Position numbers and translations under genes: made by a program | NCBI RefSeq assembly: GCF_016127575.1 | Contig: NZ_CP066018.1 | Location: forward strand, 3,630,001 to 3,662,000 | Source: Cupriavidus necator | GTDB lineage: Bacteria; Pseudomonadota; Gammaproteobacteria; Burkholderiales; Burkholderiaceae | Direction: 5' to 3' | DNA: 32,000 nt | Part shown: one piece after another, positions 1 through 32,000 of the stretch | Position numbering within the stretch: position 1 is the stretch's first letter | Layout: every line of letters begins with the position of its first letter | Notes under the pieces: generated by a model | Database searches by the model: none | What the model was told of the DNA's origin: nothing | The model's input: the letters and a program-made list of their open reading frames with translations, nothing else

Positions 1-79
1 ACTACTCTGTACTTACGCATGAACCGACACTGCCTCGTGCGTCGACTAAACCCTTCTCAAAAATGGAAGGAAAAAAATC

Positions 80-541
80 ATGCGCTTCCCCCTGAGACAT
101 GTGTCAGTCGCCTCGGCCGTCATGGCACTCTGTATGACGGCTTTGGCACAAAGCGCACCGGATCCCATCCGCCCTCCGGCAATCCTTCCACTCGAATCGG
201 AACAGGCACCAAAGCTGGTCTCGTATCCGCCGCTGGCCGAACCGTTGGCCCGCGGTGTCGTCATCGTGCAGTTCCGGACCCAACACTTCCGTGTCATGCC
301 TGTGTTCGGCAAGACCGCCGTCCAGATATCGCCGCGCATTGGGCATCTTCATGTAACTGTCGACGACTCGCACATTACCTGGGCACACACCAGCGAGGAT
401 CCCGTCATCGTAGTGGGGCTGCCGCCGGGCGCACACAAGCTTCGGCTCGAACTGGCCGATCCCAGTCACAAGATCCTGGCCACGGAGAGCGTCGCCTTTA
501 CCTTGCCTGATCCGAAGGCGCCGGCGGCGCACAAGCATTGA
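80..541 (+). CDS. Secreted hypothetical protein, DUF6130-like
   Basis: 153-aa ORF with a signal peptide (MRFPLRHVSVASAVMALCMTALAQSA) and a GGAAGGA RBS just upstream. The motif GHLHVTVDD...GLPPGAHKLRLELADPSHK matches my memory of DUF6130 periplasmic proteins; this was not searched. Confidence 0.6.
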   Translation: MRFPLRHVSVASAVMALCMTALAQSAPDPIRPPAILPLESEQAPKLVSYPPLAEPLARGVVIVQFRTQHFRVMPVFGKTAVQISPRIGHLHVTVDDSHITWAHTSEDPVIVVGLPPGAHKLRLELADPSHKILATESVAFTLPDPKAPAAHKH

Positions 542-731
542 TCGCTTGAAGTTCCGGCGGGCTTTTCGTGGTTTTGATGCGTCGCTGCATGTCCGCCGGT
601 TCAGTGGATAAGGCGATCGATCTGTTCTTGCCGGCCAGCAGCATGACGGGAGCAATAAGCACGAAGCCGATGCCCCAGGAGCGCAGCCACAGGACGACAA
701 ACTCTTCATTGAACCCGAGATTGAGAGGCAA
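498..731 (-). pseudogene. Possible DUF2798-like membrane protein remnant
   Basis: TTG-initiated 77-aa ORF bounded upstream by a stop. The first ~30 residues (GFNEEFVVLWLRSWGIGFVLIAPVMLLAG) resemble the Trp-rich TM unit of DUF2798 proteins (from memory). Its tail overlaps the convergent 80-541 CDS by 44 nt, so it is probably a truncated remnant. Confidence 0.25.
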
Positions 732-771
732 TTGAGACAGTTCGGTTGCGCCTCGGAAAATGCTGGGAGAC

Positions 772-2163
772 TTAAATCGGGTACTGTGGCGCTCCGCCCT
801 GAATGGTCATCCATTGCCACTGGGAAATTCCTCCCAGTTGGCCGCTCCGCCAATGCTGGTGCCATTGCCAGACGCGCCGACGCCGCCGACCGGGTTGATG
901 ACCTCGTCGTTGACGGTCTGGTCGTTGATATGCAGCATGCCGGTACGCAGGCGTTCCCCAATGCGCAATGCCCGACCGACATTGCTGGAAACAATGCCCA
1001 TCGACAGCCCGTACTCGGTACGGTTGGCCAGCGCAATCGCTTCTTCATCCGTGTCGACGGCACCACCACGGCCACCGGCCCGAATATCTCTTCGCTGAAG
1101 GCCGGGCTATCCGGTGTCACGTCGCAACGATCCTGGCAACATTGTCGCGCTGGCCTTCATTGATCAACGGCCCGAGCGCGACGTCACCTTCAACGGGATC
1201 CCCGACCGTCAGGCTCGCGGCCTTGGCGGCCAGCTTCTCGACGAACCGGTCGTGAATGGCACGCTGTACCAGCACACGGTCGGTGGCCATGCAGATCTGG
1301 CCCTGGTGCAGGAAGCTACCCCAGGCGGTGTTTGCAACCGCGAGATCGAGATCGGCATCATCGAGGATAATCAGCGAATTCTTGCCGCCCAGCTCCAGCG
1401 AAACCTTCTTCAGGTGCCGGCCCGCGGCCTCCCCGACCTTGCGGCCAGCAGCCGTGGAGCCAGTGAACTGAATCATCGCCACATTTGGATCGGCCGTCAG
1501 CGCAGCACCGGCGGCACCATCGCCCGGCAGCACGTGCAGCGCGCAAGCCGGCAGGCCGGCGAGTTCAAACAGCCGCGCGACCACGAAGCCACCGCATACC
1601 GCCGTGCGGTGATCGGGCTTGAGCACCACCGCGTTGCCCAGCGCCAGCGCCAGCGCAGCGGCCCGCATCGCCAGGTAGAGCGGGAAATTGAACGGCGAGA
1701 TCACGCCGACTACGCCAAGCGGGCGCCGGCGTGCCAGCGACAGCCGCCCGGGCACGGAAGGCAATACCTCCCCGGCGGAGCGCGATGGCAGCCCTGCGGC
1801 TTCCTGCAGGACCTTGATGGTGATCGTGGTCTCGAACGCCGCCTTCGCTCGCGTGGAGCCGCCTTCGCGCACGATCCAGCCGACGATCTCATCGAAATGC
1901 GTCTCGGCAACTCGCACAGCCCTGCGCAGCACACCTGCTCGTTCTTCATAGTGCAGGTTGGCCCAGCCCGGCAATGCCTTCGCCGCGGCCTCGGCCGAAC
2001 TGGCAATCATCGAAGCATCGGCCATGCCGATACGCCCCAGTTCCCGGCCAGTAGCGGGCTCGATCACGCCGGTCGCGAAGCTGCCGGCCTGCCAGCGCCC
2101 GGTAAAGAGCTGGTCAGTCCAGATGCTCTTGTCGAGCAAGCCGGGGGAATGCGTGAGATTCAT
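772..2163 (-). pseudogene. NAD(P)-dependent aldehyde dehydrogenase, disrupted (internal deletion plus two frameshifts)
   Basis: ALDH homology is spread over several minus-strand frames. Frame 1117-2163 gives the N-terminal 348 aa with ELGGKN and GQICMA. The segment from 1120 reads VTPDSPAFSEEIFGPVAVVVP. The region ~830-1055 reads DTDEEAIALANRTEYGLSMGIVSS...HINDQTVNDE...NWEEF. The tail 772-826 reads QWQWMTIQGGAPQYPI-stop. About 45 codons are missing at ~1117-1120, and 1-nt frameshifts lie near 1053-1060 and 820-830. Confidence 0.85.
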
Positions 2164-2345
2164 GAAAACCCCATTCCTGCGGTGTTGTGGTGTGCCGAAT
2201 GACGCGCAGGAACACTCCTTCCCGCGCGCAGTCGCGCACGATCCTCACCGCATGACGGTGGTCCGAGCAACTAAAGCCGGCGATTCACAAGATCGCCTCC
2301 ACGCTTCGATCCCCATGAAATGCGCGGGAGAATCGAGCGCGGACC

Positions 2346-2903
2346 TCAAACGCTCTTGCGTGAGCCCGCGCGCGTAGGCGCAGCCCTTTCGCCCCGCCGG
2401 TTGGCCGCACGATCCGACAGCCAGTTGACAACCTGCACCCCGTAGCTGGCCGGCGTCTTGTCATTGACGCGCTGAGAAAGGTCGGCCAGGGTATGCCGTT
2501 TCAGTTCCGCTCGCATAGCCTTCTCTGCAGCCTGCATGACAGCCTGAATCGAGCAGACGCCACGCGTCGCCCAACCCGGTGCGTCATCATTGAAGACGGC
2601 ACAGCGCCCGCGGATCTCGAGGCAGTCGAACAGCGGCTTCTCGCCATCGATCGCGACCACGACATCGTGAACGGTAATGTGGTTGGCGGGCCGCGCAAGC
2701 CGGAATCCGCCCTTGATGCCCTCAGTGGCAACTACCAGCTTAGCCTTGGCCAACTTGGTGAACAGCTTGGCCAGGAAATCGTGTGGAACGCCCTGAAGCT
2801 CAGCCAGATCACGGACACTCGCTTCTTCCACGGCCGACTGCGAATGCGTCAGGTACAGCAGGCAGTGGAGGCTGTATTCAACGCCTGTACTGATTTGGGA
2901 CAT
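2346..2903 (-). CDS. Rrf2-family transcriptional regulator
   Basis: 185 aa. The N-terminal wHTH is typical of Rrf2/IscR/NsrR (MSQISTGVEYSLHCLLYL...VRDLAELQGVPHDFLAKLFTKLAKAKLVVATEGIKGGFRLARP). Cys94, Cys101 and Cys117 form a C-X6-C-X15-C cluster region. Palindromic box A sits 5 nt upstream of the ATG. Confidence 0.9.
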   Translation of the reverse strand: MSQISTGVEYSLHCLLYLTHSQSAVEEASVRDLAELQGVPHDFLAKLFTKLAKAKLVVATEGIKGGFRLARPANHITVHDVVVAIDGEKPLFDCLEIRGRCAVFNDDAPGWATRGVCSIQAVMQAAEKAMRAELKRHTLADLSQRVNDKTPASYGVQVVNWLSDRAANRRGERAAPTRAGSRKSV

Positions 2904-2907
2904 GGCA

Positions 2908-2932
2908 TACTAGGACTTTGTGTATCGTAGTT
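2908..2932 (-). promoter_or_regulatory. Palindromic box A (TACTAGGA-N9-TCGTAGTT) at the Rrf2 gene start
   Basis: An 8-9-8 inverted repeat with 2 arm mismatches and the same core and 9-nt A/T-rich spacer as boxes B-F. It lies 5 nt upstream of the Rrf2 ATG (2901-2903). No SD sequence is visible, so the mRNA may be leaderless or short-leader. Confidence 0.55.
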
Positions 2933-3101
2933 GCAATGCTATACAACTTCCGTGGGGTCCGCAAGGCAAAGGACATGCCGTTGGCAGTCACGGCAACCGG
3001 ACCGATAACCGGCTTCCGGTCGCCCGGCGCCCGGTGCCTGGCTGGTGTGAGCGACAAGCCTCCTGATACGCACTGAAACACACCCGGCAGCAGGCACGCC
3101 G

Positions 3102-4592
3102 TCAGGATGGTTTCCGCTGCCCCCATCCGCCGCCGAGGCTGCGCACCAGCGACACCGTCGCCGCGGCACGCAAGCCTGCCACCGCATTGGCATCGCGCTG
3201 CGACTGCAGCACGGTGCGATCGGCGTCGATCACGGTCAGGTAGTCGACGGCACCGGCATCGTAGCGGCTGCGCGAGATGCCCTGGGCCCGTTTCGCGCCG
3301 GCCAGGGCGCCGTCGAGCGCCGTGGCCTGCTGGCTGAGCCAGCGCACATCGGCCAGGCCGTCCTCCACCTCACGGAATGCCGACAGCACTGTCTGCCGGT
3401 AGCGCGCCACGCTCTCCTCGTGCGCGGCGCGGGCGCCAGCAAGGCTTGATCGGTTGCGGCCACCGTCGAACACGGTCTGCGCCACCGTCGAACCGACCAG
3501 CGGACCCAGCAGCCATGTGCGCGACGACCACTTGAACAGGTTCGACAGGTCCGACGACTCGAAGCCGAACAGCGCCGTGAGCGAGATGCGCGGGAAAAAC
3601 ACCGCGCGGGCGATGCCGATGCGCGCATTGGCCGCCGCCATCTGGCGTTCCGCCGCCGCAATATCGGGCCGGCGCTCGAGCAGTTCCGACGGCAGCCCCG
3701 CCGGCACGGCCACCGGAGCGGTATCGAACGGCCGGGCGGCGAGTCCGAACTGCGCGGGCGCCACGCCGGTCAGTACGGCCAGTGCATGTTCCTGGTTGGC
3801 GCGGCGGCGCTCGATGCTGGCCAGGCCGGAGCGCGCCGCGCCTAGTTCGCTTTCGGCGCGGGCCGGATCCAGGTCGGTGGCCTCCCCTGCTTCGTACCGC
3901 GTGCGCAGCAGCGACAGCGCGCCCTCACGCAGCCTGATCGTCGCATTGAGCAGCTCGCGGTCACTGTCCAGGGTGCGCAGCGCGAAGTAGGCCTGCGCCA
4001 CGTCGGCCTGCAGCGCCAGCTGCACGGACCGGTACAGTTCCTCGGCACCCCGCTCGTCGGCGCGCGCGGCGTCCACGCTGCTGGCCACGCGGCCGAATAG
4101 GTCGAGTTCGTAGCTGGCGAATGCGCGGGCCTTGAGCACCGTCTGGGGCGCCACGCGCGCGCCATCGGGCAGCCCCTGCGAGGCGGCCGACGGCTGCGAG
4201 CGAGTCGGGTCCAGGCCCACGCTCAGTTGCGGATACCGCGCCGCCTCGGTGGCGCCGGTGAACGCACGCGCCTGCTTCAGGCGCGCCGCCGCCGCGGCCA
4301 GCTCCTGGTTGTGAACGTTGGCTGCATCGATCAGCCGGTCCAGATCGGCATCACCAAACAGCTTCCACCACTCACCGCGCTGCTGGCCTTCGTCCGGCGT
4401 GGCGGTCTTCCATTGCGCGCTCTCGGCCGCGGCGGCCTCGGCTTCCTTGAACGTGGAGGCACTGGGTGTCTCCGGCACCTTGTAGGTCGGCGCCAGCGAG
4501 CAGCCGGCCAGGAGCAGCGCGGCCGCCATGGCCGCAAGCCTTGGCACGTTCCGCTTCGTCGCATCGCTAATGTTATGCATGTCTTTCACCAT
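3102..4592 (-). CDS. RND efflux outer-membrane factor lipoprotein, NodT family (OprN/OpcM-like)
   Basis: The start is taken at MVKDMHNISD...AAMAAALLLAGCSLAPTYKVPE (lipobox LAGC). The ATG shares one base with the stop of the upstream RND gene (TAATG at 4590-4594). The longer 636-aa track ORF is an artefactual 5' extension into the RND gene. Confidence 0.9.
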   Translation of the reverse strand: MVKDMHNISDATKRNVPRLAAMAAALLLAGCSLAPTYKVPETPSASTFKEAEAAAAESAQWKTATPDEGQQRGEWWKLFGDADLDRLIDAANVHNQELAAAAARLKQARAFTGATEAARYPQLSVGLDPTRSQPSAASQGLPDGARVAPQTVLKARAFASYELDLFGRVASSVDAARADERGAEELYRSVQLALQADVAQAYFALRTLDSDRELLNATIRLREGALSLLRTRYEAGEATDLDPARAESELGAARSGLASIERRRANQEHALAVLTGVAPAQFGLAARPFDTAPVAVPAGLPSELLERRPDIAAAERQMAAANARIGIARAVFFPRISLTALFGFESSDLSNLFKWSSRTWLLGPLVGSTVAQTVFDGGRNRSSLAGARAAHEESVARYRQTVLSAFREVEDGLADVRWLSQQATALDGALAGAKRAQGISRSRYDAGAVDYLTVIDADRTVLQSQRDANAVAGLRAAATVSLVRSLGGGWGQRKPS

Positions 4593-7500
4593 TACTCTGC
4601 GGACGCCACGGCGTGCGCGACCTTTGCATCCGTCGACACCGCCGCGCGGCGCTGGCCGCGCGTGGCCAGCAGGCGCAACGCCACATAGAACACCGGCGTC
4701 AGGAACAGTCCGAAGAAGGTCACGCCGAGCATCCCCGCGAACACCGCCACCCCCATGGCCTGGCGCATTTCCGCGCCGGCGCCGCTCGACACCACCAACG
4801 GCACCACGCCCATGATGAAGGCGAACGAGGTCATCAGGATCGGACGCAAGCGCAGGCGGCTGGCCTCGATCGCGGCCTCGACCACGGTGCGGCCGTGATG
4901 CTCCAGCTCGCGCGCGAACTCGACGATCAGGATCGCGTTCTTGGCCGATAGCCCCACCAGCACGATGAAGCCGATCTGCGTGAAGATGTTGTTGTCCCCT
5001 TGCGTCAGCCATACGCCCGTCATGGCAGCCAGCAGGCTCGTCGGCACGATCAGGATCACGGCCAGCGGCAGCGTCAGGCTCTCATACTGGGCAGCCAGCA
5101 CCAGGAACACCAGCAGCACGCACAGCGGGAAGATCCACACACCCGCGTTGCCGGCCAGGATGTCCTGGTAGGTCAGCTCGGTCCATTCGAAGCCGATGCC
5201 CTTCGGCAGGGTTTCGGCAGCGATGCGCTCGGCGGCAGCCTGCGCCTGGCCCGACGAGAAGCCCAGCGCCGGGCCGCCATTCAGGTCGGCGGCAGTGAAG
5301 CCGTTGTAGCGGATCACGCTGTCCGGGCCAAAGCCTTGCTTGACCTGCACCAGCGACGACAGCGGCACCATCTCGCCGCTGGCGCTGCGCGCCTTCAGCT
5401 GCAGGATATCCTCGGCATGCTGGCGGTACTGCGCATCTGCCTGCACCTTGACCTGGTAGGTACGGCCAAACTTGTTGAAGTCGTTGACGTAGGCCGAACC
5501 CAGGTAGGTCTGCAGCGTATCGAACACATCGGTCACCGGCACGCCGAGCTGCTTGGCCTTGGTACGGTCGAGCTGCACATCAAGCTGCGGCACGTTCACC
5601 TGGTAGTTGCTGAAGATGCCGGCAAGCTCAGGCGTGGCGCGCGCCTTGGTCATGAACGAGTTGGTGGCGTCGAACAGGGCGTCATAGCCCAGTGCGGCGC
5701 GGTCCTCGATCATCAGCTTGAAACCGCCGATCGTGCCCAGGTCCTGCACCGGCGGCGGCGGGAACACGGCAATGAACGCGTCCTGGATCGCGCCATACTC
5801 CTTGTTCAGGTCCGCGGCAATGGCCTTGCCCGACAGCTCCTTGCTCTTGCGCTTCTCGAACGGGTCAAGCGTGACAAAGACGATGCCGGCGCTCGGGCTG
5901 TTGGTGAAGCCGTTGATCGACAGGCCCGGGTAGGCAACGGCCGATTCCACGCCCGGATGCTTGAGCGCGATCTCCGACATGCGGCGCGTCACGTCCTCGG
6001 TGCGATCCAACGTAGCGCCGTCGGGCAGCTTGGCAAAGCTCACCAGGTACTGCTTGTCCTGCGCCGGCACGAAGCCCTTCGGCACGAGCTGGAACACGCC
6101 CCAGGCGGCCACCAGCATCACGGCGTAGACGCCAAATACCGAGCCCTTGCGGCGGATCACACCCTTCACGCCACGGCCATAGCTTTCGGAGCTGCGGCCG
6201 AAGAAGCGGTTGAAGCGGACGAAGAACTTGCCGAGGACCTTGTCCATGCCACGCGTCAGCCAGTCCTTGGGCGCGTCATGGCTCTTGAGCAGCAGGGCCG
6301 ACAGCGCGGGAGACAGCGTCAGCGAGTTGAAGGCCGAGATGATGGTCGAGATCGAGATGGTCAGCGCGAACTGCTTGTAGAACTGGCCGGTCAGGCCCGT
6401 CATGAAGGCCAGCGGCACGAACACAGCGATCAGCGTCAGCGCGATGGCGATGATGGGGCCGCTGACTTCGCGCATGGCCTTGTAGGTGGCCTCCTTCGGC
6501 GTCAGCCCCTCTTCGATGTTCCGCTCGACGTTCTCGACCACCACGATGGCATCGTCGACCACGATACCGATGGCCAGCACCAGCCCAAATAGCGACAGCG
6601 CATTGATCGAGAAGCCGAACGCATGCATCAGCCCGAAGGTACCGACAATCGACACCGGCACCGCCAGCAGCGGGATGATCGACGCGCGCCACGTCTGCAG
6701 GAACAGGATCACCACCAGCACCACCAGCACGATCGCCTCGAACAGCGTGTGGACCACCGCCTCGATGCTGTGGCGCACGAACTGCGTGGGGTCATAGACG
6801 ATGCTGTAGGCCACGCCTTCCGGCATGTTCTGCTTCAGCTCGGCCATGGTCTTGCGCACCTCGTTCGAGATCTCGATCGCGTTCGCCCCCGGTGACTGGA
6901 AGATCAGCAGTGACAGGGCGGACTTGTTGTCCAGCTGCGAACGCAGCGCGTATTCCGAAGCACCCAGTTCGATGCGCGCAATGTCCTTCAGGTACGTGAC
7001 CACACCGTCAGGCGAGGTCTTGGCGATGATGTCGCCGAACTCTTCCACGGTCTGCAGCCGGCCCTGCGCGTTCACCGACAGCTGCAGGTCGGTGCCCGGC
7101 AGCGTCGGCGACTGGCCGAGCACGCCTGCCGCCACCTGCACGTTCTGCTCGCGGATGGCGCGCACCACGTCCGACGCGGCGAGCCCGCGCTCGGCGATCT
7201 TCTCCGGATTCAGCCACACTCGCATCGAGTAGTCACCCGCGCCGAACAACCGCACCTGGCCGACGCCCTGGATCCGCGCGATGCGGTCCTTCACGTTGAT
7301 CAGCGCGTAGTTGCGCAGATAGGTCGTGTCATAGCGGTCGTTGGGCGAGACCAGGTGCACCACCATGGTCAGGTCGGGCGAACTCTTGACCGTGGTGATG
7401 CCCAGGCGGCGCACATCTTCCGGCAGGCGCGGCTCGGCCTGCGAGACACGGTTCTGCACGAGCTGCTGGGCCTTGTCCGGATCGGTGCCCAGCTTGAAGG

Positions 7501-7783
7501 TCACCGTCAGCGTCAGCGTGCCGTCGGTATTCGCCTGCGAGTTCATGTAGAGCATGTCCTCGACGCCGTTGATCTGCTCTTCCAGCGGCGTGGCCACGGT
7601 TTCGGCGATCACCTTAGGGTTGGCGCCCGGGAACTGCGCGCGCACCACCACTGACGGCGGCACCACTTCCGGGTACTCCGAGACCGGCAAATTGAACATC
7701 GAGATGGCGCCGATCAGGAAGATCAGCACCGACAGCACGCCCGCGAAGATCGGGCGGTCGACAAAAAATTTCGAGAAATTCAT
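4592..7783 (-). CDS. RND multidrug efflux permease, HAE1 family (MexF/BpeF/CeoB-like)
   Basis: 1063 aa, uninterrupted. The N-terminus MNFSKFFVDRPIFAGVLSVLIFLIGAISMFNLPVSEYPEVVPPSVVVRAQFPGANPKVIAETVATPLEE closely follows MexF-type pumps as I remember them. It shows the 12-TM AcrB-like architecture. Confidence 0.95.
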   Translation of the reverse strand: MNFSKFFVDRPIFAGVLSVLIFLIGAISMFNLPVSEYPEVVPPSVVVRAQFPGANPKVIAETVATPLEEQINGVEDMLYMNSQANTDGTLTLTVTFKLGTDPDKAQQLVQNRVSQAEPRLPEDVRRLGITTVKSSPDLTMVVHLVSPNDRYDTTYLRNYALINVKDRIARIQGVGQVRLFGAGDYSMRVWLNPEKIAERGLAASDVVRAIREQNVQVAAGVLGQSPTLPGTDLQLSVNAQGRLQTVEEFGDIIAKTSPDGVVTYLKDIARIELGASEYALRSQLDNKSALSLLIFQSPGANAIEISNEVRKTMAELKQNMPEGVAYSIVYDPTQFVRHSIEAVVHTLFEAIVLVVLVVILFLQTWRASIIPLLAVPVSIVGTFGLMHAFGFSINALSLFGLVLAIGIVVDDAIVVVENVERNIEEGLTPKEATYKAMREVSGPIIAIALTLIAVFVPLAFMTGLTGQFYKQFALTISISTIISAFNSLTLSPALSALLLKSHDAPKDWLTRGMDKVLGKFFVRFNRFFGRSSESYGRGVKGVIRRKGSVFGVYAVMLVAAWGVFQLVPKGFVPAQDKQYLVSFAKLPDGATLDRTEDVTRRMSEIALKHPGVESAVAYPGLSINGFTNSPSAGIVFVTLDPFEKRKSKELSGKAIAADLNKEYGAIQDAFIAVFPPPPVQDLGTIGGFKLMIEDRAALGYDALFDATNSFMTKARATPELAGIFSNYQVNVPQLDVQLDRTKAKQLGVPVTDVFDTLQTYLGSAYVNDFNKFGRTYQVKVQADAQYRQHAEDILQLKARSASGEMVPLSSLVQVKQGFGPDSVIRYNGFTAADLNGGPALGFSSGQAQAAAERIAAETLPKGIGFEWTELTYQDILAGNAGVWIFPLCVLLVFLVLAAQYESLTLPLAVILIVPTSLLAAMTGVWLTQGDNNIFTQIGFIVLVGLSAKNAILIVEFARELEHHGRTVVEAAIEASRLRLRPILMTSFAFIMGVVPLVVSSGAGAEMRQAMGVAVFAGMLGVTFFGLFLTPVFYVALRLLATRGQRRAAVSTDAKVAHAVASAE

Positions 7784-7885
7784 CTTGGTCTCGGCGAAAG
7801 CAGTCCCCGCTGGCGGTCCGCCGGAGCGGACGCCAGTGCAATCTCAGGGGAGAATTCCAGTTCGGTCTGTGGCGGAGGGTGGGAC

Positions 7886-9127
7886 TCAGCTCATCCTGGC
7901 CTTTCCGGCCTTCGCGTCAGCTGCGGCCTGCTTGCGATCCGTCGTGCTGCCACGCGACTCCAGTTCGCTGCGGTAGGCCATCGCTACCGGCTTCGGGGTC
8001 ACGGTGTCGCCGGGGCGCACGCGCGTCAGGCCATTCACGACGATGTTCTCGCCCGGTCGCAGACCCTTGCGGATCACACGCAGCCCTTCGTACGTCGGCC
8101 CCAGTTCGACTTCGCGGTACGCGAGCTTGTTGGCCTTTTCCACCAGGAGCACGAACTTCTTGCCCTGGTCGGTGCCTATGGCGCGATCGTTGACCAGCGC
8201 GGCGGGATATGGCGAGCCGCCGCCGAGCTTGACCTTCGCGTACAGGCCCGGCAGCAGGCGGCGGTCCTCATTGTCGAAGACGGCGCGCACGCGGATCGTA
8301 CCGCTGCGCGTGTCGAGCCGGTTGTCGATCGAATGAATCCGGCCCTTGTGCGGATTGCCATCCTCGTTGGCCAGGCCCAGGAATACCGGCAGGTCTCCCT
8401 TGCCGCCACCAGCGCCCGGCGTCGTGTAGCGCAGGTAGCTCTGCTCGTCGACATCGAAGCTCGCGTACACCGGCGAGACCGATACCACCGTGGTCAGCGG
8501 CGGCGATGCCGCGCCGGCCGCCACAAGGTTTCCCACCGTGATCTCGGCACGCGACACCCGGCCCGTGACCGGTGCAACGACGCGCGTGTAGCCCAGGTTC
8601 AGCTTCGCCACCTCCAGCGCCGCCTGCGCACCACGGACGTCGGCCGACGTCTCGCTGGCCGCGTTGATGCGCTCATCGAACTCGCGGCGCGAGATCGCGT
8701 TATCGTCGAGCAGGCGTTGCGCGCGCGCCTTCTCGGTCTGTGCATGCGATGCACGTACCTGCGCCGCTGCCAGTACCGCCTCGGCGCGCGCCACTTCGGC
8801 CGCATACGAGCGCGGATCGATCGTGAACAGCGGGTCGCCCTTCGTCACGATCGAGCCATCGCGGAAATGCACCGTTTCGATCGCGCCGGACACACGTGGA
8901 CGGATCTCAACACGATCCACAGCCTCGATGCGGCCCGAGAATTCATCCCATTCGGTGATGATGGTCTGGCCCACCACTGCCGCCACTTCCACCGCCGGGG
9001 TCGGCGGCGGCATGGTCGCCTGTGCTTCCCCGCCGTGCCAGGGACGCAGTACCGAGGCTGCCACGCCGGCCCCCAGGATTGCCACGAAGGCAATGGCGAG
9101 CAGTGTGTGTCGAGACTTGCGATTCAT
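7886..9127 (-). CDS. RND efflux periplasmic adaptor (MFP, MexE-like)
   Basis: 413 aa with an N-terminal membrane anchor, coiled-coil hairpin and beta-barrel regions typical of the HlyD/AcrA family. A GGAG RBS lies 8 nt upstream. It is the first gene of the MFP-RND-OMF operon. Confidence 0.9.
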   Translation of the reverse strand: MNRKSRHTLLAIAFVAILGAGVAASVLRPWHGGEAQATMPPPTPAVEVAAVVGQTIITEWDEFSGRIEAVDRVEIRPRVSGAIETVHFRDGSIVTKGDPLFTIDPRSYAAEVARAEAVLAAAQVRASHAQTEKARAQRLLDDNAISRREFDERINAASETSADVRGAQAALEVAKLNLGYTRVVAPVTGRVSRAEITVGNLVAAGAASPPLTTVVSVSPVYASFDVDEQSYLRYTTPGAGGGKGDLPVFLGLANEDGNPHKGRIHSIDNRLDTRSGTIRVRAVFDNEDRRLLPGLYAKVKLGGGSPYPAALVNDRAIGTDQGKKFVLLVEKANKLAYREVELGPTYEGLRVIRKGLRPGENIVVNGLTRVRPGDTVTPKPVAMAYRSELESRGSTTDRKQAAADAKAGKARMS

Positions 9128-9200
9128 CTTTCTTCACTCCATACATCTTTGAGATTCCAGAGTCGAGTCTTACCCCCGTGCAGCGCATCTTGGCATATCG

Positions 9201-9243
9201 GCGACCCATAACTACGATTATATTAGTCGTAGTTATGGGTCGC
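9201..9243 (-). promoter_or_regulatory. Palindromic box B, perfect 17-9-17, overlapping a sigma70-like promoter of the efflux operon
   Basis: GCGACCCATAACTACGA-TTATATTAG-TCGTAGTTATGGGTCGC, with perfectly complementary arms. On the minus strand the -35 is TTGCGA (9240-9245). A 17-nt spacer follows, then -10 TATAAT (9217-9222). The box lies 75 nt upstream of the MFP start. Confidence 0.75.
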
Positions 9244-9428
9244 AAGATATTTCTTGATCGAGCAACGTTGTCCACCTGCATGTGCAGCGGTGAGATCGTG
9301 TCGCGGGCGTTGTATGAAGTTGAGCCGACAACCTCCGCGTCGTCTTTCTGCGGCCGACCGGGGCCGGTGCGCGCGTCCAGCCCATCACGCCGGATCTGGC
9401 GAAGCGGCTTCGGAGGTTGCGCGGATGC

Positions 9429-10271
9429 TTACGCGTTGCGTAGCGACCGGAACCCGGAGCGCAATTCGGCACTGAATAGCTCTGGCTCCTCCCAGGCGGC
9501 AAAGTGACCGCCCTTCTCGACGCGGCGATAGTAGATCAGGTTTTGATAGGCTCGCTCCAACCACTGTTTTGGCGGCCGGTAGACCTCGCCAGGGAAAACC
9601 GTCACTGCCACCGGAACGGTGATGGGAGAATTCATTGCCGGGGCGCTACTGGCTTCCCAGTAGATCCGTCCGCTCGACTCGCCTGTATTTGTGAGCCAAG
9701 AGAGCGAGATGTTGTCAAGGATCGCATTACGGCCGAGTGCTCGCTCCGGATCGCCACGCGTGAATACCCAGTCGGCCTGCTTGTCATAGATCCACGCTGT
9801 CAGCCCCACTGGCGAATCGGCCAGGCCAAAGGCAATGGTTTGCGGCCGCGTTTGCATGATGGCCGCGTAACCGAATCCCCGGTTGAGAAAATCCCTCGCG
9901 TCGTCGAACACTTGCCTTTCTTCAGGGGTCAGGATTGACGGCGCAGGGTCCCCGCTTTTCAGCGCCATGGCTATCGCCGGTGGCAACGTGGTGGCGCGCT
10001 CGATGCGGTTGACGTGGATGCCAAGCAGCCCTTCAGGCGCCAGACTGCCAAGAGCGTCGGAGATGATTGCGCCCCAGTCGCCTCCCTGCGAAACGTAGCG
10101 CGCATATCCGAGCCGCTTCATCAGCACGTCCCACGCGCGGGCGATGCGGCCCGGGTGCCAGCCAGTGTCCGTGGGCTTCTGTGAGAAGCCGAAGCCGGGA
10201 ACCGACGGAATCACGAGATGAAACGCATCGTCCGCGCTGCCGCCATGCGCTGTCGGGTCCGTCAGCGACGG
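9429..10271 (-). pseudogene. Epoxide hydrolase (alpha/beta hydrolase), 5'-truncated
   Basis: Only the hydrolase core is present (...LTDPTAHGGSADDAFHLVIPSVPGFGFS...GGDWGAIIS...FAAWEEPELFSAELR). The frame is open to ~10271. The ~110-aa N-terminal epoxide-hydrolase domain and a plausible start are absent. Confidence 0.75.
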
Positions 10272-10930
10272 CGCCGCGCTTCGATCCCGCGCAGGCTCGG
10301 CGGACCTTTACGCTGGCCCTGTCTGATGTTGGAGAAGCGGCATTCCTGCCGCGCCTGCTGGCCCGGCTCATGAAAGAGGCGCCGCATGTGGACGTGCGTA
10401 CGGTGTCGGCACGGCACACGGACATCATGGATCAGCTCGAACGCGGCAGGATCGACCTGGCCATTGGCTACTATCCGGATCTGGGCGGTTCGGACGTATT
10501 CCAGCAGCGCCTGTTCCGGCATGGCTTCGTGTGCCTGGCGCGCAAGAATCACCCAGTCGCACGCGGACGCATGACGGCGCAACAGTTCCGGGAACCGCCT
10601 CATGCGATGATCCAGAACGAAAGCCGCAGCCAGGAGCTGGTCGAGGCGTATCTGCGCCAGCACGGTATCGCACGCCGCGAGATGCTGCGTTCTCCGCATT
10701 TCCTCAGCATTCCGCTCGTGATCGCATCGTCGGATCTGGTCGTCACGGTGCCGCTGCCGGTCGGCGAGCTGTTCGCGCGCATCGCGGATGTACAGGTCCT
10801 TGAGCCACCGTTCCCGATCCCCGCTTTCGATCTCAGGCAGCATTGGCACCGTTGCCAGCATGACGACCCGGGCAATCGCTGGCTGCGGGCGATCACCCAG
10901 GAACTGTTCGGCGAATCTCCTGGCGAGTAG
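10272..10930 (+). pseudogene. LysR-family regulator, substrate-binding domain only (HTH missing)
   Basis: Homology starts at ...FDPAQARRTFTLALSDVGEAAFLPRLLARLMKEAPHVDVRTV and continues to the stop. The ~90-aa N-terminal wHTH is absent. The upstream part of the track ORF (10067-10270) is antisense to the hydrolase and meaningless. Confidence 0.75.
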
Positions 10931-10960
10931 TGGCCCGTGCATCGCATGTGGTTGAAGCAA

Positions 10961-10988
10961 CGAGGGCGATCCATCAGGATCGCCCTCG
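10961..10988. terminator. Bidirectional stem-loop between the LysR remnant and NDH-2-like gene 1
   Basis: 12-bp perfect stem CGAGGGCGATCC / GGATCGCCCTCG with a 4-nt loop. On the minus strand it is followed by TTGCTTC. A related hairpin follows the paralogue at 14428-14454. Confidence 0.6.
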
Positions 10989-11007
10989 TTCATGATTGCT
11001 AGCGCTG

Positions 11008-12219
11008 TCAGGCCACTACCACATAGTGCGGATCGGCCCAAGCCAGCGCCTCGGCACGGTCAGCACTTGGCGGATAGATCCACTCGGTGTTGATCTGCGT
11101 CTTCAGTGCCTTGGCTTCTGCGCCCACCAGCTTCACCTGACGATCCCAGCCTTCGGTGTATACAGCCCCCCACGACCCGAGATCCAAGCAGGTGACATAT
11201 TTCGGCTGGCTGTAAGGAATCGGCGTTGCCCCCAGGAGGTCCGCCGCCACATTATGTCCTGCAATCCGGCCCAGCTTCATCGCGTGCTGACAGGACATCG
11301 CGGCGTGGTTGCCTTCCTCATCGGTGGACGCGTAGGCAACGTCACCAGTAGCGTAGACCGTATCGATGCCTTTGACCTTCAGGTTGCGATCGACATGGAG
11401 CCGCCCGAAGTTGTCGCGCTGCGCAGGAATCTGCGACGTCAGCGCACTGGCGCGCGCGCCGGCGGTCCAGATTACCGTGTCTGTCTCGATGCGCTGACCG
11501 TTCTCGAGCGTAACGCCGTTCGCATCGACCGCCGCGACGCCGGAGCCGAGCTTCCATGTCACACCGAGCTCAGTCAGCGCCTCGGTAATCACCGGACGCG
11601 GGCCGGGACCCAGATCCGGGCCAACGTCGCTGTTGCGCTCAACCATAATCACGTTCACGGCAGCGTCCTTGCCGAACACCTCGCGTAGACGGGCAGGCAT
11701 TTCCGCTGCGGTCTCGATACCGGTGAAGCCGGCACCGGCGATCACTACCGTGTTGCGCGCTACGCTTTCGGGACGACGCGCCAGGCTGGCGAGATGCGCA
11801 TCAAGCGCTGCGGCATCAGCCACCTGGTCTACATTGAACGAATGCTGCTCGAGACCCGGAATCTGCGGCCGGAACAGGCGGCTACCAGCGGCAAGGACCA
11901 GGCGGTCATAGCCGAGCTTACGGCGCGACGTATCGCCACCCAGCCCCACAAGTTCCACTTTCTGGCTTACCACATCAATGCGTTCGACCAGGCCCTGGAT
12001 GAACCTGACGCCCACAGCCTGAAAGATTTCCTGCAGCGGCGCCCTCATGCCGCCTGGGTTCTTCTCATAAAGACGCGGACGCACGTGCAGCTCGGGCTCC
12101 GGCGCGACCAGTACGATCTCCACGTCAGTGCGCCCCACTTCATCCAGAAGGCGGGCCGAACCCAGCGCGCTCCACATGCCGGCGAAGCCGGCACCAATAA
12201 CAACAATACGTTTCGACAT
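11008..12219 (-). CDS. NAD(P)/FAD-dependent oxidoreductase, NDH-2 (type II NADH dehydrogenase)-like, copy 1
   Basis: 403 aa with two Rossmann motifs (VVIGAGFAG and VVIAGAGFTGIETAAEM) and ATGDVAY...QHAMKLGRIAGHNVA. An AGGAG RBS is present. It is a paralogue of 13196-14407. Confidence 0.9.
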   Translation of the reverse strand: MSKRIVVIGAGFAGMWSALGSARLLDEVGRTDVEIVLVAPEPELHVRPRLYEKNPGGMRAPLQEIFQAVGVRFIQGLVERIDVVSQKVELVGLGGDTSRRKLGYDRLVLAAGSRLFRPQIPGLEQHSFNVDQVADAAALDAHLASLARRPESVARNTVVIAGAGFTGIETAAEMPARLREVFGKDAAVNVIMVERNSDVGPDLGPGPRPVITEALTELGVTWKLGSGVAAVDANGVTLENGQRIETDTVIWTAGARASALTSQIPAQRDNFGRLHVDRNLKVKGIDTVYATGDVAYASTDEEGNHAAMSCQHAMKLGRIAGHNVAADLLGATPIPYSQPKYVTCLDLGSWGAVYTEGWDRQVKLVGAEAKALKTQINTEWIYPPSADRAEALAWADPHYVVVA

Positions 12220-12302
12220 GCTTCATGCTCCTGAATCAATGCTCGGTTTCGCGTGACCGGCGAACTCCACAGTTGGCGTATCAGCCTGATCAGCCAGGCG
12301 GC

Positions 12303-12345
12303 GCCCACCGTAACTACGATTGTAATAGTCGTAGTTACGGTGGGC
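12303..12345 (-). promoter_or_regulatory. Palindromic box C1, perfect 17-9-17, overlapping the promoter of NDH-2-like gene 1
   Basis: GCCCACCGTAACTACGA-TTGTAATAG-TCGTAGTTACGGTGGGC. On the minus strand the -35 is TTGCCC (12342-12347). A 17-nt spacer follows, then -10 TACAAT (12319-12324). An A5 tract lies just upstream of the -35. Confidence 0.75.
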
Positions 12346-12442
12346 AAGATTTTTCCGCGACGCCAAGGTCGCGACATTCTCTTGTGCCATCTCGTGCGCT
12401 TTTCACCTGCGCCTTGCACTTCAATCATGTATCGACTATCTT

Positions 12443-12467
12443 TACTACGACTATTGTAATCGTAGTA
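12443..12467 (+). promoter_or_regulatory. Palindromic box C2 (TACTACGA-CTATTGTAA-TCGTAGTA), perfect 8-9-8
   Basis: It shares the core of the other boxes. The box plus ~45 nt upstream (TTGCACTTC...ATCGACTATCTTTACTACGACTAT) is homologous to the box F cassette at 29190-29244. No intact gene follows it on the + strand. Confidence 0.6.
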
Positions 12468-12709
12468 TATTGAGCTGGTGCTTTTCCTGCGTGTGACATT
12501 GCTGGAGCTGACGGACGCGATGCTCTACCAAACCGGGCGGCGCGTCTCCGACCCCGGCAGGCCTACAGCAGGCCACGACGAAGCAAGCGCGCTTGGCGAT
12601 CGAATACCGGCAGCAAATGATCAAGATCAAGGCTCTGGTTGACGATACCCGCCGCACGGCCGAAGAACGGTTGGAGGACATCGCCAAGCTGCTCGAGGGC
12701 CTAGGACGA

Positions 12710-12950
12710 CTACCCCTCATCGCTGTCCACGACAAACACGGCCAGCAGCTTGGCGGGCTTTGACTTGCTCGCGTTGCGGCTAACTGCATGGTGCGATCCC
12801 GGCTCCTCATGGAAGCTCTCGCCCGCCTTGCAGATGCGTTCCGGCCCATTGTCGACCTTGCTCGCAAGGCTGCCAGAGACGACATAGGCATGCCGGTTCC
12901 CTCAGGCACCCGGGTGCATCCAGCCGGTTCTCGTTACAGAGATTCTGTCC
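12710..12950 (-). pseudogene. Cupin-domain protein remnant (decayed paralogue of 29662-30087)
   Basis: The minus-strand translation YVVSGSLASKVDNGPERICKAGESFHEEPGSHHAVSRNASKSKPAKLLAVFVVDSDEG-stop (12710-12886) matches the C-terminal half of the cupin at 29662-30087. Upstream, the metal-binding HYH region is deleted or garbled and the signal peptide is absent. Confidence 0.8.
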
Positions 12951-12967
12951 CTGGTGGGCCGGCGCTT

Positions 12968-12992
12968 AACTGCGATTCATGTAGTCTCAGTA
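12968..12992 (-). promoter_or_regulatory. Degenerate palindromic box F' (AACTGCGA-N9-TCTCAGTA) upstream of the cupin remnant
   Basis: The reverse complement of 12964-13027 aligns with the box F cassette (TTGCACTTC...GATC...GTTACT..GACTA..TGA.CG.AGTTAA.GC). The arms are 6/8 self-complementary and the spacer is 9 nt. Confidence 0.45.
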
Positions 12993-13066
12993 ACAATTGT
13001 GGATTGATCGCTGAAGTGCAAGCCACTCGTGCAGGTCAGCTGGTAGCAGTTGGTAAAAAAAAACTT

Positions 13067-13109
13067 GCATCGCTTAACTACGACTACTATGATCGCAGTT
13101 AAGCGATGC
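13067..13109 (+). promoter_or_regulatory. Palindromic box D, 17-9-17 (1 mismatch), overlapping the promoter of NDH-2-like gene 2
   Basis: GCATCGCTTAACTACGA-CTACTATGA-TCGCAGTTAAGCGATGC. The -35 is TTGCAT (13065-13070). A 17-nt spacer follows, then -10 TATGAT (13088-13093). An A9 tract (13055-13063) lies just upstream of the -35. Confidence 0.75.
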
Positions 13110-13195
13110 GAACGAGCGCTCGCTGTTTCGATCGGGCGCGCTACGCCGCGGCGGAGTCGGCCTGTTACTTGAGATTTGGTTCAGGAGTATGAAAG

Positions 13196-14407
13196 ATGTC
13201 CAAACGGATTCTTGTCATTGGCGCCGGCTTTGCCGGCATGTGGAGCGCGCTGGCTTCGGCCCGTTTGCTTGACCAGGTTGGGCGCACCGATGTGGAGATC
13301 GCCCTTGTCGCACCGAAGCCGGAACTGCACATCCGCCCTCGCCTCTACGAGCAGAATCCGAACGGGATGAAGGCGCCGTTGCAGGACATCTTCCAGGCCG
13401 TTGGCGTCAGGTTCATCCAGGGCAAGGTGGAGCACATCGATGTCGCAAACCAGACGGTGAGCGTTGCGGGCGTTGGCGCTGATACGCCGCGCCAGCGCAT
13501 CAGCTATGACCGTCTGGTGCTTGCTGCAGGAAGCCGCCTGTTCCGGCCGCAGATCCCAGGGCTGGACCAGCATGCCTTCAATGTCGACCAGGTCGCTGAC
13601 GCCGCGGAGCTTGAAGCCCATATCCATGGACTGGCCGACCGCCGGGAGAGCGCCGGCCGCAATACGGTGGTAATCGCGGGTGCCGGCTTTACCGGTATCG
13701 AGACGGCTGCCGAAATGCCGGCTCGCCTCCGCGAAGTCCTGGGCGAGGACGCTGCCGTGAGCGTGATCATGGTCGAGCGAAATGCCGCGATCGGCCCTGA
13801 CCTGGGCGAGGGTCCGCGGCCGGTCATCACGCAGGCGCTGGCCGAGCTTGGGGTGACATGGAAGCTCGGCTCGGGTGTCGCGGCTGTCGATGCGAAAGGC
13901 GTCATGCTCGAGAATGGGGAGCGCATCGAGGCAGACACCGTGATCTGGACGGCGGGCGCCCGGGCCAACGAACTCACCGCACAGATTCCGGCAGAGCGGG
14001 ACAACTTTGGCCGGCTGCATGTTGACCGCAACCTGAAGGTCAAGGGGGTCGAGGCGGTGTTCGCCACCGGCGACTGCGCCTATGCCGCGACCGATGACGA
14101 AGGCAACTTCGCCACCATGTCTTGCCAGCACGCCATGAATCTGGGCCGCTCGGCCGGCCACAACGTGGCAGCAGACCTGGTGGGCGCGGCGCCAATCCCT
14201 TACAGCCAGCCGAAGTACGTGACCTGCCTGGACCTGGGGCCCTGGGGCGCTGTCTACACGGAAGGCTGGAACCGCCAGGTGAAGATGACGGGCGGCGTCG
14301 CCAAGGCGCTGAAGACGCGGATCAATACCGAGTGGATCTATCCTCCGAGCGCGAATCGTGAAGAAGCGCTTGCCTTGGCTGACCCACGGTTCATCGTCGT
14401 GGCCTGA
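13196..14407 (+). CDS. NAD(P)/FAD-dependent oxidoreductase, NDH-2-like, copy 2
   Basis: 403 aa, the same length as copy 1. By eye roughly four-fifths of residues are identical. It has a homologous RBS context (TTCAGGAGTATGAAAG-ATG) and a homologous terminator hairpin. Confidence 0.9.
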   Translation: MSKRILVIGAGFAGMWSALASARLLDQVGRTDVEIALVAPKPELHIRPRLYEQNPNGMKAPLQDIFQAVGVRFIQGKVEHIDVANQTVSVAGVGADTPRQRISYDRLVLAAGSRLFRPQIPGLDQHAFNVDQVADAAELEAHIHGLADRRESAGRNTVVIAGAGFTGIETAAEMPARLREVLGEDAAVSVIMVERNAAIGPDLGEGPRPVITQALAELGVTWKLGSGVAAVDAKGVMLENGERIEADTVIWTAGARANELTAQIPAERDNFGRLHVDRNLKVKGVEAVFATGDCAYAATDDEGNFATMSCQHAMNLGRSAGHNVAADLVGAAPIPYSQPKYVTCLDLGPWGAVYTEGWNRQVKMTGGVAKALKTRINTEWIYPPSANREEALALADPRFIVVA

Positions 14408-14427
14408 GGGCGCGAGGCAAAAAGGCA

Positions 14428-14462
14428 AGGGGGCGATCCGCGGGATCGCCCTCTCTGCCTTT
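14428..14462 (+). terminator. Intrinsic terminator of NDH-2-like gene 2
   Basis: The stem AGGGGGCGATCC / GGATCGCCCTCT (loop GCG) is followed by CTGCCTTT. The group II intron sequence starts at the next base. Confidence 0.65.
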
Positions 14463-15030
14463 GTACGCCCAGCATGGGCGCACTCTCGTGGGTGTAAGTC
14501 CCACCGTAAGTTGATCACAGCGGACGAAGCGAAGCGCAACTGCGAAAGGGTGACCGATCGTGGGGAGGAGCGCGAGCGAAGCTGCGAGCCGAGGAACACG
14601 AACCGGATAGAAGGCGGTGCCGACCAGAACGAGCGGGCAAAGCTTCGCGAAGTTCTCGCGATCAAGGGGAGGCGGCGTATATCCGGCGGTTGTGCAGTGA
14701 AGGAGTACGTTCTTACCTGGGGAGATCTCGCCTCATGCCTGAACGGGCAACGGCGTCGAGCCGGAGCGAGAAGTCGGCAGAGGTCGAAGTAGTCGGAGGG
14801 GTAGGGCTCAAGACCGCCGATGAAGGACCGAGCGAAAGGGAGTGTTCGAAGCCGTGTCGATGCAGCAGGCATCGCGTCAGAAGCCCGCGCGAGCGGGGCG
14901 AGCGAAGGAAACGGACGGTGAAACCGGCCGGGAACTCGCTTGCGACGAAGCCTGCGGCCTGCGACGCGAACCAGAGAGCACAGGGTCGGCGCCGCTTGCA
15001 GCGGCGCTGACGCGAGATAACCTGGGTAGT
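14463..15030 (+). mobile_element. Group II intron, 5' ribozyme portion only (class C-like); RT ORF and domains V/VI absent
   Basis: It begins GTACGCCCAGCATGGGCGCACTCTCGTGGGTGTAAGTCCCACCGTAAG. It also contains GAGGAACACGAAC, GTTCTTACCTGGGGAG and GAGAAGTCGGCAGAGGTCGAAGTAGTC. These align with the 5' end and domain I-III landmarks of the Oceanobacillus iheyensis IIC intron as I recall it. There is no reverse transcriptase frame downstream, and homology gives way to a minus-strand recombinase fragment near 15030. Confidence 0.8.
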
Positions 15031-15608
15031 ATCCAGGGTGATCCACCATGGCCCCGCCCGTCGAGCTTACGAGCGTGGACCACCTGGCGCTCAATCCAGT
15101 AATACACGACGTGTGGACTGATGCCCAGTCGGTGAGCGAGTTGTTGTACCGTGAGTTCGTCAGGCCACTGGAGGCTGGTCGGCGCAATCCCGTACCGGTC
15201 GCGGATCCACTTGACCATGGAGAGCGTGAACGATTTGCCAGTTGGGCTGCGCCGGCCTTCCTGATTGAGGTGCGCAACGATTTGTGGGTCGGACAGATGT
15301 TGCGACAGCCTGCGTACGTGCTCGACGGTCGCAGTGGGATAGCGCATCGCGTCGGTGACCGGCTTGGGCAAAGTCACGGTGGTGTCGGTACAGGTACCGC
15401 CCTGCCAACGCACATGTAGGACTACCTGTCTCGTTGCGGGCAGCTTCTCGAACCTGATGTACCGACTCAAGACACTCACTGGTCCTTGCCTGTGGGCGCG
15501 CGAGACCGGCTCCCAGGCCACGGAGGGGCCATCCGTGTAGATGTGCTCAACCGCATGGCGGCCCTCGCTCGCCCGCAATCCGTGCGCGTTGGCTGACTTG
15601 GTGTTCAC
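15031..15608 (-). pseudogene. Large serine recombinase, C-terminal fragment
   Basis: ...VLHVRWQGGTCTDTTVTLPKPVTDAMRYPTATVEHVRRLSQHLSDPQIVAHLNQEGRRSPTGKSFTLSMVKWIRDRYGI...LTVQQLAHRLGISPHVVYYWIERQVVHARKLDG resembles the C-terminal region of ~700-aa recombinase-family proteins. No resolvase catalytic domain is present. Confidence 0.65.
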
Positions 15609-15821
15609 GGAAATACCAACGCCTTCAGATCCGACTTTTGCAACAACGCCCTTCTTCGACCAACTGGGCCTGCCCCCTCACTTTACCTCAACCTCTCGAA
15701 CCGCCCGGTGCGGACCCGCATGCCGGGTGGTAATGGAATGGACGCCCCCGTCCGAAACGGCATCGATGTGCCAAAGTGGTAAGTGCGTCGAAGCACAACC
15801 ATCATCGAAGGAGGCGTCACC

Positions 15822-16465
15822 ATGAGCGTTACTACATAGGGCATTGACCTCGCCAAGAATATCTCCCAGGTCCACGGCGTGAACGAGCACGGCAAGTCCG
15901 TATCGAAGAAGCAGCTAAAGCGACATCAGATGGCGACGTTCTTTGCAAACCCTTCCGCCGAGTCTGGTTGGCATGGAAGCCTGCGGTGGGGCCCACTTCT
16001 GGGCACGCAAGCTGCAGGCGCTCGGCCACACGGTGCGGCTCATGGCTCCCCAGTTCGTCAAGCCCTATGTGAAGACGAATAAGAACGACATGGCCGATGC
16101 GGAAGCGATTTGCGAAGCCGTGGCGCGGCCGAATATGCGGTTCGTGCCCATCAAGAACGTCGACCAGCAAGCGGTTCTTGCGCTACACCGCGCCCGTCAG
16201 GGGTTCGTGCGGGCCCGCACTGCGCAGGCGAATCAGATTCGCGGGCTGCTCGGGGAATTCAGTCTCGTGATCCCACGGGGTATCACGAGCATTGCCCAAC
16301 ATGTGCCGCAGCTCATCGAAGACGCCACAAATGAACTGCCAGGCTCGTTCCGTTTGTTGGTACAGCGCTTGATCGATCATCTAAAGGAACTCGATCGACA
16401 GGTCGAAGAGCTCGAGATGCAGATCAAGGCTTGGCATCACGCGAATGACGCCAGCCGGAGGTTGG
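15822..16465 (+). pseudogene. IS110-family transposase, N-terminal (DEDD) half, with premature stop and frameshift
   Basis: MSVTT-stop(TAG 15837-15839)-GIDLAKNISQVHGVNEHGKSVSKKQLKRHQMATFFAN. A +1 shift near 15950 leads into LPPSLVGMEACGGAHFWARKLQALGHTVRLMAPQFVKPYVKTNKNDMADAEAICEA...KAWHHANDASRRLA. A GGAGG RBS is present. Confidence 0.85.
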
Positions 16466-16684
16466 CTCGTGCTCCGTGGACCATCAGCGTGCGCAAGTAC
16501 GTGTCACCGCGCTTGGTAATGCCGAGCAGCAACGGTTTGCCTCCGCTCGAATGCTGCCTCGGCACCAAGCCTAGCCATGCCGTCAATTGCCGAGCGTTGC
16601 TGAAGCACTTGCCATCCCCGATCGAAGCAACAAGGGCACTGGCCGTGATCGGGCCGATCCCGGGAATCTCTGCGCGCGAGGCGC
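16466..16684 (-). pseudogene. IS110-family transposase, C-terminal-domain segment in inverted orientation
   Basis: The minus-strand translation is ASRAEIPGIGPITASALVASIGDGKCFSNARQLTAWLGLVPRQHSSGGKPLLLGITKRGDTYLRTLMVHGARAN (Transposase_20-type motif). It abuts the N-terminal half head-on at ~16465 and the stop codon of the thioredoxin-like gene at 16685. Confidence 0.8.
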
Positions 16685-17227
16685 CTACTTGCGTTGCGCT
16701 AGCAGCTTGCGGATGGTGTCCTCGGTTTCGGCGTAGCTGCCCTCGCCATAGTGTTTGTACACGATGCGGCCATTGGCATCGATCAGGTAGAGGGCGGGCC
16801 AGTACTGGTTGCTAAAGGCCGACCAGGTCGCATAGGCATTGTCCTGGGCGACCGGATAGCGGATATCGAAGCGCCTGATCGCCGCCTGCACGTTGGCGGT
16901 CGATTTCTCGAACGGGAATTCTGGCGTGTGGACGCCCACCACGACCAGGCCCTGATCCTTGTACTTGTCGTGCCACTGCTTCACGTATGGCAGCGTGTTG
17001 ATGCAGTTGCCGCAGGCATAGGTCCAGAAGTCGACCAGCACGACTTTACCGCGCAGGCCCTCCATGGACAGCGGCGGCGAGTTCAGCCACTGATGGATCC
17101 CCGTGAACTCGGGCGCGCGGCCCTGATCGCCAACGGTCGGGGCGAGGCCTCGCTGGCCGAAAACGGCAATGCCGACTGCCGCGATCAGCAGCCCTATCGG
17201 TACGAGGCGGTATAACTTCGTGCGCAT
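16685..17227 (-). CDS. TlpA/redoxin-like membrane-anchored thioredoxin (thiol:disulfide oxidoreductase)
   Basis: The start is taken at MRTKLYRLVPIGLLIAAVGIAVFG (TM anchor). The CxxC motif is WTYACGNC. It is similar to the thioredoxin domain of the adjacent DipZ. The 307-aa track ORF is a 5' over-extension. Confidence 0.85.
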   Translation of the reverse strand: MRTKLYRLVPIGLLIAAVGIAVFGQRGLAPTVGDQGRAPEFTGIHQWLNSPPLSMEGLRGKVVLVDFWTYACGNCINTLPYVKQWHDKYKDQGLVVVGVHTPEFPFEKSTANVQAAIRRFDIRYPVAQDNAYATWSAFSNQYWPALYLIDANGRIVYKHYGEGSYAETEDTIRKLLAQRK

Positions 17228-17357
17228 GATGCTGGCCCGTGCAGAATTGTGATGGAAGCGGATACCCCTGGGGGCCCGTCCGCCCTGGCCTCGGCCGGAG
17301 CGAGGGATCGGCGCGGTCAGCACCTTACGCGGCCCTGGCCACCCAGGTTGCATGGCG

Positions 17358-17651
17358 TCAGGCGTGGGCACCGTCCAGGTACGGGTCGACGCTGCGCGAC
17401 GGCTCTGCCGATACGCCGGTGCGATCCATGCCGGCCAGCGAACGCGCGCCGTCCGCGAACGGATCGACATAGCGGGCGCCGTCGCTGTACGGGCTGCGCG
17501 GCAACTGCACCGAGCGGGCGCCGTCGGTGTACGGGTCGCGCGCACCGAAGCCGGACGACGCGGCCTGCGCGCCAGCGGCGGCGGCCAGCAGGGCGATGGC
17601 GAAGACAAAACTCTTGGCAGTATTGACAGTATTTGCAGTGTTGGCAGTCAT
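17358..17651 (-). CDS. Small secreted repeat protein (four DP[YF]xDGA units)
   Basis: 97 aa from MTANTANTVNTAKSFVFAIALLAAAAGAQA (signal peptide). The repeats are DPYTDGAR, SPYSDGAR, DPFADGAR and DPYLDGA. There are no Cys residues. I cannot assign a family. Confidence 0.55.
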   Translation of the reverse strand: MTANTANTVNTAKSFVFAIALLAAAAGAQAASSGFGARDPYTDGARSVQLPRSPYSDGARYVDPFADGARSLAGMDRTGVSAEPSRSVDPYLDGAHA

Positions 17652-18083
17652 GATCAGCTCCCAGTAAATGGTCATCGGGGTTGCGGCCCACCGGGATTGC
17701 TTGCCTTGCATTTCGCCGCCGTGCCACGGATTGCATTGAAGGCGACCGATGTATCTGGCCCTTAGCGGGTGGACGGCACTTTTGTCGCCGGACGTGTCGG
17801 AAGGTCGTCTTGATACAAAGGCGTACAAAGTCGGTACGTCGCCCGGACCGTCCCGCGCAGCGAGAGCGGGCCAATACGACGCGCGACGCTCTCGAAGTTC
17901 TGCAAAGACCGGGCGGGCCGCTTTTGCCCGGCCCGGTGCGTGCCGCGGCAGGCTTTTGTATGGCAATGTATCTGGCGGCACAGGCTTGACAATCCGGTAC
18001 ACAGGCGCCGATCCACGACACAATCCGGCTACGCGGACGGTGTCTGATACGGGGAAGCCAAGCCCTGTGAGAAAACACTGATC

Positions 18084-19874
18084 ATGAGCCTGCTGATACT
18101 CGCCTACCTCGGAGGGATACTGACCATCCTGAGCCCCTGCATCCTGCCGGTCCTGCCTTTTGTGCTAAGCCGCACCGGCCAGCCGTTCCTGCGCGGCAAG
18201 CTGCCGATGCTGGCCGGCATGGCGCTGACTTTTGCCGCCGTCGCCACGCTGGCGTCGGCCGGCGGCGCCTGGGCTGTGCAGGCCAACGCCTACGGGCGCC
18301 TGGCCGCCCTGGCGCTGCTGGCACTGTTCGGGCTCTCCCTGCTCCTGCCACAGGTGGCGGATACGCTGGCGCGGCCCCTGGTGGCGCTTGGCAACCGCCT
18401 GACCGGCAACCCTGCCGCCTCGACCCAGGCAGCGTCACCTTCGCCATGGGGATCGCTGCTGCTCGGCATCGCCACCGGGATGCTATGGGCACCCTGCGCG
18501 GGGCCGATCCTCGGCATAGTGCTGACTGCTGCGGCGCTGCAGGGCGCGAGCGTCTCGACCTCCCTGGCGCTCGCCGCCTATGCCGCGGGCGCAGCGACCT
18601 CGCTGGCGGCCGCGCTCGGCATCGGCGCACACATGTTTGCAGCCATGAAGCGGTCGATGGGTGCCAGTGAATGGGTGCGCCGGGGGCTGGGCGCCGGCGT
18701 GCTTGGCGGCGTGCTTGCCATCGGGCTGGGCGCCGACACCGGCCTGCTGGCCCGCCTGTCCGCGAGCGGGCCGGTGCGGATCGAGCAGGCGCTGGTCGAC
18801 GTGCTGCACAAGGCGCGCCCTGCGCCCCAGGCCGCGCATGCGGCGGCACAGCCCGGCACCGGCATGCTGCTGGCCGCGAATGACATGCCGGTGGCCATGC
18901 CGGACCGCCTGCCGGTGGAGGGCCGCATGCCGGCACTCGATGGCGCCGTGCAATGGATCAACTCGGCACCGCTCACGCGCGATCACCTGCGGGGCAAAGT
19001 CACGCTGGTCTACTTCTGGACATACTCCTGCATCAACTGCATCCGCACCCTGCCCTATTTGCGCGCGTGGGCGGACAAGTACAAGGAGCAGGGCCTGACG
19101 GTGATCGGCGTGCACACGCCCGAGTTCGCTTTCGAGAAGTCACCGGACAACGTGCAGCGCGCAGTCGCGAACTTCCGCATCGGCTTCCCGGTAGCCGTCG
19201 ACAGCAACTACCGCATCTGGCGCGCCTTCCAGAACAGCTACTGGCCCGCTGCTTATTTTGTCGATGCCCACGGCAATATCCGCCACCACCAGTTCGGCGA
19301 AGGTGACTACGCCAACTCGGAACGCGTGATCCAGGCGCTGCTGGCGGAAGCCGGCCGTCCGTCCACGGCGCGCGATGTCGTCGCCCCGCTTGCGGAAGGC
19401 GCTCAGGCGGCACCGGACCTGTCCAACCTCCGCTCCGGCGAAACCTACCTCGGCTATCTGCAGGCGGCCAACTTCGCCTCGCCGGGCGGCATGCGGCAGG
19501 ATGCTCCACAGCGGTACAGCGTCGGCAAGCTCCGGCTCAATCAGTGGGGCCTGGCCGGTCAATGGACCGTAGGCGCCGAGCGGGCTGCCCTCGACAAGGC
19601 CGATGGCAGCATCGTCCATCGTTTCCATGCACGCGACCTGCACCTGGTACTGGGCCCGGCGCCCGACGGCCGGGCGGTGCGCTTCCTGGTGACGATCGAC
19701 GGCAAGCCCCCTGGCGACAGCCATGGCGCCGACATCGATGCCGCCGGCAACGGTGCGGTCACGCAGACGCGGCTCTATCAGCTGGTGCGCCAGGCGGGCA
19801 AGGTGGGCGAGCACACCTTCGAGATCCGCTTCCTGGATCCCGGTGCGCAGGCCTATGCCTTCACCTTCGGCTGA
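18084..19874 (+). CDS. dipZ: Cytochrome c biogenesis protein DipZ (CcdA/DsbD-type membrane domain fused to thioredoxin and a C-terminal domain)
   Basis: 596 aa. The N-terminus MSLLILAYLGGILTILSPCILPVLPFV carries conserved Cys in the TM helices. The thioredoxin domain contains WTYSCINC, and a ~200-aa C-terminal domain follows. Confidence 0.85.
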   Translation: MSLLILAYLGGILTILSPCILPVLPFVLSRTGQPFLRGKLPMLAGMALTFAAVATLASAGGAWAVQANAYGRLAALALLALFGLSLLLPQVADTLARPLVALGNRLTGNPAASTQAASPSPWGSLLLGIATGMLWAPCAGPILGIVLTAAALQGASVSTSLALAAYAAGAATSLAAALGIGAHMFAAMKRSMGASEWVRRGLGAGVLGGVLAIGLGADTGLLARLSASGPVRIEQALVDVLHKARPAPQAAHAAAQPGTGMLLAANDMPVAMPDRLPVEGRMPALDGAVQWINSAPLTRDHLRGKVTLVYFWTYSCINCIRTLPYLRAWADKYKEQGLTVIGVHTPEFAFEKSPDNVQRAVANFRIGFPVAVDSNYRIWRAFQNSYWPAAYFVDAHGNIRHHQFGEGDYANSERVIQALLAEAGRPSTARDVVAPLAEGAQAAPDLSNLRSGETYLGYLQAANFASPGGMRQDAPQRYSVGKLRLNQWGLAGQWTVGAERAALDKADGSIVHRFHARDLHLVLGPAPDGRAVRFLVTIDGKPPGDSHGADIDAAGNGAVTQTRLYQLVRQAGKVGEHTFEIRFLDPGAQAYAFTFG

Positions 19875-19911
19875 CGCCGGTTTCCATCCACGCATTCCAC
19901 TTATCGCTGGT

Positions 19912-20794
19912 GCGCAGCTGTTCATCCACCTTGATATTGCCGCGCTCGTCGGTTTCGACGCCTGCCTTGTCGAGTCCCAGGTCTTCCGTGTTGGGCACTT
20001 TCCCCACGCCAGCAGCAGGTGCGAGCCGTGCACATCGCGCGATCCCGTTGCGCAATCGAGCCCGACGGCGATGCCCTCCCCGGCCCGGCGCGCGGTCAGG
20101 CAGTTGGCATCGAGGCGGATTCCCCCCCCCTCGCGCTCCAGGATCTCCCGCAGACACGTCTTCGTCTTCGCGCTGGATCAGGCGCGGGCCATTTTTCCAC
20201 CACGGTGACCCTTGCGCCAAAGCGCCGGTACATCTGGGCAAACTCCAGGCCGATGTAGCTGCCGCCAATGATGACCAGATGCTCCGGCAGGTAGTCCACG
20301 TCCATCATGCCCGAATTGGTCAGGTACGCCACCGTGTCGAGCCCGGGCATCGGCGGAACGAGGGCCCGGGCGCCGACGTTAATAAAGATGCGATCGGCTT
20401 GCAGTAGTTCGCCATTGACGCGCACACCGTGCGCGCTTTCCAAGCGGGCGTGCCACTGGTAGACCGTGCCGTTGGCCAGGCCGCGCATCCACTGTTCCAC
20501 GCCGCTGGCGGAGCGCCCGGCGATGTCGTCCTTGCGCGCCTTCACCTGCCTCATGTCGACAGCGACCGGCCCGCCAATCGTCACGCCATAGTCGCCCGCC
20601 CGCCGCGCAAGATGGGCCGCATACGCGCTCGCGATCAGGGTCTTGGTAGGAATGCGGCCGGTGTTCACGCAAGTGCCGCCAAAATGCGCGCGCTCGATGA
20701 CTGCCACTTTCATGCCGGAGCCGGACAGCCGCGCGGCAAGCGCGGGGCCGGCTTGTCCGGTGCCGATGATGATCGCGTCGAATCCCTGGGCCAT
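19912..20794 (-). pseudogene. Pyridine nucleotide-disulfide oxidoreductase (mercuric reductase / dihydrolipoamide dehydrogenase-like), frameshifted and 3'-truncated
   Basis: The N-terminus is MAQGFDAIIIGTGQAGPALAARLSGSGMKVAVIERAHFGGTCVNTGRIPTK. Homology then hops between frames (GPRLIQREDEDVSA / EILEREG..IRLDANCLTARRAGEGIAVGLDC / VGKVPNTEDLGLDKAGVETDERGNIKVDEQLRTS). A C9 homopolymer lies at 20122-20130. The dimerisation half is absent, and the gene abuts the dipZ 3' end. Confidence 0.8.
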
Positions 20795-21031
20795 CGCGCT
20801 CTCCCTGGCTTGTGCCATGCCCGCTGCACTCACCACGCGCAGCGGCGCATTCGCGCTGGGGATCGGGCAGCAATCGTACCTGGCTCACGCCCAAGCATAG
20901 ACAACCGCGTGGGATTTCGCGATGTCACAGAACAGCGTCAATTTTCACGGGCTTTCCCGGCCTGTCCTGCATTTCACCATCAGGCCGCGCGAGGATGAGC
21001 CGGCCAAGCGCCCTGAGCGAGGCTTGTCCCC

Positions 21032-22333
21032 TCAGCCAAGCCTGAGCTGCGCCTCCAGCCCACCGCCCTCCCGGTTGTGCAGCGTCAGCGAACCGCCGAT
21101 CGCCAGCGCCAGCTGGTGCGCGATGGCCAGGCCCAGGCCCGTGCCGCCGGTCTCACGGTTGCGCGACGCTTCGAGCCGGACAAACGGCTGTATCACGGAT
21201 TCGAGCTTCTCTGCCGGGATGCCGGGCCCGCGATCAAGCACGCCGATCACCACCGCGGCGCCGTCGCGGCGCACTCTCAGTTCCGCCGCCCCGCCGAACT
21301 TGATGGCGTTGTCAGTCAGGTTGGTCAGGATGCGGCGCAGAGCGTGCGGGCGCGTCAGGATGGCGCCGCCGGTATTCTGCCGGATAGTGACGGCCTTGCC
21401 GGTGTCCTGGTAATCGTAGACCAGGCTCTCGACGAAGGACCCGATATCGATCCGCGATGCCTTTTCGCCGTCGCCATGCATGGCGCGCGCATAGGTCAGC
21501 CCCTCCTTGACCAGCGTCTCGATCTCGGCAAGGTCGTGCACCAGCTTGCGCTTGTCTTCGGAATCCTCCGCCATCTCGGCGCGCAGCTTCATGCGCGTGA
21601 TCGGCGTCTGCAGGTCGTGCGAGATTGCCGCCAGGATCTGCACGCGCTCCTCGACAAAGCGTGCAATGCGCTCGCGCATGGCGTTGAACGCGCGCGCGGC
21701 ACGCACCAGTTCAGTCGGACCGGTCTCGGCCAGCGGCTCGCTCGCGGCGTTCGGGTCGAGCGCGTCGGCGGCATTGGCCAGCGCCACCACCGGGCGCAGC
21801 GACAGCCGTACCGCCAGCCAGCAGCACAGCACCAGCAGCAACAGCTGCAGCACCAGCACATAGGGCAGCCATTGCGCGATCGCGGGCGGCTTCGGATGCA
21901 CGTCGATGGTCAGCGGGCTGCCATCGCTGAGGGTGAGGTGCGCCTGCAAGCGTTTGCCCTGCCCCGGGATCGATTCGACCCTGACGGGGAAGCGGCCGCC
22001 GCTCGCTTCGGTAATGCGGTCGGCGATCTCCTGGGCCTGCGCGCTCATCTCCGGCACGCCCGGCAGGCCCGGCCCGAGCACATACTGGTAGTTGCCGCGG
22101 TTGACATGCCGCAGCCACTGCGGCCGCTCCGCCGCCGGCACGCGGTCGAGAATCGCGATCGACGTTGATACGTCGGTTTCCAGCGTGCCGAGCATAACCT
22201 GGCGCGCGGTGATGTAGCGCTCCGCAAACAGCACGCCGAACGACAGGCCATGGGCCACCACGAGCCCGGCCAGCAGGATCAGGAATAGCCGCGCGCCCAG
22301 CGTGCGGGGCCACGGCAAGGCCCGGAGGTTCAC
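21032..22333 (-). CDS. Sensor histidine kinase (EnvZ-like: 2 TM, HAMP, HisKA, HATPase_c)
   Basis: 433 aa with an H-box ISHDLQTPITRM and G-boxes DRGPGIP and GGTGLGLAIA. The GTG start overlaps the response-regulator stop (GTGA at 22330-22333). Confidence 0.9.
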   Translation of the reverse strand: MNLRALPWPRTLGARLFLILLAGLVVAHGLSFGVLFAERYITARQVMLGTLETDVSTSIAILDRVPAAERPQWLRHVNRGNYQYVLGPGLPGVPEMSAQAQEIADRITEASGGRFPVRVESIPGQGKRLQAHLTLSDGSPLTIDVHPKPPAIAQWLPYVLVLQLLLLVLCCWLAVRLSLRPVVALANAADALDPNAASEPLAETGPTELVRAARAFNAMRERIARFVEERVQILAAISHDLQTPITRMKLRAEMAEDSEDKRKLVHDLAEIETLVKEGLTYARAMHGDGEKASRIDIGSFVESLVYDYQDTGKAVTIRQNTGGAILTRPHALRRILTNLTDNAIKFGGAAELRVRRDGAAVVIGVLDRGPGIPAEKLESVIQPFVRLEASRNRETGGTGLGLAIAHQLALAIGGSLTLHNREGGGLEAQLRLG

Positions 22334-22944
22334 TGCTGCGCCTCCCGGATCGCTACCGGCATCGAGAACACGTAGCCCTCGCTGCGCACGGTCTTGATGT
22401 AGCGGGGCTCGCGCGCATCGTCCTTGAGATGCTGGCGCAACCGGCTGACCAGCAGGTCGACCGATCGCTCGAACATTTCCGCTTCGCGGCCCTGCGTGAG
22501 GCTGAGCAGCTGGTCACGGTTGAGCACGCGCTGCGGATGGTCGACAAACACGCGCAGCAAGCGGTATTCCGCGCCACTCAGCGCGACGATGATGTGGGCC
22601 AGTAGCTCGCGCGCGGCGAAAGGCTTGGGGAGATAGTCGTCGGCACCCATTTCAAGGCCGAGGATGCGATCGGTCTCGTCGCTGCGCGCGGTCAGCATCA
22701 GGACCGGGGTGGTCTTGTGCTTGCCGGCCCGCAGTTCACGGCACAGCATCAGGCCATCATCGCCCGGCATCATCACGTCCAGCACGATCAGGTCGACGGC
22801 ATTGGCCTCCAGGATCGCGCACATTTGCCTGCCATCCTGCGCAACGGTCACGCGCAGCCCATTCTTGGCCAGATAGGTCGATACCAGCTCCCGGATTTCC
22901 CGGTCGTCATCGACAACCAAGATATGGTCGACGTGTGCATCCAT
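22330..22944 (-). CDS. OmpR-family response regulator with an apparent ~40-aa in-frame internal deletion
   Basis: The start is taken at MDAHVDHILVVDDDREIRELV, giving 204 aa. The receiver domain is complete (DD...D...T...KPF). After ARELLAHI the sequence jumps to IVALSGAEYRLLRVFVDHP, so the linker and the first beta-strands of the wHTH domain present in E. coli OmpR are missing. Confidence 0.75.
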   Translation of the reverse strand: MDAHVDHILVVDDDREIRELVSTYLAKNGLRVTVAQDGRQMCAILEANAVDLIVLDVMMPGDDGLMLCRELRAGKHKTTPVLMLTARSDETDRILGLEMGADDYLPKPFAARELLAHIIVALSGAEYRLLRVFVDHPQRVLNRDQLLSLTQGREAEMFERSVDLLVSRLRQHLKDDAREPRYIKTVRSEGYVFSMPVAIREAQQ

Positions 22945-23273
22945 CTCTATCCCCTCGGAAAAGTACGGTGAACCGCCAGTCTGCGTCGACGCCATTGTAT
23001 GAGTGCCGGCGATTCTCCGTGTATCGCACTGTATCCGGTACAGCAAACGCCACAGTCCGATACATATTTATTTACTCACGGGACACCGCCATCGTCGGTG
23101 GATACCGCGCGCGGGTCATGTGGACCCCTTCCTTCCCGTGAAAGCACCCTCGGCGGTGGTGGCAGGAAAGGTGGTATCTATGACATTGGCGCCATGACCT
23201 TGCGCACCTAATCTTGAACTCACGCAGCCGGCCAGCCGGTGAGACTTCCCTCCAGAGAACCAGGAGCTTTGAC

Positions 23274-24072
23274 ATGACGACTGACATCCACGCCGGCACC
23301 GCCCTCATCACCGGCGCATCTTCCGGCATCGGCGCCATTTATGCAGACCGCCTCGCCCGCCGCGGCCACGACCCTGGTGGCACGCAACCGATCCCGGCTC
23401 GAGGCGCTGGCCCGCCGGATCGCCGACGACACTGGCCGCTCGGTCGAGATCGTGACCGCTGACCTGGGCCAGCCTGCCGATGTCCGGCGCATCGAAGACC
23501 TGCTGCGCACCGATGCCAGCATCACTACGCTGGTCAACAATGCCGGCATTGGCGCCGCGGCACCGTTGCTGGTGTCGGATGTCGACAAGATGCAGGCGAT
23601 GATCGAGCTCAACGTCACGGCTCTGACTCGCCTGACCTATGCCGCTGCGCCGGCATTCGTGGCGCGCGGCGAAGGCGCCATCATCAATATCGCGTCGGTC
23701 GTCGCGGTGGCGCCCGAGATCCTGAATGGCGCCTATGGCGGCTCCAAGGCGTTCGTGCTGGCCTTTACCCAGTCGTTGCAGCATGAGCTCGCCGGCAAGG
23801 GGGTACGCGTGCAGGCCGTGCTTCCCGGCGCGACGCGGACCGAGTTCTGGGACATTGCGGGCCAGCCGGTCGAGAACCTGCCGCAAGGCATCGTGATGAG
23901 CGGCGACGACCTGGTCGATGCCGCGCTGGCCGGGCTCGACCTGGGTGAAGTGATTACCGTGCCATCGTTGCCTGACGAAGCCGACTGGAAAGCGTTCGAG
24001 GCTGCACGTGCCGCGCTCGGCCCCAGCCTGTCGCGCGACCAGCCCGCGGCCCGGTACGGCGTTGCGCGGTAG
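23274..24072 (+). pseudogene. Short-chain dehydrogenase/reductase (SDR), frameshifted near the 5' end
   Basis: MTTDIHAGTALITGASSGIGAIYADRLARRGHD is in one frame. (T)LVARNRSRLEALARRIADD...NNAGIG...YGGSKAF is in the next frame. The shift lies at ~23370-23376. Confidence 0.8.
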
Positions 24073-24130
24073 TTCCCAGGTAACCTGAACGGTCCGCGCA
24101 TGGCCTAATGCCGTTCAGCGAACCACCGTC

Positions 24131-24150
24131 GTTCCCGCGTAGGCGGGAAC
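24131..24150. terminator. GC-rich hairpin GTTCCCGC-GTAG-GCGGGAAC between convergent pseudogenes (terminator or REP-like unit)
   Basis: A perfect 8-bp stem. Further short hairpins lie at ~24162-24174 and ~24205-24215. The sequence resembles the ATTCCC-N8-GGGAAT type repeats of betaproteobacteria, but only one copy is in the window. Confidence 0.3.
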
Positions 24151-24352
24151 CCAGTGACTTCATCCCCGAAGGGGACGTGAAAGACGCTGGATTGCTCGCT
24201 ACGTTCGCCCTTCGGGCAGTCCCTTGGACGTCCAATGCGCTGTGCGCATTGTCCCGCCTTCGCGGTAATGACCGTGGTGGTTGATACCTTTACTGAACGG
24301 TATTTCCGCGCATGGCCGGCATTTTCCGCCAGTACGTCGCGGAATACGACGG

Positions 24353-25305
24353 CTACGCGACCTGCAACGCATCGCCGCGCGCCATGCGCCGGATTGCCTG
24401 CGGCGGCTGTCCCGAATGCCCGCAGGAATGCCCGCCGCATGCGCTCGCGGTCGCCGAAGCCGGTATCCCGCGCGACCACGTCAATGGCGTGGCGGCCGCT
24501 TTCCATCATCAGCCGGGCCGCTTCCACGCGCAGGTGCTCCACGGCCTTGGCCGGGGTCTGCCCGGTCTCATCCCGGAATGCGCGGGCAAACTGGCGCGGG
24601 CTCAGGTGCGCCGCTTAGGCAAGTTGATCCACCGAGAGCTCCCGCTGCAGGTTCTGCCGCGCAAAGTCCAGCGCGGCACGGATGCGGTCAGAGCGCGGTT
24701 CCAGGTCCAGCAGCGCCGAGAACTGCGACTGCCCGCCGGGCCCGGCGGTGATACACGACGAGCTTCCTGACGACATCGCGCGCAACGGCGCCCCCGGCAT
24801 CTTTCTCCACAAGCGCCAGCGCTAGGTCGATGCAGGCCGACATGCCGGCCGAGGTCCAGACCGGGCCGTCGATGATGAAGATGCGGTCTTCCTCCACCCC
24901 GACTTCCGGGAAGCGCCGGCGCAACTGCTCCGCGTAGTACCAGTGCGTAGTGGCGCGGCGGCCGTCCAGCAGCCCAGCCTCCGCCAGGTTGAAGGCGCCG
25001 GTGCAGGTGGCGCCAATGCGCCGCGAGGTCCGCGCAGCGCGCCGCAGGAATATCACCAGTGCGGGCGGCGCGGGCAGGACGTCGTTATCTCCCACTACCA
25101 GCACCGTATCGAAGCGGCGCCTGCCGAACGGCTCGGTGCTGACCGAAAAACCCCCCTGAACTCGGCACCAACCCGCCATGTTCGGACAGAGGTGAACCTC
25201 GTACATCGGCTGTGCGAGCGAGCGGTTGGCAAATTCCAGCACCGTCGAGACCGCCAGGTTCAATGCCTGGAAGCCTGGATACAGGGCTAGGGCTACGTGG
25301 CGCAT
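24353..25305 (-). pseudogene. GlxA-family (DJ-1/PfpI + AraC HTH) transcriptional regulator, disrupted
   Basis: The N-terminal domain MRHVALALYPGFQALNL... is intact up to LVVYHRRA. A frameshift lies at ~24735-24748, before GGQSQFSALLDLEPRSDRI. An in-frame TAA at 24615-24617 interrupts SVDQLA-stop-AAHLSPRQFARAF. A further frameshift at ~24415 precedes GQPPQAIRRMARGDALQVA-stop. Confidence 0.8.
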
Positions 25306-25350
25306 AGCGAACTCCATGGAGCGGTCGGAGAGTGTCCGTCCGTGACACGC

Positions 25351-26310
25351 TTACGCCATCAGCTTCTCCTTCGTGATGGGGAGATCCCGAATCCTCTTGC
25401 CGGTGGCGTGGTATACCGCATTGGCGACAGCGGCGGCAAGGCCGGTAATCCCGATCTCCCCAATGCCGCACGCGCCGAATTCATTGAATTCGAGGTCGGG
25501 ATGGTTGAGCAGGATCACGTCGATCCCCGGCTGGTCTGCATGGACCGGAACGGCATACTCAGCATAGTTGTTGTTGCCCGGCATGCCGTCGCGTCCGTCA
25601 TACTCGGTGGCTTCGAACAAAGCCATGCCGACGCCCATCACGATCGCGCCTTCCACCTGGTTGCGCGCAGTGACCGGGTTGATGACCCGCCCCACATCGA
25701 TCGCGCTCACGACCCTGGCGACGCGCAACCGTGAAATGCCGGGATCCCAGCGCACCTCAACGAAGTGGGCGCCGAAAGACGTGCAGGACAGCTTGTCGGT
25801 CGGTGTGCCGCCGGTCCGGGCAAAGCCCTCCGCGCTGGCAAAACGCTGAGCATTGAGGATCGAGGCATGATCGACGGCGCGCTTGCCGTCGGTCAGGCGG
25901 CCATTCTGCGTCGCGAACGTGCGCAGCTGACCGATCGCGTTGCGCGTGGCCTCGGCAACGGCCGGGAGCACGCTGGCCGTCGCCCACGAACCGCCGGCTA
26001 CCGGAGCCGCCGGAAACGCCGAATCGCCCAGCCTGACATCGATCTTTTCAAATGGCAGCTCGGTCAGTTCGCTGACCGTTTGCGCAACGATGGTGTACAT
26101 GCCCGTGCCGATGTCCTGGATTGCGCAGATCACCGCGGCGGTGCCATCGCTGCGCAGGAGGACACGAGCCTCGGCTGGCGAGCGCCAGGCGTCCCAGTTG
26201 CACACCGCCATGCCGTAGCCGACGATCTCGGTGCCGGCCGTCATCGAACCCGGCCTCGGATCGCGCCGGTCCCAGCCGAACTTGCGGCTGCCCTGCCCGA
26301 TGGCCCATCG
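25351..26310 (-). pseudogene. Molybdopterin-binding subunit of a xanthine dehydrogenase/aldehyde oxidase-family hydroxylase, C-terminal fragment only
   Basis: Homology covers ...VGYGMAVCNW...DIGTGMYTIVAQTVSELTELPFEKIDVRLGDS...INPVTARNQVEGAIVMGVGMALFE...GIGEIGITGLAAAVANAVYHATGKRIRDLPIT. About 400 N-terminal residues are absent. Homology starts at the aceE stop codon. Confidence 0.8.
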
Positions 26311-26311
26311 T

Positions 26312-29008
<2,697 letters not shown>

Positions 29009-29048
29009 GGCAAGTCTCCGTTAAGGAATTCGGTGAAAACCAGCATAG

Positions 29049-29083
29049 GCGATAACTACGACTTTACAAGTCTTAGTTATCGC
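29049..29083 (-). promoter_or_regulatory. Palindromic box E (13-9-13, 1 mismatch) upstream of aceE
   Basis: GCGATAACTACGA-CTTTACAAG-TCTTAGTTATCGC, lying 41-75 nt upstream of the aceE GTG. The promoter hexamers are less canonical than at boxes B, C1 and D. Confidence 0.65.
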
Positions 29084-29217
29084 GGAGACTTCAGGGCAAA
29101 CCATGGGCTGTTCATGTCTGGCACTTGACGGGAAACAGAGCTGCAAGATCTTTTCCCGATGCTTGTCTCGGCGCAGTCCATGTGCTCGCTTGCACTTCGA
29201 TGGACGATCGACTATCG

Positions 29218-29244
29218 TTACTACGACTATAATGATCGTAGTTA
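29218..29244 (+). promoter_or_regulatory. Palindromic box F (TTACTACGA-CTATAATGA-TCGTAGTTA) upstream of the cupin operon
   Basis: The core arms are 7 bp perfect. A perfect TATAAT (29228-29233) sits inside the 9-nt spacer. A GGAG RBS (29253-29256) and the ATG at 29263 follow. Confidence 0.7.
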
Positions 29245-29262
29245 AAGCAACCGGAGTTCACT

Positions 29263-29565
29263 ATGAAACCGATCCACTGGATCAGCGCACTTGGCGCCAC
29301 CGCGATCCTGTCCACCGGCGTGACCGCATGGGCATCCGCTTCCGACCTGGCCTGGGCGACCAGCCGCCCCATGACTGCCGGCCACGACCTGAAAGGCGTA
29401 TCGACGCAACCGGGTCACACCCGCAGCCTCCGCGATACGCTGATCGCCGGCCAGGACCTGAGCGGCGTTTCCGCTACGCCAAGCCGCGCCGGCGAGACCG
29501 GCGCGGGGGATGAAGCCAGCAAGGCTTCGGGGCCGCCCAACAAATCGCTGCCTCGGCTCGCCTGA
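29263..29565 (+). CDS. Small secreted protein with an internal repeat
   Basis: 100 aa with a signal peptide (MKPIHWISALGATAILSTGVTAWA). Two related units are present: AGHDLKGVSTQPG and AGQDLSGVSATPS. I recognise no family. It is the first ORF after box F. Confidence 0.5.
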   Translation: MKPIHWISALGATAILSTGVTAWASASDLAWATSRPMTAGHDLKGVSTQPGHTRSLRDTLIAGQDLSGVSATPSRAGETGAGDEASKASGPPNKSLPRLA

Positions 29566-29661
29566 GGCTGTGCCTCCCATAACGGAAAGGCGTCCCGGGA
29601 CTGAAAGCCGCAGACCGGCATCCACACTACCCGCTTCACGCGTTTTGCCAAGGAAACAGAC

Positions 29662-30087
29662 ATGAAAGCCCAACACCTTCTTTTGCCCTTTCTCGCCGCC
29701 ACCGTGATGGCATTTCCCGTCGCCGCAGCCGCACATGGAACCGGTGACACGGTCAAGGAGAACTTCTCCCGGGCCATCCCCAACATACCCGGTAAGTCAC
29801 TTATCGCGCTGGAAGTGGATTACGCACCCGGCGCCTCGTCCTTGCCTCACTACCACGCCAAGTCGGCATTCATCTATGCCTATGTCGTCTCGGGCAGCAT
29901 CGCCAGCAAGGTCGATGACGGGCCGGAACGGGTCTACAAGGCGGGCGAGAGCTTCCATGAAGAGCCGGGCTCGCACCATGCCGTCAGCCGCAACGCGAGC
30001 AAGTCAAAGCCCGCCAAGCTGCTGGCCGTGTTTATCGTGGACAGCGGCGAAAAGGACCTGACCACTTACGAAAGGAGCGCGAAATGA
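29662..30087 (+). CDS. Periplasmic cupin-domain protein
   Basis: 141 aa with a signal peptide (MKAQHLLLPFLAATVMAFPVAAAAHG). Cupin motifs are PHYHAKSAFIYAYVVSG and EEPGSHHAVSRN. An AAGGAAA RBS is present. The stop overlaps the next start (ATGA). Confidence 0.85.
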   Translation: MKAQHLLLPFLAATVMAFPVAAAAHGTGDTVKENFSRAIPNIPGKSLIALEVDYAPGASSLPHYHAKSAFIYAYVVSGSIASKVDDGPERVYKAGESFHEEPGSHHAVSRNASKSKPAKLLAVFIVDSGEKDLTTYERSAK

Positions 30088-30539
30088 GACTGGACTACAC
30101 AAAGGCCGCCCCGGGTGGCGTGAAGGCATTCGGCAGTGTCTACGGCTACGTCATGCAGTCCGGACTCGATGATGTCCTGGTGGAGCTGGTCTACCTGCGT
30201 GTCAGCCAGATCAACGGCTGCGCCTACTGCCTTGACATGCACACGCGAGACCTGGTGAAGAGGGGCGTGTCGGTCGGCAAGCTCGCGCTCGTGCAGGTCT
30301 GGCACGAAGCGGGCGCCCTCTTCAGTGACCGCGAGAAGGCCGCACTGGCGTGGGCCGAGACCGTGACCCGCGTTTCCGAGACACATGTCCCGGACGACGC
30401 ATTTGGAGCGGCCTCTGCCGTCTTCAGTGAAAAGGAACTCGCTGACCTGACCATGGCGATCAGTCTGATGAATGCATTCAACCGCCTCGCCATCAGCTTC
30501 CGCCGTGCGCCGCAAGTCGAGGGCCAGGGCGACGCATGA
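30084..30539 (+). CDS. Carboxymuconolactone decarboxylase-family (AhpD-like alkylhydroperoxidase) protein
   Basis: 151 aa with a CxxC motif in SQINGCAYCLDMHTRD, typical of the AhpD-like/CMD family. It is translationally coupled to the cupin gene. Confidence 0.85.
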   Translation: MRLDYTKAAPGGVKAFGSVYGYVMQSGLDDVLVELVYLRVSQINGCAYCLDMHTRDLVKRGVSVGKLALVQVWHEAGALFSDREKAALAWAETVTRVSETHVPDDAFGAASAVFSEKELADLTMAISLMNAFNRLAISFRRAPQVEGQGDA

Positions 30540-30637
30540 CCGGGCCGTCGGTCGCGGGACAGGGCCAGCTCGCTGGCCCTGCTTCGCCGACGCAGATTTT
30601 GAGACGCCACTTTCACTACCATTTTCAAGCTATTGGC

Positions 30638-31498
30638 ATGCTCTACCCCGAACTGTTCAAATCGTTGGAAGCGGTCCGCTGGCACATGGACAAGGACATC
30701 CCCTGGGACACCTTCGACGCCAGCCTGCTGACAGACGACCAGGCCAAGACCATCCGCATGAACGCGATCACGGAATGGTCGGCCCTGCCCGCCACCGAGA
30801 TGTTCCTGCGCGACAACCGCCACGATTCCGACTTTTCGGCGTTCATGAGCATCTGGTTCTTCGAGGAGCAGAAGCACTCGCTGGTGCTGATGGAGTACCT
30901 GCACCGTTTCCGCCCGGACCTGGTGCCGACCGAGGAAGAGCTGCATGCGGTGCGCTTCGAATTCGACCCGGCGCCGCCGCTGGAAACGCTGATGCTGCAT
31001 TTTTGCGGCGAGATCCGCCTGAACCACTGGTACCGCCGTGCCGCCGAATGGCACTCGGAACCGGTGATCAAGCATATCTACCGTACCCTGTCGCAGGACG
31101 AAGCCCGCCACGGCGGCGCCTACCTGCGCTACATGAAGAAATACCTGGCCCAGTTCGGCGACACCGCGCGCGCCGCGTTTGCCAAGATCGGCGTGTTGAT
31201 GGCATCGGCGCGGCGCACCGAAAAACCGCTGCACCCGACCAGCCTGCACGTCAACAAGGCGCTGTTCCCCAACGACACCGTGCAGTCGCGCCTGCCCGAC
31301 CCGGACTGGCTGGGAAAATGGCTGGACGAGCAGATCCGCTTCGACGAAGGCTGGGAGAAGAAGGTCATCGAACGGATCCTGCACAATATGTCGCTGCTGT
31401 TCGAGCGCACCTTTGAAAGCGTGCAGGACCTGAACCGCTACCGCAGGGAGCTGGGGAAGCCGCAACAGGACGCGCGCGATGCTGCATTTCCCCACTAG
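30638..31498 (+). CDS. Ferritin-like di-iron protein (acyl-ACP desaturase-like fold)
   Basis: Two ExxH motifs are present (FFEEQKHSLVLMEY and SQDEARHGGAYLRY). I prefer the start at MLYPELF (30638) because a 9-bp stem-loop (30560-30581) lies in the 98 nt after the upstream stop. An alternative ATG at 30536 overlaps that stop. Confidence 0.7.
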   Translation: MLYPELFKSLEAVRWHMDKDIPWDTFDASLLTDDQAKTIRMNAITEWSALPATEMFLRDNRHDSDFSAFMSIWFFEEQKHSLVLMEYLHRFRPDLVPTEEELHAVRFEFDPAPPLETLMLHFCGEIRLNHWYRRAAEWHSEPVIKHIYRTLSQDEARHGGAYLRYMKKYLAQFGDTARAAFAKIGVLMASARRTEKPLHPTSLHVNKALFPNDTVQSRLPDPDWLGKWLDEQIRFDEGWEKKVIERILHNMSLLFERTFESVQDLNRYRRELGKPQQDARDAAFPH

Positions 31499-31660
31499 CA
31501 CGCTGATTTTCATACGAAGCCAGCAGCGTGTGACAGAAACGGGGGCCGTGAGCGCGAAGGCAGGCCTGCGAAGCAAGCGGCTCGCAGAGTGCCGGTGCGA
31601 ATCGCTTCCACGGTTTGCCGCGGTCCTGCAGATGCGGGGTAGTGTCCAAGCGCGACCGCG

Positions 31661-32000
31661 TCAGCATCCTGCCGGCACGATGCGCCAGGTACGCGGCCCG
31701 CTTTCGTGGACACTGTTGCCGCCGGCATCCACGGCGACAACCACGGGCAGGTTCTCCACATCGAACTCGTAGATGGCTTCCATGCCGAGATCGCCAAACG
31801 CAAGGACACGCGAGAACCTGACCGCCTTGGAGATCAGATAGGCAGCCCCACCGGTTGCTGCCAGATAGACGCAGCCGTTCTTCACGATCGCGCTGATCGC
31901 CTCCGGCCCGCGCTCGGCATTGCCGATCATGCCGAGCAAGCCGGTGGAAGCCAGCATGCGCCCGGCAAACTTGTCCATCCGTGTGGATGTGGTCGGGCCG
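31661..32000 (-). CDS. Fe-S hydro-lyase beta subunit (class I fumarase C-terminal / tartrate dehydratase TtdB family), 5' end outside the window
   Basis: ...RPTTSTRMDKFAGRMLASTGLLGMIGNAERGPEAISAIVKNGCVYLAATGGAAYLISKAVRFSRVLAFGDLGMEAIYEFDVENLPVVVAVDAGGNSVHE. The frame is open to the window edge. Confidence 0.75.
   Translation of the reverse strand, partial: GPTTSTRMDKFAGRMLASTGLLGMIGNAERGPEAISAIVKNGCVYLAATGGAAYLISKAVRFSRVLAFGDLGMEAIYEFDVENLPVVVAVDAGGNSVHESGPRTWRIVPAGC

Follow-up and report, generated by a model that had tools for sequence, protein, structure and literature searches.

Among Rrf2 regulators, only RsrR of Streptomyces venezuelae is known to sense by the redox state of its cluster. 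In this redox-sensing [2Fe-2S] protein (Sven6563; PDB 6HSD, 6HSE, 6HSM and 6Y42) the cluster redox-cycles, tight DNA binding is limited to the oxidised form, and Trp9 flips on cluster reduction and passes the redox signal to the DNA-binding domain. The cluster ligands are Glu8, His12, Cys90 and Cys110, with the two cysteines provided by one subunit and the glutamate and histidine by the other (PMC9218516, PMC11138216). RsrR-type operators are 25-bp (11-3-11) inverted repeats. Two 25-bp sites located 1 bp apart have been published for RsrR, and only one target gene responded to its deletion in Streptomyces, although RsrR has over 600 binding sites there (PMC5015018).

IscR and NsrR are dimeric, autoregulated winged-helix proteins with palindromic operators of about 25 bp, traits also predicted for the regulator analysed here. 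The ligands of IscR, which controls isc/suf genes, are Cys92, Cys98, Cys104 and His107, and NsrR combines Asp8 with C-X5-C-X5-C, carries a [4Fe-4S] cluster and has hmp-type targets. SaiR, HypR and SifR are thiol-based and have no Fe-S cluster; their signals are oxidants or quinones, and their targets are NAD(P)H-dependent reductases. [quoted passage not shown] A comparison with SoxR has been drawn for RsrR (PMC5015018). OqxR of Klebsiella and of pOLA52 is an Rrf2 protein (PMC13059784), a repressor encoded beside the RND pump operon that it controls (OqxAB).

Here, we present a computational analysis of an Rrf2 gene and of palindromic boxes in a window of 32,000 nucleotides from Cupriavidus necator (NZ_CP066018.1, positions 3,630,001 to 3,662,000). 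The Cupriavidus regulator is a new member of the known RsrR family and not a new kind of system.

The Rrf2 gene and its product

The open reading frame named in the original prediction is a real Rrf2 gene and is accompanied by two terminator-like structures:

2346..2903, minus strand: Rrf2-family regulator gene of the RsrR type (Tyr10/Gln37 subtype), ATG start, 185 aa, TGA stop
2279..2297, minus strand: terminator-like hairpin with T-run, about 50 nt past the Rrf2 stop codon
2976..2995, minus strand: second terminator-like hairpin, located past the pump operon and ahead of the Rrf2 promoter

The hairpin at 2976..2995 suggests that the Rrf2 gene is a transcription unit of its own. Scans for Rfam families, tRNAs and tandem repeats gave nothing bearing on the Rrf2 gene or the boxes.

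The protein matches Pfam PF02082 (Rrf2) with 1.3e-31 (109.9 bits, cut-off 30), and with 94.7 bits against 73.3 for TIGR00738 it belongs to the Rrf2 superfamily, whose members combine an N-terminal winged helix-turn-helix with a long helix for dimerisation. None of the NCBIfam equivalogs for IscR, NsrR, RirA, CymR and SufR came near its cut-off. An identity as IscR was rejected on the score (TIGR02010, 49.3 bits against 207.55), the C-X6-C-X15-C spacing and a neighbourhood without isc/suf genes. NsrR was discarded likewise (NF008240, 51.2 bits against 182; different Cys spacing; no hmp gene nearby), and so were RirA, CymR and SufR, with scores far under the cut-offs.

RsrR (6HSD) was the top PDB sequence match in phmmer (6e-24, 41% identity over 160 aa), followed by a next match at 4e-8. 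With the AF2 model, which is a monomer of moderate confidence in the cluster loop (pLDDT 59-66 at residues 91-120), the top 11 Foldseek matches were all RsrR chains, with 6e-13 for RsrR versus 1e-7 or worse for CymR, IscR and NsrR; at E<1e-3 the model matches Rrf2 structures only. The gene product is a relative of RsrR from Proteobacteria, and no other characterised Rrf2 subfamily is as close to it.

Cysteines and predicted cluster ligands

The translation contains Cys14, Cys94, Cys101 and Cys117. The spacing C94-X6-C101-X15-C117 had been described correctly, without mention of Cys14, and the C-X5-C-X5-C(-X2-H) ligand motif of IscR and NsrR is absent. In the alignment with the PDB sequence, Glu9, His13, Cys94 and Cys117 correspond to the RsrR ligands Glu8, His12, Cys90 and Cys110. 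In 120/120 close homologues and in 44/44 homologues retrieved by the box motif, these four residues do not vary, and they are nearly universal among 79 full-length representatives of 50%-identity clusters. Both proteins also share the motif FxCxEIRxR.

Cys101 aligns to Gly97 of RsrR, a non-ligand position. It is kept in 113 of the 120 close and 40 of the 44 motif-retrieved homologues (about 91-94%), its presence tracks with the Tyr/Gln subtype among the 79 representatives, and in the remaining 6-9% of members it is replaced by N, S or L with the box retained. The proposed displacement of a third Cys ligand by an insertion is therefore probably wrong; the predicted ligands are Glu9, His13, Cys94 and Cys117. 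Of the suggested atypical ligation, the departure from IscR and NsrR holds, but the arrangement itself is not new and equals the published RsrR set. Given its conservation, Cys101 may still have a role in this clade.

The positions of RsrR Trp9 and His33 are occupied by Tyr10 and Gln37, again invariant in 120/120 and 44/44 homologues, and the 79 representatives split into a Tyr/Gln and a Trp/His group. The replacement of Trp9, His33 and Gly97 by Tyr, Gln and Cys101 is consistent across the proteobacterial subtype. Since Trp9 and His33 are exchanged, the switch mechanism of RsrR may not transfer to this clade.

Boxes and candidate target genes in the window

A motif built from box A alone, ACTAnGA-N9-TCnTAGT, has six exact copies in the window (2909, 9211, 12313, 12444, 29055, 29220), where shuffled sequences lead to an expectation of 0.00. 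Allowing up to two mismatches adds 12969 and 13077 and gives eight copies versus 0.16 expected, a number reached in 0/100 shuffles; the earlier count had been six (A-F). The boxes follow ACTACGA-N9-TCGTAGT in a 7-9-7 geometry, and several lie inside perfect palindromes of 41-45 bp whose flanks are variable but complementary. In type I sites (pump operon and both NDH-2-like genes) the box is placed between -35 and -10, and its 9-bp spacer contains the -10 hexamer; in type II sites (the regulator's own gene and the cupin/AhpD-like operon) the box follows right after the -10 and covers the predicted start of transcription. The boxes, listed without strand, are:

2909..2931: box A, exact, type II; operator candidate at the Rrf2 gene's own promoter
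9211..9233: box B, exact, type I; centre of a 43-bp perfect palindrome (9201-9243), overlapping the RND pump promoter TTGCGA-17-TATAAT (9245-9217, minus strand, 10/12 consensus matches)
12313..12335: box C, exact, type I; within a 43-bp palindrome (12303-12345), overlapping the promoter of NDH-2-like gene A, TTGCCC-17-TACAAT (12347-12319, minus strand)
12444..12466: box D, exact, type II behind TTGCAC-17-TATCTT on the plus strand
12969..12991: box E, two mismatches; a fragment of a cupin gene (12710-12901, minus strand) lies downstream
13077..13099: box F, one mismatch, type I; within a 43-bp palindrome, overlapping the promoter of NDH-2-like gene B, TTGCAT-17-TATGAT
29055..29077: box G, exact; 46 nt upstream of a pyruvate-dehydrogenase-E1-like gene
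29220..29242: box H, exact, type II behind TTGCAC-17-TATCGT; upstream of a plus-strand operon

The gene downstream of box D appears truncated or lost. The genes in the window that are relevant to the boxes are:

3102..9127, minus strand: MexEF-OprN/AdeFGH-like RND efflux operon (Pfam HlyD/OEP)
7886-9127, minus strand: RND adaptor gene of this operon
4592-7783, minus strand: RND pump gene of this operon
3102-4592, minus strand: RND outer-membrane factor gene of this operon
11008..12219, minus strand: NDH-2-like flavoprotein A, 403 aa, Pyr_redox_2, 80% identical to its paralogue B
13196..14407, plus strand: NDH-2-like flavoprotein B, 403 aa, Pyr_redox_2
22330-23046: intact OmpR-type response regulator, no box nearby
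26312-29008, minus strand: pyruvate-dehydrogenase-E1-like gene downstream of box G
29263..31498, plus strand: four-gene operon downstream of box H
29263-29565, plus strand: small secreted protein gene of the box H operon
29605-30087, plus strand: cupin gene of the box H operon
30084-30539, plus strand: AhpD-like CMD protein gene of the box H operon
30536-31498, plus strand: diiron oxygenase/desaturase-like gene of the box H operon

As the OmpR-type regulator has no box nearby, the Rrf2 protein is indeed the only intact regulator in the window that is linked to a box. The best NCBIfam match of the efflux operon is MexE (438 bits, under the equivalog cut-off), its adaptor scores MexE/OqxA-like, and related replicons annotate the operon as adeF-like. 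BLASTP against OqxR of pOLA52 gave no alignment at E<=100; OqxR belongs to a different Rrf2 subfamily, so that the association with a pump arose independently. The best PDB matches of flavoprotein B are type II NADH:quinone oxidoreductases (4NWZ with 2e-29, 5NA1, YjlD). Boxes of the G type are also paired with a PDH-E1-like gene in loci L021, L106, L159 and L162, and in L011, L021-L023, L097, L100 and L111 the NDH-2-like gene with its box has cupin and CMD genes as neighbours.

For comparison of the operators, a Streptomyces plasmid homologue 80% identical to RsrR stood in for the S. venezuelae sequence; it has AACTCGGATAAGTCTTGTCCGAGAT-g-ATACTCGGATATTCTGGGTCCGAGT before its gene, with ACTCGGA-N9-TCCGAGA occurring twice, 1 bp apart. 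The boxes are near-identical to these operators: the geometry is 7-9-7 in both, with the same 25-bp extent, and the half-site ACTACGA differs from ACTCGGA at 2/7 bases. The window consensus also has 5/6 of the rsrR operator bases in Table 2 of PMC9338935. Further similarities to RsrR are the operator at the regulator's own promoter, sites often paired in divergent intergenic regions, and target genes of the NAD(P)H/quinone oxidoreductase type.

The predicted promoter of the Rrf2 gene

Box A (ACTACGATACACAAAGTCCTAGT on the gene strand, window 2931-2909) lies at the regulator's own start, as had been noted, with 5 nt separating it from the ATG at 2903; in its 25-bp 8-9-8 form it spans 2932-2908. 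Neither these 5 nt nor the right arm of the box contain a Shine-Dalgarno-like sequence in this window, also in agreement with the original prediction. The predicted promoter is located immediately upstream:

2936..2964, minus strand: sigma-70-type promoter predicted for the Rrf2 gene, -35 TTGCGG (2964-2959), 17-bp spacer, -10 TAGCAT (2941-2936)

A consensus promoter scan of 2250-3110 called no promoter, and TTGCGG/TAGCAT reaches only 7/12 matches; this promoter is predicted solely from its phylogenetic conservation. In 55-59 of 75 unique upstream sequences from orthologous promoters, the arrangement -35 TTGnnn, 17 bp, -10 TAnnnT ends 4 nt before the sites of the box A type, with TTG at -33..-31 and TAnnnT at -10..-5 relative to the box; the distance between box and ATG varies from 3 to 26 nt. 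The start of transcription is therefore predicted at the left edge of the box, which predicts an mRNA leader of about 29 nt consisting of the operator itself. The leaderless mRNA suggested earlier is thus argued against by the conserved hexamers. A promoter TTGCAA-18-TAGTAT overlapping box A, which would give a leaderless transcript, is not conserved in the orthologues and was not preferred.

Co-occurrence of box, regulator and candidate target genes

In the search starting from the protein, the box was found at the same position before the Rrf2 gene in 63/79 orthologous loci, 26-32 nt before the ATG and in a few cases 47-49 nt. An NDH-2-like gene with a near-invariant box adjoins the Rrf2 gene in 58 of the 79; the conserved genomic partner of the regulator is this flavoprotein. 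The reverse search addressed the possibility, raised with the original prediction, that the motif travels with a different regulator: the motif alone retrieved 80 metagenome stretches, with this Rrf2 clade present in 47 of them and an NDH-2-like gene in 53, which speaks for the Rrf2 protein. No other regulator family recurs beside the boxes in loci lacking an adjacent Rrf2 gene, and the recognition helix AKLFT(K/R)L is kept across all box-carrying loci. This comparative evidence supports the proposal that the boxes are sites of a cognate, autoregulated repressor, for which the Rrf2 protein is the best candidate.

At the pump operon, Cupriavidus sp. P-10 has both the box and an adjacent Rrf2 gene, and the orthologous operon of C. 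metallidurans CH34 has neither. In this Cupriavidus lineage, the MexEF-like pump is a further gene set that has gained a box. In the literature on Rrf2 proteins together with Cupriavidus, Burkholderia, NDH-2 or MexEF-OprN, we found no study of the clade and no EMSA, spectroscopy or transcriptomics; a paper on an A. baumannii Rrf2 regulator was dismissed as a precedent, as that regulator is a true NsrR.

Proposed mechanism and alternative explanations

The protein is quite probably an RsrR-type [2Fe-2S] homodimeric repressor acting through the eight boxes on its own gene, flavoenzymes, the pump and detoxification genes. Family and fold, the conserved ligands, the non-random boxes and their overlap with promoters, and the co-occurrence of box and regulator in both directions are observed; the type of cluster, the direction in which its redox switch works, the repression itself and the physiological signal are inferred. 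By homology, a [2Fe-2S] cluster would sit at each subunit interface of the dimer, with Cys94 and Cys117 provided by one subunit and Glu9 and His13 by its partner. The 23-25 bp palindromes (T)AACTACGA-N9-TCGTAGTT(A) would be the sites of the holo-protein, whose cluster is most likely oxidised when it binds, as in RsrR, and a dimer bound at a type I or type II box would occlude RNA polymerase. Reduction or loss of the cluster would release the DNA and derepress the NADH-oxidising NDH-2-like flavoprotein, the MexEF-like RND pump, the cupin, AhpD-like and diiron detoxification genes, the PDH-E1 paralogue and the regulator itself.

Two other readings concern the sensing chemistry. A thiol switch without a cluster, of the kind seen in SaiR, HypR and SifR, in which a Cys94-Cys101 disulfide or alkylation by oxidants or electrophiles releases the DNA, is unlikely. 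The pair C94-X6-C101 does resemble the C-X7-C of SaiR (PMC9218516), Cys101 is present in 113/120 and 40/44 homologues and follows the Tyr/Gln subtype, and a regulon with AhpD-like, cupin and MexEF-like pump genes has an electrophile or oxidant flavour. However, two cysteines leave the invariant Glu9, His13 and Cys117 unexplained, 6-9% of members have N, S or L for Cys101 and keep the box, and SaiR, HypR and SifR, which lack the Glu/His/Cys/Cys set and any close similarity to the Cupriavidus protein, are absent from the PDB and NCBIfam matches; the close homology is to RsrR. We consider it improbable, too, that Cys94, Cys101 and Cys117 with Glu9 of the other subunit hold a [4Fe-4S] cluster that senses NO or O2 by degradation in the manner of NsrR. 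The spacing (C-X6-C-X15-C versus C-X5-C-X5-C), the NsrR score (51 versus 182 bits), the RsrR-like invariance of His13, the members without Cys101 and a conserved neighbourhood without hmp or another NO-detoxification gene stand against the three cysteines and the equivalent N-terminal position of Glu9 and NsrR Asp8. MexEF-type pumps of Pseudomonas respond to nitrosative stress, which would also fit such a sensor.

The boxes themselves might belong to another regulator with the Rrf2 gene as a mere member of its regulon, and about one third of the motif-retrieved stretches with an NDH-2-like gene indeed have no Rrf2 gene in the fetched DNA. This is very unlikely in view of the match to the experimentally defined RsrR operator in geometry and 5/7 half-site bases, the lack of another recurring regulator family beside the box, the AKLFT(K/R)L helix conserved in all box loci, and the pump operon, which has both box and Rrf2 gene in this lineage but neither of them in CH34. 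It is extremely unlikely that the boxes are structural palindromes, such as cruciforms, hairpin terminators or a mobile repeat, and not operators: all are in promoter regions in a fixed register with the -35/-10 hexamers, the box at the regulator's own promoter is the most conserved in position yet lacks an extended palindrome, and the two boxes flagged as terminator-like have no gene end on the relevant strand. The perfect extents of 41-45 bp with varying yet complementary flanks would suit such structures.

Within the preferred reading as an RsrR-type repressor, a further possibility is more doubtful. The Tyr10/Gln37/Cys101 subtype, about half of the RsrR-like clusters sampled, could be a sister of RsrR with a distinct mechanism: a cluster bridging the subunits but no Trp flip, a possible second input through Cys101 (thiol-based or by ligand swap) and a homeostatic NADH/quinone loop, as a counterpart of SoxR in Proteobacteria with an Rrf2 scaffold. 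If so, an over-reduced NADH/quinone pool or redox-cycling drugs would lift the repression of an NADH-burning NDH-2-like enzyme, and in some lineages that of a multidrug RND pump as well. SoxR would be a functional analogue only, with its MerR fold, activation by DNA distortion and all-Cys cluster.

The predicted regulon of the clade is small, highly conserved and easy to read: one near-perfect operator before the NDH-2-like flavoprotein, and in addition the cupin/AhpD-like genes. Burkholderiales are genetically tractable, so that the signal and logic of RsrR-type sensing would become directly testable, and the natural Trp-to-Tyr and His-to-Gln substitutions could serve directly to examine how the switch is proposed to work. 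The recruitment of a MexEF/AdeFGH-like pump in this Cupriavidus lineage would link redox sensing to intrinsic drug efflux. In contrast to RsrR, the host is a Gram-negative betaproteobacterium, the partner gene encodes an NDH-2-like flavoprotein instead of an NmrA-type regulator, and the regulon appears compact with full palindromes, where RsrR has hundreds of half-sites. A further difference from RsrR is the C-terminus of the protein, which has a conserved tail of some 25 aa (K149, P151, W161, R165, R169).

The Rrf2 gene and its palindromic box

The translated ORF of the Rrf2 regulator contains Cys14, Cys94, Cys101 and Cys117, and the C94-X6-C101-X15-C117 spacing of the original prediction is correct. 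On the gene's strand, the sequence 5' of the start codon reads TTGCGG-N17-TAGCAT-TGCA-ACTACGATACACAAAGTCCTAGT-ATGCC-ATG. The motif ACTAnGA-N9-TCnTAGT, taken from box A alone, is found in six exact copies in the window (2909, 9211, 12313, 12444, 29055 and 29220) against 0.00 expected, and in eight copies at up to two mismatches (12969 and 13077 added) against 0.16 expected. This recurrence is real and far beyond chance.

Features around the Rrf2 gene and box-linked genes
2346-2903, minus strand: Rrf2 regulator ORF, ATG start, 185 aa; itself box-linked
2909-2931: box A, palindrome ACTAnGA-N9-TCnTAGT, 5 nt before the Rrf2 start codon
2995-2976: terminator-like hairpin between the upstream pump operon and the Rrf2 gene, separating them
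2297-2279: terminator-like hairpin 3' of the Rrf2 gene
3102-9127, minus strand: box-linked MexE/OqxA-like RND operon
11008-12219, minus strand, and 13196-14407, plus strand: two box-linked NDH-2-like flavoproteins, best PDB matches being type II NADH:quinone oxidoreductases
Box-linked PDH-E1-like gene
Box-linked operon: small secreted protein, cupin, AhpD-like CMD protein, diiron-oxygenase-like protein

Downstream of the Rrf2 gene, an aldehyde dehydrogenase gene (807-2163, minus strand) appears frameshifted, with Pfam positions 10-325 in 1117-2163 and the C-terminal part in another frame (807-1106). In C. consociatus (comparison locus L004), the gene after the Rrf2 gene is an intact homologue.

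Protein family and predicted cluster ligands

The protein matches Pfam PF02082 at 1.3e-31 and reaches only the superfamily model of NCBIfam; the equivalogs for IscR, NsrR, RirA, CymR and SufR score 35-57 bits against cut-offs of 110-275. Of all sequences in the PDB, S. venezuelae RsrR (6HSD, 6HSE, 6HSM, 6Y42; E=6e-24; 41% identity over 160 residues by BLASTP) is by far the closest, and the next Rrf2 structures follow at 4e-8 to 1e-4. Foldseek with an AlphaFold2 model (pLDDT 74.5) likewise places RsrR chains in the top 11 positions (6e-13 to 5e-11), with CymR, IscR and NsrR behind.

In RsrR the [2Fe-2S] cluster bridges the subunits: one monomer supplies Cys90 and Cys110 as ligands, its partner Glu8 and His12 (PMC9218516, PMC11138216, PMC8204329). 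In the alignment, Glu9, His13, Cys94 and Cys117 of the Rrf2 protein fall exactly on these ligands, Cys101 falls on RsrR Gly97, and an FxCxEIRxR motif is common to both proteins. Among the 120 nearest homologues in the database, which come from Cupriavidus, Paraburkholderia, Burkholderia, Ralstonia, Thauera, Massilia, Serratia, Klebsiella and Dyella and are 65-92% identical, all four ligands are kept throughout (120/120), as they are in 44/44 more distant ones (46-80% identity) retrieved via the DNA motif alone. Cys101 is present in 113/120, the remainder having N or S, and in 40/44. Since the four ligands are aligned and invariant while Cys101 varies, the cysteine spacing represents the RsrR signature and not, as had been supposed, an IscR/NsrR-type site with a displaced third ligand. 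The suggestion of a differently ligated Fe-S cluster thus holds in spirit but not as a novelty, because RsrR ligation is already known.

Two other readings of the cysteines are disfavoured. A cluster-free C94/C101 thiol switch resembling SaiR is at odds with the invariance of Glu9, His13 and Cys117 and with the variation at Cys101. For an NsrR-like [4Fe-4S] site, formed by three cysteines and Glu9, the cysteine spacing differs, His13 is invariant, Cys101 is missing from some members, and no NO-detoxification genes are found nearby. The evidence supports the Rrf2 protein as a putative, uncharacterised proteobacterial Tyr/Gln-subtype member of the RsrR-type Rrf2 Fe-S redox repressors. The RsrR kind is already known and no new category arises here; the member is useful and testable for its clear predicted operator and compact conserved regulon.

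Pairing of box and regulator across genomes

In 79 genome loci encoding an orthologue, 63 have the motif (up to two mismatches) starting 26-32 nt before the ATG, the same position as in the window; in four of them the distance is 47-49 nt. In 58/79 loci the Rrf2 gene adjoins one for a 403-aa Pyr_redox_2 flavoprotein that shares 67-98% identity with the two window copies; this flavoprotein gene is usually convergent and preceded by the near-invariant box TAACTACGATTCTATGAGTCGTAGTTA. Conversely, an exact search of metagenome contigs with TAACTACGA-N9-TCGTAGTTA gave 80 readable stretches, 47 of which encode a member of the Rrf2 clade and 53 the flavoprotein with the box 50-160 bp upstream, the two genes often being divergent with one common box. 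Around 18 stretches have neither gene, roughly the number that, by our estimate, 18 fixed bases would give by chance in a collection as large as this one. No other recurrent regulator adjoins the box, and the co-occurrence check, run both ways, favours the Rrf2 clade.

The operators are also alike. On a Streptomyces plasmid, a gene with 80% identity to RsrR and an NAD(P)H-binding (NmrA-like) gene point away from each other, and the sequence AACTCGGATAAGTCTTGTCCGAGAT-g-ATACTCGGATATTCTGGGTCCGAGT between them holds two 25-bp sites 1 bp apart, the same arrangement as in rsrR-nmrA (PMC5015018 and supplement). The Streptomyces half-sites, ACTCGGA-N9-TCCGAG(T/A), share the 7-9-7 geometry of ACTACGA-N9-TCGTAGT, from which they depart at two positions. 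Many boxes of Paraburkholderia have the sequence AACTCGGAT. Table 2 of PMC9338935, based on the crystal structure of RsrR with DNA, lists six rsrR operator bases, and the window consensus agrees with five of them.

Binding of the boxes by another regulator is disfavoured, since four independent lines (protein-first, motif-first, operator homology, and the pump operons of CH34 versus P-10 described below) support the original prediction of the Rrf2 protein as cognate regulator. The reading of the boxes as purely structural palindromes is likewise disfavoured because they lie at a fixed promoter register.

Promoter registers and extended palindromes

The boxes fall in two fixed registers relative to the promoter.

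Box registers and promoters
Type I (B at 9211, C at 12313, F at 13077, typical NDH-2-like box): box between -35 and -10, -10 hexamer inside the 9-bp spacer
Box B, pump operon: TTGCGA-17-TATAAT (10/12 matches)
Box C: TTGCCC-17-TACAAT
Box F: TTGCAT-17-TATGAT
Type II (A, D, H): box starts 1-4 nt past the -10
Box D: TTGCAC-17-TATCTT
Box H: TTGCAC-17-TATCGT

That the -10 (TAGAAT on the coding strand) lies in the spacer of the NDH-2-like box explains the conservation of this spacer. In 75 unique orthologous regions upstream of the regulator, anchored on the box, TTG occurs at -33..-31 in 55-57 and TAnnnT at -10..-5 in 59, and the box-to-ATG distance ranges from 3 to 26 nt. This variable distance at fixed promoter spacing indicates that the box is tied to the promoter and not to the start codon. 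The predicted start of transcription lies on the first A residues of AACTACGA, near 2932-2930; the mRNA leader (about 29 nt in the window) would be the operator itself. We infer this promoter and leader because a simple consensus promoter scan does not call the regulator's weak promoter; the conserved -35/-10 before the box and the predicted leader argue against the leaderless mRNA proposed originally.

Strong boxes lie within perfect 35-45 bp palindromes (9201-9243, 12303-12345, 13067-13109, 29049-29083, and near +1884 in comparison loci L044/L058). Their flanks vary by site and species yet remain self-complementary, as in gcgctcGata..tatCgagcgc of one Burkholderia species and gcgctcCata..tatGgagcgc of another; complementarity is complete (10/10 positions) in 11/107 boxes. 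The outer flank is also the TTGCGn -35 hexamer. Bidirectional promoters facing each other, cruciform formation or a wider footprint could account for this symmetry.

Proposed switch and the Tyr/Gln subtype

Only the oxidised [2Fe-2S]2+ form of RsrR binds DNA tightly; upon reduction the His ligand is protonated, Trp9 flips and the DNA is released (PMC5015018, PMC11138216). By analogy, an oxidised holo-dimer would repress the box-linked promoters, and cluster reduction or loss would derepress an NADH-consuming enzyme, detoxification functions and efflux. Which way the switch turns, and on what physiological signal, is inferred.

RsrR Trp9 and His33 correspond to Tyr10 and Gln37, both invariant in the 120/120 and 44/44 homologues, whereas actinobacterial homologues retain Trp and His. 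Exhaustively searching 1.84 billion cluster representatives yielded 367 matches at E<=1e-10. The best 150 of these include 79 full-length representatives; nearly all of the 79 show the Glu..His..Cys..Cys pattern, with two subtypes among them: E-Y-H/Q/C-C-C, the type of the Rrf2 protein and the commonest, and E-W-H/(H,Y,F)/C-G-C, the RsrR type. The Rrf2 protein is therefore a member of a sister subtype, so far uncharacterised, in which the two residues implicated in signal transmission by RsrR are exchanged and the extra Cys101 is mostly conserved. A literature search found no paper on this clade.

A Tyr/Gln-subtype member 48% identical to the Rrf2 protein, with Ser at position 14 and Leu at position 101, is encoded on an Escherichia albertii plasmid (L080; NZ_CP030786.2, 88284-90126), divergent from a 400-aa FAD-dependent oxidoreductase. 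Its location on an IncF plasmid of an enteric bacterium indicates that the regulator-flavoprotein pair is mobile.

Predicted regulon genes and their surroundings

The pump operon has 86% nucleotide identity in C. metallidurans CH34 (L170, megaplasmid 1520412-1532418 versus window 3102-9245), where neither an adjacent Rrf2 gene nor a box, even at three mismatches, was found. Cupriavidus sp. P-10 has the window-like arrangement, with boxes before both pump and regulator, so the pump was recruited to the regulon only in the lineage of the window and in P-10. No sequence relationship links the Rrf2 protein to OqxR, an Rrf2-family member known to repress an RND pump.

PDB matches of the NDH-2-like proteins include 4NWZ (2e-29), S. 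aureus NDH-2 and YjlD. The two paralogues (80% identical) face outwards from a 1-kb region within 11008-14407, which contains four boxes and a truncated cupin gene (12710-12901, minus strand); the box at 12444 has no intact gene downstream. The segment looks like two 'NDH-2-like <box box> cupin' modules fused tail-to-tail with deletions.

A DUF6130 protein (80-541, plus strand; Pfam 3e-67) may belong to the same stress regulon: its gene lies a few kb from the box/cupin/CMD module in six other Cupriavidus loci (L021-L023, L097, L111, L159), although no box precedes it in the window. A thiol-redox cluster in 16685-23046 (redoxin/AhpC-TSA protein, DsbD-TM/thioredoxin fusion, truncated Pyr_redox gene) has no boxes nearby; beside it lies an intact histidine kinase/OmpR-type response regulator pair (21032-23046). 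A LysR-type ORF (10067-10930, plus strand) comprises the substrate-binding domain only, with no HTH detected, and overlaps an alpha/beta-hydrolase ORF on the opposite strand (9429-10307, minus), which makes it likely that one of these ORFs is a remnant. The sole Rfam match in the window, a group II intron D1-D4 fragment (14544-14711, plus strand; RF02001, 101.8 bits), adjoins MerR/HTH-like (14877-15677, minus strand) and IS110-transposase (15919-16815) fragments, which marks this region as junk or a mobile-element scar.

Follow-up and report, generated by a model that had tools for sequence, protein, structure and literature searches.

The window analysed here is a stretch of 32,000 nucleotides of the Cupriavidus necator genome (contig NZ_CP066018.1, positions 3,630,001 to 3,662,000). 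It carries a gene for an Rrf2-family regulator directly downstream of an RND efflux operon on the same strand, two NDH-2-like flavoprotein genes, a stand-alone aceE paralog with no adjoining E2/E3 genes, and a small-protein/cupin/AhpD-like/di-iron operon (Table 1). The RND permease scores 1487 bits with the NCBIfam model RND_permease_1 and 1457 bits with the OqxB model, the latter under its cut-off. The flavoproteins are 80% identical, and the closest solved structures of the second are type-II NADH dehydrogenases (4nwz, 5na1, YjlD; E about 1e-29).

Table 1. Genes, boxes and promoter elements in the window
Feature	Position	Strand	Description
rsrR-like gene	2346-2903	-	185-aa Rrf2-family regulator; proposed binder of all boxes
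Box A	2909-2931	-	putative autoregulatory operator; gene strand ACTACGA-tacacaaag-TCCTAGT; ends 5 nt before ATG
Box A inferred promoter	-35 TTGCGG 2959-2964; -10 TAGCAT 2936-2941		17-nt spacing; box begins 5 nt after -10
RND efflux operon	3102-9127	-	Pfam HlyD_D23, ACR_tran, OEP
Outer-membrane factor	3102 to about 4601	-	
RND permease	4592-7783	-	OqxB/MexF-like
Efflux MFP	7886-9127	-	
Box B	9201-9243, core 9211-9233	-	43-bp perfect palindrome within efflux-operon promoter
Box B promoter	-35 TTGCGA 9240-9245; -10 TATAAT 9217-9222		17-nt spacing
NDH-2-like flavoprotein gene 1	11008-12219	-	403 aa; Pyr_redox_2 E=3.6e-43
Box C1	12303-12345, core 12313-12335	-	43-bp palindrome, flavoprotein gene 1 promoter
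Box C1 promoter	-35 TTGCCC 12342-12347; -10 TACAAT 12319-12324		17-nt spacing
Box C2	12444-12466	+	orphan; TTGCAC 12414-12419, 17 nt, TATCTT 12437-12442, box 1 nt later
Tn3-family transposase fragment	12469-12703		replaces gene downstream of C2
Cupin gene remnant	12716-12892	-	59 residues, 72-130 only
Box F'	12969-12991	-	degenerate operator, ACTGCGA-N9-TCTCAGT, upstream of cupin remnant
Box D	13067-13109, core 13077-13099	+	43-bp near-perfect palindrome, flavoprotein gene 2 promoter
Box D promoter	A-tract 13056-13064; -35 TTGCAT 13065-13070; -10 TATGAT 13088-13093		17-nt spacing
NDH-2-like flavoprotein gene 2	13196-14407	+	403 aa; candidate core conserved target of the regulon
aceE paralog (pyruvate dehydrogenase E1)	26312-29008	-	stand-alone; TIGR00759 1462 bits; PDH_E1_M
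Box E	29049-29083, core 29055-29077	-	centre 58 nt upstream of aceE start
Box F	29220-29242	+	TTGCAC 29190-29195, 17 nt, TATCGT 29213-29218, box 1 nt later
Small-protein/cupin/AhpD-like/di-iron operon	29263-31498	+	Pfam Cupin_2, CMD; ahpD_dom; translations
Small secreted protein	29263-29565	+	
Cupin	29662-30087	+	
AhpD/CMD-like protein	30084-30539	+	
Di-iron protein	30536-31498	+	ExxH x2; weak FA_desaturase_2/AurF match

A sequence-only reading of this DNA had described eight intergenic copies of one palindrome with a 9-nt spacer. Indeed, a pattern scan of the window for the strict core ACTACGA-N9-TCGTAGT with at most one mismatch found seven sites (starts 2909, 9211, 12313, 12444, 13077, 29055 and 29220) where 0.06 are expected, a number reached in none of 100 shuffles of the window. 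Box F' has three mismatches to this core, yet fits the relaxed family-wide consensus, which was derived from orthologous loci (family consensus of the boxes: (T)WACTNSGA-N9-TCSNAGTW(A)). The pattern ACTNNGA-N9-TCNNAGT returns exactly the eight boxes and nothing else, both without mismatch (0.01 expected) and with one mismatch (0.32 expected). The spacer is 9 nt in 8/8 copies, all eight lie outside open reading frames with family support, and the longer palindromes reported at B, C1 and D (43 bp each) and at E (35 bp) have the coordinates stated for them. The claim that every copy faces a start codon holds for A, B, C1, D, E and F, which face intact genes, but not for C2 and F'. One of two reported unpaired half-sites was an exact ACTACGA (408-414, the only one in the window and equal to chance, with 1.03 expected), while 21414-21420 contains no exact heptamer.

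The boxes overlap sigma-70-type promoters, lying either between the -35 and the -10 element or just after the -10. In type I promoters (B, C1, D), a TTGCnn -35 is followed by a gap that the left half-site takes up, and the -10 (TATAAT, TACAAT, TATGAT) is made of the 3' part of the 9-nt spacer and the first T of the right half-site; box B thus occupies the stretch between -35 and -10 and overlies the -10 itself. The embedded -10 largely accounts for the A/T-richness of the spacer. In type II promoters (A, C2, F), the box starts 1-5 nt downstream of a TAnnnT -10 and spans the transcription start; box F, which spans the predicted start, lies 20 nt ahead of the first gene's ATG. A promoter scan independently called the B (10/12 matches) and C1 (9/12) promoters and found no consensus promoter around box E. 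The same architecture emerged when we aligned 103 unique flavoprotein-gene boxes, which share an A-tract, cTTGCn, 6 nt, ACTACGA and CtcATAgAA+T, with the -10 TAGAAT at 17-bp spacing; box C1 fits this arrangement. A TTGCnn-17-TAnnnT element is likewise conserved upstream of Rrf2 orthologs in Burkholderiales. This overlap implies repression by occlusion.

Which protein could bind the boxes? The product of the rsrR-like gene matches Pfam Rrf2 (E=1.3e-31). Its closest solved relative in a PDB comparison is Streptomyces venezuelae RsrR (6hsd, E=6e-24; 41% identity over 160 aa), and the next matches, NsrR and IscR among them, score 4e-8 or weaker. Residues E9, H13, C94 and C117 align with E8, H12, C90 and C110, the [2Fe-2S] ligands of RsrR (PMC9218516), and none of the four varies among 20 orthologs (66-90% identity). 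By its sequence, the protein is an unstudied proteobacterial homolog of the [2Fe-2S] redox sensor RsrR; our literature search found no publication on any proteobacterial RsrR. The RsrR switch residue Trp9 is an invariant Tyr in the protein and its orthologs, and two additional conserved cysteines, C14 (invariant) and C101 (95%), are used by RsrR as ligands in neither case, so that the sensing chemistry may differ from that of RsrR.

The motif is also present in orthologous promoters of relatives, a point on which the sequence-only reading had staked its proposal, and it occurs there in three classes of Proteobacteria. One-genome-per-species contigs contain 124 exact TWACTACGA-N9-TCGTAGTWA sites. 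NDH-2-like flavoprotein orthologs begin less than 600 bp downstream of 81 of them (median 98 bp; alpha-, beta- and gammaproteobacteria), and 62 precede Rrf2 orthologs. Most of these flavoprotein/Rrf2 sites belong to a divergent gene pair that occurs in Rhizobiaceae, Burkholderiales, Pseudomonas and Enterobacterales; boxes also precede cupin-AhpD pairs in Rhizobiaceae and Burkholderiales. In 80 metagenome loci selected by the Rrf2 protein, and hence unbiased for the motif, a box (9/10 or better) ends 3-9 nt before the Rrf2 ATG in 69, compared with 41 of 16000 random positions (0.3%); all 36 linked flavoprotein genes in these loci have a box within 220 nt. Within the genus, boxes B, E and F are kept in other Cupriavidus species while their flanks diverge. 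Box B and its -35 are retained upstream of the orthologous MFP gene in Cupriavidus sp. amp6 and C. consociatus, box E keeps its position and a perfectly palindromic sequence in Cupriavidus sp. amp6 but is disrupted by a rearrangement in C. neocaledonicus, and box F with its promoter is nearly invariant in three Cupriavidus species. With boxes sitting on promoters and conserved upstream of orthologous genes, the earlier proposal of a regulon with a redox or detoxification flavour is supported.

It could be argued that the boxes are operators of another transcription factor encoded elsewhere and that the Rrf2 gene is merely one of its targets. Binding of the boxes by the Rrf2 protein is something that we infer, box A alone is equally compatible with the Rrf2 gene as a target, and the window also encodes a response regulator (22330-23046) and a LysR fragment (10067-10930). 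However, the box accompanies the Rrf2 gene in all three proteobacterial classes whatever the neighbours. In layout and half-site it agrees with the operator that experiments defined for the closest characterised homolog, and Rrf2 operators have the format of a 23-27 bp palindrome whose central spacer measures about 9 nt (PMC5015018, PMC9338935). We consider another binder very unlikely.

Did segmental duplication and rearrangement simply generate most copies passively, in an accessory region that is decaying, with one or two working operators among them? The region is rich in truncated genes and contains an IS110 fragment and a group II intron fragment. C1/D and C2/F are paralogous modules: besides the similarity of the flavoproteins, the C2 and F promoters share CTTGCACTTC and ATCGACTATC.TTACTACGACTAT at equal offsets. 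C2 is immediately followed by DNA with 90% identity to annotated Tn3-family transposase sequence; in C. necator A5-1 (L103) and at other loci, the corresponding second box stands upstream of a gene for a small secreted protein homolog. F' faces a remnant with 88% identity (tblastn) to the intact cupin, and in two relatives (L025, L038) an exact box occupies the intergenic space between divergent flavoprotein and cupin-AhpD genes. Boxes C2 and F' are rearrangement relics that control no intact gene; the eight sites exist, but their count is inflated by these relics and by paralogous duplication. Nevertheless, six boxes face intact genes, all of them but E are embedded in promoter-like elements, B, E and F persist in other Cupriavidus species and the A and D types across classes. 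Duplication accounts for the number of boxes, not for their existence, and as a full explanation it is very unlikely.

The palindromes might also act as nucleic-acid structures, i.e. as intrinsic terminators, REP/MITE-like mobile hairpins or cruciforms. B, C1 and D are long palindromes, and the outer arms vary in sequence between copies while their complementarity stays; an arm extension of at least 5 bp beyond +-14 was found in 23 of 97 sites, where chance is about 1e-3. In addition, C1 (+ strand) and D (- strand) match a hairpin-plus-T-run pattern, so that the earlier statement that terminators do not explain the boxes called for an argument. Still, such terminators would stop antisense transcripts only, the T-run is the complement of the A-tract upstream of the -35 and is equally frequent with and without arm extension, and no T-run accompanies A, B, C2, E or F. 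From Rhizobium to Pseudomonas, the inner 7+7 positions are conserved as sequence and not just as pairs, which argues against pure structure. The arms of the autoregulatory boxes are not fully complementary in 77 of 84 cases (fully in 7), and each arm independently fits ACTNSGA (n=84), indicating no requirement for a hairpin. No Rfam family matches any box and, unlike mobile elements, the copies share neither flanks nor target-site duplications; we regard a purely structural role as very unlikely. As a separate observation, protein binding gives no explanation for the extended, lineage-specific palindrome arms.

We consider it likely, with a probability of roughly 0.8, that the eight boxes are operators of the Rrf2 repressor encoded at 2346-2903, a proteobacterial RsrR homolog. 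An Rrf2 dimer would bind the 7-9-7 palindrome and, since the boxes are built into type I and II promoters, the bound repressor would exclude or trap RNA polymerase. The predicted regulon would comprise the repressor itself, the two NDH-2-like NAD(P)H flavoproteins as conserved core target and the small-protein/cupin/AhpD-like/di-iron operon, and, in this Cupriavidus lineage, also the MexF/OqxB-like RND efflux pump and the stand-alone aceE. If the protein behaves like RsrR, its holo [2Fe-2S]2+ form would bind DNA, and the regulon would be switched on when the cluster is reduced, lost or damaged and the DNA is released. In the RsrR paradigm, the oxidised form binds DNA and reduction releases it (PMC5015018). 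Reduction would then induce apparent oxidant/quinone defence genes, which is counter-intuitive unless cluster loss is the trigger. Moreover, expression of most RsrR-bound genes was unchanged in the S. venezuelae mutant (PMC5015018), so binding need not equal strong regulation.

The sequence-only reading knew of no described regulon with this operator, a statement that does not stand. RsrR was shown to bind ACTCGGA-N9-TCCGAGT, as given by the EMSA probe sequences ACTCGGA-TACCCGATG-TCCGAGA and ACTCGGA-TAGTCTGTG-TCCGAGT (PMC5015018). This operator is the counterpart of the Cupriavidus boxes: both share the 7-9-7 layout, and only half-site positions 4-5 differ. The RsrR-type half-sites ACTCGGA and ACTCCGA even occur as natural variants in proteobacterial autoregulatory boxes. 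Boxes and regulator are thus probably a further case of a known type of switch, the RsrR-like one, now in Proteobacteria.

We found that the boxes of the window share one format, two seven-base arms around a nine-base spacer. A search for ACTACGA-N9-TCGTAGT with at most one mismatch returned seven sites in the window (boxes A, B, C1, C2, D, E and F; 0.06 expected), and box F' carries three mismatches to this strict pattern. With ACTNNGA-N9-TCNNAGT, a pattern built from the family-wide consensus of orthologous loci, exactly the eight copies claimed by the sequence-only reading were recovered and nothing else in the window (0.01 expected), and allowing one mismatch still yielded only these eight sites (0.32 expected). 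The constant spacer that it had described is confirmed, being 9 nt in all eight boxes. Its unpaired half-sites reduce to one exact heptamer at 408-414, the sole one in the window and a number equal to chance. All eight boxes indeed lie outside the mapped genes, but the claim that each faces a start codon does not extend to C2, which is located directly 5' of DNA 90% identical to Tn3-family transposase sequence, or to F', which is upstream of nothing but a cupin remnant of 59 residues. The three modules C1/C2, F'/D and E/F are paralogs of one another; duplication accounts for the box count of eight, not for the existence of the boxes.

Features of the region in window positions (boxes by the start of the 7-9-7 core, with predicted promoter elements)
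Feature	Position	Strand	Remark
Aldehyde dehydrogenase, apparently truncated	1117-2163 (suggested by list order)		profile positions 10-325 of 461
Rrf2 regulator, 185 aa	2346-2903	-	
Box A	2909		type II, TTGCGG-17-TAGCAT, box 5 nt further on
MFP, RND permease (OqxB/MexF-like) and OMF operon	3102-9127	-	
Box B	9211		type I, TTGCGA-17-TATAAT; extended palindrome 9201-9243
LysR without HTH, apparently truncated	10067-10930 (suggested by list order)		
Flavoprotein gene 1, 403 aa	11008-12219	-	80% identical to gene 2
Box C1	12313		type I, TTGCCC-17-TACAAT; extended palindrome 12303-12345
Box C2	12444		type II, TTGCAC-17-TATC(T/G)T, box 1 nt further on
Fragment like Tn3-family transposase sequence of Cupriavidus plasmids	12469-12703		90% identical; right behind orphan box C2
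Cupin remnant, 59 residues	12716-12892		
Box F'	12969-12991		
Box D	13077		type I, TTGCAT-17-TATGAT; extended palindrome 13067-13109
Flavoprotein gene 2, 403 aa	13196-14407	+	nearest solved structures: type-II NADH dehydrogenases
Group II intron D1-D4 match	14544-14711	+	Rfam RF02001, 101.8 bits, E=6e-20; just 3' of flavoprotein gene 2
IS110-type (DEDD_Tnp_IS110) transposase fragment	15943-16815		
Thiol-redox genes and two-component system	16685-19874 and 21032-23046		between box-bearing modules; include a Redoxin/AhpC-TSA protein and a DsbD_TM-Redoxin-Thioredoxin_10 fusion
Apparent Pyr_redox_2 fragment	20096-20836 (by list order)		
Lone MoCoBD_2 domain	25351-26400 (by list order)		
Stand-alone aceE	26312-29008	-	
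Box E	29055		
Box F	29220		type II, TTGCAC-17-TATC(T/G)T, box 1 nt further on
Small secreted protein, cupin, AhpD/CMD-like and di-iron protein	29263-31498	+	

The window is a mosaic accessory region in decay. The group II intron match is probably a fragment of an intron, since an intact reverse-transcriptase ORF is absent downstream. The thiol-redox and two-component genes between the box-bearing modules carry no box and are therefore apparently outside the regulon.

Is the box a common element among relatives? A motif-anchored scan with TWACTACGA-N9-TCGTAGTWA, using one genome per species, returned at least 120 loci, with about 35 chance matches expected in the whole collection as estimated from its size. 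Among the matches listed, 81 of 124 exact sites lie less than 600 bp upstream of a flavoprotein ortholog (median 98 bp) and 62 of 124 upstream of an Rrf2 ortholog, mostly in a divergent pair; further listed sites precede cupin-AhpD pairs or a homolog of the small protein. The hosts of the listed sites are Rhizobiaceae, many Burkholderiales, Pseudomonas and Enterobacterales. Matches in Prevotella, Patescibacteria and similar taxa had no such neighbours and were taken as chance background. Boxes also precede the orthologous MFP-RND operon in Cupriavidus sp. amp6 and C. consociatus, and aceE in amp6 and C. neocaledonicus. The sequence-only reading had staked its claim on the motif being kept in relatives, and it is kept in a set unbiased for the motif, 80 metagenome loci chosen because they encode Rrf2 relatives: a box ending 3-9 nt before the Rrf2 start matched at 10 of 10 positions in 50 loci and at 9 or more in 69, compared to 41 of 16000 random positions preceded by such a box at the same distance, and a box also lies no more than 220 nt upstream of every one of the 36 linked flavoprotein genes. 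In the window, box A ends 5 nt before the Rrf2 ATG, a position from which autoregulation is predicted.

The placement of the boxes in promoters suggests how they could act. Alignment of 103 unique boxes, each read in the direction of its flavoprotein gene, gave the succession A-tract, cTTGCn, six further bases, ACTACGA, spacer CtcATAgAA, TCGTAGT. TAGAAT, made up of the final five bases of the spacer and the T that follows them, stands 17 bp after TTGCnn, and therefore the A/T-rich asymmetric spacer is the -10 element and the box is part of the core promoter. Boxes B, C1 and D of the window share this type I arrangement, with the box within the -35/-10 region, while in the type II arrangement of A, C2 and F the box stands just after the -10 and covers the predicted transcription start; the element at box A is kept in Burkholderiales orthologs. 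Both designs would lead to repression by occlusion. No consensus promoter was found around box E, and its position holds a perfect palindrome in Cupriavidus sp. amp6 too. In the autoregulatory boxes (metagenome set and 2904-2931 in the window), the arm proximal to the start is usually TCGGAGT or TCCGAGT, not TCGTAGT. This places a GGAG or GAG 4-8 nt ahead of the ATG, a spacing typical of Shine-Dalgarno sequences, and the arm may therefore double as operator and ribosome-binding site.

A different view would be that the boxes act as terminator, REP or cruciform structures, without protein recognition. The palindromes are long (43 bp each for B, C1 and D, 35 bp for E) and two of them, C1 (+) and D (-), were called as terminator patterns. 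However, terminators at these two boxes would stop antisense transcripts only, the promoter/terminator scans gave no terminator calls at B, E, F or A, and no Rfam family matched any box. A G+C-rich hairpin followed by a U-run at the end of a transcription unit was not found; the T-run is the promoter A-tract and is independent of hairpin or arm length. Moreover, the inner arms keep their sequence from class to class, and full complementarity of the arms is lacking in 77 of 84 autoregulatory boxes. Unlike in REP or MITE elements, only the inner 23-27 bp are common and the outer arms differ. The positions of the boxes are fixed relative to the -35/-10 elements and start codons, and the motif occurs in three proteobacterial classes. 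The earlier statement that terminators do not explain the boxes is thus upheld by the scans, Rfam, arm complementarity and the A/T-tract tests, with the amendment that C1 and D match the pattern in antisense.

Perfect-core boxes often reach 35-57 bp through outer arms whose sequence varies from copy to copy and from species to species, yet whose complementarity is retained. Besides B, C1 and D, this was seen at ten loci of the comparative scans (L004, L010, L013, L016, L018, L085, L086, L094, L122 and L147). At least 5 bp past ±14 are reached by 23 of 97 boxes, and in the unbiased set extensions of at least 6 bp are present in 6 of 30 perfect-arm boxes versus 0 of 59 imperfect ones. The left flank of box B differs blockwise from two sister species, matches the right flank base for base as its complement and lies beside a 12-nt deletion, which suggests hairpin-templated conversion or palindrome growth by template switching. 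We speculate that perfect operator palindromes may seed their own growth to 43-bp hairpins via template switching; alternatively, the arm extension may reflect selection for structure.

If the boxes are read as operators, the Rrf2 regulator is their probable binder. It contains the Rrf2 winged-helix domain (PF02082, E=1.3e-31, residues 4-144) and scores 94.7 bits with TIGR00738 (cut-off 73.3). The best PDB relative in phmmer is RsrR (6hsd, E=6e-24), with weaker matches to 7zpn (4e-8), NsrR (3e-7) and IscR (7e-7), and BLASTP gave 41% identity to RsrR over 160 aa. An identity as NsrR, IscR or RirA was rejected, the scores being far under the NCBIfam cut-offs (51.2 vs 182, 49.3 vs 207.55 and 48.8 vs 193, respectively) and the three-Cys ligand pattern of NsrR and IscR being absent, with cysteines at 94, 101 and 117. 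The [2Fe-2S] ligands of RsrR are Glu8, His12, Cys90 and Cys110 (PMC9218516; PMC8204329). Their aligned counterparts E9, H13, C94 and C117 do not vary among the 20 orthologs compared, which come from Cupriavidus, Paraburkholderia, Burkholderia, Janthinobacterium, Azospira, Massilia, Dyella, Serratia and Klebsiella. Equally invariant in these orthologs is Tyr10, aromatic but not Trp, in place of the Trp9 through which RsrR relays its redox switch; this replacement and two further conserved cysteines, C14 and C101, may leave room for a differing chemistry. Its fold, closest relative and ligand set, as well as the format of the operator and the box at its own promoter, lead us to predict that the regulator works like RsrR. 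Trp9 is the only RsrR feature accessible from sequence that it lacks, and a [2Fe-2S] cofactor and redox-dependent binding are predicted by analogy. Related proteins bear only generic names in databases, and searches of the literature for an RsrR-type regulator in Proteobacteria, or for an Rrf2/NDH-2/AzoR regulon, found nothing relevant; an Rrf2 gene of Legionella is unrelated. We therefore regard the proteobacterial system as an RsrR-type system with a new regulon.

Which genes belong to this regulon? In other taxa, the box lies directly 5' of a Flavodoxin_2/AzoR-like FMN reductase of about 220 aa, and at some loci before an MFS_4 transporter, an alpha/beta hydrolase or a DUF3095 protein (L001, L013, L027, L057, L062 and L111, Enterobacterales; L081, L163, L171, L185 and L198). 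By box position these four are predicted to be further members, absent from the window. Many of the 'genes' flanking boxes in G+C-rich loci were spurious long ORFs, and only Pfam-supported ones were kept. An RND pump beside the Rrf2 ortholog of Pseudomonas segetis (L005; likewise L049), considered as a recurrent efflux link, was rejected: it has its own divergent TetR-family regulator (4096-4716 in L005), and adjacency alone is therefore no evidence of co-regulation. Efflux membership is predicted from boxes in Cupriavidus only (the window, L007 and L032).

What signal would such a regulon answer? RsrR holds DNA tightly while its [2Fe-2S]2+ cluster is oxidised and only weakly once the cluster is reduced, and apo-RsrR shows no binding (PMC5015018). 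If the regulator of the window behaves alike, reduction or loss of the cluster would switch the regulon on. Its content in the window (NDH-2-like flavoprotein, cupin/AhpD-like/di-iron proteins and RND pump) and in other taxa (AzoR-like reductase, MFS_4 transporter and alpha/beta hydrolase) suggests NAD(P)H/quinone redox chemistry, and the trigger may be reductive stress, or damage to the cluster by oxidants, NO or electrophiles. A bolder proposal, which we consider rather unlikely as it stands, is a widespread proteobacterial circuit in which the RsrR-type repressor and the near-invariably linked flavoprotein form a feedback pair, to which Cupriavidus adds the pump and aceE. The flavoprotein would then reset the NAD(P)H/quinone state read by the cluster, the response would be one to reductive or quinone stress rather than classical oxidative stress, and Cupriavidus would have captured a MexF/OqxB-type pump and a stand-alone pyruvate dehydrogenase E1. 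If true, efflux resistance and central carbon flux would be placed under an Fe-S redox sensor.

To our knowledge, RsrR has been described from one Streptomyces species alone, where its physiological role is unsettled. Upon its deletion essentially one gene responded, despite 630 ChIP sites (PMC5015018). Its proteobacterial counterparts are predicted to control a compact regulon that is defined by palindromes, comprises an NDH-2-like flavoprotein, AzoR-like quinone reductases and cupin/AhpD-like proteins, and is conserved in hosts as diverse as rhizobia, Pseudomonas, the Burkholderia cepacia complex, Serratia and Klebsiella aerogenes. The role of this type of sensor thus becomes testable in tractable hosts. 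The MexF/OqxB-like pump of Cupriavidus would, if under this control, represent a new regulatory route to efflux-based tolerance. In annotation, ACTNSGA-N9-TCSNAGT that adjoins a gene labelled 'Rrf2 family regulator' can be treated as an operator of the RsrR type.

Among known systems, SoxR is a functional analogy only: here too the redox state of a [2Fe-2S] cluster would govern a small regulon, a parallel drawn in PMC5015018, and the SoxR regulon of Pseudomonas and Streptomyces comprises efflux pumps and oxidoreductases for redox-active compounds, but SoxR belongs to the unrelated MerR family, activates via promoter distortion and is active when oxidised. The Firmicutes regulators YodB, MhqR, QsrR and SifR (PMC9218516) control similar genes (AzoR-type FMN quinone reductases, cupin/dioxygenase-like proteins and NAD(P)H oxidoreductases) and SifR is likewise an Rrf2 repressor; however, they have no Fe-S cluster and sense through the alkylation or oxidation of cysteines, and SifR belongs to a single-Cys Rrf2 cluster with differing operators (PMC9218516). 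NsrR and IscR share superfamily and fold, bind as dimers to promoter-overlapping palindromes of about 23-29 bp and do so under Fe-S control, but their three-Cys motif (IscR Cys-X5-Cys-X5-Cys-X2-His; D8, C93, C98 and C105 in S. coelicolor NsrR) is absent here, their operator sequences are other ones, and the regulon of the window is without hmp or isc/suf genes.

The closest system is RsrR itself, and the claim that the operator has no described counterpart must be given up. The EMSA probes bound by RsrR contain ACTCGGA-TACCCGATG-TCCGAGA and ACTCGGA-TAGTCTGTG-TCCGAGT (Table 3, PMC5015018), both in the 7-9-7 layout of the boxes of the window (the class 1 operator of RsrR, described as 11-3-11), with the same arm length and 9-nt spacer. 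The half-sites agree at five of seven bases, positions 1-3 and 6-7 (ACTCGGA vs ACTACGA), and differ at positions 4-5, A-C here and C-G in RsrR, two positions that vary throughout the family: its consensus here is ACTNSGA-N9-TCSNAGT, the arm being mostly ACTACGA, and ACTCGGA or ACTCCGA occur as variants. Co-variation of recognition helix and half-site was considered and dropped, since ACTACGA and ACTSCGA/ACTGCGA boxes coexist in single genomes and positions 4-5 are therefore simply degenerate. Both regulators have Glu/His/Cys/Cys ligands and a box at their own promoter, and NAD(P)H/quinone oxidoreductase targets are common to both regulons, the class 1 targets of RsrR including nuo, a quinone oxidoreductase and an NADH-FMN oxidoreductase (PMC5015018). 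The differences lie in the host phylum (Proteobacteria here, Actinobacteria for RsrR, Sven6563 of Streptomyces venezuelae, PDB 6HSD/6Y42), in the conserved linked target (NDH-2-like flavoprotein vs NmrA-type regulator), in the autoregulatory site (one box abutting the start codon vs two tandem boxes) and in the RND efflux pump of the window regulon. Furthermore, the regulon here is apparently small and palindrome-only, unlike the 630 ChIP sites of RsrR, which are mostly half-sites (PMC5015018). The RsrR-type switch is thus already known; what is new, as far as the literature searches show, is a predicted proteobacterial instance with its own regulon, which differs from that of the founding member and is better defined.

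Follow-up and report, generated by a model that had tools for sequence, protein, structure and literature searches.

How can the flanks of an operator differ from site to site and still be self-complementary at each? The question is raised by three boxes in the window analysed here, a stretch of 32,000 nucleotides from Cupriavidus necator (contig NZ_CP066018.1). Boxes B, C1 and D are 17-9-17 palindromes with the 8-bp core AACTACGA-N9-TCGTAGTT in common, while their outer 9-bp arms differ between the three and are self-complementary in each, just as a sequence-only reading had described, including a single mismatch in D, which falls in the core. That reading also argued that a plain homodimer operator does not predict symmetric flanks that are not conserved, a point that holds. 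The boxes of the window are the following.

Box B, 9201..9243, minus strand: 17-9-17 palindrome, GCGACCCAT-AACTACGA-ttatattag-TCGTAGTT-ATGGGTCGC; promoter-proximal arm 9235-9243, distal arm 9201-9209; predicted operator and promoter of the RND efflux operon.
Box C1, 12303..12345, minus strand: perfect 17-9-17 palindrome, GCCCACCGT-AACTACGA-ttgtaatag-TCGTAGTT-ACGGTGGGC; predicted operator and promoter of the NDH-2-like gene 11008-12219.
Box D, 13067..13109, plus strand: 17-9-17 palindrome with one core mismatch (TCGCAGTT), GCATCGCTT-AACTACGA-ctactatga-TCGCAGTT-AAGCGATGC; predicted operator and promoter of the NDH-2-like gene 13196-14407.
Box E, 29049..29083, minus strand: 13-9-13 (16-3-16) palindrome upstream of the pyruvate dehydrogenase E1 gene 26312-29008 (Pfam).
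Box A, 2908..2932, minus strand: core-only, 4 nt upstream of the start codon of the Rrf2 gene, the autoregulation of which is presumed; outer symmetry 1/9.
Box C2, 12443..12467, plus strand: core-only, divergent from C1.
Box F, 29219..29243, plus strand: core-only, upstream of ORF 29263-29565, then cupin and CMD genes (gene order in relatives).
F', 12968..12992, no strand assigned: doubtful degenerate box with four core mismatches.

The exact core 8-mer occurs 8 times (0.17 expected) and the 25-bp pattern, with at most three mismatches, 7 times (0.03 expected). Outside the core, pairs 1-9 are complementary and pair 10 is mismatched in each of B, C1 and D, whose arms agree with one another at only 4-5 of 9 bases; box B can alternatively be read as 20-3-20 with one mismatch. 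Box E has the 13-bp arms (GCGAT outer) already noted, with just five outer pairs and one core mismatch. Folded as single-stranded DNA, the hairpins reach -15 to -20 kcal/mol (z = -7 to -11.5), against about -5 for core-only boxes. The latter, A, C2 and F, hold the core and lack outer symmetry (1-3/9), which is thus missing from 3 of the 7 boxes of the same regulon in the same cell. The flank of box A is coding sequence, the distal flank of F contains the ribosome-binding site, and the gene downstream of C2 has been lost to a Tn3-family remnant; the distal flanks of the asymmetric boxes A and F thus enclose a start codon or ribosome-binding site, and the symmetric boxes have a 5'UTR of 74-87 nt past the distal arm. 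The A-to-G change on both arms of F', which had been called compensatory, is indistinguishable from chance, since two sites with four core mismatches are seen in the window and about 0.33 are expected. The G in the core of box D is uncompensated, sampled C. neocaledonicus-group and C. oxalaticus orthologs having TCGTAGTT.

The regulator and the genes that the boxes would control are these.

Rrf2-family regulator, RsrR-like, 185 aa, 2346..2903, minus strand: Pfam Rrf2 1.3e-31; PDB 6HSD at 6e-24.
RND efflux operon, 3102..9127, minus strand, downstream of box B: MFP 7886-9127, RND pump 4592-7783, outer-membrane factor ending at about 3102.
NDH-2-like FAD/NAD(P) oxidoreductase, paralog a, 11008..12219, minus strand: predicted target of C1.
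NDH-2-like FAD/NAD(P) oxidoreductase, paralog b, 13196..14407, plus strand: predicted target of D; 100% identical to a C. necator protein.

The best solved homolog of the regulator is RsrR (6HSD), and its residues E9, H13, C94 and C117 align with E8, H12, C90 and C110 of RsrR, which we take to be the cluster ligands, conserved in the Cupriavidus protein. Among 119 scanned sites (Pseudomonas, Burkholderia, Paraburkholderia, Cupriavidus, Sinorhizobium and enterics), the exact core adjoins an Rrf2 gene and/or an NDH-2-like gene at 67, and the linkage of the regulator gene to the box extends across Proteobacteria. The core is the predicted operator of the adjacent RsrR-like Rrf2 regulator, and the inner 8 bp would, as had been proposed, be the protein-read site common to all boxes. 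The class-1 sites of RsrR, itself an Rrf2 regulator although from Streptomyces venezuelae and not from a proteobacterium, are given in the available part of their description as 11-3-11 inverted repeats (PMC5015018), and the present boxes share with them, and with the other 25-bp repeats of the family (IscR type 1, NsrR), a 25-bp dyad readable as 11-3-11; in both systems, too, they lie across promoters that serve oxidoreductase genes of the NAD(P)H/quinone type and the regulator's own gene. This likeness concerns geometry and not the half-site sequence AACTACGA, the RsrR motif appearing in that part of the source as a figure only; the same part makes no mention of 17-bp arms with site-specific outer symmetry, a feature of the C. 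necator boxes. By consensus, the boxes overlie putative sigma-70-type promoters, with the -10 in the 9-bp centre and the -35 (TTGC..) across the outer arm end: TTGCGA-17-TATAAT in B (minus strand, 9245..9217), TTGCCC-17-TACAAT in C1 (minus strand, 12347..12319) and, in D, TTGCAT (13065-13070) and TATGAT (13088-13093) after an A9 tract, the D hexamers being read from the sequence and TTGCAT lying under the 4/6 threshold of the promoter scan. TTG stands at the same position in 73 unique sites, and transcription would start at the boxes.

Of those 73 sites, 8, 3, 3 and 7 have 9, 8, 7 and 6 complementary pairs out of 9, against 0.05, 0.36, 1.3 and 3.2 expected when arms are re-paired between sites; symmetry of at least 7/9 is found in only 14 of the 73 comparable sites, with 1.75 expected by chance. 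Covariation between mirrored positions, which the sequence-only reading had put forward for study in orthologous boxes, was found across the 73 sites, with a score of 0.150 against 0.090 +/- 0.008 in shuffles (exceeded in 0 of 500) and above every slid control. The symmetry is missing from most orthologs. It is likewise missing from most sites besides B, C1 and D, and Pseudomonas sites, from equally GC-rich genomes, have essentially none, while long-arm sites have nearly no internal mismatches. Near-perfect arms contain nine mismatches in all, five of them G.T when read on the promoter strand.

Comparison of orthologous sequences points to outer symmetry that is young and lineage-specific. All seven distinct box-B orthologous sequences are asymmetric (2-5/9), and so are D orthologs past about 0.13 synonymous divergence, those at about 0.35 four-fold-site divergence and two with 88-90% protein identity having 2-5/9; the C1 ortholog of strain WKF15 has 6/9. 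With most orthologs and most other sites lacking the symmetry, it is hard to see it as a conserved requirement of structure or protein contact. Five mirrored changes were found in total, three pairs in D, one in C1 and one in Burkholderia, with no broken pairs in those lineages. At D, H16 (GCATCGCTT/AAGCGATGC) and C. oxalaticus (GCGCCGCAT/ATGCGGCGC) show three mirrored differences at only 8% four-fold-site divergence; at C1, H16 (GCCCACCGT/ACGGTGGGC) and L158 (GCCTACCGT/ACGGTAGGC) differ by one mirrored pair at 0.8% divergence; and Burkholderia L003 and L029 differ by one mirrored change at 25% synonymous divergence, across which the perfect palindrome is kept. Mirrored pairs number 4 against about 1 expected, and the arms outpace nearby four-fold sites or UTR sequence. 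On the distal side of box B, a single 6-nt deletion converts the flank found in the closest ortholog, ATGGGT[TCGGGG]CGCCGATATGCC, into the ATGGGTCGCCGATATGCC of H16, and the proximal arm differs between H16 (GCGACCCAT) and oxalaticus (GCGCTTCAT) by three adjacent changes, the exact complement of the distal GGGT; the other orthologous arms (GCGCTTTAT in two genomes, GCGTCTTGT and GCGCACTTT) are 4-5 positions off H16, these three included. C1 also has a 6-nt length change, precisely at the arm boundary. Of the three explanations first offered, the copying of one arm from the other is favoured by these templated changes and the deletion in box B, and a lasting need for DNA structure or protein contact is not.

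Quasi-palindrome correction by replication template switching, the Ripley model, with E. coli hotspots such as thyA, is probably the best explanation. The 25-bp operator (AACTACGA-N9-TCGTAGTT, of the 11-3-11 type) of the neighbouring repressor would span the sigma-70 promoter, its half-sites flanking the -10 and the -35 overlapping the outer end of the upstream arm, and the protein would read the core alone. The core inverted repeat would let the nascent strand fold back on itself in replication and use one arm's flank as the template for the other's, the weakly constrained flanks being where such copying could act. Return to the normal template would require a second patch of complementarity, and this outer anchor could come from the invariant G-C of the -35 TTGC where a GC chances to face it in the 5'UTR flank, which would explain why the symmetry ends at 17 bp and never takes in the -35 TT. 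Once the stem is long, a new mutation in one arm would soon be erased or copied across, so that the arms would evolve in concert and look compensatory without selection on structure, the outer symmetry itself being, we infer, nearly neutral.

There are precedents for such events. In Proteobacteria, template switching turns imperfect inverted repeats into perfect ones (Lavi et al. 2018, PMC5941160), and there as here perfect repeats are over-represented and multi-nucleotide or indel events equal the reverse complement of the other arm; unlike that case, the C. necator repeats appear to have started from a functional operator and to be limited by an element of the promoter, and they show repeated concerted evolution across species and not laboratory mutations. 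Template switching also makes and maintains hairpin stems with multi-base "compensatory" changes (Monttinen and Loytynoja 2022, PMC8794818), one-step mirrored changes keeping stems perfect and covariation arising from a mutational mechanism, as in the boxes, although those are functional stems of RNA genes, while the box stem is probably never transcribed whole and may lack function. In yeast promoters, inverted repeats at dimeric transcription-factor sites are homogenised and enlarged by recurrent, lineage-specific template switching (Rozenfeld et al. 2026, PMC13100816); the boxes differ in being bacterial, in combining a repressor operator with the -10, in growing to a fixed length that the -35 would set, and in being known from sequence.

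The strongest competitor, unlikely in our judgement, is selection for a promoter DNA hairpin or cruciform, with template switching merely supplying variants: the -35 and the half-sites of the operator would be hidden in the stems, the -10 would be exposed in the AT-rich loop, and expression would respond to supercoiling or replication besides the repressor. The stability of the stems, an AT-rich centre with merely 3 nt unpaired in B, the near-absence of internal mismatches in long arms, five mirrored changes with no broken pair, and arms of equal length among independent sites and faster than neutral sites, as expected under directional pressure, all agree with it. The symmetry is nevertheless missing in most orthologs of the same promoters (7 of 7 distinct box-B sequences, and D outside the closest clade) and is thus not needed to regulate these genes; it is also lacking in Pseudomonas, at most other sites and in three boxes of the regulon itself, and a 9-bp spacer would disfavour cruciform extrusion. 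Several points do weigh against template switching. Our inference of past mutational events is an indirect one, drawn from a few comparisons between orthologs. The symmetry stops at pair 9-10 in each of four independent site lineages (B, C1, D and the Burkholderia site), for which the anchor model accounts post hoc only; the opposite resolution of an ancestral 6/9 quasi-palindrome is conjecture; and a purely mutational process must invoke constraint on conserved flanks (ATTCGAG...) for Pseudomonas. The fast arms also fit positive selection, the Burkholderia palindrome lasting at 25% synonymous divergence is equally compatible with selection, and selection may be what retains the variants, template switching doing no more than supplying them.

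A protein reading DNA shape, through the regulator's basic C-terminal tail or a higher-order (dimer-of-dimers) complex, might instead contact the outer arms symmetrically, each site being selected for two equivalent flanks. The symmetry centre is exactly the operator dyad, and Cupriavidus regulators carry a 20-residue Arg/Lys-rich tail; yet the L127 and L130 regulators have the same tail and asymmetric boxes, perfect 18-9-18 boxes occur in Burkholderia alongside regulators with a shorter tail (173 aa), orthologs lack the symmetry, and a protein that reads shape has no need of arms that are complementary base for base. The arms moreover extend to +/-21 bp from the dyad, against the approximately 25 bp (11-3-11 sites, PMC5015018) recognised by Rrf2 dimers, a site length from which a single dimer is not expected to reach so far, and we consider this disfavoured reading improbable. 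A role for the palindromes as stem-loops in RNA (5'UTR structures, processing sites, or terminators or insulators for read-through or antisense transcription) is disfavoured further still. The C1 plus strand and the D minus strand do score as terminator-like, with a stem and then a T-run, mirrored changes are the classical signature of RNA stems, and the G.T mismatches would fit. With the -10 in the loop, however, the cognate transcript would start within the distal half-site and hold one arm only. The T-runs, of which box B has none, lie antisense to the regulated gene and are what the UP-element-like A-tract that precedes the -35 gives when read on the opposite strand; neither C1 nor D has a gene ending upstream of it on the relevant strand, and the stems are missing in orthologs. 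Chance symmetry, or recent copying among the three boxes, which the sequence-only reading would have accepted had most other copies lacked symmetry, as most other sites and orthologs do, does not follow and is effectively refuted, because the excess over chance is large (at least 7/9 in 14 sites, three independent 9/9 matches having a probability of about (1/4)^27) and the arms, agreeing at so few bases, are not mutual copies, mirrored substitutions in orthologs also standing against it.

For replication template switching, then, our results suggest that one arm of these boxes has repeatedly been copied from the other during DNA replication, mimicking "compensatory" evolution, and on that reading the case is a new example of an already known mutational process.

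The palindromes with site-specific, self-complementary outer arms that the sequence-only reading had claimed for boxes B, C1 and D are present in the window sequence, and in all three the outer pairs 1-9 are complementary and pair 10 is not. The candidate operator sites are listed below, the core being the two 8-bp half-sites with their N9 centre (25 bp) and the outer arms the 9 bp flanking the core; the promoters of B and C1 come from a promoter scan and that of D was read from the sequence.

Candidate operator boxes in the window and their predicted promoters
Box B, 9201-9243: GCGACCCAT-AACTACGA-ttatattag-TCGTAGTT-ATGGGTCGC, palindrome read from the window; promoter TTGCGA-17-TATAAT, minus strand
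Box C1, 12303-12345: GCCCACCGT-AACTACGA-ttgtaatag-TCGTAGTT-ACGGTGGGC, palindrome read from the window; promoter TTGCCC-17-TACAAT, minus strand
Box D, 13067-13109: GCATCGCTT-AACTACGA-ctactatga-TCGCAGTT-AAGCGATGC, palindrome with one core mismatch; promoter TTGCAT-17-TATGAT, plus strand, after an A9 tract
Box E, 29049-29083: five outer pairs
Box A, 2908-2932: core only, at the start of the Rrf2 gene 2346-2903
Box C2, 12443-12467: core only
Box F, 29219-29243: core only
F', 12968-12992: four core mismatches

The shared operator format, AACTACGA-N9-TCGTAGTT, is a dyad of about 25 bp of the 11-3-11 type, with inward extension to a 3-bp centre in boxes B and E. Within the window the 8-mer core occurs eight times against 0.17 expected, and the 25-bp pattern seven times against 0.03; outer symmetry is missing in three of the seven boxes. 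The core mismatch of D (TCGCAGTT at 13093-13100) is uncompensated and was not found in the sampled D orthologs of the C. neocaledonicus group and C. oxalaticus, which have TCGTAGTT; this A-to-G variant also occurs once in the L162 ortholog of box B, L162 being one of the loci (L-numbers) from related genomes and metagenomes that carry core matches or orthologs. The G of F', which had been taken as compensatory, carries no weight, because about 0.33 such four-mismatch sites are expected by chance. A mobile palindromic repeat of the REP or MITE kind was rejected, only the 8-bp core being common and the outer arms differing at about half of their positions between sites, as were boxes that are copies of one another, since their arms differ from site to site.

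An exact-core scan with one genome per species returned at least 120 loci, a site sample that is partial and uneven across taxa, and among the matches listed 67 of the 119 scanned sites adjoin an Rrf2 ortholog, an NDH-2-like gene or both, an RND pump also lying near some of these linked boxes. Their hosts belong to several proteobacterial orders (Pseudomonas, Burkholderia, Paraburkholderia, Cupriavidus, Sinorhizobium, and several enterics). Given this linkage, the core is the predicted operator of the adjacent RsrR-like Rrf2 regulator, and the linked regulator gene, the dyad length and the overlap with core promoter elements agree with what an operator of this type should display. The gene at 2346-2903 encodes an Rrf2-family regulator of 185 aa, for which RsrR of Streptomyces venezuelae (6HSD, 6e-24) is the best homolog with a solved structure. 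Its residues E9, H13, C94, and C117 align with E8, H12, C90, and C110 of RsrR, which we take to be the [2Fe-2S] ligands, and this conservation suggests that binding may be cluster- or redox-responsive. The class-1 sites of RsrR have the form of 11-3-11 inverted repeats, and NAD(P)H/quinone oxidoreductases are among its targets (PMC5015018). The likely regulon members are NDH-2-like flavoproteins (that of 13196-14407 matches a C. necator protein at 100% identity), the RND pump, PDH E1, and the cupin/CMD genes. Two other window proteins have exact matches, CAJ92878 and CAJ92881, named as C. necator, with ATCC 17699 (strain H16) given as one source.

Several further observations concern the surroundings of the core. 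Core-only boxes of the C2/F type (TACTACGA...) have a flank near ATCGACTATC(T/G)T in every case examined (window 12434-12442 and 29210-29218; likewise L121, L127, L130, L134, L158, and L159), which yields an extra CGACTAT direct repeat beside the half-site that could be a third half-site or a piece of a promoter element. A Tn3-family transposase remnant directly follows box C2 (12469-12900), and the cupin and CMD genes driven by the C2-type promoter in relatives are missing at this place; between boxes B and C1 lie a LysR-gene fragment and a 5'-truncated alpha/beta-hydrolase gene (10260-10930; 9429-10214). The Tn3 remnant and the gene fragments look like rearrangement scars in the regulon. In many Prevotella genomes (metagenome-assembled loci L015, L023, L039, L067, L076, L082, L085, L087, L106, and L108) the same 8-9-8 core also lies within another hairpin, longer and conserved (GCCCAC...GTGGGC), which appears to be an unrelated structured element because no Rrf2 or NDH-2 gene lies near these hairpins.

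Each box overlies a predicted sigma-70-type promoter, with consensus -35 and -10 elements and a 17-bp spacer centred on the box in B and C1, and the same layout recurs in 73 related sites. The -10 lies inside the 9-bp centre, the G-C that closes the upstream arm on its outer side supplies the "GC" of the -35 TTGC, and the downstream arm falls at about +2 to +10 as reckoned from the promoter consensus, so that the cognate transcript would carry one arm only.

Complementary outer pairs in 73 unique related sites, oriented by the -35 TTG (Watson-Crick pairs over the nine outer positions; expectation from re-pairing arms between sites)
9/9 pairs: 8 sites observed, 0.05 expected
8/9 pairs: 3 sites observed, 0.36 expected
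7/9 pairs: 3 sites observed, 1.3 expected
6/9 pairs: 7 sites observed, 3.2 expected

Most of the 73 sites, nearly all those of Pseudomonas included, have 0-4 pairs, and the eight sequences at 9/9 come from four independent site lineages, so that the counts overstate independence. In an ungapped alignment of the same sites the covariation score was 0.150 against 0.090 +/- 0.008 in shuffles; it was exceeded by none of 500 shuffles and lay above every slid control. Chance or copying between sites is excluded as the origin of the symmetry by these pair counts and this score. A pattern scan of metagenomes added 23 loci, which inform on distribution and include few close orthologs, and megablast of a plasmid collection gave weak or partial matches only, with one extra box-B ortholog (L164); a second plasmid region fetched (L165) had no box.

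The symmetry is recent, lineage-specific and absent from most orthologs. Box-B orthologs comprise seven distinct sequences, from C. oxalaticus, C. consociatus, strains amp6 and P-10, a C. necator metagenome-assembled genome and metagenomic contigs, and all have just 2-5/9 pairs. The closest is L162, with a membrane-fusion protein 94.7% identical to that of H16 (the name used here for the window, which is H16-like); its distal flank reads ATGGGT[TCGGGG]CGCCGATATGCC, which minus the bracketed six bases is exactly the ATGGGTCGCCGATATGCC of H16. The proximal arm, on the -35 side, is GCGACCCAT in H16 and GCGCTTCAT, GCGCTTTAT (two genomes), GCGTCTTGT or GCGCACTTT in orthologs, and related genomes hold five distinct asymmetric variants of it. 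Compared with GCGCTTCAT, the H16 arm carries three adjacent changes (CTT -> ACC) that exactly complement the distal GGT, within GGGT. As a separate observation, the box-B 5'UTR of H16 (window 9128-9200) lacks about 108 nt present in L132, L007, L060, and L162, the four orthologs whose 5'UTR is available in full; the 6-nt deletion that gave rise to the distal arm comes on top of this.

Outer arms in the symmetric lineages (proximal..distal, the distal arm being on the downstream, 5'UTR side)
Box D, H16 and C. neocaledonicus group: GCATCGCTT..AAGCGATGC, 9/9
Box D, C. oxalaticus: GCGCCGCAT..ATGCGGCGC, 9/9
Box C1, H16: GCCCACCGT..ACGGTGGGC, 9/9
Box C1, L158: GCCTACCGT..ACGGTAGGC, 9/9
Burkholderia NDH-2 box, L003: GCGCTCGAT..ATCGAGCGC
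Burkholderia NDH-2 box, L029: GCGCTCCAT..ATGGAGCGC

The D arms of H16 and C. oxalaticus differ by three mirrored pairs (matched changes in both arms), where 8% of 4-fold sites in the genes and about 10% of the 5'UTR differ; the C1 arms of H16 and L158 differ by one mirrored pair at 0.8% divergence, and those of Burkholderia L003 and L029 by one at 25% synonymous divergence. The symmetric lineages of D, C1 and Burkholderia thus total five mirrored changes and zero broken pairs, and these, together with a score above the shuffles, are the covariation between mirrored positions of orthologous boxes that the sequence-only reading had proposed to look for. More distant D orthologs, three at about 0.35 4-fold-site divergence and two at 88-90% protein identity, have 2-5/9 pairs, and outgroup arms, compared with those of box D for the direction of conversion, show a similarity of 4-7/9. 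In strain WKF15, C1 has 6/9 pairs and is longer by six bases, located precisely at the arm boundary. The C1 and C2 boxes are local hot spots of change: between H16 and L158 their 9-bp centres (12320-12328 and 12451-12459) carry 3-4 differences, and only 0.8% of 4-fold sites differ in the adjoining genes.

The best supported explanation, drawn from sequence comparison, is quasi-palindrome correction by replication template switching. Among the origins previously put forward, the templating of one arm from the other is the one favored by the multi-nucleotide change in B, the mirrored changes and the asymmetric outgroups. The clustered change in box B is the reverse complement of the opposite arm and is accompanied by the 6-nt deletion relative to L162, C1 shows a length change of 6 nt at the arm boundary, and imperfect inverted repeats in outgroups are found together with mirrored changes between sister lineages. 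Imperfect inverted repeats are preferentially corrected in Proteobacteria (PMC5941160), stems are created and maintained with multi-base compensatory changes (PMC8794818), and inverted-repeat expansion has been described at transcription-factor sites in yeast promoters (PMC13100816). Here, the nascent strand would fold back via the conserved 8-bp half-sites and use the flank of one arm as the template for that of the other, and its return to the template would need a second patch of complementarity. This outer anchor may be pair 8-9, the invariant G-C of the TTGC that ends every upstream arm, whose partner GC would arise by chance or via an indel, as in B and C1. Quasi-palindromes with core and outer anchor around a mismatched interior do occur in the sample (111001011 and 000001111; L159, L040, and L120). 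Such an anchor would explain the end at 17 bp at independent sites, and the consistent exclusion of the -35 TT from the mirrored stretch. Template switching would likewise explain why symmetry is found at boxes followed by a long 5'UTR under weak constraint (74-87 nt), and the asymmetry where the flank is a start codon (A) or ribosome-binding site (F). Once the stem is long, correction would be faster than new mutation and the arms would evolve in concert at a roughly neutral rate; we conjecture that an ancestral 6/9 quasi-palindrome was resolved in opposite ways, which would account for the three differences between D arms at low divergence. Plus-strand GC skew, negative over most of the window, and the order of H16 protein accessions, which is the reverse of window coordinates, give a weak hint that the plus strand of the window is the lagging-strand sequence; on that strand, the arm that seems overwritten in B and C1 would be the 3' one.

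Template switching could also be the means by which selection keeps the arms matched, allowing redox-regulated promoters to switch into a hairpin or cruciform with the -35 and both half-sites paired in stems and the -10 in the loop, a DNA-structure layer that would sense supercoiling or replication atop the RsrR-like repressor. The stems are stable by ssDNA folding energies, perfectly paired sites are in excess, the palindrome in Burkholderia is rather old, and change in the arms is somewhat faster than at adjacent positions, but we consider this improbable, given that the same promoters work without symmetry in sister species and that the asymmetric boxes of H16 share a cell with the symmetric ones; symmetry was not conserved wherever the promoter is, seven distinct box-B and five more distant D orthologs being asymmetric. 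Extended protein contact with the outer arms, anticipated earlier as a complex reading shape, is disfavored: the arms extend +/-21 bp from the dyad, base-for-base complementarity is not needed for shape readout, and arm symmetry does not follow the length or charge of the basic C-terminal tail of the regulator. A terminator or stem-loop acting in RNA is also disfavored, for although C1 (12303-12355, plus strand) and D (13109-13052, minus strand) score as intrinsic-terminator-like, they do so antisense to the regulated gene, because the promoter's upstream A-tract reads there as a T-run; box B is without a T-run, and the cognate -10 sits in the loop, an arrangement unlike that of a terminator, in which both arms are transcribed on the U-tract strand downstream of a gene.

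With template switching as the favored origin of the symmetry, the boxes combine known kinds, an Rrf2-type operator and template-switch homogenisation of inverted repeats, and are not a new kind of element. In the well-studied C. necator H16, they offer a clean natural example of concerted evolution between the arms of an inverted repeat that surrounds a transcription-factor site. Replication copying can probably produce textbook "compensatory covariation" without a functional structure, which is a caution for covariation-based structure calls in DNA or RNA. A predicted operator and likely regulon are also defined for an uncharacterised, widely conserved RsrR-like Rrf2 regulator, and the results suggest that long promoter palindromes can grow out from an operator, through multi-base jumps that alter the sequence of the -35, the spacer and the 5'UTR.

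Follow-up and report, generated by a model that had tools for sequence, protein, structure and literature searches.

Promoters and palindromes in the window

This locus raises the question of what function three long palindromes (B, C1 and D) might have in a stretch of 32,000 nucleotides of the Cupriavidus necator genome (contig NZ_CP066018.1, positions 3,630,001 to 3,662,000; referred to as the window), where each of them coincides with a putative core promoter. The original prediction regarded the arrangement as a fixed promoter design with the geometry of a repressed promoter, and argued against a role of the palindromes in RNA. Direct reading confirmed every coordinate of the common layout, which consists of an A-tract, TTGCnn, 17 bp and TAnnAT in B, C1 and D (Table 1). 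It was likewise confirmed that in all three sites the final 4 nt of the -35 hexamer are the opening 4 nt of the palindrome arm, and that the -10 hexamer is composed of the spacer positions 5-9 and the first T of the far arm. If the transcription start is assumed about 7 nt past the -10 hexamer, it would lie inside the far arm in B, C1 and D.

Based on the analyses described below, the palindromes very probably contain the operator of a repressor encoded in the window: a conserved 27-bp box within them would be bound by an RsrR-type regulator of the Rrf2 family, and a sigma-70-type promoter would be superimposed on this box at all three sites.

According to the sequence reading, the -35 and -10 hexamers are present at a distance of 17 ± 1 bp and conserved, and the candidate operator overlaps the region from -35 to +1, since the box of B, C1 and D encloses the -10 hexamer. 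With only 3-4 of 6 consensus matches for TTGCnn, the -35 hexamers are weak. An independent consensus scan recovered the promoters of B (10/12 matches) and C1 (9/12 matches) and missed that of D because TTGCAT scores only 3/6.

The conserved unit common to all sites is the 27-bp box TAACTACGA-N9-TCGTAGTTA. Its core was matched five times in the window with up to 3 mismatches, compared to no match in 100 shuffles. With at most 1 mismatch allowed in 14 core bases, seven sites were detected in the 7.4-Mb genome (A, B, C1, C2, D, F and E), all seven of them inside the window and within 27 kb around the rrf2 gene. A convincing pair of -35 and -10 hexamers was looked for at box F in front of the E1-like gene and none was found. 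An F-type box in another genome (G024, locus L031) has perfect 17-bp arms. A search against Rfam at gathering thresholds returned no RNA family at the boxes, the group II intron domain being the only match.

Table 1. Boxes, putative promoters, palindromes and genes in the window with their positions
Feature	Position	Strand	Description
Rrf2-family regulator gene (rrf2)	2346-2903	-	185 aa; candidate repressor; Pfam PF02082 Rrf2, 1.3e-31; TIGR00738 above cut-off
A	2907-2964	-	class II, at rrf2 promoter: TTGCGG 2964-2959, 17 nt, TAGCAT 2941-2936, 4 nt, box core 2931-2909
MexE/MexF/OprN-like RND efflux operon	3102-9127	-	predicted target of B
B promoter	9201-9245	-	upstream AAGAAATATC; TTGCGA 9245-9240, 17 nt, TATAAT 9222-9217
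B palindrome	9201-9243	-	arms 17/17; box 9209-9235; 5' of MexE-like adaptor gene
NDH-2-like flavoenzyme a	11008-12219	-	predicted target of C1; 80% identity to b
C1 promoter	12303-12347	-	upstream GGAAAAATC; TTGCCC 12347-12342, 17 nt, TACAAT 12324-12319
C1 palindrome	12303-12345	-	arms 17/17; box 12311-12337; 5' of NDH-2-like gene a
C2	12414-12468	+	class II: TTGCAC 12414-12419, 17 nt, TATCTT 12437-12442, then box (core 12444-12466) at predicted start; divergent from C1
F'	12967-12993	-	eighth box; decayed class II box with 3 core mismatches; divergent partner of D, 107 bp off
D A9 tract	13055-13063	+	directly 5' of the D -35 hexamer
D core promoter	13065-13093	+	TTGCAT 13065-13070, 17 nt, TATGAT 13088-13093; direct reading; register also in genus orthologs
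D palindrome	13067-13109	+	arms 13067-13083 and 13093-13109, 16/17 complementary; 9-nt spacer CTACTATGA; 27-bp box 13075-13101
NDH-2-like flavoenzyme b	13196-14407	+	predicted target of D; Pfam Pyr_redox_2; best solved relative NDH-2 4NWZ, 2e-29
Group II intron domain	14544-14711	+	Rfam RF02001, 101.8 bits; just 3' of NDH-2-like gene b
IS110-family transposase ORF	15943-16815	+	near NDH-2-like gene b
Pyruvate dehydrogenase E1-like gene	26312-29008	-	898 aa; behind F
F	29053-29079	-	core 29055-29077; 45 nt 5' of E1-like gene start
E	29190-29244	+	class II: TTGCAC 29190-29195, 17 nt, TATCGT 29213-29218, box 29218-29244 (core 29220-29242); 5' of small secreted protein, cupin and AhpD-like genes
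Aldehyde dehydrogenase ORF	1117-2163	-	matches profile positions 10-325 of 461 only

A candidate regulator of the RsrR type

The candidate repressor is predicted to adopt the Rrf2 winged-helix fold according to its Pfam and TIGR00738 matches. Among proteins of solved structure it is closest to RsrR from Streptomyces venezuelae (6HSD, E 6e-24), compared to 3e-7 for NsrR and about 1e-7 to 1e-6 for NsrR and IscR together, and it scores far under the cut-offs of both the NsrR and the IscR NCBIfam models. The residues E9, H13, C94 and C117 align with the Glu, the His and two Cys of RsrR in 6HSD, the residue numbering of RsrR reportedly being that of Volbeda 2019, and do not vary among 9 orthologs with identities as low as 53%. 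In the same orthologs a third cysteine, C101, is likewise invariant, as is a tyrosine (Tyr10) in the place of the RsrR switch residue Trp9; compared with RsrR, the protein may thus hold another type of cluster and respond to another signal. In RsrR the [2Fe-2S] cluster is held by two Cys of one subunit and by an N-terminal Glu and His of the other (PMC8204329, PMC11138216), and Trp9 acts as the switch residue (PMC11138216).

Box A ends 5 nt 5' of the rrf2 start codon ATG, and, judging from the sequence, a box coincides with the predicted rrf2 start site both here and in 13 orthologs, which points to an autoregulatory site. The predicted rrf2 leader (2903-2936, minus strand) comprises about 26 nt and is nearly all operator. 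The ATG is not preceded by a clear Shine-Dalgarno sequence, which is also the case in the orthologs.

The box accompanies the gene beyond C. necator. All 12 loci encoding an Rrf2 ortholog, which derive from Cupriavidus, Thauera, Burkholderia, Rugamonas and one deltaproteobacterial MAG, carry the box, and in 11 of the 12 it ends 2-5 nt before the rrf2 ATG. In a survey of 78 Cupriavidus genomes (box with at most 1 mismatch in 16 bases; gene with E of at most 1e-30) box and rrf2 were both detected in 32 genomes and both missing in 43, while one genome had only the box and two had only the gene; thus, the box was present in 33 and the gene in 34 of the genomes. The box-only genome (G085) contains an atypical site, and the two gene-only genomes (G022 and G005) both have boxes with 2 mismatches. 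The box is absent from all 16 genomes examined from other families of the order. The match between box and gene is nearly perfect over a patchy distribution in the genus, in which related genomes are not independent.

Several observations support the repressor geometry suggested by the original prediction: the window contains a candidate RsrR-type Rrf2 gene with a box at its own promoter, box and gene co-occur among the 78 genomes, and, as described in the following section, the hexamers and the A-tract are fixed relative to the box across the genus and position 9 of the spacer is asymmetric. No paper dealing with this regulon emerged when the literature was searched for start-site maps of C. 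necator and for Rrf2 proteins of Cupriavidus or Ralstonia.

Two promoter layouts in the genus

About 85 unique boxes with their flanks were collected from the genus. Many of the conserved sites are orthologous, so that the following counts are not independent and overstate the number of separate cases. We distinguished two layouts. Class I was defined by TTG located 16-18 bp 5' of a TAnnnT which is made of the spacer positions 5-9 plus T, and was found in 36-42 of the approximately 85 boxes, with a rough chance expectation of <1% per box. Class II was defined by TTGCnn, 17 bp and TAnnnT followed after 1-5 nt by the box, and was found in 34 boxes, where the box covers about -7 or -4 to +20 or +23. 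In the window, B, C1 and D belong to class I, and A, C2 and E to class II.

Across the genus the layout tracks the downstream gene. Class I promoters precede NDH-2-like genes in 32 sites and MexE-like genes in 3 sites, and class II promoters precede rrf2 in 13 sites and genes encoding the small protein, cupin or AhpD in 17 sites.

Alignment of 27 class I sites revealed that the base before TTG is an invariant C, the element thus reading CTTGC, and that the columns 5' of the -35 hexamer are A-rich (0.5 to 1.8 bits) at about -46 to -38. The proximal UP subsite of E. coli is located at about -46 to -38, and judging from the E. coli consensus the A9 stretch of D and the A-tracts of the other sites may represent a proximal UP-element subsite. 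In class I the TA and the T of the -10 hexamer are constant and CTTG(C) and the A-tract highly conserved, with neighbouring columns at about 0 bits. A -35 element reading CTTGC occurs in nearly all promoters of the regulon, in class I as well as in class II, which may be due to common descent or to a preference of the host polymerase.

The A-tract, the preceding C and spacer position 9 are columns that were not used for defining the classes, and they speak for the promoter reading. Spacer position 9 is A in 35 of 36 class I boxes and G in 25 of 34 class II boxes. A G in this position makes the box symmetric (ACGACT...AGTCGT), whereas an A results in TAnnAT; judging from these sequences, class I promoters appear to trade one operator base pair for a better -10 hexamer. 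Such a trade-off is hard to explain unless the operator and the promoter readings are both real. Furthermore, the -35 hexamer, the -10 hexamer and the A-tract are fixed relative to the box across the genus despite diverged surrounding sequence, which shows that they are under constraint.

Proposed mode of regulation

If the start is again assumed about 7 nt past the -10 hexamer, the box of a class I promoter would be centred on the first base of this hexamer and extend from about -25 to +1. The -10 hexamer would occupy the centre-right of the box, and the -35 hexamer would be located 17 bp upstream, just outside the left half-site, and be preceded by an A-tract fitting the proximal UP subsite. 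An Rrf2 dimer bound to the box would exclude RNA polymerase. Class II boxes, at about -7 or -4 to +20 or +23, would serve rrf2 itself, as autoregulation, and the cupin/AhpD operon. By analogy with RsrR it would be the oxidised [2Fe-2S] form that binds and represses, and reduction or loss of the cluster would derepress two NDH-2-like enzymes, the MexEF-like pump, the E1-like gene and the cupin/AhpD operon. In this scheme we infer the start sites, the binding by the Rrf2 protein, the direction of regulation and the signal.

What appears to be new here is the candidate operator of the Rrf2/RsrR type over a sigma-70 promoter; repression through overlapping operators as such is already well known. 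The scheme provides a wiring diagram for an unstudied regulon of C. necator, whose strain H16 is in wide use in biotechnology. In it, a single RsrR-like iron-sulfur repressor would govern two NDH-2-like NADH-oxidising flavoenzymes, a MexEF-type pump, an E1-like gene and detoxification genes, and this would offer a first handle on RsrR-type regulators beyond the actinomycetes. As tight repressible modules of about 60 bp, the promoters could moreover serve as genetic parts.

Comparison with known systems

RsrR of S. venezuelae (Sven6563) represses rsrR and its divergent neighbour at the rsrR-nmrA promoters via 11-3-11 inverted repeats which overlap the polymerase site, and the oxidised protein is the one that binds DNA (PMC5015018); the candidate regulator in the window would resemble it in having an autoregulated operator that overlaps the polymerase site. 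Like the box, the rsrR operator forms an inverted repeat of some 25-27 bp, and the two have C-10, R+4, T+5 and G+10 in common (PMC9338935 Table 2); of the operator bases listed (C-10, C-8, R+4, T+5, G+10) four of five match, position -8 being A here. The 27-bp inverted repeat of the box reads 11-5-11 in symmetric sites. The targets of RsrR are linked to NAD(P)H metabolism, as are the predicted ones in the window. However, the RsrR of an actinomycete and the betaproteobacterial regulator described here share only about 40% identity. RsrR has 630 bound sites whereas the regulon in the window is compact and local with 7-8 boxes, and its predicted targets, unlike those of RsrR, include an RND efflux pump. 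The candidate regulator in the window furthermore differs from RsrR by the Tyr in place of Trp9 and by the third invariant Cys.

It is established that operators of NsrR and IscR overlap the -10 hexamer or the start. NsrR (at hmp) and IscR (at its type 1 sites at iscR) are Rrf2 dimers which repress via inverted repeats of 23-29 bp with an AT-rich centre overlapping the -10 or the start (PMC9338935), but their half-site sequence differs from that of the box. SoxR at soxS is likewise a [2Fe-2S] redox sensor, which holds for the regulator described here by analogy, and acts on a palindrome inside a core promoter. It has, however, a MerR fold and activates by DNA distortion at a 19-bp spacer, as opposed to the Rrf2 fold and the 17-bp spacer found here.

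Efflux pumps of the MexEF-OprN type respond to electrophilic or redox stress. They are controlled by the LysR-type regulators MexT and BpeT, and the pump in the window is MexE/MexF-like based on a match to NF045904 that is under the cut-off of this model. Unlike in the pumps controlled by MexT or BpeT, a candidate Rrf2 operator lies over the pump promoter, and no adjacent LysR activator was seen.

Alternative explanations

Instead of being operators the palindromes could be RNA or DNA hairpins, such as a terminator, a processing or stability element or a cruciform, with merely incidental promoter-like hexamers. For the three 43-nt palindromes as RNA, very stable folds of -26 to -32 kcal/mol are indeed predicted, with z-scores between -7.6 and -9.6, and their outer 8 bp differ among B, C1 and D, yet are self-complementary in each of them. 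Between D and its ortholog in G003 three compensated pairs and no uncompensated change were observed, the opposite strand of C1 and D continues from the stem into AAG and a T-run and scored terminator-like, and both arms could be transcribed by read-through from upstream units. We nevertheless consider this reading highly improbable: conservation does not extend to the stems, they do not coincide with the end of any gene, and the conserved asymmetry of the spacer is oriented according to the gene that follows. In close relatives the same promoters occur without long stems, with arms of 9-12 bp in the B orthologs, and all 8 outer pairs are formed in only 5 of 42 class I sites; it is the half-site of 9-11 bp and the hexamers that are conserved and not the pairing. 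The A-tract is also kept at sites with a short stem, a gene for a DNA-binding protein accompanies the boxes, and the "terminator" on the opposite strand faces no gene. The earlier argument against an RNA hairpin, namely that the transcript would not contain both arms, holds for transcripts starting at the B, C1 and D promoters, and it is strengthened by the lack of long stems at the same promoters in close relatives. An intrinsic terminator was considered separately and rejected: on the promoter strand the stem is not followed by a T-run, the T-run on the opposite strand ends no gene and the stems of the relatives are short.

Activation by the Rrf2 protein from a position between the -35 and -10 hexamers, as by regulators of the SoxR/MerR type, seems equally improbable. 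It would agree with the location of the palindrome between and over the hexamers, with the weak -35 elements and with SoxR being a [2Fe-2S] redox sensor as well, and RsrR has been suggested to be both activator and repressor depending on the site position (PMC5015018). It fails, however, because of the 17-bp spacer and the positions of the class II boxes: the spacer has the optimal length (16-18 bp across the genus) and not the overlong 19-20 bp that MerR-type regulators need, and class II boxes at +1 to +23 could only hinder transcription. Moreover, the centre of the box is on the -10 hexamer itself and not in the spacer, and the protein has an Rrf2 and not a MerR fold. Least probable of all is a REP- or MITE-like origin, with the 43-bp palindromes as copies of a small element, mobile or repetitive, that happens to include an outward promoter. 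Several copies within one region, the IS110-family transposase and the group II intron nearby, and the resemblance of the B box and its right flank to NDH-2-type promoters of other strains, which suggests a copied promoter module, could be taken in its favour. A mobile repeat was rejected because no further copy exists elsewhere in the 7.4 Mb genome; the outer arms also differ between the copies, the distances from the gene starts are fixed, the boxes co-occur with the regulator in 32 genomes, and C1 and D were duplicated along with their genes.

The outer arms of the palindromes

With the box regarded as the operator of an Rrf2 repressor, the perfect pairing of the outer 8 bp is left over, for which repressor binding does not account. 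The claim that the 17-bp arm belongs to the conserved design did not hold, since the outer 8 bp are completely paired in just five class I sites out of 42. Complete pairing is confined to B, C1 and D and to the D orthologs in G060 and G003. In a control in which the left flank of one site was paired with the right flank of another, 8/8 pairs occurred in 0.2% of the cases, and the remaining class I sites follow this control distribution.

The B orthologs in four genomes (G077, G072, G061 and G024), the Rrf2 proteins of which share 93-98% identity with that in the window, have arms of only 9-12 bp. Compared to them, the left arm of B differs by a cluster of adjacent changes (GCGCTTTATA -> GCGACCCATA) and the right side by a 12-nt deletion which creates TATGGGTCGC. 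B would accordingly seem, from this comparison of sequences, to have reached the perfect-arm state recently via clustered changes on both arms. In the B orthologs L057, L061 and L038 (of G077, G072 and G061, respectively) a second hairpin (GGCATGTCGG...CCGATATGCC) opens the pump leader right after the box; in the window its left half is removed by the 12-nt deletion. The D site and its G003 ortholog show three differences in the outer arms, 3/3 compensated and none uncompensated, compared to about 8% difference in the flanking leader. Between C1 and D, 5 of the 8 outer positions are different, but the pairing is perfect in both.

Template switching at quasi-palindromes is a known process. Both arm-to-arm templated mutation and selection for pairing fit the outer arms. 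The absence of the extension in close relatives speaks against long-term selection of the pairing, and the fact that the three class I sites of the genome are all perfect and all stop at the GC of TTGC speaks against pure chance. One tentative suggestion, which we regard as rather doubtful, is that selection acts on the perfect 17-bp arms themselves, or that the two arms of an operator often convert each other and thereby stay identical. If the arms were selected, the 43-bp palindrome, whose AT-rich centre contains the -10 hexamer, could modulate the repressor affinity or form an extruded cruciform, and supercoiling would thereby be coupled to a redox-controlled promoter. If they were not selected, the operators would be natural examples of palindrome growth by template switching. 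The compensated and site-specific outer arms represent a small natural data set on the growth and upkeep of operator palindromes.

In a C1 ortholog (L051; G009:C2:301663) the right flank mirrors the left one as far as CTTGC (CCTTGCGGCACCGTAACT, other strand) with an offset of one base. Either the palindrome once reached past the -35 hexamer at this site, or the promoter is a two-way promoter.

Origin of the promoter module and its genomic neighbourhood

The window contains an inverted duplication (10999-12244 and 13171-14416, 77% identity), and each duplicate retains two divergent boxes, one of class I and one of class II, at a distance of about 105-130 bp (C1|C2 and F'|D). The same arrangement of divergent class I and class II boxes is seen across the genus. 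Since C1 and D are paralogous copies resulting from this duplication, B, C1 and D represent at most two origins. The box of B together with its right flank (TCGTAGTTATGGGTCG) resembles the NDH-2-type promoters of other strains, so that the pump operon may have captured a copy of an NDH-2 promoter module. The design common to B, C1 and D thus reflects common descent in part. The proposal of a fixed promoter design therefore requires qualification: its register does recur across the genus, but C1 and D are paralogous and the 17-bp arms lie outside the conserved design. Between C2 and F', the 500 bp of sequence resemble what is left of two facing cupin operons after decay.

The region with the group II intron domain and the IS110-family transposase, both located in the vicinity of NDH-2-like gene b, possibly forms a mobile island; this would agree with the patchy occurrence of the regulon among Cupriavidus genomes. 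The aldehyde dehydrogenase ORF, which covers its profile only in part (Table 1), may be truncated or frameshifted.
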